From contig NW_026262679.1 of NCBI RefSeq assembly GCF_021869535.1, positions 17,174,001 to 17,238,000 of the forward strand: DNA of 64,000 bases, read 5' to 3'. Of this stretch, positions 1 to 64,000 are shown in pieces. A program made the position numbers and the translations under genes. The notes beneath the pieces are model-generated. The model was not told the origin of the DNA. It made no database searches and saw nothing but the letters and a program-made list of their open reading frames with translations. The DNA is from Mytilus californianus. Taxonomy: Eukaryota. Position 1 is the stretch's first letter; every line of letters starts with the position of its first letter.

Positions 1-2243
1 TAATTCTGCATAAAGATTTGCTTTTACATAAAACTAAAATATGTATGTAATATGAGATATGAATGGAACCCTATACTCATGGCATTTCTGTATTATCTAT
101 ATAGTATATTACCACTGAGAATATACAGCTGGTAACACAAGTGATGTCATAGCCGTGAGCCTCGTTATCATGTCTAAAAATATGCATACAAGGGCGATCA
201 AGGCCATCTGTGTTTACACTAATGATTATCACATTCCCTGATAAGAAATACACACAACAACATGAAGATATCGATTTTATTAACTATGAAGGTTTTATTT
301 TACACATGATTGTTTGAAGTGGCCGGTGTCCTTTAAGGATAAACTCAGTTCACCATTACAGCTTAATCAAATCTATTAATGTGTATTTATGCTGCTAACA
401 AAGCTAAATTATAACAAACCTTTACATGTATCATAAGAAAAATTGCAATAGCTTATAATAACGATTATCGGTGTTCCACTGTCTAGATCACTCTGTTCCG
501 CTCTTCATAAACTTGCATATCACGGCTTTGTGACGTCAAATACGTTAACCTGGCCAAAATAACTTTGACCCAGACATATCACCGACGTCATTATGAGTGA
601 AGCAACGTTAATAGGTTTGATTCGAACTTATCAAGTCATCTTCCAGTTGGCCGGTGAAATAAAGAAAAATTGTTTCTATCATTGCAAAATACACAAATGC
701 AATCCGATAAATCGATTATTAGATTTCATCATATTTATACTGTAAAATATCAGCTGCTTGTCGCCAGCAGAACTTTGGGCTAACTACCATTATTGAGTGT
801 TCAAGCGTGTATATACAAAATTGGTAAGTGTCACGTAACATACAGTACCAATGGTAACTTTTCCTTTCCGGGAAACCGGGACTACAATATTAAGCTATTG
901 AAAAATATTGAATTGATATCATCTCAAGTTGTCCAGTGATTGTTCTTTAACAGAAGATATTACAACTAAGCAACAGAGCTCATGGCCACATCTTCTTATC
1001 TTTATATGATATCCATAAAGTAACTTGAAACATGCAGTCGGACACCACTGCATTGATTTAGCAGACGATATGCGCAAGTACATACATAAGTAAATCATAT
1101 AAAACATACTTCATCGACTCAATCTAAACATTACAATATAGTTGTGTTCGGCAGGGTACAAATGTATAACCATAAAATATTAGATCTGGAGTATTAAAAA
1201 TGTAATAAAAGACAATTATCCAGGTAAGGAATTGGTTTTAAATGAGATAAAAGTCGACACCCTTTCCCAATAGAATGTAGACGGCTAAATCGACGGTTAG
1301 TGAAGACCTGTATTTATGTGTTGACCCGTTGTTTATAAGGCATACACGTTATTAAAAGTGAATATTTGGTAACTAGAACAAATTCGATATCCAAAATTGG
1401 TTACTGCGTTATATTGAAAGGGTTGACTATTGAAAATTACACATATTCCCGGTCGTGAAACCTGTACAACACATGTGAACAAATGAATTAGAACAAAAAA
1501 TCACTTCGAGTGTTTTACATATTAAAAATTTTATCAATAGTCAGAATAACTATCATGCTCATTTCAAACCTATATGTACAAGCATATCTTCGAAATAGAT
1601 AGTTAAGCTGATGAAATGCATCGTCTCTTATATTTGGTAAAATCTTGAATCTTGACTGGTGATTTTTACAAAGGTCAACTTGCTGTTAATAATGTATGCA
1701 TTTTTCTAAAGACTCCCGACACAATCTTATCCTTATTTGTCTCTATTACTATTCCCCAGTACCTTAGCTTAGACTTAGCCCAGTTAATATACAATGTCTG
1801 TATTTACGTTGCCATTATCATCTTGAAATTGGATTATCATTTCTAAAACTCGTGAATTAGTATCTTTATTGGTCAATCACATGTATGTACCTATCTACAA
1901 AACAAATGTTCGATAACCTTTATTTCAGACAATGAGTGTATAACCAAAGTGCTAATTCCAATGTATTTATGACAATTTAAAGTAACGCTAACTTACTGCA
2001 ATAAATCACAATATGATTTATTGATTACAGATGCAATTAATTTTCTTTTTATAATTTACTTACTATTTTGTTTTTTTTATTGTAGAAGATACAAACCAAG
2101 ATAAGAACAATCAAGACCATATTACTGACTTCGTGAAAAAATTGTAATGCTTGTCAATACTGGAAGCCTATATTGAACATAAATGCATAATATCGACCTC
2201 GAAGAAGGGCTATTTTCATACATCTTGCAGTCGTTGTATTTGG

Positions 2244-2845
2244 TTTTTGTTTCGCCTGCGACGAAAGTCGCAGTATGCGGGACATAGGTATTACTGTCCG
2301 GCGGCGGCGGCGGCGTAAACTATTTGTATAAAGCTTTCTATTTCAGAAGATAGAAGACCTGGATGCTTCATACCTTGTATGCAGATACCTTATTTTACGA
2401 ACGAAGTTTCCGTCTGTCATATGTCCATTATCCTTGACCTCGTCTCATGATTCAGCGACTATACTACTTGAAAGAAAAATATAGTTTTTTTTGTCATGTG
2501 AATTTCTCACTTATTATGAGTAATGGGATACCTATATTTGCCTACATGTCTGTCGGGTAGGGTTCGCCTGACCTCGACCAGTGATCAAGGTTAAAGTTAT
2601 GTGATTAGGTCTGTTTCTCAGATACTATAAGCAGTAGGTCAACTATATGTGGTGTATGGAATGATTATAAGGGGTACAAATTTTATTGGTCCAATAACTA
2701 TATTCATCGAATTACACAATATAAGTGAATTTTTGATCACAACAATTTTGATCGATCTGATGAGTTACGCCCTTTTCAACCGATTTTTGTTTCAGAATGG
2801 GAGACATAGTGTTAAACAATCTGCAGGCAGCGACGGCCTAAAGTT
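2244..2845 (+). mobile_element. Non-autonomous Helentron-type (HINE/DINE-like) element
   Basis: 5' hairpin CTGCGAC-GAAA-GTCGCAG (2256-2273), (CGG)n at about 2299-2315 and internal GACCTTGACC-type core repeats. Confidence 0.55.
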
Positions 2846-3089
2846 TTTTTTTTTTAAAGCTGTATATTTCAAATGTTGCCCATTCGTTTGATGTATTTGA
2901 GCTTTTGATTTTGCCATTTGATTAGGGACTTTCCGTTTTGATTTTTCCTCAGAGTTCAGTATTTTTGTGATTTTACTTTTTTCTAAAGGTAGAAGACCTA
3001 GATGCTTCATTCCGTGTATGCAGATGCCTTATGTTACAATGTTTCTGTCTGTCATATGTCCATTGATCTTTTATATTTTCAATTTCATT

Positions 3090-4250
3090 AAGATGCAAGG
3101 AGAAATTTATCCCAAGAAGTGTAAATCTGTTGGAATCCCACTACTATCTCAACTTTACACACATAGTTTCTTGGATTAACTTTTTCCTCCCAATCCAAAA
3201 CAACCTTGGTCTTGTCTAAATTTTTATTAAGGCCTGATAAACCTGCATATTTGTTTAAAATACAGAGAGATGCATTCAAATATTTTGGTGACCCATCAAG
3301 TGTAAGAGAAGTATCAGCTGCATATTGTGAACTGAGATACTCTGAGTCATCTATAGTGATTCCTTAATTTTGGTATAATTCTACCAAGTTTCACTGAACA
3401 CAGTTAAAATATATATGGTGACAGGGGATCCCCTTGTCTACAGCCTCTCTGAATCTCACAAAATTCTGGCAATTTTGAGATACTGCAGATTGAAATAAAA
3501 GTAATGATACAATGTATGATAGATGGTCCGAAATTGAAAAAGTCCAATACGCTTTTAATAAAACTCTAAGAAATTGAGTCAAAGGCCTTTTCAAAATCAT
3601 AAAGAAGGAAAATATTAGTTATGTCATTTTCTTCTGTAGACAATTAAATATCATAAGTTAGTCTAGTATTATTACCATTACATCTTCCATGAATAACCCC
3701 TGTTTTATCATTATTGATAAAAATTGACAAGATAGACGTCATTCGCTCTGCAACCAACCAGACCCGAGTTTAAATATATGTTTGTGTTCAAAAGACTTAT
3801 AGGTCGCAACCTTTTCGTATATTGTCTTGGTTTATCCTCTTTTGGTATACAAGTGATTATTCTTCTATATTTTAGATACTGACATTTCACCCATACTATA
3901 CCTATAGTTGATTGACCGTAGAACAAATTTCATTACGTTTATCCAAAAATATTTTTGAAAAACTCACTGGTGTATCCATCTGATCCTGGACTTTGTTATT
4001 TTTCATTATTATAATTGCTGATGTTAATTCTGAGTATTTCTCATTTCATTTGTTAGCTTTTAAACCTCTAAATATGGAATTTCCTAATTGAGATCAACAT
4101 TTTCTATTGTATCTTTCTTTCCATATAAATCTTTATCATACAGTAAACTATTATTAAATTTTTATTAACTTTTTCAAATATTGAACAAGAAACAAATCAA
4201 GCCAAGCTTTGTGGATTAATTTTTCTCAACGTATATCGTTTCTTATTGTG
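3090..4250 (-). mobile_element. Decayed L1/Tx1-type LINE reverse transcriptase
   Basis: Minus-strand peptides MKNNKSPGSDGYTSEFFK, IITCIPKEDKPRQ...RPISLLNT, SQYAADTSLTLDG and KYAGLSGL..NLDKTKV across broken frames. Confidence 0.85.
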
Positions 4251-4690
4251 GTAGAAATGTATAAAAACCCGGCCTCTATTGTAATCACTCAATCTTCGGC
4301 AACTTTTAGAATTATACCAGTTCAAGGCGATCGTATTATAACGAAACTTTTGTCCCCTGTGAAATTTTAGAATTGTACCAGCTCATATCGCACATAACTG
4401 TTCTTTTGTAATGCATATTTATGCAGTCTCTGTTTTAAATATTTAACCTGCGTCAACTTTGAAATTTTAGAATGATACAAGCGTGGTTCAGTTTTTGATT
4501 TGTATTACTTTCAAGATTGTTTTACTAATATCAGAATAAAATGATAAGATTTATTTACAATCATACTGATAAAAGATAATGTTTTCTTTTGTAATATTGG
4601 TGTTGTTTTGTACACTTTTTTATGCGTAGGTACTGCATTATATTAATCATAAGACATCCGATGGATAAGATATAATTTGCTGTAGTCACT

Positions 4691-4724
<34 letters not shown>

Positions 4725-4727
<3 letters not shown>

Positions 4728-5058
4728 CCTTCGGGTTTATATGATCCGTTCATCCTATTTTGACTCTTTCAAAATTCAAGAGTCTATCCTAAACTGAGGT
4801 TAATTATATGGCCTTCCAAATACCGTTTCGATTCCTAACATCACTGAAGAGACATTAATTGTCGAAATCCGGATATGGTGTACAAAGTTTTGCACCCCAT
4901 GTTTGCGGTATGCCATCTTTTCCGCAAGTTTACTGTTTTCTGTTTGTAATAAATTAATAATAAGAACTATTTTGTTACATCTTGTGATGCGTTTATTTGG
5001 CAATCACCAATGGCAGTTAGCAGGGTTTTAGAACATCAGTTGTTCGACCTGCTAGTTA
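4725..5058 (+). mobile_element. Truncated copy of the 536-bp retrozyme-like unit
   Basis: Matches the 41095-41430 part of the array. Starts at (TA)n 4695-4724 and ends at a Helentron-type insertion. Confidence 0.85.
4838..4881 (+). ncRNA. Type I hammerhead ribozyme (536-bp family), solo copy
   Basis: ACATCA-CTGAAGA-GACA/TTAAT/TGTC-GAAA-TCCGGA-TA-TGGTGT. Stem I is ACAUCA/UGGUGU, stem II has 4 bp, stem III is the palindrome AUCCGGAU. Predicted cut after 4875. Confidence 0.9.
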
Positions 5059-5061
5059 CTT

Positions 5062-5490
5062 TGTTATGTCCCCGCAGCGGAGGGGACATTTAGTGTTACA
5101 CGTGTTCGTCTTTACGTCTGTATGTCCGTACTTACGTCTCGAAATTGATTTTCGTTCTTTTACTTAAGTTTGCCTCCACCAAATGTTATGAAACTTATAC
5201 ACAATGCTTATTACCACAAAACACAGATCAAGTTTTAATTTGGGTGGCGTCACTTTTACCGTTCTAGAGTTATGCCCTTTACAAATGGAAAAAAATCTGA
5301 ATTTTTCGTTTCCGTTCTCTAACTTATTAATAAGTTTGCCTCAACCAAATGTTATGAAAATTACACACAATATTTATTGCCACAAATATCAAATCAAGTT
5401 TAAACTTTTATTGTTCTTGAGTTATGTCCTTTTATAAAGGGATATAACGCTATATGCAAGCGGGGGCATCATCTGTGTCCCATGGACAGA
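5062..5490 (+). mobile_element. Non-autonomous Helentron-type element
   Basis: 5' hairpin ATGTCCCC/GGGGACAT (5066-5089), two internal core repeats (AAGTTTGCCTC.ACCAAATGTTATGAAA), 3' subterminal GCGGGGGCAT plus a terminal hairpin. Confidence 0.75.
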
Positions 5491-5846
5491 TTCTCAATTT
5501 ATTTTCTTTTATGTTGCATACATACAGGTACAATGTATGTTTAATATTTTGTTTGTAGCATTTTATGCTTATTTTCTCAGTTTTGTCTTGGGTGTTATAT
5601 AATAAGAGTAGTAAGTCCTCGCTGTCTTACACCTTTAACGTTCTATTGCGGTTTTCCTATTGTTCAAAGACATCGGTCTCATAACCAAAAAATAAACATA
5701 TATAACAGTTCAAAATGCATGAATTGTACATTTAAGTATATTTGGGGATAACAAACTACGTGTACTACAATAACAAAACAAGACCAAATAAACAAAGCAA
5801 CGAGATAATAACTTACGTAAAAAAGTAGCATGCATGTTCATATTAA

Positions 5847-5850
<4 letters not shown>

Positions 5851-5879
<29 letters not shown>
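5851..5879. repeat. (TA)n microsatellite (others at 4695-4724, 39392-39415, 42140-42157 and 42357-42407)
   Basis: Read directly from the sequence. Confidence 0.95.
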
Positions 5880-5882
<3 letters not shown>

Positions 5883-6869
5883 ATGCAAGCATGTCTAAAC
5901 AGTAAAGCATTCTAAATAAAGCAAATTAAATGACCAGAAGGAAAAATACATCTTGGGGTTCAACCAAAAACTAACCTATTTAGTCATATGCATTTATCAA
6001 TTAAACAGTAACATTTTAGCGTGTGAGAATATTACACTATGAGAAAAAAATATACATGTAAATAAAATTAAAATTTGTACAAATGCCGATATTCAATATT
6101 CTTAATTATATAGTTGAAAGATATCATCTTAAAAGCGGAGCGTGAAGTTGAAAGATAATGCGAGCCTCTTTTCATTCTTCCTAAGAAGCTCATGTGTGAA
6201 AAATAGTATCAAAAATAAAAATACTGAACTTCAAGGTAAATAAAAAAAGGGTTGTCCATAGTTAGATTCAAACATAACTGTCATATTCCTGACATATTCC
6301 ATGAAGAAAATGGTGATTTAAACCTGGTTTTATGGCTAGCTAAACCTCCCACTTTATAGTGCTGTTATATTAACAAAATTAAGTCAGCAACGCAAACAGA
6401 CATAATTGGTAAATGTGACAATATTTGTGATCCAGCAGCCAAAATTGTATAAACAAACATCACAGACATCCAACACAACTGTACAAAAAAATAATACAAA
6501 AATACAAAAAACTTTGACAAAAACGCCAACAAAAAAGATCTTGTTATTCACATAAAATTCGACAAAGACGCTAACAAAAAAAAGGTTTTGAAGTTGATAA
6601 TAAATAAAATAATGCCATACTAGTAAACACTTTCCCTATAAAATACATATTAAGTAAAGTATAAATGCCAGTCAGCCTCATTTGAATAAAGGAACAAGTC
6701 GACAAGAAAAGAAGCACAGTTGGTTTCAATTGGAATGTCGATTGTTAAAAGATAAACACGTCCTCCAAACGTAACAAATATCTTGTCAATCAAGAAATCA
6801 TTCATCTTGATAATTAATGTCAATTTCAATACGATTCATCAATCCCTAAGACACCAAAGCAGGACCAAT

Positions 6870-7485
6870 TCTTTTAATCTCTCTTTTAATTAGGAAGTGG
6901 AAATACTTGTGTAAAGGGTTCTCTAACAGATCTTTTGAATTTTTTAGTATCCATATCTGATTCACGCCGCTACTTGAGTAGGTTGTTTTACGATAGCCTG
7001 GCTTTAATTGTTGATAAAATTGATTTTATTAATTTAAAAAGAGGTTTCCTGGAGCACTTGGCAGACCCGGCTATATATAAGGACACTTATGTAATTTAGG
7101 TATCCATTACAGTTAAGGAAGATCCAAGCTCTTCATCTTTGGTCGAAATACCGAAAGGAACTTAGAACAGACCTATGATTATTCAAGATTTCCTCCTTTG
7201 TAAGTGTTGTGGAGGTAAATGTTAAGTTAACATGTGAATTTGTAATACCTTATTCCGTGATTTACACACAATGTTGTTTGCAGCTTTATCTGCGAGAGCC
7301 TCAACATATATAATTTGTCATGAATGTAGAACAATGCTTTGCTTTTGGGTCGATGTAACATGTGTATTCTCAGACTAATTCATTTTTGTATTTTTAATTC
7401 GTAAAGACCTCACAATCTTAACTCATTCGGAAAGGGTATCTATGTATTCTTTTTCTCGTTTACCCAATAATTTCTTCAGGAATAT
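6870..7485 (-). mobile_element. Decayed Penelope-like RT (likely Naiad-type, RT at C-terminus), N-terminal RT region
   Basis: Minus-strand peptides DTLSE, ADKAANNIV, KEEILNNHRSVLSSF, WIPKLHKCPY, IAGSAKCSRKPL and SGVNQIWILKNSKDLLE. Confidence 0.75.
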
Positions 7486-10400
7486 GGCAGTTGTTTTTCA
7501 CTTGTTTCGTTGTTTGATTTTTTTTCGGTTTTATGGACTTCCGTTTTTTGAATTTGCCTTGGGGTTTGTCGTGTTGTTAAATTTTTTTAGCCCATTTTCT
7601 GGCATAATCCTCAAATGAATCAATCAGTATTTTAAAAGTTGTGTTTCCAATAATGGATTAATCTTTACATTTTTTTGAGCTTTTGATAACTCGAAAATTG
7701 TGCAAACGCCATCACCAGTTGTTTAATCATTATGGAAATAATAGATATTTACTGATCTTCAAAGTAAGAATATTGCCAAAGTTGATGGCATTGAGACCAT
7801 TGTTGACAAAGGTCAGTTATAGACAGGACTCATCTTTTCAAATGCAAACTAGTCTGAAAAGTCTGTGGCGGAAATTTTCGAGTTGATATCTGTAGTTTGT
7901 ATTGGATTGAATGGGGGTTTGTAAAAGTTGTTTCCAAATATAAGTTGTATGAAACAATGAAGTTTAGAAAGAAATAGTGAATAAAACTTCGTGCTAATTT
8001 AATGAATATCCAACGGCTTTTGTATAAATGGCAGAAGGTCATTAATGAAGACATCATACACCATGTATTTGAGGTATTGTGTAATGACCATGACCATCAC
8101 TGCAGCTATAAGAAGGACCAAATATAATACCTTCACTATCAATTTTGTCCTGCAACCATATGGTGTCGCAATTCCCGATTCCCGAATCCAATTGTCTTTC
8201 TTTCTTTTTTTTTTCTCTGGAGATCTGTTGCATTAAGGATTAAAGTGTAATTATTGAATGGTTTAAATTAAATCATATTTAATCAATCATATAATATATC
8301 TACTAATGTATCAAACAATAGTACCATATTTTGTATAAAATGACATTTGACATTTATTTGATGATGATAAACAGTAACTACTAGTAAATAACATTTATTG
8401 CAAATTCACAAAAACTTTATTAAAAATAAATTAGTATGATATTAAAAGTTTCTTCGTTTATAGTTTAACATTAGTTTGCCATTAAAACCAACGTCGATTT
8501 TTTTTTTTTTTTTTATATTTAATTTGTTTAATAACATTTTATTTTACACAGGCATTACATATTTTTGTAAAGTATATGTTGTAAAAAGGAAATGAAAATG
8601 CGAATGCATCATACAGAAAAAAAAAATAAAAAAATCAAATACTCAAGTCGAATATCAATTTTATGGACATCCCCTTTTGTACATTACCTTGGAGTTCGGT
8701 ATGTTTGTCATTCTTTTGTTTCCTTATTTCTGTCGTACAATCACCATCACGAATTGGTTGACTATGTGTCGATTTCTCAATACACTGGCGACATGTATTC
8801 GTGAATTTTTTTTATCTATATATAAAAGTATAGTCGTCGGATCTGAATTCAACCGATTTTGTATTGTTCCCGATTGTGGCATTTTGACTAAGTGTGAATT
8901 CAAAATGCGGGAGATGCATTCATAGCAGGAGACGATTACCCTGTCAACGCAGCTGTTCTCGCTTCTTTTGGAGTTCATGATATCTCCTCAATTATATTGT
9001 TACCTTTATTTGTCTCTATTAATCGATTAAGTTATTTTAATATCGGTAGACTACTGTCGCCTCCAATACAGTGTTCAGAAAAATCTAAAATGAACAATTG
9101 TTTTGCGTTTCAAAGTTTCCACGATGTTCTTTTCAACTCAAAATGTTTTGTATGATTTTTGTGGTAAACTTACACTATTTCCTTTGATGATTGCTAAAAG
9201 TTGTAATGTTATCTTGTCGTCGTCTTTTCACGGTTCATCTTCTACTTAAGATACAACATTTTTTTAAACTATCAACGGTAGATCATATAGAAATTTGCCT
9301 CTGTTGATACATTGTATAATTTGTAAAGATTTTTCTCATTTTATATGAAACCCGGTCCTCAAAGATTGTTATGTTTTGGATAGACTGACATGAACAATGC
9401 ACTTTGTGAAAAAGGCTCCTGGCTTGGGACAGGCATATACCGAATGCGGCTGTGTAAAATATGTTAGAGGTGCCAAACCTCCCCTTTCCTGGGACAACAG
9501 TGCATCAGTACAACACAAAAACAAATTGAACAAACCAATAAACAAAATCAAGTACTACAACAACAAACGACAACCACTTAATTACAGAAACCTGACTTGG
9601 GACATGCAAATATAGAAGGTTGTTGGATTAAATATGTATTTTTTTTTTATTTTAGAAATGGGCACACTATGTACCCCTTTACCACAAGCTGTCATAAAAC
9701 AAAACATAATTGTAAAATGCAAGTGCAAATACTACGAGCACGGGTATGCATTCTACTGCATCCTAACAGCACAATTTATATTCCTGTAATCAGGTCTGTT
9801 CCATATTTTTGTGTTTTTCAGGAAAATAATGGAAATAGACAACTTCAAACTAGAATCTATGACAAATCTTCGGTTTTTAAAATAGATAACAACCTGCTTC
9901 ACAAACGAATCTTATAAATCAACTAATTCATGATGGTGACCGTAAACGTTTTGTAGTATTGATTCAGTTTCCGTATAACGCTGTCGAAGCAGTGTTTTTT
10001 TGTCAAAAGCAAACCTGTTTAAAAGGTTGTCCGTATAGTGTGAAGAGCGTCTTTAATGACATGCCGACATTGTGTCCAATCTTTTTTCGATGGAGAAATG
10101 TTTTGCACAAAAATAAGAAGATGTGGTAATGAGACAACTCTCTCCCTAACGTGGGACAGTGGTGTAACAGTGGTTCTTTTTTCATAAAATCTCTGTATTG
10201 AACAATATTTTGTTTCCCCGTATTTACATGGCCATAGGGACCATATCTTAAATTCTATGATTCAGTCTCAAGTTGACAGAGCATTATTTGCTATACTGAA
10301 GTCTAACGAAACTTACGAATAAATAACAAATAGAGTTGCACTGTTGTTTTGTATGTAAACGAACAAAATAGGTGGTTCGATGTTTCATTGCAAATCATTG

Positions 10401-13400
10401 AACCACCTAGACCGTAAAATGTTGGTAGTATAGATTTCAGTCGTATTTCCTAATAACTGTGGACAGTTGTTTTATCAGGAGCACACCTCTTTAAAAGAAG
10501 TCCGTATAATGTGCAGATGTAAAGATGCATAGTGTGCTAGTGACCTAATACGATATATATGGAGTCAGTAAATTCCATATGGGGTGAGAGCGAAGGTCAC
10601 TAGCACACTATGTAATGAATTTATCTTACCGATTATCTTAACATGTGGTGTTATTATTAAGAACCTACTTCCATTGGTCTATTCAAAAACAAATGCCAAC
10701 AATAACAATTTGTTAGCTTTAAATGTGTTTTATGAATTTATTTCAATCTTTCATCATCAATTACTTCGTCTGCTGAAACCTTTAAGATTTTTCCTCAACA
10801 CTGTGTTGTTTTTATAAAGGGACGTAACACCACTACTAACCCTGTATTGAAATAAGCCCCGCCTACTATCCCAATATGGAATATACACGGTCTCCACGCG
10901 GTTGCTTTTAACCAATCATATTCCTACAAATGTATAGGAGGTAAGATGAATTGAGATATGTATATAACGCCATACGATTTGGAATAGGTATGCTATCACT
11001 ATGAAATAGGTAGTCGTTATTGCAACGTTGAAGTTATATTGTTTATCACAGATTCTAGCTATATATAGTTTGGAGCCGTCCATCTGTGTCAGTATCGAGG
11101 AAACGGTCATGATGTGAAACAGACATTTCTAATTCCATTAGCATTCTTAATCTGAAATTCACTGTATTATAAGTACTATTGAAATAATGGCTATTGAGTG
11201 GCAGGACATCATCAATAAATCAGAAAGTGAAATTAAAGAATTCTTCGATATGCACTTTTTAATTTTGTCTTTTGAGAAGGATGTGTTTGCATTCTATTTC
11301 AACTGAGCACAGAGACTTTTTTCTGCAAGTCGGGATACGATATATTTCAACAGAAATCGTTACTTCACAAATTTAAAGAACATCATCACAAATTGATGAC
11401 TGACAAGATGTTTTTGTTTCTCAACTCACGAAGACGAGGTTCCAAGGTGTAAGATCTGAGGTTCTAAATTAATCGTCTGATCTGTGAATTTACCAATTGT
11501 GTCCTTTTTCAATCGCGACATTTCGACTGAATTTGGATTTGCATGACTTATGCTGCATGTATAGAAACGAAATTTGAAGATCGGTAAAATACTGTTGCCT
11601 CTAATGTATTAATCATTCAACTCTCTTTTTCCGGTAAAGTTAGATACTTTGGAAATTTATGTTTTTCATTTTCTAAGATGCTCTGATAATCGGTAAAAAG
11701 TTATTAAATAATAGTCACATCAAAATTCCTGACGAAAATAACACTTTATAAATTTACCTTCAATAGGAACCACAAAATGTCATAGACAAAGTCATTTTGT
11801 TTAAACATGTTTATTTTAAAAATACAGCAAGCGGATTAGACACAAGCTAGTTCAAGTTAGATCTTCTACTCCTGAGAAACAATATGAATCAAATAATTAT
11901 ACAGCATGCAAATATTTAAATTATACCCCGTCAGATGCTCCGAAATTAAGAATGGAGATTGATGCTGACGTAAATTTCCCACCGGGATAATTGTGTTGCA
12001 ATACAAGTTCTTCGGAAATGTTAGGCAATTGAAATATTCATTACAATAATCGACCATTTCATAAAAATTATATTTAAGATGTGTCAGACACAACCATTTC
12101 ATCCTGTTTTTCCTTTCTTCCAATTGAAATATGGCATTAGTCTGGACATTCGAACATAATGTTCAAAAGTTTAGAAATGATATTTATATAACATGTATAA
12201 ATTATTTGCATAAAAAATACAAGATGACTATTCAATCTGTATCTATTTATATCTACACAAAGGCTTTAAATATCAAAAAAGCATGCTCTATTTATTCTTT
12301 TTTAAAGTCTTTTTTTTTATTTTGGTTATTTGTAGCAAAGCACAAAAACATATATATAGAATTGAACAACATATAGTTTTACAAGTATGTACTTTTGAGT
12401 TTTGTCGCATTGTTCGATGAACATTTTATTAATATAAACGCCGGGTAAAAATGAACATCTCACAATTGTATAACTTTCGTCGCCTCAACTCACCTCAACC
12501 TATCTTTTAAAACGTTAGAGTCGAATAATGCTTTTTTTTCCAGGAACATAGGAAAACTTTCAAAATATACACCAACCACATCAAAAATCGGTAAGGAATT
12601 TTAGATGTGATTTTCTTTAGGAATGTCTTATTAGTCCGTGTGTCAGCTGATGACGAAAATGACTACTGGAGACAGCAATGTTTACTGTTAATTCAAGATA
12701 CGTAATAGGAACGATAAATACATGCATTTTAACACAACATAAAAACAAAATGAGTAGAGTACATGATATCAAGAAATTAAAAACAATTGATATTAACAAC
12801 TATTTTTGATTTACGGCAAAATTTAATACTTGTGACATGATTTAGGGAGCTAAGAAATTTCTAAACGATCGTATTCCAACATTTGCATTTGACAAATGTT
12901 TGATGCACAAAACCATATGTTTCAGAAAAAATGATTTTTTTTTTAACAAAACAACATTTTCCTAACAATATTTAATTGTAGTTTTTATTCTAAACATACA
13001 TTCTTTTAATCCTTTTTTCATATCAAGACAAGAATTTTTAGAGAAAAGGTGACAACGGGAACACCGCTTACAGAAAAACGTGGTTGTAAATTGTTCGAGG
13101 AGGTGAACTTGTATCATATCAAAGTCTCTGAAAGATGGGTGTATGACAAGGGCTTGAGATTATGATGTGATACTTTTTTCTTATCTTTTAATAAACGTGC
13201 AGCAAAGATTATCATCTTTAAAATGAAAATTTGAATTTACAAATGTATTGCGCTAGATTCGCTTGTATGGCTTTGCCTAACATAACATTCCAACAAGCTG
13301 CAGCAGTTGCCTGAAAATGGATGAAACAACACCAGTAAGCAGTTGCATGTTTCATAAAATTTCACAGACATCACTTAAAATGTATAATTGTAATTGTGAA

Positions 13401-14304
13401 ATAACTATAAATCAGTGTTTTTTTACCATACAGACAATTTTGATTTTGATTTTGTCGCAATAAGAGTTACTTTCCATATTTCACGACTCACCTCTAAATG
13501 AATCTACCCATATCTTAAAATTGTGTGATCAATATTGAAACACTGTTAACACAAATCAAGACTGCGAAACATGATATTTATTTAGGATTTATACAATTTG
13601 AACAACATATATATTTTATGAATGATAAATATCAATACTTTTACTAATAAATTATAATTTAAGTATGTTTTATTGGAAAGATCCACCAGATAAAAAGATC
13701 AAGTGCTTTCACTGTAAAAATATCAAAAGAATATAGAACTCCGCTACTCAATCTATCCAATCACAAAATAGAAATAATTAAAACCTTGTGATACATGTAC
13801 ATGTATGAACGTCAAACAAATGATTTCTCATTTTGTATTTTTTTGTGACTTTTATAGCTGACTTTACGGTATGGGTTTTGATCACTGTTGAAGGCAGTAC
13901 GGTAATCTAAAGCTGCTAACACCCATGTAATTAGAATATAGACGAAAGTTTGTGTAATTGGTTATCATACCACATTTGGTTATTTTAATATTCTTGTACA
14001 AGATCTGCATATTTCAGATGTTTACAAAATGACATAACAAGACTTGCATCATACTTCACAAATTGTATGAGATCACAACTGTGAAATGTGTTTAAACTGA
14101 TCACCTGCTTCGATTAACTCTTTTATCTATATTAAACGTATATGGACATGGAGAATAACTGTTTATAAAATACAAATATGAAGTTAACAATTAGTTTATG
14201 TATATAATCAATCATATCACATAACCAATGTACATATACGTTTTGTTTACAAATAAACTTACAAACATCTGTTAGATGCGTTTTGGTACACTTGCACTTG
14301 AAAT

Positions 14305-14550
14305 GTAAAACACGCTATATAGTTGTGTGTCCGAAGCGCTTTTACCTGGATTTACCTTCATCGAAAACGGTCAAATACATAATATTAAAGTCAAGTACAT
14401 ATACTTACTTGCATACGTGAGAAGCTTATGACAAAACGGAACCTTAAATGAATATCCAAATCCGTCTAAGGTCAAATTTGGCTGATGGAGTTGAAATCTT
14501 AGTTTGTCAAATATTTTCAAATTCATCAATAGCAAATTTTAGAAAGGTAT
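14305..14550 (-). mobile_element. Decayed copy of the 334-bp family
   Basis: GTCCGAAGCGCTTTTACCTGGATTTACCTTCATC and CAAATCCGTCTAAGGTCAA match 44081-44580. The ribozyme core is broken. Confidence 0.65.
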
Positions 14551-15242
14551 GTAAAAAATCGTGTCTGAAAAGAATAATTCAAACAAACACACGCATTAAT
14601 CAATGTTGGCTAAACGGAGAAATGCAAATTGCATTGGTTGTCCAAAATCATAATAAAAAACCACAAAAATTTAATAGCTTAAAATATAAATCATCTGCCA
14701 GTTACTTTTACTTGCATAAACAAACATATATCCAATACATATGTCTCGTTATATTCTGCAATTGTTGGTAAATATGGTAAATATCTTCAGTCGACATTAG
14801 CCGAAAGCATGTGGATTAGTGTCACTATATAGATTGCTTACATTTGGATACTGATTTAAGTATACATATTGAATTAAGGTATAGCAATAATACACAGTTT
14901 AATCATGTTAATGTCGGACTACCTCAAAAGGAAAATTCAACACTTTTTAAATCGTTAGTTTTGTGTTAACTTATTGCTTCCATAGTATTTATTGTGTTTT
15001 CCCTCCCCTTACTTTTTTACTTCAATTGATGATTTTGAATATCAGTACAATACTGTTGCTTTAATTTACCATAAATTAATCATTGTAGTATTGATTAATA
15101 AAATGCAACTCGATTTAACAGACTGAATCACGTTAACTTTGTTGTATCGATCTTAATACACAGGTAAAGTTAAGATGACTAAAGATGAAAACGCCTTTAG
15201 CAAGATAACTATGAATATATTTGTGTATTGTTTGTGTGCCCA

Positions 15243-15279
15243 ATGTGGAATATAATTATTACAAGTTTAACGTTTTTTG
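15243..15279 (+). CDS. Candidate first coding exon, signal peptide (MWNIIITSLTFF-D)
   Basis: First in-frame ATG after an upstream TAG, hydrophobic run and strong donor G|GTAAGT. Phase 1 matches the next exon and gives MWNIIITSLTFFDIGVC. Confidence 0.6.
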
Positions 15280-16253
15280 GTAAGTATTTATTGTATTAAT
15301 TTGATGATAACTTCCATTATTATTCCCTCGTATATTTAACCAAGAAATCAATTCAGGTATGTTACGTAGTGATAAGGATGTTATTTCAAGAACGACATAA
15401 TATACATTAATAGACTTTAAGCCTTAAACTGGCAATCAACAACACAACATTGTCACATGTCCAACTTAATTTTGGCTAAATGAATTTTACATTGTATTTC
15501 TCTAAAATTTCGATGAGCAATATGTCTTTTGTAGTTTTGTCAAAACGTTGTACTTTTAAGCCTTGATTTTTCTCGTTTACTGATCATAATGTTAAACCAT
15601 TTTAACAGACAGTTTTATTTTTCCAATATTTGTCATGCTAATTGATTAAATTAGATTATATACGAACGTTGCATGATTCTTCTCGACAAGATTTTGTTCA
15701 CTATCTTACACCAGATCTTTCACGATCCAATCGCAATACTTGACCACCGCTACTTTTCCCGATACACCGAATGACAGCCGTGTAAAAGTTACCCTGATTG
15801 TCATTATTATTATACCTTAAGAAGCTGTAAACATAGACTAGTTAAATGGTTATGTTAAATTTTCGATACATCGTCTTCATGTTACAATTTTATTGTATTG
15901 TTTACCTACTACGGAAATAGATTGACAATAGTTATCTGCTCAACATATACGATTTTAAACAGAGGCGGAAGATACAAAGGGGACAATAAAAACTAAGTCG
16001 AAGAAACTTCAACGCCCTGGGAAATAGCGAAGGACGACAAAAACACAGACAAATACAAATTTTGTGGTGTCATTACAACCTATTTCAAACAAAAAGTTTT
16101 GATGAATCTTCAGAGAGTTATTACTGATTCTCGAATGCAAATAAAATGTTACACTTTGTGTGTTATCAATTTATTTGTATATTTTTAACAATGATATTGT
16201 TAGCTTTTAATTAAGATAAAACCCATCAAAAGAGATCTCTTTTATCATTTCAG

Positions 16254-16541
16254 ATATTGGTGTATGTCACACAGTTTTTCATGTAATAGGGTCAACAATT
16301 ACACTAACATGTGAGGAAAATAATGCTGTTTCGTGGAGAGGGCCCTGCGATGGTAACACAATCTATTCTGAAGCTGGTCAAATAAATGAAAATCTGCCGC
16401 AAAATTTGATTAATCGAATTTATATATTTGGAAATATTTTCAGAATATTCAATGCTCAGTTGAGTGATGCAGGATTGTACGAATGTGTCGATAATATCAA
16501 AGGAACAATTACAATAACAAGCTTCAATCTTTCATTACCAG
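16254..16541 (+). CDS. Ig-like domain exon
   Basis: tttcag acceptor and G|GTAAGT donor, 288 nt, phase 1-1. Translates TITLTC...VSWRGP...FRIFNAQLSDAGLYECV, with the Ig Cys, Trp and D-x-G-x-Y-x-C signature. Confidence 0.9.
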
Positions 16542-18689
16542 GTAAGTTGCCGTGTAATATATACTTGTACAATAAATGCAGACACACATAGGGATGACGA
16601 CCTCCTAGTGGACTTATATAAAAGCAAAAATAAAGCATTACCGCATTAATTCTAAAACAAAGACAAACATGCTAACTGGTCGGGCATGGGGACAATTTTT
16701 ATCAAATCAGTCTCAATGATGAAATATCTAATTGATAATAATATCAATCGAAACTTGATGAAAAATTAATGACTGGATAGGGTCTGCATAATTAAGCTTT
16801 TGACATACAAATTATATCGTTTTTTATTTTGCTATAACATTCCGGTGAGGCTTGCTAGTTTTAAGAAGATTTTTCTCACGCTTAAACAATACAGTCGCTC
16901 TTTAGTAACAAAAAAGTAACAAGTCGGTGATGAATACTCCTCTGAAGAGGTTTGTTTATTACTTCTTTATGTTTGTGTTAGCTGGCATGAAATTCTGCTT
17001 CCACTATATTCTTAAACATGGAAGCTCATTCGTCCTGTTTTAAAACTAGATACTTCAATAAAATACTGAATTCAGAAAACGAATAAAAACACATGATTAA
17101 TCATAAGTTTAAGATAAATAGACATTGAACAAGCTTAAACACAGCTCCGCTCATTTGTCGATCCTAAGCGCAACTTTAGCTTGGTTGTTGTCCGGCATCT
17201 AACTCTTTAGTACAATAAAGCTCTTCATTAGATTATGCTTAGGATACCGTGTTGCAGCCTTGACCGATTATACGGCTGATGGCAAAGTGATCGCGGTGTC
17301 CAATCGTAATGGGGACAATCCAGCTTTCTTCATAATTATTTATAAATCTTCATCATCTATAACTTCCCTATGTAAGACATATCAGTCATGTTACCCTCTC
17401 TTATGTTTTAACAAGTAAGAAGATACACTGAGCGTAAACAAAATGATCAGTCAAAGAATGACAGAACCATGAAAAAATAAAGGGGAGAATAATATAATAA
17501 ACCCACACAGGAAACCTCATTAAAAACTAAAACGAATTGATACCGATGAGTAAGCAGTAAATAGTTCACTTGTCGTAGCAGACTTTTTGCCATGAAAAGT
17601 AAACGTCAAAGACACGTCTCAAAATAAACCTTTAACATTAAATTCAAAGCCATTGGTTCAGTAACTGCTTTGTTAGATCCAACCATTTCATCTACATAGC
17701 CTACGTCATTCTGATAAGAAACGAAGCTATGAAAAATTGAAGAAACTGGATGAGTTACATAGGCATTTGTCGCTAGAATGATGACTAATACATTAAATAA
17801 GTTAGTGTCTTGAAAATAGAAGTCATCTCTGCTTTTTAAAAAATAAAATAACAAAGATACTTAACTCCAAGGAAAATTCAAAATAGAAAGTCTTTTGTCA
17901 AATTAGAATTCAAAAGTTGTTGTTGTAGTTATTGGTTTTGACAGGCGGCTTACTTATATAGTAATTGCGCCTTAAATCCATATAACATAAATATGATGTA
18001 TATACGCTCATTCCTTAATATATTTTTAGTATTACATTTTGGCGAGTAATTATATGAAACTGTGACGAACAGGGTTGACTGTTTTACAAAAAAGTATACA
18101 TATGAATATTAAAAAATTAATATTAAAAAAACAAAAAAACACAGAAAAAAAACACAAAAAAAAAACAAAAAAGAAATTGAAAGTAAAATGAAACAAAGAA
18201 AACAAATGATAGTTTATAATAAAATATAGATTATTTACTGATTGGTATCATAATATTATTTAGAAAATTAATCAGGTTTGTTCACCTTTGTGTCGTCTGT
18301 GATAAACTCGTGAAAATAAAGTATATTAAGAAACATAGAATAAGGCATGTGATAGTTAAATGCTACCAATGCGAGGACGTCTTCCACGATTGATGTAGCA
18401 GATAAAGAATAAAAAGTTCAAACACATCAAACGAATGGAAAACATCAATTTTAAACCAATCCGCACTGTCAATTTAGTTGCATCCTTTATGTTTAGTTGT
18501 TTTGAATAAATTTTGCCGTATTTTCTGATACTGGTTAAGTTAGAAATATGTTATTAGTTGTAACGGCTTATAATAAATAATTATGGTCCGTGATGTGTAT
18601 TTTCTTTTATGATTTTTTTTATGTAAATGTTGGGGACTTGGATCATAACCCATTTAAAAAAAATAATAAGTTAATTAAAAACCAGAGAA

Positions 18690-19165
18690 CAATTGAAGGT
18701 CTTTCCACCCATAAAGATCAATTTTGATATAGAACTATGAAAATTCAGTTTGAAATATCAAATCCAGCGTCAAATGATAGCTTATTGTACACTGATTAAA
18801 AAAATATATGGTTTCTATACATTTTTTTCTAAATAAGGGAGATAAATTGTTACTTCTGGTTTGAAATATGTCACTTCCGGTTTTATTTGATAGTTTACTT
18901 GATACTGATTCCAAAAATATATTGTTCAATATACTTTTACATTAAATAAGTACAAAAATTAACCACTTCCGGTTTACACAAGGTCACTTTCGGTTGGCTT
19001 TTCCATGGTCAAGCGCAAAAACTGTATGATACTATATAAGAAATATCTTAGCGACATATTGCGAAACAAAAATTTTACGCGAGAACAAAATTTGGCGGAA
19101 GAAAATAATAATAATAATCAGAACAAATACAATAGGTCTTTCTACAGAAAAGTGGAAAGACCAAA
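18690..19165 (-). mobile_element. Non-autonomous Helentron-type element
   Basis: Hairpin GGTCTTTC/GAAAGACC (19135-19162), adjacent (AAT)n, distal subterminal repeat GGTCTTTCCAC (18698-18708) and internal CACTTCCGG repeats. Confidence 0.7.
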
Positions 19166-19501
19166 TTAAGCTTGCTTTAAAATCATACAGTATTGAAGGC
19201 TATGTATTTCCGAGAATATTTGATCCACGAGAGTATCATTAGCCTAGTAGTCTAGTGATACTTCGATGCTTGTATAAAAATACAGACATTGTTTTATTCA
19301 AATTTACTAGAATATTTAGAACTATTTTTTAAAGAACGTACAAACCTCATAAATAGTTCAGATCCCTTGCCCGGATTTGGCTATACGATTTTGCAAATTT
19401 TCAAATATTTTGGCCTCCAGCATCACTGAAGATACATTAAATGACAGACTTGGCAAAGGATGCAGCAACATTGATACCGTTAACGTTATTGATGACATCT
19501 A

Positions 19502-20005
19502 CTACAAACCAGTAAAAGTTTGAAATTGGCACTTTTATACTCGACTGTGCTGATTGTTACTTGACTGTACTGATCGTTACTCGACCAGTCTGAATTTTAC
19601 TGTATATTTCTCGACTGTAGTCTGAACCATACTAAACAGTCTGAACTTGTACGCGACCAGGCAGAAACAGTCCTAACCCATTCGTGACCTGTACTTAACC
19701 AGTTATCGACCTGTTTTCAGTGTTAACACTTGACCAATGGATTTTAAGTTCTGAACTCGACAGCTAGTCGACAGCTAGATGGTTCAGACTTGATCGAATA
19801 AGGTTCAAACTTGTGTCAAACATGTATTCAGACTGTATAAATGGATACGAACTGCTCGAGTTCAGACTGTTTAGTATGATTAAGACAAGAGTCGAGTAAT
19901 ATCGAATAAAATTCAAACCAATTCAGAATGGTCGAGTAAAAACAGTACAGTCGTGTACAAATACTGCTCATTTCATACTTTTACCAGACTTTTACTGGTT
20001 TGTAG
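19502..20005. mobile_element. MITE with 18-bp perfect terminal inverted repeats
   Basis: CTACAAACCAGTAAAAGT (19502-19519) is inverted at 19988-20005. Internal AGTCTGAAC/GTTCAGACT motifs are mirrored. Confidence 0.8.
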
Positions 20006-20544
20006 AGTTCCTTCCCAATGAACTTCCACAGACACATTTAGTAGTTGTCAGCTGCTGCATATTTTGACTTTAATCTAGAAGTTAAAAACGGGATAGTTGA
20101 AACTAAACATATTCTAGTCTTAGATACATGATTTTTTATTAGTTGTTATTGGCTTTGAACTAGTTGTCAGTTCTGTGAGTACTCTCAGATCTATACTTAG
20201 TGTCTTTTTTGTTTTTGTTGGGATGTGTAAATACCCTGCCACATCTGGTATGTGTTTTCGTTTGGTTTGTTGTTTTTCTGCTTTGTATCGATCTGATGAA
20301 TTTAGCCTTTTCAACAGATTTTCATAGTTTCTTCTCATGCTGTACTGTTACACCACTATCCCAGGTTAAGGGGAGGGTTTCGCGCGCCAGAAAACATGTT
20401 TAACTCCGCCACATTCAGTATGTGCCTGTCCCAAGTCAGGAGCCTGTAATTCAGTGTTTGTCGTTTGTTGCTGTATATCATATTTGTTTTTTGTTTATTA
20501 TTTTGTACATAAATCAGGACGTTGGTTTGAATGGCTTTATATTT

Positions 20545-20700
20545 ATCATTTTGTGACCTTTTATAGCTGACTATGCGGTATGGGTTTTGCTCATTGATGA
20601 AGACCGTACGGTAAACTATAGTTGTTTACTACTGTGTCATTTGGTCTCTGGTGGAGAGTTTTCTCATTGGCAGTCATACCACATCTTCTTATTTTTATAA
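20545..20700 (+). repeat. Abundant short dispersed repeat ending CTCATTGGCAATCATACCACATCTTCTT
   Basis: Related copies at about 13845-13985, 26690-26800, 29160-29195, 10110-10150 (minus) and 54105-54150 (minus). Confidence 0.65.
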
Positions 20701-21060
20701 TTACTACAAAGGAGATGATTTCAATTCTCCCGGGTTGAAATTTTCATTTCTGCGAAGAAACATTCCAACATCGTTTGCAAATAGAGTTTATATCTCCAAG
20801 TTAATGCGATATACCATGGCTTGCATTTGATTTCATGGTTTCTTTGATAGAGGGTTTCTGCGAACAAAAAAGCTTTCAATGCCACAGATTACCGCTGAAT
20901 TGTTCCACTTCTTGCTGCTAAAACCCAGTCTTTTTTACTGATAATATCGGATTCTTTCATGCAGTTAATAACACAAAGGATGCCACTAATGGTACAGAAA
21001 CTATTTACTCTTCCAAAACATCTGGTCAATTTATTATCTATCATGTCGGTCAATCTGTTT
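20700..21060 (+). mobile_element. Decayed fragment of the same Penelope-like RT C-terminus
   Basis: AAAGGAGATGATTTCAATTCTCCC and ACATTCCAACATCG...TATATCTCCAAGTTAATGCGATAT align by eye to 55920-56100. Confidence 0.6.
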
Positions 21061-22607
21061 TGTAGTGTATTGTAAATCGTTCTTTGTCTCTTCTTAGTTT
21101 TTATGTTTAACTATGGCGATGTCTGCTTTTTTTAAATTGATGGTTTTGATTTCTCCTTTTTATAGCTCTCCTCTTTTTTCCTTCTATATTGGTATGCGGT
21201 GCAATCACATGACTCGTTAACGCATTTTCTGCAGGAATAACAAGGCAGTTGTCACTAGTTTCATGAACTGCTGACCTTCTTGATCATCTGAGTTTATCCC
21301 GTTGTTTTGGTGCAGTTAATTTTTCTCTTGAGTTGTATATGTATGTCTAGTGTGTTGTGGACTTGTTTGTCATTTCAAATGTTTTTTTTTTTTTGTTTTT
21401 TTTTTTCGTCCAGATTGTTGTCTGATTTTATCTGATTTGGAATTATTTTCTTATTGTTCCCTTGGCGTTTTTTTTCCAATTTCAGAACACGTTTAATTGT
21501 AAGCAGAGCGTTCAAACGACCTTTCTTAAGTACATTTGCCATTATTTTCTTACAGAAACGACAAAATACTAATACTAAATTGTGAATGTGGAACATTGTT
21601 TTAGAGGGTAGTTAAATCAAGCTTTTCGGTCTTTTGCTTGATCAGAAAGATTCTGATAAAATGTGCCCTTACAATTATGTATTTGGATCATCATCTGCTT
21701 CACATGCTGCTAGAGTAGGCAGTTTTATGGGTTATTTTAGTCGTATGTTGTTTATTTCCCCTTGGTATCTCTGTTTTTTCCATTGCTGAGCATATAAATG
21801 CATGGATGTCCCTTAACGTTGTTAAGGAACTTAAACCTCTAGAAACAAAAAATTAAATATATACGATCATTAATCAGGAGACAATATTAGTTAACTTTTA
21901 GAATATTCCTGGTGAGTTATTGCCTTGCAGAAACTTTAACGGAAAGAAAATGTTCTTAATTGATGGGAATATGGATAACATGTTATGTTGAGTATACGTC
22001 AATAAGACAGTAAATCCAAAGACCAAGCAAATCAAAAGACATTTCGAGGACAAAATACAGGTTTCAAATAAAGAAGTGTCTTGATAACTTTCCTAGCTGA
22101 ATGGTAGAATGTATTTCTTATTTCTTAGGCAGATTTTTTTCTTGTAATTTTATTATTTTCTTACTGATCAGAAAAAATGTTTAGCAAGTTGTTTAGATAT
22201 CCTTAAAATCTAAATTCTTCAATATTTACAGTTGTGTTGTGTGTAGTACAATATCGAATGTTTTAGAAAATTCAAAGATCGAAATATTTAACAATTTTAA
22301 CTCCTTGAATTGGCGCCGTTCCTGTAAGGCTGGCATGAATATGGACTCAAAGTTGAATCCAGGATCGCTCTTATTGTTTTTTTTTTTGTTTTTTTTTTGC
22401 CTCTTGCTTAGTACTATTCAAAAAGGTGAACAGAAGACACAGTATTATTATTTATACTTTGAGGTTTTCGTGTTCAATATGGCAATTTTGAAATGGATTA
22501 ATAGACTAATAAATTCATTTAAAATACCGATTTCAGTGACTACTTTATATATCATATTTGCTATTGTATATTGTATATCGCAACCAGATATTCATATTTC
22601 GTTTCAG

Positions 22608-22689
22608 CGCTTTTGAGTTCATCTGACGCGTCTTATTACCGGTTCATGCTGGTGGATGCTGATTCACAAAAACTTATCGTAGGTCATAT
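22608..22689 (+). CDS. Sema domain exon 1 (ALLSSSDASYYRFMLVDADSQKLIVGHM)
   Basis: tttcag acceptor, AT|GTAAGT donor, phase 1-2. Resembles the Sema blade-1 start (Y..+L.D....L.VG). Confidence 0.8.
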
Positions 22690-23436
22690 GTAAGTATAAT
22701 CAATAGCACTAAATTTATCGCACCATATGTTCTATTCGCGCCATCATGAATTTGTTGGAAATTATAACGTTTCAAATTCTGAAGTCACTCAATACATTTT
22801 GAATCGTATGTAATCATGTCTTCATTTACTTCTCCTGCCTGAAACTATGAAATAGTGTGACGGATGATTTATATCTGGAGATGATAATCATGCTGATTTA
22901 TAATTTAAAGAACAAATATGCATGAAAAGACATGTCGTACTTCTACTGCCTTTTTTATCTATGTTTTCGGTATTATCGGTATGAACATCGATTCGCTACT
23001 CTATTGTTGGGAGAAAAACAAAACAAATATCTCGTTTGTTAACCAATTTTGTACAGATGTGTTTTTTACATTGGACTCACGTCTTCCTGAAATATTCATG
23101 ATGTTGCTATATGAAATTTACAGTTAAGTGCAGCCATCGATATTACAGAATAGGACGACATGATTTCATACTTACAGTGAGGTTTGATACGGTGTATGAT
23201 ATTGAAAAAATACACTTTATTATAAACTTAAAACAGTTGTAATACATCATGTGCTACAATGTCTGATATCGATATCATGACGGATGACAAAATCGATTGA
23301 AATTGGTTGTATTACACATAAAATGTGCTTCTTCATGTATAATATATTCAACAGATATGTGCAGCGATACTGATAGAATTACATAATAGCGTATTGACAA
23401 CTATTTCTTCACAAACAAAATAGCCTTCGTCTGTAA

Positions 23437-24118
23437 GGGAATGGTCATTTGCAACCTGAAAAGGGGGATTAAGGGGGCCTTGAATTTTTTTGTGTATGGA
23501 AAGGGGGGTTAAATTTTTCAATACTTAAGATGGGAGGCATCTACAAAATTGGACAACATTTTAACAATTCTGTATTTGAAACATTAAAGTATTTGAAACA
23601 TTAAAGTATTTGAAACATTAGTACAAAAAATTATATCCAATTTAATGAATACTCTAAATCAGTATATGATAATTTTCAACAAAAGTATCTAACTCTAGAT
23701 TCAGATTTCATATTTATAACTATTGTGTCATATTTTTTTTACCTTAAACTTCATTTCAATGTTAAATGTTTTATTCATGTGAATTTTTACCACCTTCTGT
23801 TTGTGTGTTGGACATTAAGAATGACTATAATAAGGAATATTGGTTTGATGTCTTTCGGTTTTTACAGGTTTTTCGCGAGGTTTTCTTAATATCATACTCC
23901 TTTCCATATAATAAAACTCTAATAATGTTTTATAGTTGTTAACTTATATGGTAATCGCAAAACTCATGATTGAGCATACATTTCAAATTGAAGTTTTCAT
24001 ATCTTTGGAAAGAGGAGACTGAATATATTTTCTTTCTTCTAGGTGGGAACTTGAAAAAAATCACAGAAATTCAGATGTTTCCTCCCATCCCGACTAATGA
24101 AAGAAAATGAACAGTTCC
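23437..24118. mobile_element. Possible PIF/Harbinger-type MITE
   Basis: Imperfect TIRs GGGAATGGTCATTT / AAATGAACAGTTCC (11 of 14 match), with TAA on both flanks. Confidence 0.5.
23572..23620 (+). repeat. 17-bp tandem repeat, about 3 copies
   Basis: GTATTTGAAACATTAAA repeated. Confidence 0.9.
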
Positions 24119-24299
24119 TAATATTTTTTTCAAATCGCATATAATTATTTTTTATCAGTTTCGTTGCACAGATCTCTGAACTCTTATATTTTTTTCCTAG
24201 GTCTTCATTTTAATATTTAATTGTTGAATGTTTACTTTAGACTTTTTTATATGGATATATATATATTTATTTTAAACGGTTTTTACTATCATTTGAAAG

Positions 24300-24354
24300 G
24301 AATTATATAGATATACTTGATATTTCCGACAAGCCAGTGTTTCCAATAGTTCCG
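24300..24354 (+). CDS. Sema domain exon 2 (NYIDILDISDKPVFPIVP)
   Basis: AAG acceptor, CCG|GTAAGT donor. Phase 2-0 bridges both neighbouring exons. Confidence 0.7.
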
Positions 24355-24865
24355 GTAAGTATATAATTTAAATGACTTTTCACAAATTGTATATTTTGAT
24401 TTCCATTGCTTGTTTTATATGATATGTTCTCATATTTTAAGGTACCATGTACTGAAATGGGCGGATTTCTATGAAATATTGCACAATGCATTTAACTTGC
24501 ACACGTTCCTATATATAGCAAATTAAATATCCAGAAAAAAGAAGTTCAATTGTAAAGTATCCACGTTAATAGCCATTGTAATATTTAATTTTTATTTCTT
24601 AAAACGCAGTCCTACATGTATCGACTGAAATTACCGTTTTAATGATATAAAATATAGATTGGTGTAGAGAAATAAGACAATGGAAAAAAAAGTGTCGACT
24701 GGAAATTTACCAACATACATACTTTATAATAAAACCGTTTCCTGATGTCATATTTTTTTTCTGTTACATTTCATGCGGATGATTTACAATAATGACAATT
24801 CAGGTCAAAGAAACAATTCGAAATGCAGATTTTGTAAGATTCTGAATAACAAATTTGCATTGTAG

Positions 24866-24928
24866 AAATCCCATCGCTTCACATCTAATCCGAACAGCTT
24901 GGACTACTGTAAACTTTCCAAACAAGAG
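24866..24928 (+). CDS. Sema domain exon 3 (KSHRFTSNPNSLDYCKLSKQE)
   Basis: tgtag acceptor, GAG|GTAATC donor, phase 0-0. Supplies the conserved Cys before the CQNHIR motif. Confidence 0.8.
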
Positions 24929-25315
24929 GTAATCTATGTATTTGAATTAAAAACAAAATTAATTTTCTATTTAAAACAATACAACTTAACACGTTATACA
25001 ATCGGTGAAAAAAGATCATTGCAATTGTAGAAATTATAAACATCTGCGTCAAATGTAAATATATTTCCGCCAAAGGCAGGTAAGGATAAAAGGTAGAATT
25101 TTTTTCACATAAATGTATATAAAATAAGCCTTCGAATGTCATGGCAAGTTTTGGGCTCGCCTAATAGTCGCTTGTAAAACCGCCTAGAAAGATGGAAACT
25201 GCTATTATCATGCATTTCAACGTTTGTATTTTCTATCCAATTGATTTAAAATGCAGAATTAGAAATCAAATATCTATGATCGGTAGTTATAACAGTTGTT
25301 TTTGTTTAGCCCTCT

Positions 25316-25469
25316 CAGAGGCGGATTTAGGGGGGGGGGGGGGGGGGGGGGGCCTTTTGTGGGAAAAATTTGGTTGATTATATAGGGAATCATTGAAGCA
25401 TGACTGGAGCGGGCCCCTCTTAGGCAGTCAGTGGGCCCCCTCTTATGAAAATGTCTGGATCCGCAACTG
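25316..25469. mobile_element. 154-bp MITE with 5-bp target duplication CCTCT
   Basis: Termini CAGAGGCGGATTTAG / CTGGATCCGCAACTG, CCTCT at 25311-25315 and 25470-25474, and an internal 23-G run. Confidence 0.75.
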
Positions 25470-25639
25470 CCTCTAATACCGATGACGTTACCACATTTTA
25501 AGATGTTATGTTATTTAATGTAAAAAAATCATGTTATACAATACCCGGAATAACGTAAGCAAACAAGGATAACAAAAGCAAATAGTGCCACTGTTATGCA
25601 ATTAGTGATAACGGAAAGTAAACATGTTTTACCCCGCCT

Positions 25640-26050
25640 TCTTCTGTGTGTGTTTTTCCTAATTGACATTGATGAAAATTTAAGCTGGGAAGAACATGTT
25701 GATCGTATATGTAAGATTATCTCATCTAAAATATCACTTTTGTATAAACTTGAAAAATATTTGCCTATACACATAAGACAACTATTTTATTATGTATACA
25801 TTCTACCATATATAGACTATTGTAGTTCAGTTTGTGGAAATTTATTACAAAAAGAATCAGACAGAATCATAAAACTTCAAAAAAGAGTAGCAAGCATTAT
25901 ACTTGAATGTGATATTTTTGTTCCATCTAATTTTATGTTTTCTTCTTTAAAATGGCTATCTTTTACAGAAAGAATAAAATACCAACAATCAATTTTAATG
26001 TATGAAATTGTAAATGGACTAACACATATTTTACCAAGGGTGTGTACTCA
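25640..26050 (+). mobile_element. CR1/L2-type LINE RT C-terminal fragment
   Basis: IDENLSWEEHVDRICK...YILPYIDYCSSV...IKLQKRVASIIL...LKWLSFTERIKYQQSILMYEIVNGL. Confidence 0.85.
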
Positions 26051-27309
26051 AAGCGTTTGAAGAACGTCATATTAGAATAGCAATCATACCACATCTTCTA
26101 ATTTTATATTGAGTACGGTAAAACGATAACGTAATTCTATTTAAACAAACATAAATTCAAGGAGACTACCCAGTAAGTTTAAGGGGTTTGCTTTCGTTTT
26201 TTTTTTCGCTTTAAATCACCGTTTTAACTATAATTCTCAAAGAATTCTTTTTTAAAACAATTTTGATACGCCATCGATTCTTTGAGCGGTGAAGGCAAAA
26301 CAACAGTTATAACTTTAAGGATCCTATGAACTTTTTGTGTATATCTAAATATATTTACCTATGTTGAAAGACGTGCATAGTGTCAAATCATAAAAATACA
26401 AATTGTTTAGTCTTTAGGAAAACTTGTAAGATTTCCTCTGCTATTTTTGCTAGATAGGTGCAATTTGGGTACCGTGACGTTAGAGCTTTAAAACTTAGTA
26501 TTTAATGAATCCAATGTCATTCTGCATATTTTGGTTATTTACATGACACCGTATCTTTAAGAAAGTGTGGCGTAAGATTTGCAAATGGGTGTTTTGAAAA
26601 TTTAAAGTATTCAGTGTTTATAGAATAATTAAGACTTGTTACATGTAAATTACAAAGATATACTTCCAATTAAAACAAACCTTTTCTCATTGTTGAAGGC
26701 CGTACGGTTGCCTATAATTGCTTACATCCACTTCATTTGAACTTTGGTGGATAGTTGTCTCATTGGCAATCATACCACATCTCATTATTTTTATATTGGA
26801 TTTGGATATGCTAAATTATTAAATGAATTGAAAAAAAAACTTTACTTTTAAAAATACTTTGTATTACCCTTTCATATATTACTAAAGACAAGTAATGTAC
26901 ATCAATGATATTGAAATAGTTTATTTGTAAGACTGCTTAAAGACATGTTTGACATAGCTAATTCATTTTGTATGTTTCTGTACCAAACCAGATGTTTGAA
27001 TTCCTCTGATTTTCGTAGGTTTCCGTCTGTCATATTGTCTTTCGTTGAATGTTATAAGTCTGAATTAAGCCGTTCGTTTTCTATTTCTAATACATATCCA
27101 TACTTTAATACCTATCTGTATTTTAATACTCATCCTTACGTGGCCTTTTATACCTTAAAATACGGTATTAGTTTTGTTCATTGTTGAAGACCGAACAGTT
27201 ATACTCTTCCTTGTCCTTCGATCTTTAGTTATGTATTATATATAGACTTCAGACTATGGAGTTGAAATTGTTTATATTCAAATCGATGACTGATATTTTA
27301 TTCTTTCAG

Positions 27310-27496
27310 GTGCCATATTGTCAAAATCATATCAGGTTTATCAGTAAAAAGAAAGAGGATATCTTGTTTGCATGCGGTACCAACGCGGATGCACCTATAA
27401 GTTTTGAAATCAATACAACAAGTGGCATAGCAACGCATGGATCTAATGTACCTTGTTCAAATGACCCATTTCACAATTTCACAGCTATTTACATTA
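27310..27496 (+). CDS. Sema domain exon 4 (VPYCQNHIR...LFACGTNADAP...PCSNDPFHNFTAIYI)
   Basis: ttctttcag acceptor, A|GTGAGT donor, phase 0-1, classic Sema motifs. Confidence 0.95.
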
Positions 27497-27889
27497 GTGA
27501 GTATCTCGTTTGTAAAAAAAAACATATTTTGTTGAACAAAAGCAAGGAAAAGTGTCAAAGTTGCCATCAATGGATATTACTTAAATTTTAGTTGATTCTA
27601 GATTTTTGTTTTCTTGCAACTGAGGATATGTCCTCTGTGTTTTGATTTAATATGTATAACAGTTTTAAAATAAAAAGAAGACAATTTAACATAATTAATT
27701 TATGCAGGTAAAGACCTTGTATATTCAAGTCGAACATATTTCATTTTGGTTTTCGAAATTTGAAATTTAGACTTGCTCAGTAATTTAAAGTTTTTGTAAA
27801 TCTTGAACAAAATAACTATAGAAACATACTAACATTTGTTATATCCATATCAACTAAAAGATTGAAAAACAAATTGGCCACACTTATTT

Positions 27890-30068
27890 CACGGGTGTCA
27901 TTCGGTTTATCGAGAGAAATGATCGTGAAAGAATATCTAACGGAGGTCAACTATTGCGAGACGATCGTGAAAGCTCTGGTACCGGATCGTGAAAGAAATT
28001 TAATCGAGAAAACATATGAAAAGTCAGTAAATAATCTAATTTAATTAATTACACGGACAAATTTACAACAAAATAAAACTGTCTGTCAAAATGGTCCAAC
28101 ATTATGATCAGTATGTGAGAAAATCCAGTTCTAAAAGTATATAGTTTTTACAAAACAAGAAAAGGCATATTGCTCCTCGACATTTCAGTGACATCAAAAA
28201 TGTTAACAAACATGATTTTTTTCACAAATTCGAATAAAATAAACTATTTTTCTTCGAAAAAGGGCATTCTATTTGAATGCATCAAATGGTTCTCATAGTT
28301 ATTTTGTATAAACATAATCTGAAACTTGGTAAAAAAAGAAATATTTACAGAAAATTGATATTTCGGATCGTGAAAGATCACGTACCGGTTTTTGAAGATC
28401 GTGAAAAGGATCGTGAAAGATTTGATGCTACGAAGACGTTCAAATTATTCTTCAATTATATGATAATTAATATTTGTTATTGGTATTAAAAAAAACTAAA
28501 TTGGCATGACTGAACCGGGTCTCTTTTGTTGGTAAATAGGGCTATAATCGTGCAATGCCATTGGATCTAATATCTTAAAATACCACACAGACTTGTAAAT
28601 TGTATCAATACCAGTCCATTTGTCCGTCCTTCATAAGTATTGTTTTTTTTTATACATTAAGATGTTTTATTTTGTATTTATAACTTTGAATTCTCATTTT
28701 TATGCCCATTATATTTATAAAGCTTACATACCTGTATGCTTTAAGGTCACGGTATTTGGTGTATGTTGTACATGTCTGTCTGCATGTTTCATATATGACG
28801 TCAATTGTATTTGATATATTGACTGATAGTAAGATGTCTGTGTCTGGCTGTCGGTCAGGGTTCATATACTTTCGACCTCATGTTCCAAATTAATTGGCCA
28901 AACATAACTTTTACATTTGTTTCTAAGGTACTGTAAGCATCGGAACACCTCTATTTGGTGTACGGGATTTCTGTAGAGATCTGTATGGCATGGTTCATCT
29001 GACCTTGACCTCTTTTTATGAATCATTGACAATTTTAAGCGTATGTGACACTTCTAGTAAAACCCTTAATATTACAGAAGTTCAACAAATATACTATCAT
29101 AAGTAAAGCAGACGAGACATTTCAGCATTTGCGCTCTGGTATTCTTTAGTCTGAAATATATAGTTATCTCATTGGAAATCAATCCACATCTGCTACGTTG
29201 TATACAAAGATATATAAAGTATTGTTGCACAAAATGTTGGTTATCGTTCAATCTCAAATTTTTCATGAAAGATGCTGTTTTTGCTATAAGTTTTTGGTTA
29301 ATGGTTAACTTTTTGGTTTAAACGTTGCATACCCATATTATTGGCTAAATAGTGGCGGTCTGCCTGAATTGCACTAGTCCTATTCTCAGAGCTGAATTTT
29401 TCACACTGATTTAGACACGTTTTAAGTAATTTTTTTTAACTTTAGAGGTAAAGTGTTGAATTTAAAAAAACAAATGATAGCTTTCATGTTCGTTCTTATC
29501 AAAAAAGTTACAGGCTTCAACCAGTTGTAGGTATATTAAGTGGTAAAAGAAATATTGATTTCTGATTATTAAGTCTGGTCACGCATTATCTTTCACGATC
29601 AAAATAATGCGTTGCCTGATCTTTCACGATCAAGTTTAATGAAAAATCAACAAAATTCAAGGTTTTCATAAACAAATGAACGATTTTAAGGGAAGAGCAT
29701 ACTTTTATTTTACTGTACTGTCGGACACAACAAAGATTAAATTTCAAATATATCATGATACATTGAAATACGACCATTAGCCATGCATTATGCCTTTTGT
29801 GTTTTTTCATAAAGTACTGCATATTTTCTTTATCTTATTGCACAGTAATGTTGAGGAAGTTGAATCATTTTGACAGACATATTTTTTTGTCCAGATTTGT
29901 TCCGCATTTTGAAAATTCAACGATTTTTTCACACATTCTGAAGTAGAATTTACATTTAATTACATTCACGGTCCGGTACCAGAGCTTTCACGATCGTCTC
30001 GCAATACTTGACCACCGTTATATATTCTTTCACGATCATTTCTCTCGATAAACCGAATGACACCCGTG
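27890..30068. mobile_element. 2.18-kb non-autonomous DNA transposon with ~110-bp TIRs
   Basis: CACGGGTGTCATTCGGTTTATCGAG at 27890 is mirrored at the 30068 end. GATCGTGAAAG motifs are repeated in opposite orientation in the two halves. A solo right end lies at about 15715-15782. Confidence 0.8.
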
Positions 30069-32250
30069 TATTTTTTATGTATTTTCTCTTGAATTCGAAA
30101 AGAAAATTCATTCAAAGATTGAGAAAAAAAAATAAGTGAATATTTCACAGCTCACTGTTTGTTCTATATAAACAATTCACAATTATGCGGCTTATTTCCA
30201 TTTTTCTTCAAAGAAAGTAAATAGAAGAATCCTAATGATCACAGCATTTTGGTTCGGTTTTTTTTACTAATTGAAACTTAAAAAGGCTATGACAAAGTTC
30301 ACATTATCTTTTTCAGTTTTCAACTCATAAATAAAGACTCACAGGAAAAGTAGTTATTTTTCCAATTTATGAATTTTTTAATAAAAATAGAAAATAGTCC
30401 ATTAAGCTCCCGTGGAACTAGACCAACACCATGAAGATCCCGCTACAATCTATAAAAAAAAATAGTCGGCTTGATATATTGAATATTTCATAGTTTTCAC
30501 ATTCATACCACGACCTTGCTATGATCCTGATAAGATCCTGCTACGATAGTAACACGTTCTTGTTACGATCTTGTCACGCTCTTGTTCCGTCTAATAAAAC
30601 CCTACCTCGACTTACACGATCTCTGTACGCTTCCACCAAGACCTTTCAGATCGCATTACGATCTCAATGCGAGTCTTCTTCGATCAAACCACAACTCCGC
30701 TACGTTTCCACTACGTTGTCACTGCGCTTTTCGTCCCTATACATATCTTGACTTTCCCATTGTACACACCAGTTTCCTTGAGAAAATATGCCGCCAAAGG
30801 TATCAAATACACTTAGAGGTCCCGAAAATTAAAAAAGAAAGGCAGATGGTTGGGTGGAAGGATGGCTGAATATAAAGATAGATAGTTAGATAGATAGATG
30901 GATGGATAGATTTTGCTTTTGTAATTTTCATACTTCCCTGTATACTATATATGCTAAGAACTAGTTAATATCGCACACAGTATACATCCCCCATAAAGTC
31001 CATCAAACACATTTTACTAGTACTTGAAGAAATGAAAATTAAAAAAACAAATAAACAATGGAGCTTTTAAAGAATATTGTCAACACTTTGAAAATTGAAA
31101 AAACTCATATTGAAATAGATTTCATTTCGTTATACAAATTAAAAATCAAATAAGGATGCAGATCCGAGAAATGTCAAATTTTAATTTTCAAAGGAAAATA
31201 GATACTTCTCTGTCATGGAGAACTTTTCATTTTTCAATATTTTTTAAGTAAATGTAAAAAAATCTCTATTATGGGGCATTTTTTTTAATGGTTAATTTCA
31301 AATTGAAAAATGTTGGAGTTTTTTTTCAATTTTAAAAGTCAAATTGAAAAACAATCAGTGAGACATTTTAATAATGCTATTCCAAATAAGAGAGAAAAAT
31401 CCTAAAAAGAAGCAAATATGCATTTCTGAACAATTTTTTTCTAAATTTTTTCTAGAAACTTTGCGATATCAAAAAAAGATATTGTATTCAAATTTCGAAT
31501 TTCACTTAGAAAAGGATTTGAATTGAAGAGCAATTTTCAAACTCTATTTTTCTAAATAAAATGACAAATGTTTAATTTAACATTAATGTACACAAATTTG
31601 ATACAGTATGAGTGATTGTACTATATTGTTAATTCCAATTCTGTACTGTTCATTATTTCCTCTAACTTGTTTTACTGCCAAACCCCAAAAACGGTATCAG
31701 GATACGATCTTAATGTCGATATTAACGATTTAAAAGCGCCATGTGTCGATGATGTATGATTTACATGGAGGTAAACTTGAAGTCACCCTTTATCATTTAT
31801 GGACCATATCATCAATTGGTCGACCGTTAGGGAATATCTATGTAACTGATGGCCTCGGATGTTCAAATTGTCGTCACCACAATTTCGTCCTCTTTCACTA
31901 GATTGTGACAGCACCGAATGTGACTTATTACCGGATTTTGCCCTAAATAAGCAACACGACGGGTGCCTCATGAAGAGCAGGAACTATTTATTCTTCAAGA
32001 GCACCTGCGTTTATCCCTGGTGTTTTGGTAGTTTCGTGCTACTCAGTTTTAGCTTTCTTTATATTTTTTTTTTGTAGAACATTAAAAATTTTCTTCTTTT
32101 CGTCGATTTCCATTCTTTTGCCATGGCGTTGTCAGTTTTTGTTCGCCTTATGAGTTTTGAATATCAGTCTCTGTTTCATAACTTAAGGGGAATGAACACG
32201 TCTAATAAAACTGTGGGAACGCTATTAATGTTTAAAACATTGGTTTTCAG

Positions 32251-32382
32251 AATCCAACAACTCAAGCAGAGAAGATGATATTTATTATGGTAGCACATTG
32301 CATTCTGAATCAACAATTCAGAGACCTATATTCGGTACTAATGATTATATGAAAGGCGTAATAAGTAACACGTGGATGAAAG
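32251..32382 (+). CDS. Sema domain exon 5 (SNNSSREDDIYYGSTLHSESTIQRPIFGTNDYMKGVISNTWMK)
   Basis: ttttcag acceptor, G|GTATAC donor, phase 1-1. Matches the Sema pattern .Y.G....I.R....W+..P.FV. Confidence 0.85.
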
Positions 32383-33072
32383 GTATACTTAAATATAGTC
32401 TTAAAAGTAACCTGCATTTTTCATATAAAAAGAAAAAAAAGGCGTTAATGTAAAGCAGTTGATGAAGACTAAAATAATGTTTGTAGTATTTTAGCTTAAT
32501 TATTATATATGTCAATAAATTAGTTGAATACGTATTAATAAATCTACTTAAAGAGTTACCAGGGAAAATGTCATTTTTTGATTATCTATCTGTACCAACT
32601 TACAAACCGGTATTTATAAAAAAAATTAAAAAAGGGGGAGGGGGGATGGCATTAAGACAAATTATTTACTCTGGATGAGATCTGTCTTGTCTTGATGAAA
32701 AAAATGTAACGAGAAACAGGGATACACCGGCCGATGTAACTAAGATCTTTTGAAAAACACAATGACTAAGCAAAACTCATATCAATGATTTGAAACAAAA
32801 CCTGCAGTAATGTTGTATATATAAAGGTATAGTTAAATTATGTCCAAATATTAAAATCGATAAAGAAGACAAATCAAGTTAACAAACAAAAACTGAGGGA
32901 ACCGCGTGAACTTTTAAAGAAGCGAGACCGGGTTCGTCGACAGGGTAAGCGTCTCCTGTTATACAAACATCAACCGCCAGACAATCCAAACTCAGTGAGA
33001 ATGTCAAAATCTAGAATATGACACAGTCGGTAAACACACATTGAATTCGAGCTTTACAATGTTTTTTATTAG

Positions 33073-33194
33073 ATCCACAGTTCGTAGGCTCTTTTGATGT
33101 TGATGACAGAGTGCTCTTTTTCTTCCGAGAGACAGCTGTAGATGTACCTCCAAACGATAACAAAGTTTACTCCAGAGTTTCCAAAGTCTGTAAG
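33073..33194 (+). CDS. Sema domain exon 6 (DPQFVGSFDVDDRVLFFFRETAVDVPPNDNKVYSRVSKVCK)
   Basis: ttattag acceptor, AAG|GTAACA donor, phase 1-0, highly conserved semaphorin motif. Confidence 0.95.
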
Positions 33195-35719
33195 GTAACA
33201 AATATATCCACATTTTTTTTAGAATTTAACGAACAGTATATTTATGCATTTGATTCATGTTACTGTTTTGGTTGGACTAGTATGTGCCTTTCTATTCGTC
33301 TTTTGTAAGCAATTTTTATTTGTACTCTACGATAATTTCAAATAACATCAATAATCCTTATGTGTGGTAAACAATATAACTACCTGTAAACAAAGATAGT
33401 GATATACAACCACTGACCGTATACATTTACTGACAACCTATTTGTGAAGGTGGCACTATGTTTCCGCCGACTGTTTTTCAGTAGCATTTTATGTTCTAAT
33501 ATCTCAATCGCGTCAGACTAGTTCGTAGCAGTGTTTTATGCATGGAATTATAATTAAACACCTGTCGTATTTTTCTGTTTTTCATTCATAAGTCATGCAA
33601 TGAAAGACCATTTCAACTTTATTTGTATAATTTTAAATTAGATGAAATCCGACCTTCTTCGATAAGACAACTATACTACACCAAGAAAAGCTGGAAAAAA
33701 ACTATTTGAACAAATGTTATGTGATATTTCATTGCTACATATATTGAACCATAAGAAAGACAAGTCTGCATCAATGGCATAGGTTACATCTTTTTCGGCT
33801 CCGTGCTTAATATGTTGTTCGTTCGAATGTAAACAAGGTGCTTTCCTAATCCTTTTCATCACTTTTAACGACAATAATACTGACAAAAAGGAAACTCTCT
33901 TACAAAAGATGCATCTTTCAATTATTGTTTACACATTTTAGAAATCTTGATTTGCAGATTTAAAAAAAAATCCTATTAAATTGGTAAGATATTGAAATGT
34001 GTGGTAGTGTTAGATTTCTTTAACCAATCCGACATGTTACACTCTACTGCTACTCATAGTAAATGCTGATACAACTACATGTACACATTTATTCATTATT
34101 TAGAATCATTTGTAACAGCATCATCAACCCTTTGCACTATATTTCATTCAAAATATATATGGAGCCTGTTATCATCACAGCGTTATCAGCAGTTTTGTGA
34201 ATAGACCCAATATCTAATTTTACGTTAGTGCACCGTTTTCAGAATAACGATTTTTTTCACTTAATAACATTTTCAATGACCCTGCCCAACGAGCGTCGCT
34301 TTTCTCTTTGTTTCTAAAGCTCGTACATACAGATTTTATATTATCCTACAATGCACGAATTAATTTTTTCGATATTCAAGTTCAGTTCCTCGTTCTCTAG
34401 TTGCATACAAAATTTCATAAATCTCCATCGCTCATTTGCTTCTTCTTACCTTATCCAACTTATGAAATCTTCTTCTATATACACAATAACAACTGACATT
34501 ATATTAGCATGCATGTTAAAAAATAATAAATAATAAATTAAGAATAGATACAATCTGATACATTATGAAAACAACTGCAGTTTTTGATTAATTTTGCAAT
34601 CATTATATGCAGTCAAAATTGTAACAAAAAATGTGTAAGTTCCAAGTCATTTTCTGTGTATGTTAAGAATCATCTGTACTGTGTGTTCATCTGTTTGTTT
34701 GTTTGTTTGTTTGTATGTTTTATTTTATGTTAATTTTTCTTTTCCACAAAAATTGTTATTAATATCGGTAAACTATCAACTACATTTGAGTGCAGAAGAA
34801 AAAAACAATAAAGTTCTTCGACTGACAGATTTGTGTAGTAAACTGTATAAAGAATGGATTCGAAGATCAGTATGTTGACGAATTCTAAGGCTTTTACAAT
34901 TTATATTGAAATTTAACCTCTCAAGTCAGCTATTCTAAACCATTTTCTATATCGAGACTTGCCATACAGATACACAAAATATGTATACTATTCGTTTTGT
35001 CAAGTTACCGGTCAACTGAATGAGTAACTAAAAAATGAATAAAAAACATAGAAAGGTCGACGCTTGGCATCAAAAATCACTCTCTTACTCGAAATTGGAC
35101 TCGAACTCCCAACTTTTAACTCGAATTCTACCTCAAACTTTAACTCGCTGGTTAGCCAAACTCATAAATGTCTTCTTTGTTTTACCAAAATATTTTACGA
35201 TCTATGAGGAATATCAAAACAACTATATTTTTGTTATTAAGAGAAATTGATTCATTAAATGTGTAGATAATAAATTATTTTAAAAATGGTGTTGGCACAT
35301 TTAAAAGGCTTACTCAATTTACAGGTCCAAGGGGTATCAAGACAAATGCTGAAGTGTGTTGAGCAAACGCGTAATAAAAATCATTCTTCTTTTGGCCTAA
35401 ACAAAATTGAGAATGATCTTATTTCTTGACGTATTTGTCATGACTTACATCAGTTAGGCATTGTGAGGTAATATTAATCAGCCCATCGGTTATTTCAAAA
35501 GTTAGTCCCTAGACAAAACACCTACGGTAAAGTACTTTAAATTACTAAAATAAGAACATTCTATTCTACATTTTCTACATTTTTCTGGCGTCTAACACGC
35601 GACTCTACACTAAGAGTAGATGTGAATGCAGTCACAGGACTTTAAATATTTCAAGCCTTTATGGGTTGATTTTAAAATACATATATAAGTAAGCAATGAA
35701 TGTGGTTGTTAAATTTGAT

Positions 35720-36075
35720 AGATGCTTTTTGTGCTTCTTTGTTAAATGTTTGTATGTTTTGAGATTGTGACACAGTGATGACTGCTGTACCCATATTTTG
35801 ACAATGTTACCTATTATGTCTGTTTTGTTCACGCATCGTTGTAAATATAATGGAATTTGATGCGACTGTCATACAAGTGAGAGGTTTAGCGCTATAAAAC
35901 CAGGTTCTATCCACCATTTTCTACATTTGAAAATGCCTGTACCAAGTCAGGAATATGACAGTTGTTGTCCATTCGTTTGATGTGTTTTATCATTTGATTA
36001 TGCCATTTGATTAGGGACTTTCCGTTTTGAATTATCCTCGGAGTTCAGTATTTTTGTGATTTTGCTTTTTTCTAA
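35720..36075 (+). repeat. Abundant dispersed repeat (...ATGCCTGTACCAAGTCAGGAATATGACAG...GAGTTCAGTATTTTTGTGATTTT)
   Basis: Related segments at about 2870-2985, 6195-6360 (minus), 9420-9610 (minus), 20340-20540, 48780-48950 and 57880-58325 (minus). Unclassified. Confidence 0.65.
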
Positions 36076-36628
36076 AGTAAATGACAAAAAAATCATAAAA
36101 ACGATATAACACATAGAATAACAAAACTCTGATAATATAGTGTTGGATTTTTAATTTTGATGACGATTATATTTTAAGGAAGGTCACATCTAATACATTG
36201 TGACAACTAGAAATTAACTCTTTCATCGCACACTATATCTGTTAATTGATATTTGAATTTACTTTGAGGTTATTTAAGAAGGCAAAAGGAAACGTTTATT
36301 CCTTATAAAAATATAATTATACTATGCAAATAAAATGTCCGTGACAACAGTATCAAATTCCGAGTTATTGTATAAAAACGAGTGACTTGTCTTTTAGATA
36401 TATTTCAGTATAGCCATATTTCGATGGAATTTTAGATGTTTAGTCAGATTGCCTTGTGTTTTTCCATGGTAACACAAGTAATTTTTGTGCTGTACCAAGT
36501 TCGTTCACTCGTCGATTAGAATATGACTTCTGAATTTCCGGTGTATACAAAATGGTCCTGCTTACATGTATTAAAATATTTATCAATCATATCAAAATTT
36601 GGTGTTATAGAAAATATATATTTTATAG

Positions 36629-36737
36629 AAAGACGTCGGCGGAAATTCGTTACTGAGAAACAAATGGACGAGCTACCAAAAGGCAAGACTTATCTGTTCT
36701 ATTCCTGGGTCATATCCGATATATTTTGATTTCATAC
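36629..36737 (+). CDS. Sema domain exon 7 ([36 protein letters not shown])
   Basis: tttatag acceptor, C|GTAAGT donor, phase 0-1, KD.GG...WT.+.KARL.CS.PG..P.YF motif. Confidence 0.95.
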
Positions 36738-38718
36738 GTAAGTATATTTTTTTATGATTTTCCTGGACTAGATATGATATATTTTCCTCGCTAATTCCTG
36801 TTTTCATATCTGATTTAACTCATATCTACTTTATACATTGACTCAAAGGAACAAATAAAAGCGATTAACTATGAAAAAAGCGACGATTTCATTTATCCTC
36901 CCATTCTTGAGTAATTACATCGCCTGTATATGTACCCTAGTACATGGGGTCTATGTATGTGTACCCAAAAACGACGGGATTTTAGAAGCATGGTTGCATA
37001 AAAGACATGTGCCTTCGTTCTAGCAGTACATGTAAAACCGGGGGTGCTTCCGTTTTGGCTATACGGGATGTATAGATACACAACAAATTCCCGTTTGACT
37101 GGAGACTATGATTTTCATTAACTTGTAAGATTGTGTCAAACTTATGTAACACTTCTTCGGGTGCGTTGAAAAGCAGATGTGATTCAACATTTCTTCCCAG
37201 TAGTTATCATGCCCAAATTCCCCGCCCCGGATGATTTCGTTTGAAAAAATAACCACTTGATATATTGTTGAATTTGTTCTCGTCCTTAATATGAACATTT
37301 TGATTAATAAATTTTTTTGTTTTACTAGCTAGAGGAGTATATTAGGCTGTCGTAAATCTTAATTTATATTCTTGTTTCACTACGTTTAGTTTTTTTGGAG
37401 AGACGTTACTAAGTTGTTAAAAATGTTTCTGATCCATTTGTCATTTTGAACAATAAAATATGTTTAAATAACGTTTAGAGTTCATTTAATTAAGTGTATT
37501 TCACTCGCATATGTGCCTGTCTCAACTTGTCTATTACACACCGGTATACACTTTTATTTACTAGTATAATTTAAGCCACGTTTTGATAGCTGAAAAATGT
37601 TAGTAATTTGAAAGATGTGTTATTGATCTTTTTTGAGAATTATCAAAATGAATATATAGCGTTGTTTAAAGAGACACTATGTGAAAGAGAGGCGAAAGAT
37701 ACCAAAGGGATATTCAAACTCATAAGTCGAAAACAAACTGACAATATCATGGAAGAAAACGAAACACGACGAAAAGACAAACAATAGTATACAAAACACG
37801 ACATAGAAAACTAAAGACTGAGCAATGTTATGTAGGTATCCAGTAAAGGAGATGAAGAACCATTTTTCTTTGATTGAAATTCACTCACTGTAACACTTCA
37901 ACAAACAAATGTATGATTTTTGAATTTTTCTCCTTCAGAAATGTCTTTAGGTTATAATATATAGGATTACTAAGTAAATGATCAATATAATGTTTTCCTT
38001 TATTCAGAGTTTTATATACAATTAATTACACACGAAAACCAAAGTTGTTTTGTTTTGAACTATGTCATTTTTTGGAATGATGACTGTCTGGAATAAAACA
38101 TGTGAGTGCACGAATTTAATATTATACAATTATCGACTTTTGATCAGGTTGACACAATGTTTTATCAACTTAACCCAGAGGTATGATATTCAACGAGGCC
38201 AATGGCCGAGGGAAAAAGGCATATCTCTGGGGTTGATAATGCATTGTATCAACTGATATCAAAAAGTCGACAATTGTTTTATAAATTATTATATTACTTT
38301 TTCACCCATCTCCAATTTCTAGTATTTTCTCAAGATATTTAACTCTCCTTATACACTAAATATATTATTTGCTTTGTCAGTTTCTTAACTTTTAAAAAGT
38401 TGAAATATTTAATAAAATTTATTGAAAAAAAATAACATCGACAAAAAGAAGAAGAAAAACGAGAATGTGTATGACGTCATAAGCCTACGTTATTGACGTT
38501 GCCTAGGATAAAACTATTTATAGTTCCAAATCTTATATTACACAAAACGTTATGTAACGGTATTATAAATTTACCTTTTATGATTTTTCCCACGGTGAAT
38601 ATTATGTTTTTAGTTATCTAAGATAAAAAGATGTTTTAGCCAATGAGAAAAGAGAATTTTTATAGTCATGTGATAAGTTATTTGATATGAATTAAATTGT
38701 TTGTTCATTTATTTGTAG

Positions 38719-38770
38719 AGGATGTAGTTACGATAGATAACAACATTTTTTATGGGTTGTTTACGACCAG
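38719..38770 (+). CDS. Sema domain exon 8 (QDVVTIDNNIFYGLFTTR)
   Basis: tttgtag acceptor, AG|GTTTGT donor, phase 1-2, YG+FTT motif. Confidence 0.9.
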
Positions 38771-39040
38771 GTTTGTATAGAACATAAAAACTAATTATTT
38801 CCGTTAACTTAGTTTTTGTTCTCTAGAAAACTAATTCAATTAAGAAAATCATACATGTGTATTGTAAAGTTGATTGGCTGTTGAAAGAACTACTTGATAT
38901 ATTTACTTTGCATAAATCAAGTTAGATATACAAATGTGCATTTTTGCCGAACCCAGGATTTGAACAGAATGTATATACTATAGATTTATTTTGAAAGAAC
39001 TTTTTTTTATTATCATTGAATCAATGATTTTATCTTTCAG

Positions 39041-39182
39041 AACTGGAAATCCTGCTTCAGCCATATGCGCATTCAGTTTAGCAGAAATTGACAAAGTTTA
39101 TAAAGGTTCATTCAAAGATCAGCCCGATTCTAACTCATATTGGAAGGAGAAAAAAACGTCGTTAGACCCTAGACCGGGACAG
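39041..39182 (+). CDS. Sema domain exon 9 (TGNPASAICAFSLAEIDKVYKGSFKDQPDSNSYWKEKKTSLDPRPGQ)
   Basis: tctttcag acceptor, CAG|GTTAGG donor, phase 2-0, SA+C.F, G.FK.Q, W and PRPG motifs. Confidence 0.95.
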
Positions 39183-39444
39183 GTTAGGCTAGTTGTCTGT
39201 TTATATATACAATGTATATATATTTACGCATATATAAAGTGCCTAGAAAATCGACCTAACAATTAATGTTAGGGTAGATCTTATTCTTTACTTCCTCCCC
39301 CAGCGGGTCTGGACCTGTACTTTTTCACTTCATACTTCAACACCGCCTAGCATTGCGCAGACGCCTTATCCCCTCCTCTAACTATAGCTGCTATATATAT
39401 ATATATATATATATAAATTGTTTTATAACACTTATGTATACAAG

Positions 39445-39494
39445 TCACATTACCTGAAGATCTGCGAAAGCAGTGAAAGCCCTAGTAAAAGTGA
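39445..39494 (+). ncRNA. Candidate type I hammerhead ribozyme, third sequence type
   Basis: TCAC-A-TTAC-CTGAAGA-T-CTGC/GAAA/GCAG-T-GAAA-GCCC-TA-GTAA-AA-GTGA. Intact core, GNRA-capped stem II and bulged stem I; stem III is one base away from the palindrome AGCGCT. Confidence 0.65.
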
Positions 39495-39904
39495 TGAATT
39501 AAACTGTTATTATCTTTTATTAATTTTCTTAAATGTATATATATGTAGAAAAAGTACAGGTTACAGCCCCGGTTGGGGAGGAAGAAAATAATCAGATCTA
39601 CTGTAACAATGTTATGTTGATTTTCTGGACACTTTACATATATATATGTAAATGCCTAAGAATGTAACTTTAACACGCTAATGATTGCTATAAAAATAGT
39701 TGTTATATTTTATATATTCACGCAATATTTAGCTAAATAAATAAGCCGTTCATCAGTCGCCTGCAGCCATCCAGGTAAACGGGGATGCTGTTAAGAAATA
39801 TAAGCAGCTTATCGTACATTCTTTTTAATATATTTTTGCAGCTAATTGTACATTGTGTTTAACAAATAAAAAGACAATTGTACTATGTGTTAGTTAAATA
39901 GTAT

Positions 39905-40450
39905 GAAGTTCAAGATTTATTTCTTTGGTTTTTGATAAAACTGTTTTTCACCTCTTTCATTCTGTCCGTCAGGTTCGAGAGTACGTAGCTGATGCATCCA
40001 AAATATCTCTCTGTGTGTGTGTCCCAAGTTTGGTTAACCTCTGTTTTTTTGAAAGATGATATTTTCAAAGAATGTCCTGTTCTTAAGAGGTGTCTCGTGA
40101 TTGGGCAATTTCTTCCTTTGGTTTAAAATGACAGGTGAATATTTAGGAATGTTTTGCCAACATATTGCAGCTTGCAAGTTCCACAAGTAAGAATATAAAT
40201 ACCATTTTCCGTTTACCAGTCAGGTGTTACATAGATTGTATATCTGCGTTGTTACTGTGCAGGTGAAAGTGTTTTCAGTGTTGGTGACTTTATAGCACTT
40301 ACAATTGCTTCTTCCACATTGTTTGTAGCATCCGATTTTAGAGGTCTCTTTTATTACCTAGATGTAACTAGTATATCTTTGAGATTCTTGGGTCTGTGAT
40401 AAGCAATAACTGGAGGTGATGGAAACATGTATTTTATTTGACGAGGATCT
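39905..40450 (-). mobile_element. Penelope-like element remnant with C-terminal GIY-YIG endonuclease
   Basis: Minus strand gives FPSPPVIAYHRPKNLKDILVTS, then CYKQCGRSNCKC, then ENGIYILTCGTCKLQYVGKT (40141-40209), with stops and frameshifts. Confidence 0.85.
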
Positions 40451-40453
40451 TTA

Positions 40454-40981
40454 TATATGTAGGACTCGGAGGTGCGATGGGGACGCTGAAGTGCGATAGT
40501 CACGCTGAAGTGCGATGGTCTGCGCTGAAGTGCGATGCCCATTCGCTCGTTTACCGTTATATTATAATAAGGAGAGTCTGCGGACATGTATATATTTAGA
40601 GAATGCCACGTTCCATCGTACGTAACAAAACTTTTTGCAGATTTCGAAAAAAAATCCGCTACAGAAGTATAACTTTCCTCTCTCCCCCAATCAAACACCG
40701 TTTCCCATAGTATTAAAAGTGTACAAACCCCTTATTAACTTAAAAATCCGAAAAAAATCCTTCTTACAAACTAATTGGCGTCTATGTCGACATGAAAAGC
40801 ATTGAAAATATAGTTTATGTAGTCCATCGCACTTCAGCGTTACCACCATCGCACTTCGGCGTAGTTATCTACAATATAACGTCACAATGCCACCATCGTA
40901 CTTCAGTGTGATCAAAAACGCACCTCAGCGTCAAACCATCGCACATTAGAGTGACCATCGCGGTTCAGAGTCCTACATATA
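40454..40981. mobile_element. MITE with 14-bp perfect terminal inverted repeats and subterminal GCTGAAGTGCGATGG-like repeats
   Basis: TATATGTAGGACTC (40454-40467) is inverted at GAGTCCTACATATA (40968-40981). The repeated motif is in opposite orientation at the two ends. Confidence 0.8.
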
Positions 40982-41212
40982 AATTTGTTTTACATGCACA
41001 CGTATAAAAATTGCGGTTTTTATCCAACGCAATCATAGGTTTGAACGTTGTTTTCAATTTAGACTTGTTTATATTTTATCGTTTGGGCTTGTATTATATA
41101 TTTCCTTCGGGTTTATATGATCCGTTCATCCTATTTCGACTCTTTAAAATTCAAGAGTCTATCCTAAATTGAGATAAATTATATGGCCTTTTAAATACCG
41201 TTTCGATCCTTA

Positions 41213-41256
41213 ACATCACTGAAGAGACATTAATTGTCGAAATCCGGATATGGTGT
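41213..41256 (+). ncRNA. Type I hammerhead ribozyme (536-bp family), tandem copy 1
   Basis: Same 44-nt motif with an intact core. Predicted cut after 41250. Confidence 0.92.
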
Positions 41257-41748
41257 ACAAATTTTTGCACCTCATGTTTGCGGTATACCATCTTCTCCGC
41301 AAGTTTATTGTTTTCTGTTTGGTATTAAATTGATAATTATGATTCATGTTACATCTCGTGATCGATTTATTTGGGAATCGTCAATGGCAGTCAGCAGGGT
41401 TTAAGAACATCAGTTGTTCGACCTGTTAGTCAAATGCGATTTGTTAAAATATACTTTTTACTTTTTTGGTCTTTTGGAAAATGTTGTTTGTGCTGTATTT
41501 AGACCCCTCTACCAAGAAATTTGTTTTACATGCACACGTATAAAAATTGCGGTTTTTATCCAACGCAATCATAGGTTTGAACGTAGTTTTCAATTTAGAC
41601 TTGTTTATATTTTTTCGTTTGGGCTTGTATTATATATTTCCTTCGGGTTTATATGATCCGTTCATCCTATTTCGACTCTTTAAAATTCAAGAGTCTATCC
41701 TAAATTGAGATAAATTATATGGCCTTCCAAATACCGTTTCGATCCCTA

Positions 41749-41792
41749 ACATCACTGAAGAGACATTAATTGTCGAAATCCGGATATGGTGT
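41749..41792 (+). ncRNA. Type I hammerhead ribozyme (536-bp family), tandem copy 2
   Basis: Same 44-nt motif exactly 536 nt downstream of copy 1. Predicted cut after 41786. Confidence 0.92.
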
Positions 41793-42139
41793 ACAAATTT
41801 TTGCGCCTCATGTTTGCGGTATACCATCTTCTCCGCAAGTTTATTGTTTTCTGTTTGGTATTAAATTGATAATTATGATTCATGTTACATCTCGTGATCG
41901 ATTTATTTGGGAATCGTCAATGGCAGTCAGCAGGATTTAAGAACATCAGTTGTTCGACCTGTTAGTCAAATGCGTTTTGTTAAAATATACTTTTCACTTT
42001 TTTGGTCTTTTGGAAAATGTTGTTTGTGTTGTATTTAGACCCCTCTACCAAGAAATTTGTTTTACATGCACACGTATAAAAATTGCGGTTTTTATCCAAC
42101 GCAATCATAGGTTTGAACGTTGTTTTCAATTTAGACTTG

Positions 42140-42300
42140 TATATATATATATATATACAACTCGTCTAAACATCAGCCCAACAATGTAAAATCTGTAAAT
42201 TTGCTTTCGCAAATTTTTTGTTCTTCCCTCGCCGGGATTCGAACTCATGCTACTGACATATCGTGACACCAAATCGCCTGCACTGTATCCGACGCGTCAC
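42140..42300 (-). mobile_element. tRNA-derived SINE-like element with (TA)n tail
   Basis: Minus-strand B-box GAGTTCGAATCCC (42234-42246) in a tRNA-like head, with the 3' end running into (TA)n. Confidence 0.7.
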
Positions 42301-43080
42301 TGCTGGTGATCCGATGGATAAATCTGTTGTAGAGTTGTCACTGCTTTCAGACGTATTTATATATATATATATATAATATATATATATATTTATATATATA
42401 TATATATGATCATGTTTGCTCAAAACTTTTGATAAAATTTGTTAACAGAAAAAAACGTGGAATATGTGTTAATGGGATAGCTACCAATTTATGTCAAGTA
42501 TAAAAAAGATGTTAGCTTAATATAAATAATTTCGAGGTGGTCTTTGATGTCATTTGGTTGCGGCCTAATTGGCATTTAATAATTAAAAAAAAATATCTTA
42601 ATTAATTCATGTTCAAGTTGAACTCTAGATATTTCTTGGTAATTTGTTGCGTTTGGGTGGATGTATGCATTTGAAGGTTAACGGGAGTTTATAAATATCA
42701 AAAATTATCTTCAACAACAGACAAGAATCTAACAAAGTTGTAAATAAATTTCCCAACAGATTATTAAACATTGGTCAGTCAATTCTCTAAAAGATTTAAA
42801 ATTAAAAAGATGGAGAAGATACTAGTAAGATTAAAACACGAATAATTACAACCAATGAAATTTTTCCCTTAATTGTGCCAGGAACATCAACGTGTATTAA
42901 AGTTAAACTGGTATCTTCTCAATTCATTTATGTGGCCAGAATCACTTGTATGGAAGGTTTTGTAAGTTTTTGTGACGTTCGTTTTCTTTATTCTAGTGGT
43001 TTTTTTAGCGTTATTCGTGTTACCAAAACTTTACAAACAGAAATAAGTAAATTGATTTACTAAAAACTAATTGCATATAA

Positions 43081-43935
43081 ATATATATTGTTTTCTGTTT
43101 GGTATTAAATTAATAGTTAAGATCCATCTTGTTACATCTGGTGATCCGTTTATTTGGCAATCGCCAAAGGCAGTCAACAGGGTTTAAGAACATCCGTTGT
43201 TAGACCTGCTAGTCAAATGCGTTTTGTTAAAATATACTTTTTTCACTTTTTTGGTCTTTTGAAAACATGTCTAAATTGAAAACTACGTTTAAACCTATGA
43301 TTGCGTTGGATAAAAACCGCAATTTTTATACGTGTGCATGCAAAACAAATTTCTTGGTAGAGGGGTCTAAATACAGCACAAACAACATTTTCCAAAAGAC
43401 CAAAAAAATGAAAAAATTTATTTTAACAAAACGCATTTGACTAACAGGTCGAACAACGGATGTTCTTCAACCCTGCTGACTGCCATTGGCGATTGCCAAA
43501 TAAACGGATCACAAGATGTAACAAAATGGATCTTTATTATTAATTAAATACCAAACAGAAAACAATAAACTTGCGGAAAAGATGGTATACCGCAAACATG
43601 AGGTGCAAAAATTTGTACACCATATCCGGATTTCGACAATTAATGTCTCTTCAGTGATGTTAGGAATCGAAACGGTATTTTGAAGGCCATATGATTTACC
43701 TTAATTTAGAATAGACTCTTGAATTTTGAAGAGTCGAAATAGGATGAACGGATCATATAAATCCGAAGGCAAATATAATACAAGCCCAAACGAAAAAATA
43801 TAAATAAGTCTAAATTGAAAACAACGTTCAAACCTATGATTGCGTTGGATAAAAACGCAATTTTTATACGTGTGCATGCAAAACAAATTTCTTGGTAGAG
43901 GGGTCTAAATACAACACGAAAAACATTTATATATA
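43081..43935 (-). mobile_element. Inverted insertion of the 536-bp family: forward fragment 43081-43262 joined to ~1.2 reverse units 43270-43925
   Basis: Direct sequence match to the 41-kb array in both orientations, with short TA runs at both ends. Confidence 0.85.
43617..43660 (-). ncRNA. Type I hammerhead ribozyme (536-bp family), inverted copy
   Basis: The reverse complement is identical to the other three 44-mers. Confidence 0.9.
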
Positions 43936-44106
43936 TATGACATAGTTTTTGTTGTTTGTTTGTTTGTTTGTTTATTTTACCGTTTAGTTATAGTGGAGCT
44001 TATGTTTAGACAAACGATTGGAAGCGATTCACAAGAGGAAGAGAAGTATAGAAACAATAGTGCTAGAGGAATTAAACATTGAAAACAACACGTTATACAT
44101 TTTATG

Positions 44107-44146
44107 CGTCCGAATCGCTTTTCTGGATTGACCTTCAGCAGGAACG
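44107..44146 (-). ncRNA. Hammerhead motif of the 334-bp family, core-mutated (CTGCTGA)
   Basis: Minus strand reads CGTTC-CTGCTGA-AGGTCAATCCA-GAAA-AGCGAT-TC-GGACG. Confidence 0.7.
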
Positions 44147-44440
44147 CTCAAAGCCGAATATTTGAAAGCCAAAGATGTATAAGAACCTAAACAGTTGAAG
44201 AGCTATATGACCAAAAAGGACCTAAAAAAATAGCCAAATCCGTCTAAGGTCAATTTTGCCTGAAGGAGTTAAAACCTTAGTTTCTAATAATTTCGAAATT
44301 TATTAACGAACAATTCTAAAATGCTTTGTATCGAAGTACTGACTACTGAGCTGATAATACCATCGGGGACTGATAGTCCACCAGCAGAGGTATCGACCCA
44401 CTGCTGTAAAAAATGAAAACAACACGTTATAAATTTCATA

Positions 44441-44480
44441 CGTCCGAAGCGCTTTTCTGGATTTACCTGCATCAGGAACG
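44441..44480 (-). ncRNA. Hammerhead motif of the 334-bp family, core-mutated (CTGATGC)
   Basis: Minus strand reads CGTTC-CTGATGC-AGGTAAATCCA-GAAA-AGCGCT-TC-GGACG, with palindromic stem III AAGCGCTT. Confidence 0.72.
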
Positions 44481-44674
44481 CTCAAAGCCAAATATTTGAA
44501 AGCCAAGGATGTATAAGAACCTAAACAGTTGAAGAGCTATATAACCAAAAAGGACCTGAATAAATAGCCAAATCCATCTAAAACTATATTAAGTCTTGGA
44601 AATATAATTTCGTTTGTGTTAATTGAGTGTAATACAAACGCATTATTATTATCAAAACTTGTTATTTTTTTCAG

Positions 44675-44855
44675 TGCTCAAACGATTCAATGTCTCTCGC
44701 TGAGGCCAACCTCCAATTCATTGCCAACAATCCCTTAATGTATGCATCAGTGCAACCGTTAAATGGAGAACCGATTTTTGTTTTGTATCAGACGGAATTA
44801 CAACGACTAGAATTGCATCGTAATTTGACGGAAGTGGTGTTTTATGCTGCATCAA
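44675..44855 (+). CDS. Sema domain exon 10 (CSNDSMSLAEANLQFIANNPLMYASVQPLNGEP...VFYAAS)
   Basis: ttttcag acceptor, A|GTAAG donor, phase 0-1, C..DS..L....L.FI..(H/N)PLM...V.P motif. Confidence 0.95.
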
Positions 44856-45522
44856 GTAAGAAAGTTACTAAATTAATATACCTCAAAGGCTTGGTGGTTA
44901 ACTCACAAAAACAATTAAAGTTTTCCAAAGAGGCAAGACTGAAGCTTGAACGCAAGTGGCACTACTACTGTCTCCAAAATATTTCACAGAAAATGTGTGA
45001 AATTTATAACATCGGTCGATTTGGAATTTTGCTAACATCTATTGTTCATTACTTTTGTCCCGAACATAGTCTTTACAGACAAGAAAATAGATAAAATCAA
45101 GATTTTACTTTTAGTCTATAAGTTTGTCTGGTGTTTTACTCAACTTCTTCTAAACTGTTTGTACAGGCATATCTAATACCATATTTCCAATTCTGCATGT
45201 GCAAGGTATTTAATTTTTAACTTATTTTGGTAAATAGACCAAATCTAATTGGATTAACTGTAATGTATAATTAAAGTCATCATATATAGTAGCTCAATTG
45301 TTAAGCTATGAATAACAGGTCATTCATTAATTTGAGCCTGTGTTTGTTTTTTAAACCAAGTCGAAAATTCCCTAGTTAAGCTTTCACTTGAAAAAGGAAA
45401 TCAATCATTATGTCATGCACATTCTGGACAAGAAAAAGTTCATGATATATATTGTTTGATAGAATATAAATAAAACTTTATTTCATCTGTATATGTATGT
45501 GTGTGTGTGTCTACCTTTATAG

Positions 45523-45632
45523 ATACTGGAAAGGTCTATAAATTGTTTAATAAGGATGGCAAGAGGACATATGTCTCAAGTATATACTCGGTTTCCCTAG
45601 ATCAAGAAGTTATTTGGTCCATAGAACAGCTT
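45523..45632 (+). CDS. Sema domain exon 11 (NTGKVYKLFNKDGKRTYVSSIYSVSLDQEVIWSIEQL)
   Basis: ctttatag acceptor, CTT|GTAAGT donor, phase 1-0, T..G.V.K pattern. Confidence 0.85.
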
Positions 45633-45880
45633 GTAAGTATTATGGTTAGATTGTTAACATTCTAAATATTACCAGCAATTTCATTGTGTTATAAATTATC
45701 CTGTTTCTCATTATTAACAATTTTACTAAAAATGGCACAAACCTTTACCACTTCTATGAGAAACATTTGCTTATAAGTTTTAATTGCATATCATCAAACC
45801 CATAACTGCTTAAATATGCCTATCTGTTGGTCCATTGTGGCCAGCTGTTGGCTTGGTCAGATTAGGTTAACGTGGAAATA

Positions 45881-46262
45881 TTCAACATTCAACATTCAAC
45901 ATTCAAATTATTTTTTTGTTTGTTAAACATCTTTTCTTTCAATTTTTTTTTAATTCGTTTTCAACATTCAACATTCAACATCCAAGATTTAATTTTTCAA
46001 CATTCGATTTCAACATTCAACTTTCGTTTCTAACATTCAACATTCGTTTTCAACATTCAACATTCGATTTCAACATTCAAAAATTTATTTCAAATTTTTT
46101 TTTTTCAACATTCGATTTCAAAATTCAACATTAATTTTTTTTTTAACATTCATCATTCGTTTTCAACATTTAACATTCGTTTTCAACATTCGTTAAAAAT
46201 AATAAAACAAAAAACAAACAAAAAATGTTTAACAAAAACAAATATTTGAATGTTGAATGTTT
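45881..46262. repeat. TTCAACA heptamer-rich low-complexity element with inverted right end
   Basis: Many TTCAACA(TTC) units. The right end TTTGAATGTTGAATGTT is the inverse of the left end. Confidence 0.7.
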
Positions 46263-47482
46263 CATATTGAACCAACTTGACATCCGTGCTGAAAAAAAGG
46301 CATAGGTAAATGATTCTGTATTATTTAGAAAATATGGGTTACGTTTTTAGGGGGTGGGGGTGGCACATTGATAACAAATACATCGGACATAAAATATAAA
46401 ATAACAATTTGTGATATAAGTTAAAATATATGTATAGATAACAAACAGAAAAAGAAAATATCGCTCCCGAGGTCATATCTATAGAACTACCACAGACAAT
46501 GATCAGTAAAAAATCATTCTAGTCCTCTGGATTAGATAATTCTTTGCACACCAAAATTAAGCCACCTTGAAGACTGCAAGTGCCCAATTTTTTTTGATGT
46601 TTTGCGTGATCACAAAACGCTGCTCGTACTTTTTAATGAGTTTCGTTGAACACCAGTCTTAGGTCAAAAGTGTTTTACTACATTGTATATAATAGTTTTA
46701 TTATTTCATATAATAACTCATTCTTAACAATATTTCCATAGTCGTCCTTCCCGTAATTTTATTTGAATTAGCTTTATGAAGTGGTGTCAGTAGTGTAAAA
46801 GACACTCCTTATCCTTCAAGAGCATCTGGGGTCGTCATCGTATATCTGGAAGATTGGTGATGCTGAATCTAAACTTTTATTTGTAAATGTCTATTGATAG
46901 TTGTGTCTTTTCGTCTTTGTTCTTTCAACTATCGTGTTCTCTGTTTTATGTTATTTATAGTTTCTTTGATAAATAATATGATTCTGAAGATAAAATGTAA
47001 ATTATTACGAGGTTTTAGATTTTAAATTATACGGTTATTATGGAAGGCTTAGTGAAAACTCACTATCAAATATGTTTATCCTTTGTTCTAAGAGTAGTTT
47101 TAGGGTTTCAGTTTTACACACGTTATATTGGTACAGTCTAGATTTTTCAACATGTCTATTTTCTTGTTTGACTTACCAAATTTCAACATGTGGTACAAGT
47201 AAAAGTTTGATAACAAAAATAAAGAAGACATAACAAATGAAAACTGTTCAGAAAACCATTTTTCCTATAATGTCTAGCGGTCAATTTAAGAAGCTGAATT
47301 CGTTAAATTTATCAAGGAATTTGCGTTCGTTGTCTGCTAACATGGCGGCAAAGGAAAATTACTTTAACTCAAACTTAAGTCAACGGGAAAACTCTCTATT
47401 ATAATTATAATAATTGTTTTATTTTTATTTTTATACTGTGTTGCTAAGAAATCAACATACCATACATTGTTTTATTTTAAAG

Positions 47483-47676
47483 GAAGGTTCAGTGTACGTA
47501 GGGACGGATACTAAAGTACAACAAATTAATGTTATCAATTGTGAACAGTACCGACTGATAGATTCCTGTGTAAAAGATCCGCATTGTGCTTGGATAAACA
47601 AAACAAAGCTATTACCAGAAACTGAAACCGATCTCAAGTGTCGTGCTCTGACTTATATTAAAGATCACAGTCTCCT
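47483..47676 (+). CDS. Sema end plus PSI domain exon (EGSVYVGTD...CEQYRLIDSCVKDPHCAW...C)
   Basis: ttttaaag acceptor, CT|GTAAGT donor, phase 0-2, +YVG.D and C..Y.....C..DP.CAW PSI motifs. Confidence 0.9.
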
Positions 47677-47974
47677 GTAAGTTGTGGTTTTCAGTTGTGT
47701 AATCAGCGTTTTTATTTATTCAAGATTTCCCATTTACTTTTGTGTTGATTCTATTCAAACATTTTATTTTTCCAATATGTATCGCTATTTAGTTATTTAA
47801 ACTTATGGTACTACATCCTCGATATTTATATGTTGACTGCTCAGTTTGGACTTTTCGCAGACTGCTTACGGTACTTTTATTCAATATCCGTTGAAAGTGT
47901 ACTGACTAATTTCTTAGTCTTGGAAAACATGTTTCATTCACTATAATTCAAATTTGACTTTGAACTAGTTTTAT

Positions 47975-48680
47975 GATGATAATAATAAATACTTTATTTA
48001 AAGAGGGTAAAATCAGTTAGTACAATACTAATCCCCCCTGATGCCCTCTGAATAACTCAAAATATAATAATATAATATATACATATATACATATACATAA
48101 ATACAACTTATTATGCTAAACAAATGATGAAAAACATACAGATTATAAGACTTACTGTTACGTTTCATGAACATATTTCCTAAATGATGTATATGACAAA
48201 TATATGGATTTTTAGACTATGGATAAATTTCTGTGATAATCATTATTTCGTTGGTTTTACATGTGTATATGAACCTGATAATTAGCTTTTTTGTTCTAAA
48301 AACAAGAAATTATGATACATTTGTTTGAACTGTTTTGTCTGTTCTGTCTTTTTTTTTTATTTCTACAGGAATACTGTTCCAAAGGACAGTAACGGACTAT
48401 TGAAATGTATTTTTCATAAAAAAACTTCGTGGACTTGGTATGAAAGACAATTGTTGTCTGATGAACGCAAAGAATATCTTGCGTTGACATTTTGGTTATT
48501 GTTAAGTAATTGACACAGATAATCGGGTACAATACTATTTAAACACTTATACTTTAAGACTCCTTTGTGATATATGATCCTTTTTGAAGAGTTAACCATC
48601 CTAATTGTTTGAATAAAGTTTTTGACGGTGTATTATATGCTTTATTAAGAATGATCCTGGCTGCTTTTTTTTCATCACTA
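47975..48680 (-). mobile_element. CR1/L2-type LINE 3' end
   Basis: Minus strand gives KKAARIILNKAYNTPSKTLFKQLGWL, YKCLNSIVPDYL, YSLRSS and VLWNSIPVEIK, followed by a tail ending in TTTAAATAAAGTATTTATTATTATCATCAT. Confidence 0.85.
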
Positions 48681-50290
48681 TTTGAGCTGTACTTTGTACA
48701 TATCTTGTATTCTTTTTTGATCTTTTGACCTTTTTTATTTTATTATGTGTTTAGTACTAATCTGATAGGTCAAGTCGTTTTCAACTGATTTTTACAGTTT
48801 GTATAATGTTGTGGTATAACACCAATGTCCAAAGTTAGGGAGAGGATCGAGCGATCGCAAGCTTGTGTATCCCGCCACATTTTGCATGTGCCTGTCCCAA
48901 GCCAACCCCCTATAATCCAGTTGTTGTCGTTTGTCTGCTATATTTGGACTTTTCTTTAATGGTTGTAGTATAGAATGAAGTTCTCAATTACCTGGATGTG
49001 GAAATCTGGTATCTAACTATTATCGTGTGTGTCACTGGCTTTTGGCAACATGGTTTCACGCAAAACAGTAGTCAGGGCTTGTCAATTGGGATGTACAAAA
49101 TTACTATCGTTATACATTTCCATTCATAAAATAAAACTGTTTGCATTAAACTTTATAGGAATTTGTTAAATATGATTTCCTTTGAAAGAATAAGTATATT
49201 CAGAGGTATATCATCAAGTTATTCTTTGCACAAAACATCTATGGCTCATTAAAAAAAATACGAAAAAATCTTTATGTACGAGTTAAACATTTTAGAGTAA
49301 CCTACGATCAATTTTCATATTTTTTTTTGTAATAAGAATCCCTGACCTTCATACAAATCAATGTAGTCCTCCGGATTACATACATTTTGTACAAAATAAA
49401 CTCCCAAGCCATATCGAAGACTCTAACGATGAGATTTTCTTGAACAATTTAAAATCAATTGATGAGTCTGACAGTGTTAATATTATATATGCGAATGTTA
49501 AAATAGTTTAGTAGAAGATTTGAGAGAGAAATTTATACATCCGTTCTACATGAAATATTAACCTATCATCACAAACTAGTGAAAAAAGTGCATGATATGC
49601 CAAAAAATTCTATCGAAAATTTGTTGTCAAAATTATTAATTTGTATCCAACGGTATTACAAAAAAAAAGGAATTTTCTAAGTTAATTATTTTAATACTCT
49701 ATAAAGGTTGATGATATGATAGTGTTTTAGAATGTATTGCATTTATAATCCATTGTGTGTAAATATGTACAAACATTAAATGGTACTCTTATTACGCAGT
49801 CTTCTGCGTCTCCGTTTTTCAAAAAACATATCTAAAAAAATGTTATATTGTTATTCATTATATGTAGTCAAATAATTATAGAATAACTAATCTAAGAATT
49901 CAAACAGAGAAAAATATTCAGCAAGGGACCTAACAACACATTAATTGACGAATGCGCATAGTGCATGTGTTAATTATCAGTGTTGTTTGGTCACGAGTTG
50001 AATATTTTTTGATATTTGAATTCTTTTTATTACATTGACATTGTGCTTTTTAATGGAAATAAAGTAGAAAATGCAAGAGACTATACCCTTTTCTACACAT
50101 TCACAATTTGCTTTGATGCAAAGTCTTCGACAACGTCTTGACAACATCTTTTGTTGTATGACGTCAGAGGAGTGAAATTATCGAGTGTATTTCACATGTT
50201 AAATATCGGTTTTTATTCACTCGGAAATAACGATAATTCATTGGAACCAATGTAATAATAAAACATATTTACGTATTCTTTTTTCCAAAG

Positions 50291-50352
50291 AAATAAGGAG
50301 GGAGTTTACACCCACATCAATTACAACCTGTCCATGGATACTTCGTATGTTG
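50291..50352 (+). CDS. Candidate linker exon between PSI and FN3 (NKEGVYTHINYNLSMDTSYV-G)
   Basis: Pyrimidine tract with AAG acceptor and G|GTACGT donor. It is the best phase 2-to-1 bridge I found, but it has no recognisable motif. Confidence 0.4.
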
Positions 50353-50699
50353 GTACGTATTTACATTGGGCAACTAAAACATTACCATTTTTTTCAATTT
50401 ATGTAATAATGTATTTTATTTTAATCTGTCATTGCATTTGTTTTGCTTAATGCGTTTTTAGTTATATATCTTCAAGATTTTTTCGATGTTTGTGCCTGTG
50501 TTCTTTTTATTTTGTATATAAAGTTATCGTTCAAGAGATCAAATGTACTGATGCTATTCCCACGTTTGATCAGTTGCAGTATTTATGTCTTGTAATTTGA
50601 CGTTATTACATTTGGGGTTTCAAAAGGATTTAAGTTGTTAATTGTTAGGGATTAAATTAAGGTTAAATTGATTAAGTCAGAATGACTACCGGACTGGTA

Positions 50700-51240
50700 A
50701 CGCGATGCTATAAAACCTGATTTAATCCACTTCTTGTGTCTAGTGTCTCCATAAAAAAAAACAAGTATAAAACCAGGCGTAGTTCATTTCCGTTCTGTGA
50801 AAATTGACTCCACCCAACAGGCAAAATAATATCTGGCTAATTCATTTACTTCATGTGGAAGGTTTGTCACCTAAACCCAGTGACCAAATCATCAGAATAA
50901 AACCTGCTTTATCCATTTACTTACTGTGTCTGGAATGTTTATCTACCAAACCACCAGTATGAAACCTGGTTTATCCACTAACTTCCTGTGATTGGAAAGT
51001 TTCTCTACCCAACAACCAGTATGAAACCTGGTTTATCCAATTACGGCTCTTGGAAATTTTCTCCATCAATCCAGCAGTATAAAAACCTGATTAATCCACC
51101 ATCTTCCTGTAGAAAATGTTTCAACCAAACCAACGGTATAAAACATGATAAATACATCGAAACAGCAATACAAAACCTAGATTTATTCACCTATTTCCTG
51201 TTGAAAGTGTCTCATCAAAACATCTGTATAAAAGAGTATC
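50700..51240 (+). repeat. Degenerate ~60-bp minisatellite
   Basis: CAGTAT(G/A)AAACCTG(G/A)TTTATCCA recurs at about 60-bp spacing (near 50895, 50955, 51017, 51076 and 51135). Confidence 0.7.
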
Positions 51241-51318
51241 GCTATATAGACTACGGATTGTTTATATAATAACTGTATATCTTTAAAATATATGTAAATT
51301 AGTATTTTATTTGAATAG

Positions 51319-51621
51319 GTCCTCCAGACAAACCAAAATATTTGCAAGTCATTAAGACAACGATAGACAAAATCGATCTCCGATGGTTACCAGGATACAA
51401 TGGAGGATACGATCAAACGTTTGTTTTTGAGTATCAGATTGAAAGTGCAAGTTCATGGAGTGTACAAGAGTATAATCCAGACGTCAGTGATAAAAGTATA
51501 CAAACTTATCAAATCACTGGACTTGCAAGCGGGAAAGTATATGCAATAAGGATGTGTGCAAAGAACAGTATTGGTAGCAGTCCACATACAGCTTCCATTT
51601 CCGTATCGACAGCAATCACAG
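51319..51621 (+). CDS. Fibronectin type III domain exon
   Basis: gaatag acceptor, G|GTATAA donor, 303 nt, phase 1-1. Translates GPPDKP...LRWLPGYNGGYDQTF...Y.ITGL.SGKVY.IRMCAKNSIGSS. Confidence 0.92.
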
Positions 51622-51931
51622 GTATAAGTTTTGTCTCCATCGTGTTGACCTACTTCTAGTAATTGTTAATGCTATTGTTGAATGCTCTCAACTATGTTGA
51701 TCTCTGGGTGTTTTTGAGGTTTGTGTGTCATTGGGTGGCTGTCTGGTTGACCTATACACAAAACCTCTTTTCAATTCATACCTTAATTATGTTTAAAAGT
51801 TGCAACAAAAAAATATATAGATGTAACAGGTCATCAATATTCATTTTACTCTTTGATACGTGCTTTATTTTAGAAATATATTACATATTTTAACATGTTC
51901 ATTACGTAAAGATATTTACTTTTTTTTTCAG

Positions 51932-52024
51932 ACGTCTATACGATTCTTTTTATAATTACAATATGTATCCTTGCATCTGTTATCTTATTCATATGTTGCA
52001 AATGGTGCTTTGAAAGACAAAAAA
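51932..52024 (+). CDS. Transmembrane exon (DVYTILFIITICILASVILFICCKWCFERQK)
   Basis: T-rich tract with cag acceptor, A|GTAAGT donor, phase 1-1. About 21 hydrophobic residues, then juxtamembrane Cys and basic residues. Confidence 0.9.
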
Positions 52025-52603
52025 GTAAGTTAAACATTAAAAACTGCAGAAGTAAGATTTACCTAGGTCTTTATTCATTATGTTTATTTGAATAATGGTC
52101 TTATTTCTGTTATTTTTTTATTTTGCATTAATATCCATTGACTATATATTCCATTGGATATTAACTAATAAATGTATATCACTTTTCTGGTCAGATTCAG
52201 AGGTTGTTACTGCTGTAAAAATGCGTAAATCTCACATAACAATACATGTATACATGCACCTGATCTAAAAATGCAATAAAATGTGTTTTAATCATTTTAC
52301 GAAAGCATGTTCTAACAAACTGTCTCAGTATATTATGTTACACGTATCGAAGACAATACACCTTTATGAAATGTGCCTATTGGTACATAATACTTATAGG
52401 TTTGAATGTCCTTTTGGTGTTTTTCGCCTCTCTTTTACATTATTAACAATATTGAATATTGAGAACATAAAATCTACAACAATTTATCTTTACTGCCCGT
52501 GTGTTACTCTTTTGAAATGTGACAACTTCTATAGTCTATGAGCATAGTGAATATGATATTTTGTTATTAAATCTAAAACTAATTGGCTATTTTCACTTTC
52601 CAG

Positions 52604-52648
52604 GAAAGCCAACTGATAATCAAGTAGATGCAGACATTCAAATCAAAG
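52604..52648 (+). CDS. Cytoplasmic exon (RKPTDNQVDADIQIK)
   Basis: ctttccag acceptor, AAG|GTATGT donor, phase 1-1, open frame. Confidence 0.6.
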
Positions 52649-55361
52649 GTATGTCAGTTCATATGGTATAATGAATAAAAAGAGATGTCGAGACTACGTT
52701 AAAAAGACATCAACCCAAAAATAAAAACAACTAATCAGGTCAAAAACAGCCGTCAACAGTATACAATTGTCTATACAATATGTCAAGCTTTAAATTGTCC
52801 TCAGTCTAAAAACAATTTGAATACATTAAAAAGATACTTTCAAAGATAAACCAACAACACCAAATTCATCAGATAATTAAACTATTAAGATATGACATTA
52901 TATAATCACTGACGAGGTTCCTGACTTAGGATAGGAACATGAAAATGTGGCGGGGTAGAACTATATAGTTTTTGAAACCTCAACCCTCCCAAATTAAAAC
53001 CCTATCAGAGTAACGTCAAAAGGCAGACAAACAAACCTACAACAAAAATGTTTTACAGGACAATTACGTAACACTGTAAAAGACAATTTCAACGTAAATA
53101 TAAACACAAAATAATAAACAAACTTATTCCATGTCAGAGAAAATTAGCAGTTACTATTCAAAAGTACTAAACCATGTCGATATGAATTCGTTCCGTTCGT
53201 CACTCGAATCTTGGTGAGAAACAAATCATTGAAGATTTCATGCAGCAACGTCATAAACAGAACACGATAATACGATTTTGGTTATAACAGAATACAATGT
53301 AAAGATGCATGTGCTTTGAATGAAGAAAACCGAAACATCACTGCAAACATTGGCATATCGAATAAACGGAGAAATGTACACTGCATATTAAGAAAAGCGC
53401 TATCAATACACACTATCAAGAAAAGGACCCATGGTATAAGGAAAGACCGTTTCAATTATCATAAGTTTTGATGCGAAATTTAACATGAAATATTCTAATG
53501 TCAATGTCTAAACTGGGCATCTGTTACTATAGTTGTTTGAGTAAAGCTAAGTTGATTTAAAAAAAGTTTATTTTCAAGTTTGTATAGAAAAATCTTCACA
53601 GAATATATCCTATAAATATCTGCGGATATTGTAAAAACATCTTTCAAATGTTGTTTCGTTGAGTCTTTGTAAAGTTTTGCCACACACTTATCTATAACAA
53701 TAAAGAAATAAATTTACAATAAGGATTTTTTTGGCAAATTTAGTTCCCATCGAAAACTAATTGCTTGTCGGTAAACTCTATTCTCTAAACAAACATAAAT
53801 ATTATCAAGCAAAACACCAATCAGTCTAATGGCTTTAATATTTTATTTGCATTCCCATTAGTAAATGTTTGTAAGCATTTCAGTTATCAATTATTACATA
53901 GACTGCTTACTGCACCTCGAAAAAAATATGGACACATTATTAGAATGAAAAAGATTAGTTTGAACTAGACAAGTTTAAAATTTGTATTAAAATATCTGTT
54001 TTGGATTGGAATAAGACCTTATGATTGAGAAGTGTAAAAAATGTGCAGCTGACTGTACTTGGGTAACAACTCCCTCAAGGAAAACTAGGCTGACACTGAT
54101 TATAAATAAGAAGATGTGGTACTACTGCCAATGAGACAACTCTCCATCCAAGTCGGCCTTCAACACAGAGCCTTAGATTTGATTAGATTAACTGATTAAA
54201 CTGTTTTTTTTTTCGTTCCTCTGGGTATTGATGCTCACAATTCTTTATGTATTTTGATTTCCAAAAGATTTATGGTACACAATTGAAACTATTTCATACA
54301 TTTCACTTTGATAGCAAATAAAAGGATATGGAGTAAATGTACATGGGACAAAATCGCACACAATACATATAAAAAAATAAAATAAATAGCAATGAACAGT
54401 GCTTTTATTCTTGTTCTTCATCTTGACAGTTGATGTAGGGTCTTCAATAATGAACGAATCATTCATACCCTACAACAAGGTCAAGACGGATATCTACTTG
54501 TTCTAGTCGACTGTTTGAATTACGTTGTATATACAAAACACTCATTGTTGTAATCAGCAATATGGCGTTGGGGTGCTCCACTATATTGGTAGCATGCAGG
54601 ATTTCTGTACGTTTTGAACATTAACACAAACCATATATCTGCGGCATAATATGGTCTTATCATACTTATCTTTTGAATTAGATCGCACTCCTACTGGTTG
54701 GGCGATATCCTTATGTGAAATACCAACTTTCATCGACTTCTTTTGTTTTTTTTATTATAACGATCCAAACAAGTATCAGAAGTAATCATAGATCTTCAGT
54801 AAAAATTAAAAGCTAGTGCAGATTCCTGTCTTACATCGGAGATGTTTCGATCCTAATATAATCATCAAAGACACATCAAATAATACAACCTTTCCTGTGA
54901 TAGGAAATATATAACCATGCAGCTCTATTCAAGTTACAAGGATTTTGATTGCCATACTCTTTTGAATGCTAAAACTTGGACATTGAAACATTTCATGTAC
55001 AGTTTGCACAAAATGAAAATTAAAAGTCTCAACATAAATGAACAATCTCAAGATGTAGACAATCTGATAAAAGGTTAGAGTTTTATAGGGATTTCTCAGT
55101 GTACATGTATTTTGTTGACGCCGTTTGATATCCATCCCCCTAAAGATGTCCTGTTTTTGCAAAGAATCTCATAAAATCAATGTAGAACGCATTGTTGTAT
55201 TTATTTTCAAAAATGCATATATATATTTATATTTCAATAATTATGTTCACAACATGTTACGATTTAAAACATAATTTATTAGATATTAATTATACCTGCA
55301 ACATTAGTTACATATCAAATTGTCTACGCTGATTGAATTAATCGTAAAATATCCTTTTTAG

Positions 55362-55408
55362 CGAAACCTTTAAATGGAGAGGTTGTTTTTCAAATCGAAG
55401 ATGAGAAG
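55362..55408 (+). CDS. Possible cytoplasmic exon (KPLNGEVVFQIEDEK)
   Basis: ccttttag acceptor, AAG|GTAACT donor, phase 1-0. No convincing phase-0 partner exon was found. Confidence 0.25.
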
Positions 55409-55698
55409 GTAACTATGATATTTAGTACACTTATACGAAGTGTTGGATTTTTAACATATGATTTCTGATGAAACATTTGATTTTCAAGTGATGAAATGAG
55501 TTACATGCATAAATAAGTAAAGTATTTTTAAACATGAAATATCATCTAAGGTTTTTAGTGTTGAATAACTACAATTATATCTAAAAATTCAAATAATCTT
55601 CTTCACTTGATAAATAAATTTAGAATACCCTACCAACTTTTCATGGAATTTACATTGTTTTTTTTTTTTACACTTGATGCAATTCTATATCATTTATA

Positions 55699-56504
55699 GG
55701 AACTTCTTAGGAAGAAAGATAAGAAGTTAGCAATATCCTTTAACTTTACGTTCCGCTATATAGATGATGTTCTCTCACTAAATAATACAAAATGTGGTGA
55801 CTATGTTGAACGAATCTATCCCATCGAACTAGAGATAAAGGATACTATAGATACAGTTAAGTCTGCCTCATATCTTGACTTACATCTAGAAATTGACAAT
55901 GAGGGTCGGTTGAAAACAAAACTTTACGACAAAAGAGATGATTTCAGCTTCCCAATTGAGAACTTTCCATTTCTATGTAGCAACATTCCAGCAGCGCCTG
56001 CATAGGGAGTATATATCTCCCAATTGATACGATATTCCCGGGCTTGTATTTCCTATCATGATTTCCTTGATAGAGGATTGCTGCTCACAAAGAAGCCAAG
56101 AGTTCCAAATGGTGAAGTTGAAATCACCCCTTCGTAAATTGTTGGTTGACCGTTATGGAATAACCGTTTCACAGATGATATCGGATATGTTCCTTATGTC
56201 GTAACTACAATACCCTTCCCTTTTCACGAATGTGACCTACCGAATTAGACTATTTACCAGATTTGTAACAACATAAGCAACACAACGGGTGCCACATATG
56301 GAGCAGGATCTGCTTACCCTTCCAGAGCACCTGAGATCACCCCTAGTTTTTGGTGGGGTTCGTGTTGCTTAGACTTAAGTTTTCTATGTTGTGTCATCTG
56401 TACTATTATTTGTCTGTTTGTCTTTTTATTTTGGCCATGGCGTTGTCAGTTTGTTTTCGATCTATGAGTTTGAATGTCCCTCTGGTATCTTTCGTCCTTC
56501 TTTT
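55699..56504 (+). mobile_element. 5'-truncated Penelope-like retroelement (likely Naiad-type): RT C-terminus plus 3' tail
   Basis: FRYIDDVLSL (YIDD at 55757-55768), YLDLHLEID, LYDKRDDFSFPI, SNIPAAPA*GVYISQLIRYSRAC. One TAG and a short deletion; no endonuclease follows the RT. Confidence 0.85.
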
Positions 56505-59290
56505 ATGTATAACATTTAGCGGACTGTACCCGATATCGTTTGCTTATGATACTGTAAAGGTTTTATTTTAAATTTAGTTATGATGGTCTCATGCATTTAC
56601 AATATTTCAGCTACTATTTGCAAGATCACCCAATTCTCAATCTCAACACACACAAGTATTTCGAAAGTCACTGATGACGTATATTAAAATAGGCGTTTAC
56701 CTGCGTGAAAAAAATATCTGCAAACAACTAATAAGGGCTTAACAGTTAGCCTGCTGTAACGAAACATAGCATACCTTTGAAAGTATTTTGTAGTTCCAAG
56801 TTTCTTTTTTTTGGTCAACAGACCTGACTTGAAAACCATTAATTAATTGATCATTGAAAAAAAAGATGAATACACATGAGTTTCAGCTTTAGGTATGCTC
56901 CATGTCAATGATAAGAAGGGGATAATAGATTTGAAACATTTGCAGCATCTAAAACATGGGCTGCATAACCGAAGAAAATGACAAACAAAACATATTCAAC
57001 TGAAAAATGGGCAGCAGAACAACAAATATATCAAATTAATTAATATATATACAAACTTGAAGTCTGGAAAATGTTTGAAGGCATAAACATAATCTGTCAA
57101 ATCTTAGATTTTAGTGTTTTAATGTGGATAGTTAGGGTCACAAAGAATCTTTTTGTGGAATATCAAACCACCTTTTCTAATTCTTACCTAATTTATCCTT
57201 TTCCGGACCTGTTGATTATTTCTATTTAATCAACGTGTGGTTCGTTTGCTCTCAGTTCTTCATTTGTCGAAATTCGAGTATGTCGTCAAATTTTCTTGCT
57301 TTCCTCTGAATTTGCTATTGTGACAACATGTAAAAAGGCGACCACGCCTGATGACGTCACATAGAAAGAACACCTCATTGATCAGGTGGATTGGCAAAAG
57401 TCTCTTGACTAACCTTAAGACATCACCAAACACTATTACCATCGATACAGGTAAATTTTCTAATACGAATGCTTGTAAAAGTTTGTAATAAAAACAAGGT
57501 TTTCGAGGACGAAGGTCGTACAAAATTTTTACCTAAAGAGAGAATACAGACATTGTAAAATAACACAAAATACAACAATGAAAACCCCTTAACACATTTA
57601 CGGGTAATTTATTTTCAAAAATTGTTGTTAAAACATATTCAAGAATGTGTAAAGTTTTCGTCAAAAGACAGCAAACAAACAGCATAATAAATTAGGCAAT
57701 GTCATTTAATGTTTAAATTCATTTTTACATTTGGACACGTTCCTGTGAAAATGAGGCGGGATAAACTAATGGGACATATAAGACTTATAAGTCAAAGAGA
57801 AACTGTTATTGCAATTGCAATTTAATTAAATTATTTGATATGACATTGACACGTTTCAGAATGGGAAGTTATCACACTAAAATTGAGAATGGAAATGGGG
57901 AATATGTCAAAGAGACAACAACCCGACCAAAGAGCAGATAACAGCCGAAGGCCACCAATGGGTCTTCAACGCAGCGAGAAAATCCCGCACCCGGAGGTGG
58001 TCCTCAGCTGGCCCTAAATAAAATTTTGTACTGAAAATGGACGTCACACTAAACTCCAAAACATATAAAGGAACTAAAATTTAAAAAACATACAAGACTA
58101 ACAAAGGCCAGAGGTTCCTGACTTGGGACAGGCGCAAAAATGCGGCGGAGTTAAACATGTTTTGTGAGATCTCAACCCTCCCCCTATACCTCTAGCCAAT
58201 GTAGAAAAAAGAAACACATAGCAATACGCACAGTAAAACTCAGTTTAAAAGAAGTCCGAGTCCGATGTCAGAATAGGTAACAAAATAAACTAAGCAAAAT
58301 GACAAGGATACATAAATTAACAAACATGTTAAACAAGATACACTGTAATCGATGACGATATTACTATAGTAATTGACTGATAAAATCAGTTATAAACGTC
58401 CATCTACCAAAACGCTATTACATATTGAATATAATTTTAGAAATCAAATAACAATCAACAAATCAAACATTTAGAACAAACATAAATATCATCAAGCAAA
58501 ACACCAATCAATATAATGGCTTTAATCATTTATTTGCAATCCAAATTAGAGAATATTTGTAAGCATTTCAGTTATCAATTATTACATAGAATGCTTACTG
58601 CATCTCGATTATAAAAAAATTGCTGAAGCAACATACAACACTGTACAAGTGTCTATAAAGAATTATACGTTGATACCATTATCTTTGTTTAAGCCTTGAT
58701 ACATTTTTTGTACATCTTGATAAATTATACGGAGATATCATTTGTAAAAAAAATATGGACACATTATTAGAATGAAAAAGATTAGTTTAGACTAAACAAG
58801 TTTAAAATTTGTATTAAAATATCGGTTTTGGGTTGGAATTAGACCTTGTGATTGAGAAGTGTGAACAATTTGAAGCTGACTGTACTTGGATAACAACTCC
58901 CTGGACGACAACTAGGCTGACACTGATTGGCATGTTTTGTTTCGTTCCTCCGAATATTGATGCTCATAATTCTTTATGTATTTTGATTCCCAAAAGATTT
59001 ATGGTACATACATTTCACTTTGATATCTTCTTGTTCTAGTCGACTGTTTGAATTGTGCATTACGTTGTATATAATGCCTTTAAAACACTCAGTGTTGTAA
59101 TCAGCAATATGGCGTTGGGGTGCTGCATTATATTGGTAGCATGCAGGATTTCTGTACATTTTGAATATTTTGATATTACTATAGTAATTGATTGATATAA
59201 AATCAGTTATTGAACATCCATCTACCAAAATGCTATTACATTGAATATAATTGTAGAAATCAAATAACAATCAACAAATCAAACATTTAG

Positions 59291-59377
59291 AAGAACTAAA
59301 TCGAGGAATTCAACTTGGACATATTCTGTGTGGTGAATGCCTTATGAAGGCAAATGAAATCAAAATGTGCATAAAAA
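59291..59377 (+). CDS. Possible cytoplasmic exon (ELNRGIQLGHILCGECLMKANEIKMCIK)
   Basis: Open phase 1-1 frame with strong A|GTAAGT donor but a weak acceptor tract. Confidence 0.25.
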
Positions 59378-60179
59378 GTAAGTTAATTTAGTTCTTTTTC
59401 ATTTTATCTATATTTCTGCATTGTATTCGTTAGCTCCTAGACGGTACAAATAATTCGTACGGTAAACAATCATGAGGTACGTTTATACCTAGCTTAAAAC
59501 TTTTGTTTGCAATTTAGACATGCCTAACATAGAAATAAAAACAGAAATTCTGACTTCAAATTCAATTAGTAAAGAAAATAAGAATGCTGTCATAATTCAA
59601 GAAATTACATATATGTTGTCCCACCCAGAAAATATTGTTCTTGGCTAAAATCGTCATGATAAATTACAGATGTTGAGATCAAACTGCTACCAAAGATTAT
59701 AAGTGTTATACATTTACAATATTTATTCCTTATTACTAACAGATTCAAGCAGAGCCATTTTCAAATTCAAATTCAATTAAACATACCTGCAATCGTTAAT
59801 ACGATAGAAACTTAATAGAACAATTTCAACAACAAAAATCCTTAAATAATCAATCAGTTAAAACGTTTGGCAAAAAACATAGTTGGTGCCCGCAAATCGA
59901 CTAAACATGGTGGCTTTTGTCACACAACATAAAAAATATTATATTAAAAAAACTTATTGAGGGAACATTCTTGTTAAACTTTTGAGAAGTAGAACAAATC
60001 TATGACAATGAATCAACGATTTGAGCGTACTTAAAACATGTTATTAGAAATTTGAAACATGAAACAAGATACAAAATATGAATTAAAAAACCTTCAGTCG
60101 AAGAGAGAAAAAGAAAAAAAACCAGATTAACACTTCACAGAAAACTAGCGATAACGCAACACAAACACCAACAAAACTC

Positions 60180-60495
60180 GAGAGAGAACTTGCATTCACC
60201 ATAAGGATAAACAGTTCCTACTCCACCTGTGCCACCCGTCGTGTTAATCTTGGTCAGAAAAATCCACTTTAAAGTTACTTTCAATTATGTCGACCCGAAA
60301 AGATAGTAGTAATGACAATATGAGCATATCTATGGAAGAACTATTTAAAAACGATAACCCCAACCACAATGACGCCGTAAAAATAACAAAGAGACGACTT
60401 CAACTTTACCATCACGAATCATTGGTTCAGCAGCTTCCTTGTAGACAGCAACCGCCTGTCGAAGGAATATCTCGCCGCGATATAGCCTTTTAGTG
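60180..60495 (-). mobile_element. Decayed 3' end of the same Penelope-like family
   Basis: Reverse complement ACAAGGAAGCTGCTGAACCAATGATTCGTGATGGTAAAGTTGAAGTCGTCTCT matches the RT C-terminal region and tail at 56080-56340. Confidence 0.6.
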
Positions 60496-60981
60496 TTGAT
60501 GCGTCTTTAAGCTATTACGAAACAAGCAATCAATCAATCAGTCAAGGAAAACCCAAACTTTAAAATATCGAGTATACTTGAAAATATATACTCCCTATGC
60601 ATATGCTTATTAATTCTGTGAGGAGACTCTTCTATAAAGGATAAAATAAAGTTTTGAATTCTGGCTGCTTTCCACTAACAAATCGAACCTACCAAAAATA
60701 CCAATTTTTTGTCAATCATATTGATTCTTTATCAAGTCGATTTCAGAAAATAAATACTGTAGCTTGACAATTATTAATTCAGCATGCTTTAAATAATCGA
60801 ATTAAAAGATCGTTTACAAAAGAAACATATCAATAACATGGTATTAAGATTATATTTATTACATTTTGTCTCGAACCCATCTTGGACATTCGTTTTTTAT
60901 TTTTATTAATTAAAAGTGCTTTTTATAATTTTTATCATTATGTTTAGTGAACTCCGTCATGATAATGCTTTTGTATATCAG

Positions 60982-61056
60982 ATAATGGAAAACACCAAAA
61001 GAAAAAAAAGAAAAAAGGTTTCAAGAAACTCAGAAATGGAGTAAACGGAACAACAA
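60982..61056 (+). CDS. Possible cytoplasmic exon (NGKHQKKKKKKGFKKLRNGVNGTT)
   Basis: tatcag acceptor, A|GTAAGT donor, 75 nt, phase 1-1, open frame. Confidence 0.4.
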
Positions 61057-61494
61057 GTAAGTCAGTCAAATATGTTGAACTGTAATTGTTTAAATTATTG
61101 TCGTGACATAAACTTTTTACCAGTGAGTATGTGGTCACAGCATGTTTATTATATCGGTGTTTATTTTTTTAATTTTGAAATATGATGAAATGATATTCAA
61201 CTGTAAGTTCAGTTTCTGTATTTGATACAGTAGGTACAGTGCAAACGGCAAAATAGGCAAACTGCCAATTCATTAGTGTTTAAAACAATTTGCACCTTTT
61301 CAATTTTACTTATAAATGGTGGTGTTAAATCAAATTTCATATTTTTATTGTGTAGTGCTAAATGTTTTCGATACAAAATAAAGAAATATGATTTATCATC
61401 TCTATTGCACTAAGTAATTGTAACACTGACAAACTAAAAAATATTTTACGTTTAATTACTAATTGAAAAAAATATTTCTTTGACTATGCATTTT

Positions 61495-62095
61495 AGGTAA
61501 CTTTTGGTCACATAGCTCCTATCGTTACTAAGTTTTTAAATGGTTAGGTTCGGGCGTTTTAGATGAAGGTAAATAAAAAAAACCTTCAGACGCACGAAAT
61601 GTATTTATTAGCACTGGGTCAGTACCACTGCTTGTGGACTATTAGTCCTCGAGGGTATCATCAGCTCAGATATCAGTGCTTCGGTACTGACATCATTTAT
61701 AACATACTTTTTGTTAATTTCCGTTGATGAATTAAGTCAACAGTAGTTTTCCCATGCTTATATCATGCTTACAACTCGCCCAAATGAATTAGGAAGAGAA
61801 AAATCAAAGTAACAAAAAAAAAATTAGGGAATCCCATGAACTCCAAAATGAACTAGACCGATTGCGTCTACAGGGTAAGCATGCATGCTTACATATGAAA
61901 TTATGTAGAAACTAAGGTTTAAAGATCCTCAGGCAAGGTTGACCTAAGATAAGTTTGGTTATGTTTTTTTTTTTGGTTCGTTTTGAGTATATAGACCCTA
62001 TTGTTTTTAACATATTAATACAGCCATGGGTTTCAAATATTTAAGTTTGAGCGTCCTGATGATGGTTTAAAAAAAGCACTCCGAACGTCAAGAAC
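61495..62095 (+). mobile_element. Decayed, interrupted copies of the 334-bp family
   Basis: CACTGGGTCAGTACCACTGCTTGTGGACTATTAGTCC, GAAACTAAGGTTT and TTTGAGCGTCCTGATGA match the reverse complement of 44081-44580. Confidence 0.6.
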
Positions 62096-63493
62096 TACTG
62101 AACCAGACATATTTAATATGTTCCATATGTTTTACTTTTGTTCTGATTAAAAGTCTACTTTTGCTATTTTGGCAATCAAAATACGATTCATTGGATCATC
62201 TATGTGTTTTTAATGGTTTAAAAGTTAACATTACATTATACTTGATTAGCCTGTTAATTTGGTTATTTGTTAACAAAATAGATTCAACTTCAGTCAGAAA
62301 TATGGCTGTTGTTTTTCATTTATTCCGTTGATTGATAGCGTTTGGTTTTGTCCGTTTTTATGGACTTCCCCTTGTAGAGTTTGGCTTTGAGTTTGTTTTT
62401 TTGTTATACCTTTTTTGTAAGATTATGGTTAATGTATCTTATTTGATTCGATTTTATCTTTAACACTTATTCACTATTTTCATAAATTAAAAAAAAAATA
62501 GGATGGCTTCCGACAAGCGAGACTGTCATCAATTTCACATACATGTATGCAATAACGGTCAACCTAGTTAAATGTAGCTATACTAGATATTGGAAAACCA
62601 TAGGGCTCAATTCAACTACTATAAAATGTGTTTTGTGTTTTGTGAGAAGGAAAACGAAAACATGCGTTCTTTAATATTTCCTATTGTATTAGCTACATTT
62701 GGATTGACCATTAAGGTCCCTAATTTCCATGTATTACTTTTATTAATGTACATGTACGACTCCGTCTAAAATCCATATAAAAGGTTATTAAGGGATGGAT
62801 ATCCTGATCATAGTTAATTATTATTATTTTGTTCAGAATGTGCAGGTACCTATACATGTTATATCAAAAGCTACCTGAAATATCTATTTTAACCCGTGTT
62901 CATCAAATAATATGGAATGCACTTTGATGCAAAGGTAAATACGTTCATCTCATCGCACATCGGGAAAAATTAATGGATGTGATTGGTTAATCGCCGTTAC
63001 GTGGAAACCCCCTATGGATCCGTAGGGGATCAGAAGATTTCATCGGGGTATCATGACGTCATGGCTACTATAATTGTTATTGTATTTCATTGTTTATCTT
63101 CATACAAAACTACAGGCAAAATCCCGTGTGCAATATTCATTGAAGCCGTTATACGGTTCGCTACTGACCCCTTTCGAATCCATAGAAGATAAGTAAAAAC
63201 TAACTCTCTAAGATTCCGTCAGTATCAAACCATATAACTAATAATGTGAAGTTAATTTATTTGCAATCTTATTATGATTCTATGTTTTTCAACAAGCAGA
63301 CAGTACGAGAACAACAATTAGTCATTACACGATATGTACCAACGACTAGTCAAATAACGAAACTCAATATTTGTAGGCCTTTTTGATTCCAATATTTTTT
63401 TAAATTGCAAATTGTTTTAGGGACTGATACTGAATAATACATGAGTCCTGTTATGGTTGTGTACTTACACATGTACATTGAATTATTTTGTAG

Positions 63494-63540
63494 ATCTTGC
63501 GTTTGAAAATAGTGCAACCAAACAGACCACTTCTTTTTGA
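63494..63540 (+). CDS. Possible terminal exon (LAFENSATKQTTSF-stop)
   Basis: ttttgtag acceptor. The phase-1 reading ends in TGA at 63538-63540, with AATAAA at 63572-63577. Confidence 0.3.
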
Positions 63541-64000
63541 CATTGTGTTATACTACTTCACTTCGGTAACCAATAAATATCTGCCACATTTTACCTATTC
63601 AAGGAAGAAAATGGAAAATCCATCAATGAAGGAGTTAGTAGATGTGTATAAACTGATGCTGGAATCCTCGTTCCATGAAATAGAATACGAAATATGTGTA
63701 TCTATTGCGTTTTATCAAGTTAACGACTGCATATGTTCATGTGGTGTCATACATTTAATTATATAACATTTGGTCGGCTTACACTTTGAATAGATGTTTA
63801 TTAAAATAAGAAGAATTGTCTAATAATCAATATTACCTTAACCGAACAACAATGTCGTATCAGTGGTCCTAAATATTTGCTTACTTACATATTATCATGT
63901 TATTACTTTCTATACAAGACGGTATTGTGTGCTAGTATAAACATTGAAACCTGCAACCCTAAATGTAACATGTAACCAATACTATACTTTTTGTGTATCT

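What the first reader, a model, noticed from the sequence alone, without database searches (positions are those of the whole stretch)
15243..52648. Atypical semaphorin architecture: Ig domain N-terminal to Sema, FN3 after PSI
Seen: the hand-built model reads SP-Ig-Sema-PSI-(linker)-FN3-TM. The Ig and FN3 modules are each single phase 1-1 exons, and the Sema block also starts in phase 1. Established: classical semaphorins have Sema directly after the signal peptide, with an Ig after PSI (classes 2, 3, 4, 7) or TSP1 repeats (class 5); an N-terminal Ig plus a membrane-proximal FN3 is not a canonical class. Inference: the FN3 (GPP..P, W.PGYNGG..QTF) resembles nephrin-like Ig-FN3-TM adhesion proteins. 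This may be an exon-shuffled chimera in which a Sema-PSI block sits within an IgSF receptor scaffold, i.e. a lineage-specific semaphorin type.
Basis: partly seen in the sequence, partly recalled or inferred. Interest (0 to 1): 0.8.

Follow-up and report, generated by a model that had tools for sequence, protein, structure and literature searches.

The report
Mussel semaphorin with Ig and FN3
This is a real, transcribed California-mussel gene for a membrane-anchored semaphorin with an extra immunoglobulin domain in front of the Sema domain and a fibronectin-III domain behind it, one of a mussel-specific tandem family that arose from the ordinary secreted semaphorin-2A.

Summary
The window encodes that protein exactly in 20 GT-AG exons. 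The Ig, FN3 and TM exons are each phase 1-1, and the Sema block starts in phase 1.

RNA from three studies joins PSI > linker > FN3 > TM > tail. It is supported indirectly, and directly in a sister gene's intron-less cDNA contig.

At least six paralogs with the same Ig...Sema...FN3 order lie in a 500-kb tandem cluster. The architecture recurs in five Mytilus species and in one divergent transcript from an unknown species. Sema-PSI trees place the family (100/99) inside mollusc class-2 semaphorins, next to the mussels' canonical Sema2A. That gene has a phase-1 first intron and a phase 1-1 C-terminal Ig exon, which is the layout exon shuffling needs.

dN/dS against the nearest paralog is 0.26, so all domains are under constraint.

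Corrections:
- The gene runs on to 58485 (X2) or 63540 (X1).
- Sema-PSI-FN3 is already known in non-bilaterians as "Sema-FN".
- No nephrin link was found.

Verdict: a new variant of a known kind, of moderate interest. Function is inferred only.

The parts
15243..15279 (+). Exon 1: start codon and short signal peptide (MWNIIITSLTFF, then first base of D13). Ends in phase 1.
   Evidence: Exact match to P0001 residues 1-12, donor GTAAGT. The MW..hydrophobic leader is homologous in paralogs.
16254..16541 (+). Exon 2: N-terminal V-type Ig domain (residues 13-108; C32...W40...DAGLYEC90). 288 nt, phase 1-1.
   Evidence: Pfam Ig_3 E 4e-4 here; V-set, I-set and Ig_3 are above cut-off in paralogs. AF2 gives a beta sandwich at pLDDT about 80-85. 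RNA contig sets X1, X2, X23 and X7 hold 71-81% of its 31-mers.
22608..22689 (+). Exon 3: start of the Sema domain (ALLSSSDASYYRF...). Phase 1 to 2. Homologous to exon 2 of canonical Sema2A.
24300..24354 (+). Exon 4 (Sema).
24866..24928 (+). Exon 5 (Sema).
27310..27496 (+). Exon 6 (Sema; PYCQNHIRF...CGTNA motif).
   Evidence: PDB hits are Sema6A and Sema2A.
32251..32382 (+). Exon 7 (Sema).
33073..33194 (+). Exon 8 (Sema).
36629..36737 (+). Exon 9 (Sema).
38719..38770 (+). Exon 10 (Sema).
39041..39182 (+). Exon 11 (Sema).
   Evidence: Pfam Sema 2.4e-08. PDB hits are Sema6D, Sema1a/1b and Sema2a.
44675..44855 (+). Exon 12 (Sema).
   Evidence: Pfam Sema 8.8e-08.
45523..45632 (+). Exon 13 (Sema).
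   Evidence: Its last 30 nt are the loose end that RNA reads carry before 47483.
47483..47676 (+). Exon 14: last Sema blade and the PSI domain (C540, C549, C555, C573). Phase 0 to 2, as in canonical Sema2A.
   Evidence: Joint 47676>50291 in 4 runs.
50291..50352 (+). Exon 15: linker (NKEGVYTHINYNLSMDTSYV). Phase 2 to 1.
   Evidence: Joints on both sides in RNA.
51319..51621 (+). Exon 16: FN3 domain (residues 607-706). 303 nt, phase 1-1.
   Evidence: Pfam fn3 28.3 bits, above the cut-off of 25. AF2 pLDDT 74-93. Joints 50352>51319 and 51621>51932 in 4 runs.
51932..52024 (+). Exon 17: transmembrane helix (about 709-731) and stop-transfer KWCFERQKRK. Phase 1-1.
   Evidence: Hydropathy peak 3.18. 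AF2 helix 706-737. Joint 52024>52604.
52604..52648 (+). Exon 18: cytoplasmic.
   Evidence: The RNA loose end after 52648 reads into exon 19.
55362..55408 (+). Exon 19: cytoplasmic.
58441..58485 (+). Exon 20: terminal exon of isoform X2 (KSNNNQQIKHLEQT, then stop). It is a local duplicate of the start of exon 20'.
59257..59377 (+). Exon 20': used by isoform X1 (P0029) in place of exon 20.
60982..61056 (+). Exon 21 of isoform X1 (basic stretch).
63494..63540 (+). Exon 22 of isoform X1. It ends ...KQTTSF, then stop. The C-terminal T-S-F is conserved in paralogs.

Best explanation
What it is. The window holds one expressed, 20-22-exon gene of Mytilus californianus, annotated in RefSeq as 'semaphorin-2A-like' (isoforms X1 and X2). 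It encodes a type I membrane protein. The domain order is: short signal peptide, V-type Ig domain, seven-bladed Sema domain, PSI, short linker, one FN3 domain, TM helix, and a short disordered tail. The long isoform ends in a conserved T-S-F.

How it arose. It belongs to a mussel-specific (mytilid) family that came from duplication of the secreted class-2 semaphorin gene (Sema2A). A phase 1-1 Ig exon entered the phase-1 first intron. Phase 1-1 FN3 and TM exons took the place of the phase 1-1 C-terminal Ig exon. The remodelled gene then multiplied in tandem, with 1-4 FN3 units per paralog.

What is shown: gene structure, splicing of exons 13-19, domain content, family, phylogeny and purifying selection.

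What is inferred. The protein probably works as a membrane-tethered semaphorin held off the membrane by the FN3 stalk. It would present an intact Sema2A-like propeller to a plexin in trans. The added Ig domain would give an extra or altered binding surface. The tail would allow scaffolding or reverse signalling.
For: - Exact 20-exon GT-AG model, equal to XP_052099535.1. Isoform X1 is mapped as well.
- RNA. Joints 47676>50291, 50352>51319, 51621>51932 and 52024>52604 appear in 3 contig sets and in one stranded raw RNA-seq run, from 3 studies. Loose ends read into exons 13 and 19.
- Ig exon in the transcript, indirect. A 3238-nt contig has exon 14 at position 1625. That equals 1560 nt of CDS exons 1-13, Ig included, plus 64 nt. 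The same run holds 74% of the Ig exon's words.
- Sister gene. cDNA contig L001 has Ig, Sema and FN3 in one intron-less ORF, with the junction ...FP|ALL.SS..SYYR conserved.
- Cluster. At least 6 paralogs each have an Ig exon 5' and FN3 exon(s) 3', at C99:16.88-17.38 Mb.
- Pfam on paralogs: V-set up to 37 bits, Sema about 1e-30, fn3 x1-4.
- Trees. The family is monophyletic at 100/99 and sister at 100/100 to mytilid canonical Sema2A-like proteins, inside mollusc and then insect Sema2A.
- Structure. AF2 pLDDT is 81 and the best PDB matches are Drosophila Sema2a and Sema2b, E about 1e-41. All 12 conserved Sema/PSI cysteines and the Ig disulfide pair are present.
- Canonical Sema2A gene: intron 1 is phase 1, exon 2 ends in phase 2, the PSI exon runs 0 to 2, and the Ig exon is 282 nt, phase 1-1.
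- dN/dS against paralog B: 0.26 overall; Ig 0.24, Sema 0.17, FN3 0.31.
Against: - The joint 16541>22608 of this very gene was not seen directly.
- The signal peptide is short and weak.
- Pfam scores for this copy's Ig (21 bits) and PSI (17.6 bits) are below the curated cut-offs.
- No binding, dimerisation, localisation or tissue data exist. The homodimer prediction gave no verdict.
- The donors of the Ig and FN3 exons were not identified.
- Taxon range rests on which genomes happen to be annotated.
Confidence: 0.85

Rival explanations
1. The Ig exon is not part of this gene's semaphorin mRNA. Sema transcripts would start from another leader, for example 22335-22425, giving a classical signal peptide followed directly by Sema. 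The Ig exon would belong to another transcript or be a gene-prediction artefact.
For: The 16541>22608 joint was not observed directly (limits). The candidate leader 22335-22425 is phase-compatible and has a GT donor.
Against: - That leader is a poly-T tract read as FFFLFFF and has no counterpart in paralog B, whereas the Ig exon is conserved at 71% nt identity.
- The Ig exon is under purifying selection, dN/dS 0.24.
- Its words are in the RNA contig sets.
- The contig offset fits inclusion.
- The Ig-Sema junction is present in a cDNA contig of the sister gene, in the L002 contig of an unknown species, and in models of 5 Mytilus species.
Confidence: 0.05
2. The family is a surviving bilaterian member of the ancient Sema-FN class (Sema-PSI-FN3-TM of choanoflagellates, sponges and placozoans), not a derivative of class 2.
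For: The part C-terminal to Sema has the same order as Sema-FN (PMC6374515).
Against: - Sema-PSI trees nest the family deep inside bivalve Sema2A with 100/100 support.
- Exon positions and phases match the canonical Sema2A gene.
- The closest structures are Sema2a and Sema2b.
- No non-mytilid mollusc has it.
- No Sema-FN sequence was in the tree, so this was tested indirectly only.
Confidence: 0.03
3. An IgSF adhesion-receptor gene (SP-Ig...FN3-TM) captured a Sema-PSI block.
For: The SP, Ig, FN3, TM and tail exons have no counterpart in Sema2A. They could in principle come from one IgSF gene. The FN3 resembles membrane-proximal FN3 domains of IgSF CAMs (PF25059).
Against: - Thirteen consecutive exons (3-15), including the linker after PSI, keep Sema2A's structure and phases.
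- No gene outside the cluster carries a similar Ig, and only generic FN3 matches at 28-38% identity were found.
- The two directions give the same product and cannot be fully told apart without the donor.
Confidence: 0.07

Closest known systems
Class 2 semaphorins (Sema2A/2B; Drosophila structures 6qp7 and 6qp8; mollusc 'semaphorin-2A')
   Same: The Sema-PSI part is a phylogenetic member of this class. It shares exon positions and phases with the mussel's own Sema2A. The best structural matches are Sema2a and Sema2b. The conserved cysteines are all kept.
   Different: Class 2 proteins are secreted, with signal peptide, Sema, PSI and a C-terminal Ig. Here a V-type Ig precedes Sema. The C-terminal Ig is replaced by FN3 (1-4 copies in paralogs). 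The protein has a TM helix and a cytoplasmic tail.
Sema-FN class (Junqueira Alves et al. 2019, PMC6374515): choanoflagellates, sponge, Trichoplax
   Same: Sema-PSI is followed by FN3 domain(s) and a TM segment. Trichoplax Sema-FN1 also has a single FN3.
   Different: Sema-FN proteins start with the Sema domain and are non-bilaterian. This family is nested in bilaterian class 2, so the FN3 stalk looks independently acquired, and it adds an N-terminal Ig.
Class 4 semaphorins (Sema-PSI-Ig-TM, some with PDZ-binding C-termini)
   Same: Type I transmembrane semaphorin with one Ig-like-fold domain between PSI and the membrane. Class 4 proteins have a short tail. That some end in a PDZ-ligand-type motif is from general knowledge and was not tested here.
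   Different: The membrane-proximal domain is FN3, not Ig. There is an N-terminal Ig. The Sema domain is not class 4 in the tree.

Membership tests
Semaphorin family | A Sema domain of the semaphorin type (not plexin or MET) | tested here: met
   Pfam PF01403 7.3e-30 on P0001. PDB sequence hits are semaphorins only. Foldseek finds Sema2a at 2.8e-41, against plexins at about 1e-21 or weaker.
Semaphorin family | A PSI domain directly after the Sema domain | tested here: met
   PF01437 is weak (17.6 bits, below the cut-off of 23.1). However, the four PSI cysteines C540, C549, C555 and C573 are conserved across 71 semaphorins, and the region is modelled at pLDDT 86-93.
Class 2 semaphorins | Sema domain groups with Sema2A/2B | tested here: met
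   ML trees on Sema-PSI columns: mollusc plus insect Sema2A clade at 100/98, with the family nested inside at 100/100.
Class 2 semaphorins | Secreted, with the architecture SP-Sema-PSI-Ig and no membrane anchor | tested here: not met
   There is an N-terminal Ig, an FN3 in place of the C-terminal Ig, and a TM helix at 709-731.
Sema-FN class | Sema-PSI followed by FN3 domain(s) and TM | tested here: met
Sema-FN class | Sema domain at the N-terminus, and common descent with choanoflagellate, sponge or placozoan Sema-FN | tested here: not met
   An Ig precedes Sema. The family is nested in class 2. No Sema-FN sequence was included in the tree, so common descent is excluded only indirectly.
Immunoglobulin superfamily V-set domain (N-terminal module) | Ig fold with the B-F disulfide, the invariant Trp and the D-x-G-x-Y-x-C motif | tested here: met
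   C32, W40 and DAGLYEC90 are present. The Pfam score is below cut-off in this copy (21 bits). It is above cut-off in paralogs: V-set 37, 34.5 and 32 bits, Ig_3 36.8 bits. AF2 gives a beta sandwich at pLDDT about 80-85. PDB hits are JAML, CAR and CD4 D1.

The most novel reading that the evidence does not exclude
The family is a new, mussel-specific class of transmembrane semaphorins. Its added V-type Ig domain, the fastest-evolving module, redirects or supplements binding towards non-plexin partners. The tandemly expanded set, with its variable FN3 stalks, would then serve cell-cell or immune/self recognition rather than classical plexin guidance signalling.
Probability: 0.15. Interest if true: 0.75.

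Novelty: new variant of a known kind. Interest (0 to 1): 0.5.

Why it matters
Published surveys give protostomes only classes 1, 2 and 5 (PMC6374515, PMC10084454). They place Sema-PSI-FN3 architectures only outside Bilateria.

This locus shows a recent and well-documented remodelling of a secreted class-2 semaphorin into a membrane-anchored Ig-Sema-PSI-FN3 protein. The remodelling used symmetric phase-1 exons and was followed by tandem expansion. That makes it a clean natural example of exon shuffling, and of convergent re-invention of a Sema-FN-like stalk.

An Ig domain in front of a Sema domain was not found in the literature I could search. It raises a testable question: does such a domain modulate the plexin-binding face or dimerisation?

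The proteins are already in RefSeq under automatic names, so the novelty lies in recognising the family, not in new sequence.

Tried and rejected
- Pfam and PDB searches on single exons. Some exons gave nothing or only weak hits.
- First AF2 run with a 15-sequence alignment. It was unusable for Sema (mean pLDDT 46). A 71-sequence alignment replaced it.
- Complex prediction, two copies of Sema-PSI (109-585). Score 0.01, 'no answer'. This is not evidence either way.
- Did the N-terminal Ig come from Sema2A's C-terminal Ig? BLASTP gives 25% identity over 71 aa, E 0.011. The family Ig HMM scores canonical C-terminal Igs at only 3-10 bits, about the same as a vertebrate Sema4D Ig. Inconclusive.
- Donor of the FN3 exon. 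There are only generic matches at 28-38% identity elsewhere in the genome and generic IgSF FN3 domains in the PDB. No nephrin link.
- Alternative leader 22335-22425. It is not conserved in paralog B. It was not tested with reads.
- Search for named relatives outside Mytilus with three word searches, two of them with profiles. None was found. The organism of L002 (SRR30826388) could not be named.
- Literature searches for Mytilus or bivalve semaphorin expansions, or for semaphorins with an N-terminal Ig. Nothing relevant was found.
There was one read-laying run, a limit of 6000 letters, and the intron is 6066 nt.

Full report
OBSERVATION

The window is AT-rich animal DNA, about 31% GC. Stop-free frames on the + strand between 15 and 52 kb contain recognisable coding pieces.

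Pfam gives these results on single exons:
- Sema: 2.4e-08 and 8.8e-08, above the gathering score.
- fn3: 28.3 bits, cut-off 25.
- Ig: Ig_3 E 4e-4, weak.
- PSI: E 5e-3, weak.

PDB sequence searches with Sema exons hit only semaphorins of classes 6, 1 and 2, not plexins or MET.

GENE MODEL

A whole-library phmmer search with exon 39033-39197 returned P0001, 782 aa. It is XP_052099535.1, 'semaphorin-2A-like isoform X2' of Mytilus californianus. P0029 (848 aa) is isoform X1.

The window encodes P0001 exactly, in 20 exons that all have GT..AG borders.

The phases are as claimed:
- Ig exon: 288 nt, phase 1-1.
- FN3 exon: 303 nt, phase 1-1.
- TM exon: 93 nt, phase 1-1.
- The Sema block starts in phase 1.

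The CDS goes on through 55362-55408. It then ends either in exon 20 (58441-58485, isoform X2) or in exon 20' (59257-59377) plus 60982-61056 and 63494-63540 (isoform X1). Exons 20 and 20' lie in a 134-bp local duplication of 90% identity.

TRANSCRIPTS

One read-laying run was allowed, of at most 6000 letters. I used it on 47400-53000.

- Three contig sets (X1, X2, X3) and one stranded raw RNA-seq run (X15), from three studies, all show the joints 47676>50291, 50352>51319, 51621>51932 and 52024>52604.
- Depth sits on exons. In X15 all exon reads have the first mate on the minus strand. That is what a + strand RNA gives if the library is the usual kind, in which the first mate reads the strand opposite to the RNA.
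- The loose ends before 47483 and after 52648 are the end of exon 13 and the start of exon 19.

So PSI, linker, FN3, TM and tail are one mRNA.

- The Ig exon's 31-mers are held at 71-81% by these RNA contig sets.
- A 3238-nt X1 contig carries exon 14 at position 1625. That equals the 1560 nt of CDS exons 1-13, Ig included, plus 64 nt.

The direct support comes from sister genes:
- Logan contig L001 (2713 nt) is an intron-less ORF of 849 aa (P0031). It maps exon by exon onto paralog B at 83-95% nt identity, so it comes from another Mytilus species. It runs from the Ig exon straight into the first Sema exon and on to FN3 and TM.
- The junction ...(L/F)P|ALL.S...Y.R is conserved in the family models that reach the N-terminus.

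FAMILY

The window is G000:C99:17174001-17238000. Searching the genome with P0001 shows at least six genes in C99:16.88-17.38 Mb. Four are on the + strand and two on the - strand. Each has an Ig exon at its 5' end and FN3 exon(s) at its 3' end.

Word searches find proteins with Ig plus Sema plus fn3 only in M. californianus, M. trossulus, M. galloprovincialis, M. edulis and M. coruscus.

In the paralogs:
- The N-terminal Ig passes Pfam cut-offs: V-set 37, 34.5 and 32 bits; Ig_3 36.8 bits; ig 33 bits.
- FN3 occurs 1-4 times.

One divergent transcript contig, L002 (SRR30826388), is not M. californianus or a close relative. It reads SP-Ig-Sema ... PSI-FN3-Ser/Thr/Pro-rich stalk-TM. It branches as sister to all Mytilus members at 99/96. 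The family is therefore older than the Mytilus paralogs.

ORIGIN

ML trees on the Sema-PSI columns (LG+C20, UFBoot/SH-aLRT) give these results:
- The family is monophyletic, 100/99.
- It is sister, 100/100, to a group of proteins of about 586-690 aa. The full-length ones scanned (P0045, P0047, P0049) lack the N-terminal Ig and FN3. The group includes M. trossulus 'semaphorin-2A-like'.
- Both groups lie inside bivalve, then mollusc, then insect Sema2A.
- Classes 1, 3, 4 and 6 are outside.

M. californianus keeps the canonical Sema2A gene 111 Mb away on the same chromosome. Its structure is as follows:
- The first intron is phase 1.
- Exon 2 ends in phase 2, like exon 3 here.
- The PSI exon runs from phase 0 to phase 2, like exon 14 here.
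- The C-terminal Ig exon is 282 nt, phase 1-1, entered in phase 1.

The derived gene therefore equals Sema2A with two changes. A 1-1 Ig exon sits in the phase-1 intron 1. The 1-1 FN3 and TM exons, plus tail exons, stand where the 1-1 Ig exon stood. That is the arrangement expected from exon shuffling.

The donors were not identified:
- The N-terminal Ig is V-set-like. Its PDB hits are JAML, CAR and CD4 D1.
- It is no closer to Sema2A's own C-terminal Ig than to a vertebrate Sema4D Ig.
- The FN3 matches generic IgSF FN3 domains.

PROTEIN

With a 71-sequence alignment, AlphaFold2 gives mean pLDDT 81 and pTM 0.74:
- a beta sandwich at 20-105, pLDDT about 80-85;
- a propeller, mostly above 90;
- PSI at 86-93;
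- FN3 at 74-93;
- a helix at 706-737;
- a disordered tail.

Foldseek's best matches are Drosophila Sema2a and Sema2b, E 2.8e-41 to 6e-39. All twelve conserved Sema/PSI cysteines and the Ig pair C32/C90 are present. There is one strong hydrophobic segment at 709-731, followed by KWCFERQKRK. The long isoform and its paralogs end in T-S-F. Comparison with class I PDZ ligands is my inference and was not tested.

SELECTION

I rebuilt the CDS of paralog B (P0030) from the genome. It has the same exon structure. dN/dS against this gene:

| Region | dN/dS |
|---|---|
| All | 0.26 (dS 0.53) |
| Ig | 0.24 |
| Sema | 0.17 |
| FN3 | 0.31 |
| Tail | 0.6 |

The Ig has the highest dN, 0.29. Ig and FN3 are thus constrained coding parts, not annotation noise. 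There is no sign of positive selection at this coarse level.

MECHANISM (INFERRED)

This is most likely a membrane-tethered class-2-type semaphorin. The FN3 acts as a stalk, the propeller is available for a plexin in trans, and the Ig is an added binding or modulating surface. The tail may allow scaffolding or reverse signalling. A homodimer prediction gave no verdict. No functional data exist.

COMPARISON AND NOVELTY

Reviews list classes 1, 2 and 5 for protostomes. They place Sema-PSI-FN3 ('Sema-FN') only in choanoflagellates, sponges and placozoans. The Aplysia and Capitella surveys found only Sema1A, Sema2A and Sema5A (PMC6374515; PMC10084454).

I found no paper on a semaphorin with an N-terminal Ig, or on this mussel family. 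The sequences are already public under automatic names.

The verdict is a new variant of a known kind, of moderate interest.

The scan's earlier notes on this window concern hammerhead repeats in intron 11 and did not affect this reading.

Noticed in passing
window 58357-58487 and 59172-59301: A local duplication of about 134 bp at 90% identity copies the start of the tail exon. The upstream copy (exon 20) runs into a stop and gives isoform X2. The downstream copy (exon 20') splices on and gives isoform X1, which ends in TTSF.
   Followed up: yes
window 40983-42186 (inside intron 11, 39183-44674): Repeated units of about 536 nt with near-identical open frames. The scan's earlier notes s1-312169 and s1-312271 flag the same array as hammerhead retrozyme-like.
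   Followed up: no
window 25554-26057 (+) and 55700-56002 (+): Reverse-transcriptase-like open frames (e.g. ...FRYIDDVLS...). They look like retroelement fragments inside introns 5 and 19.
   Followed up: no
window 47961-48147, 48709-48895 and 49831-50204 (intron 14): Islands of high depth in the RNA contig sets (about 20-285) that are not exons of this gene. They carry many unlike loose ends, so they look like expressed repeats.
   Followed up: no
G000:C99:128384843-128435010 (outside the window): The canonical Sema2A gene of M. californianus lies on the same chromosome, 111 Mb away. Directly after its exon 1, the 'DLRDSIACASFYKDGK' segment occurs three times in tandem (L009).
   Followed up: partly
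P0084 (Mytilus coruscus, 'C3H1-type domain-containing protein'): This protein carries the family's N-terminal Ig at residues 18-108 (98.8 bits). It is probably a fused or mis-joined gene model in that annotation.
   Followed up: no
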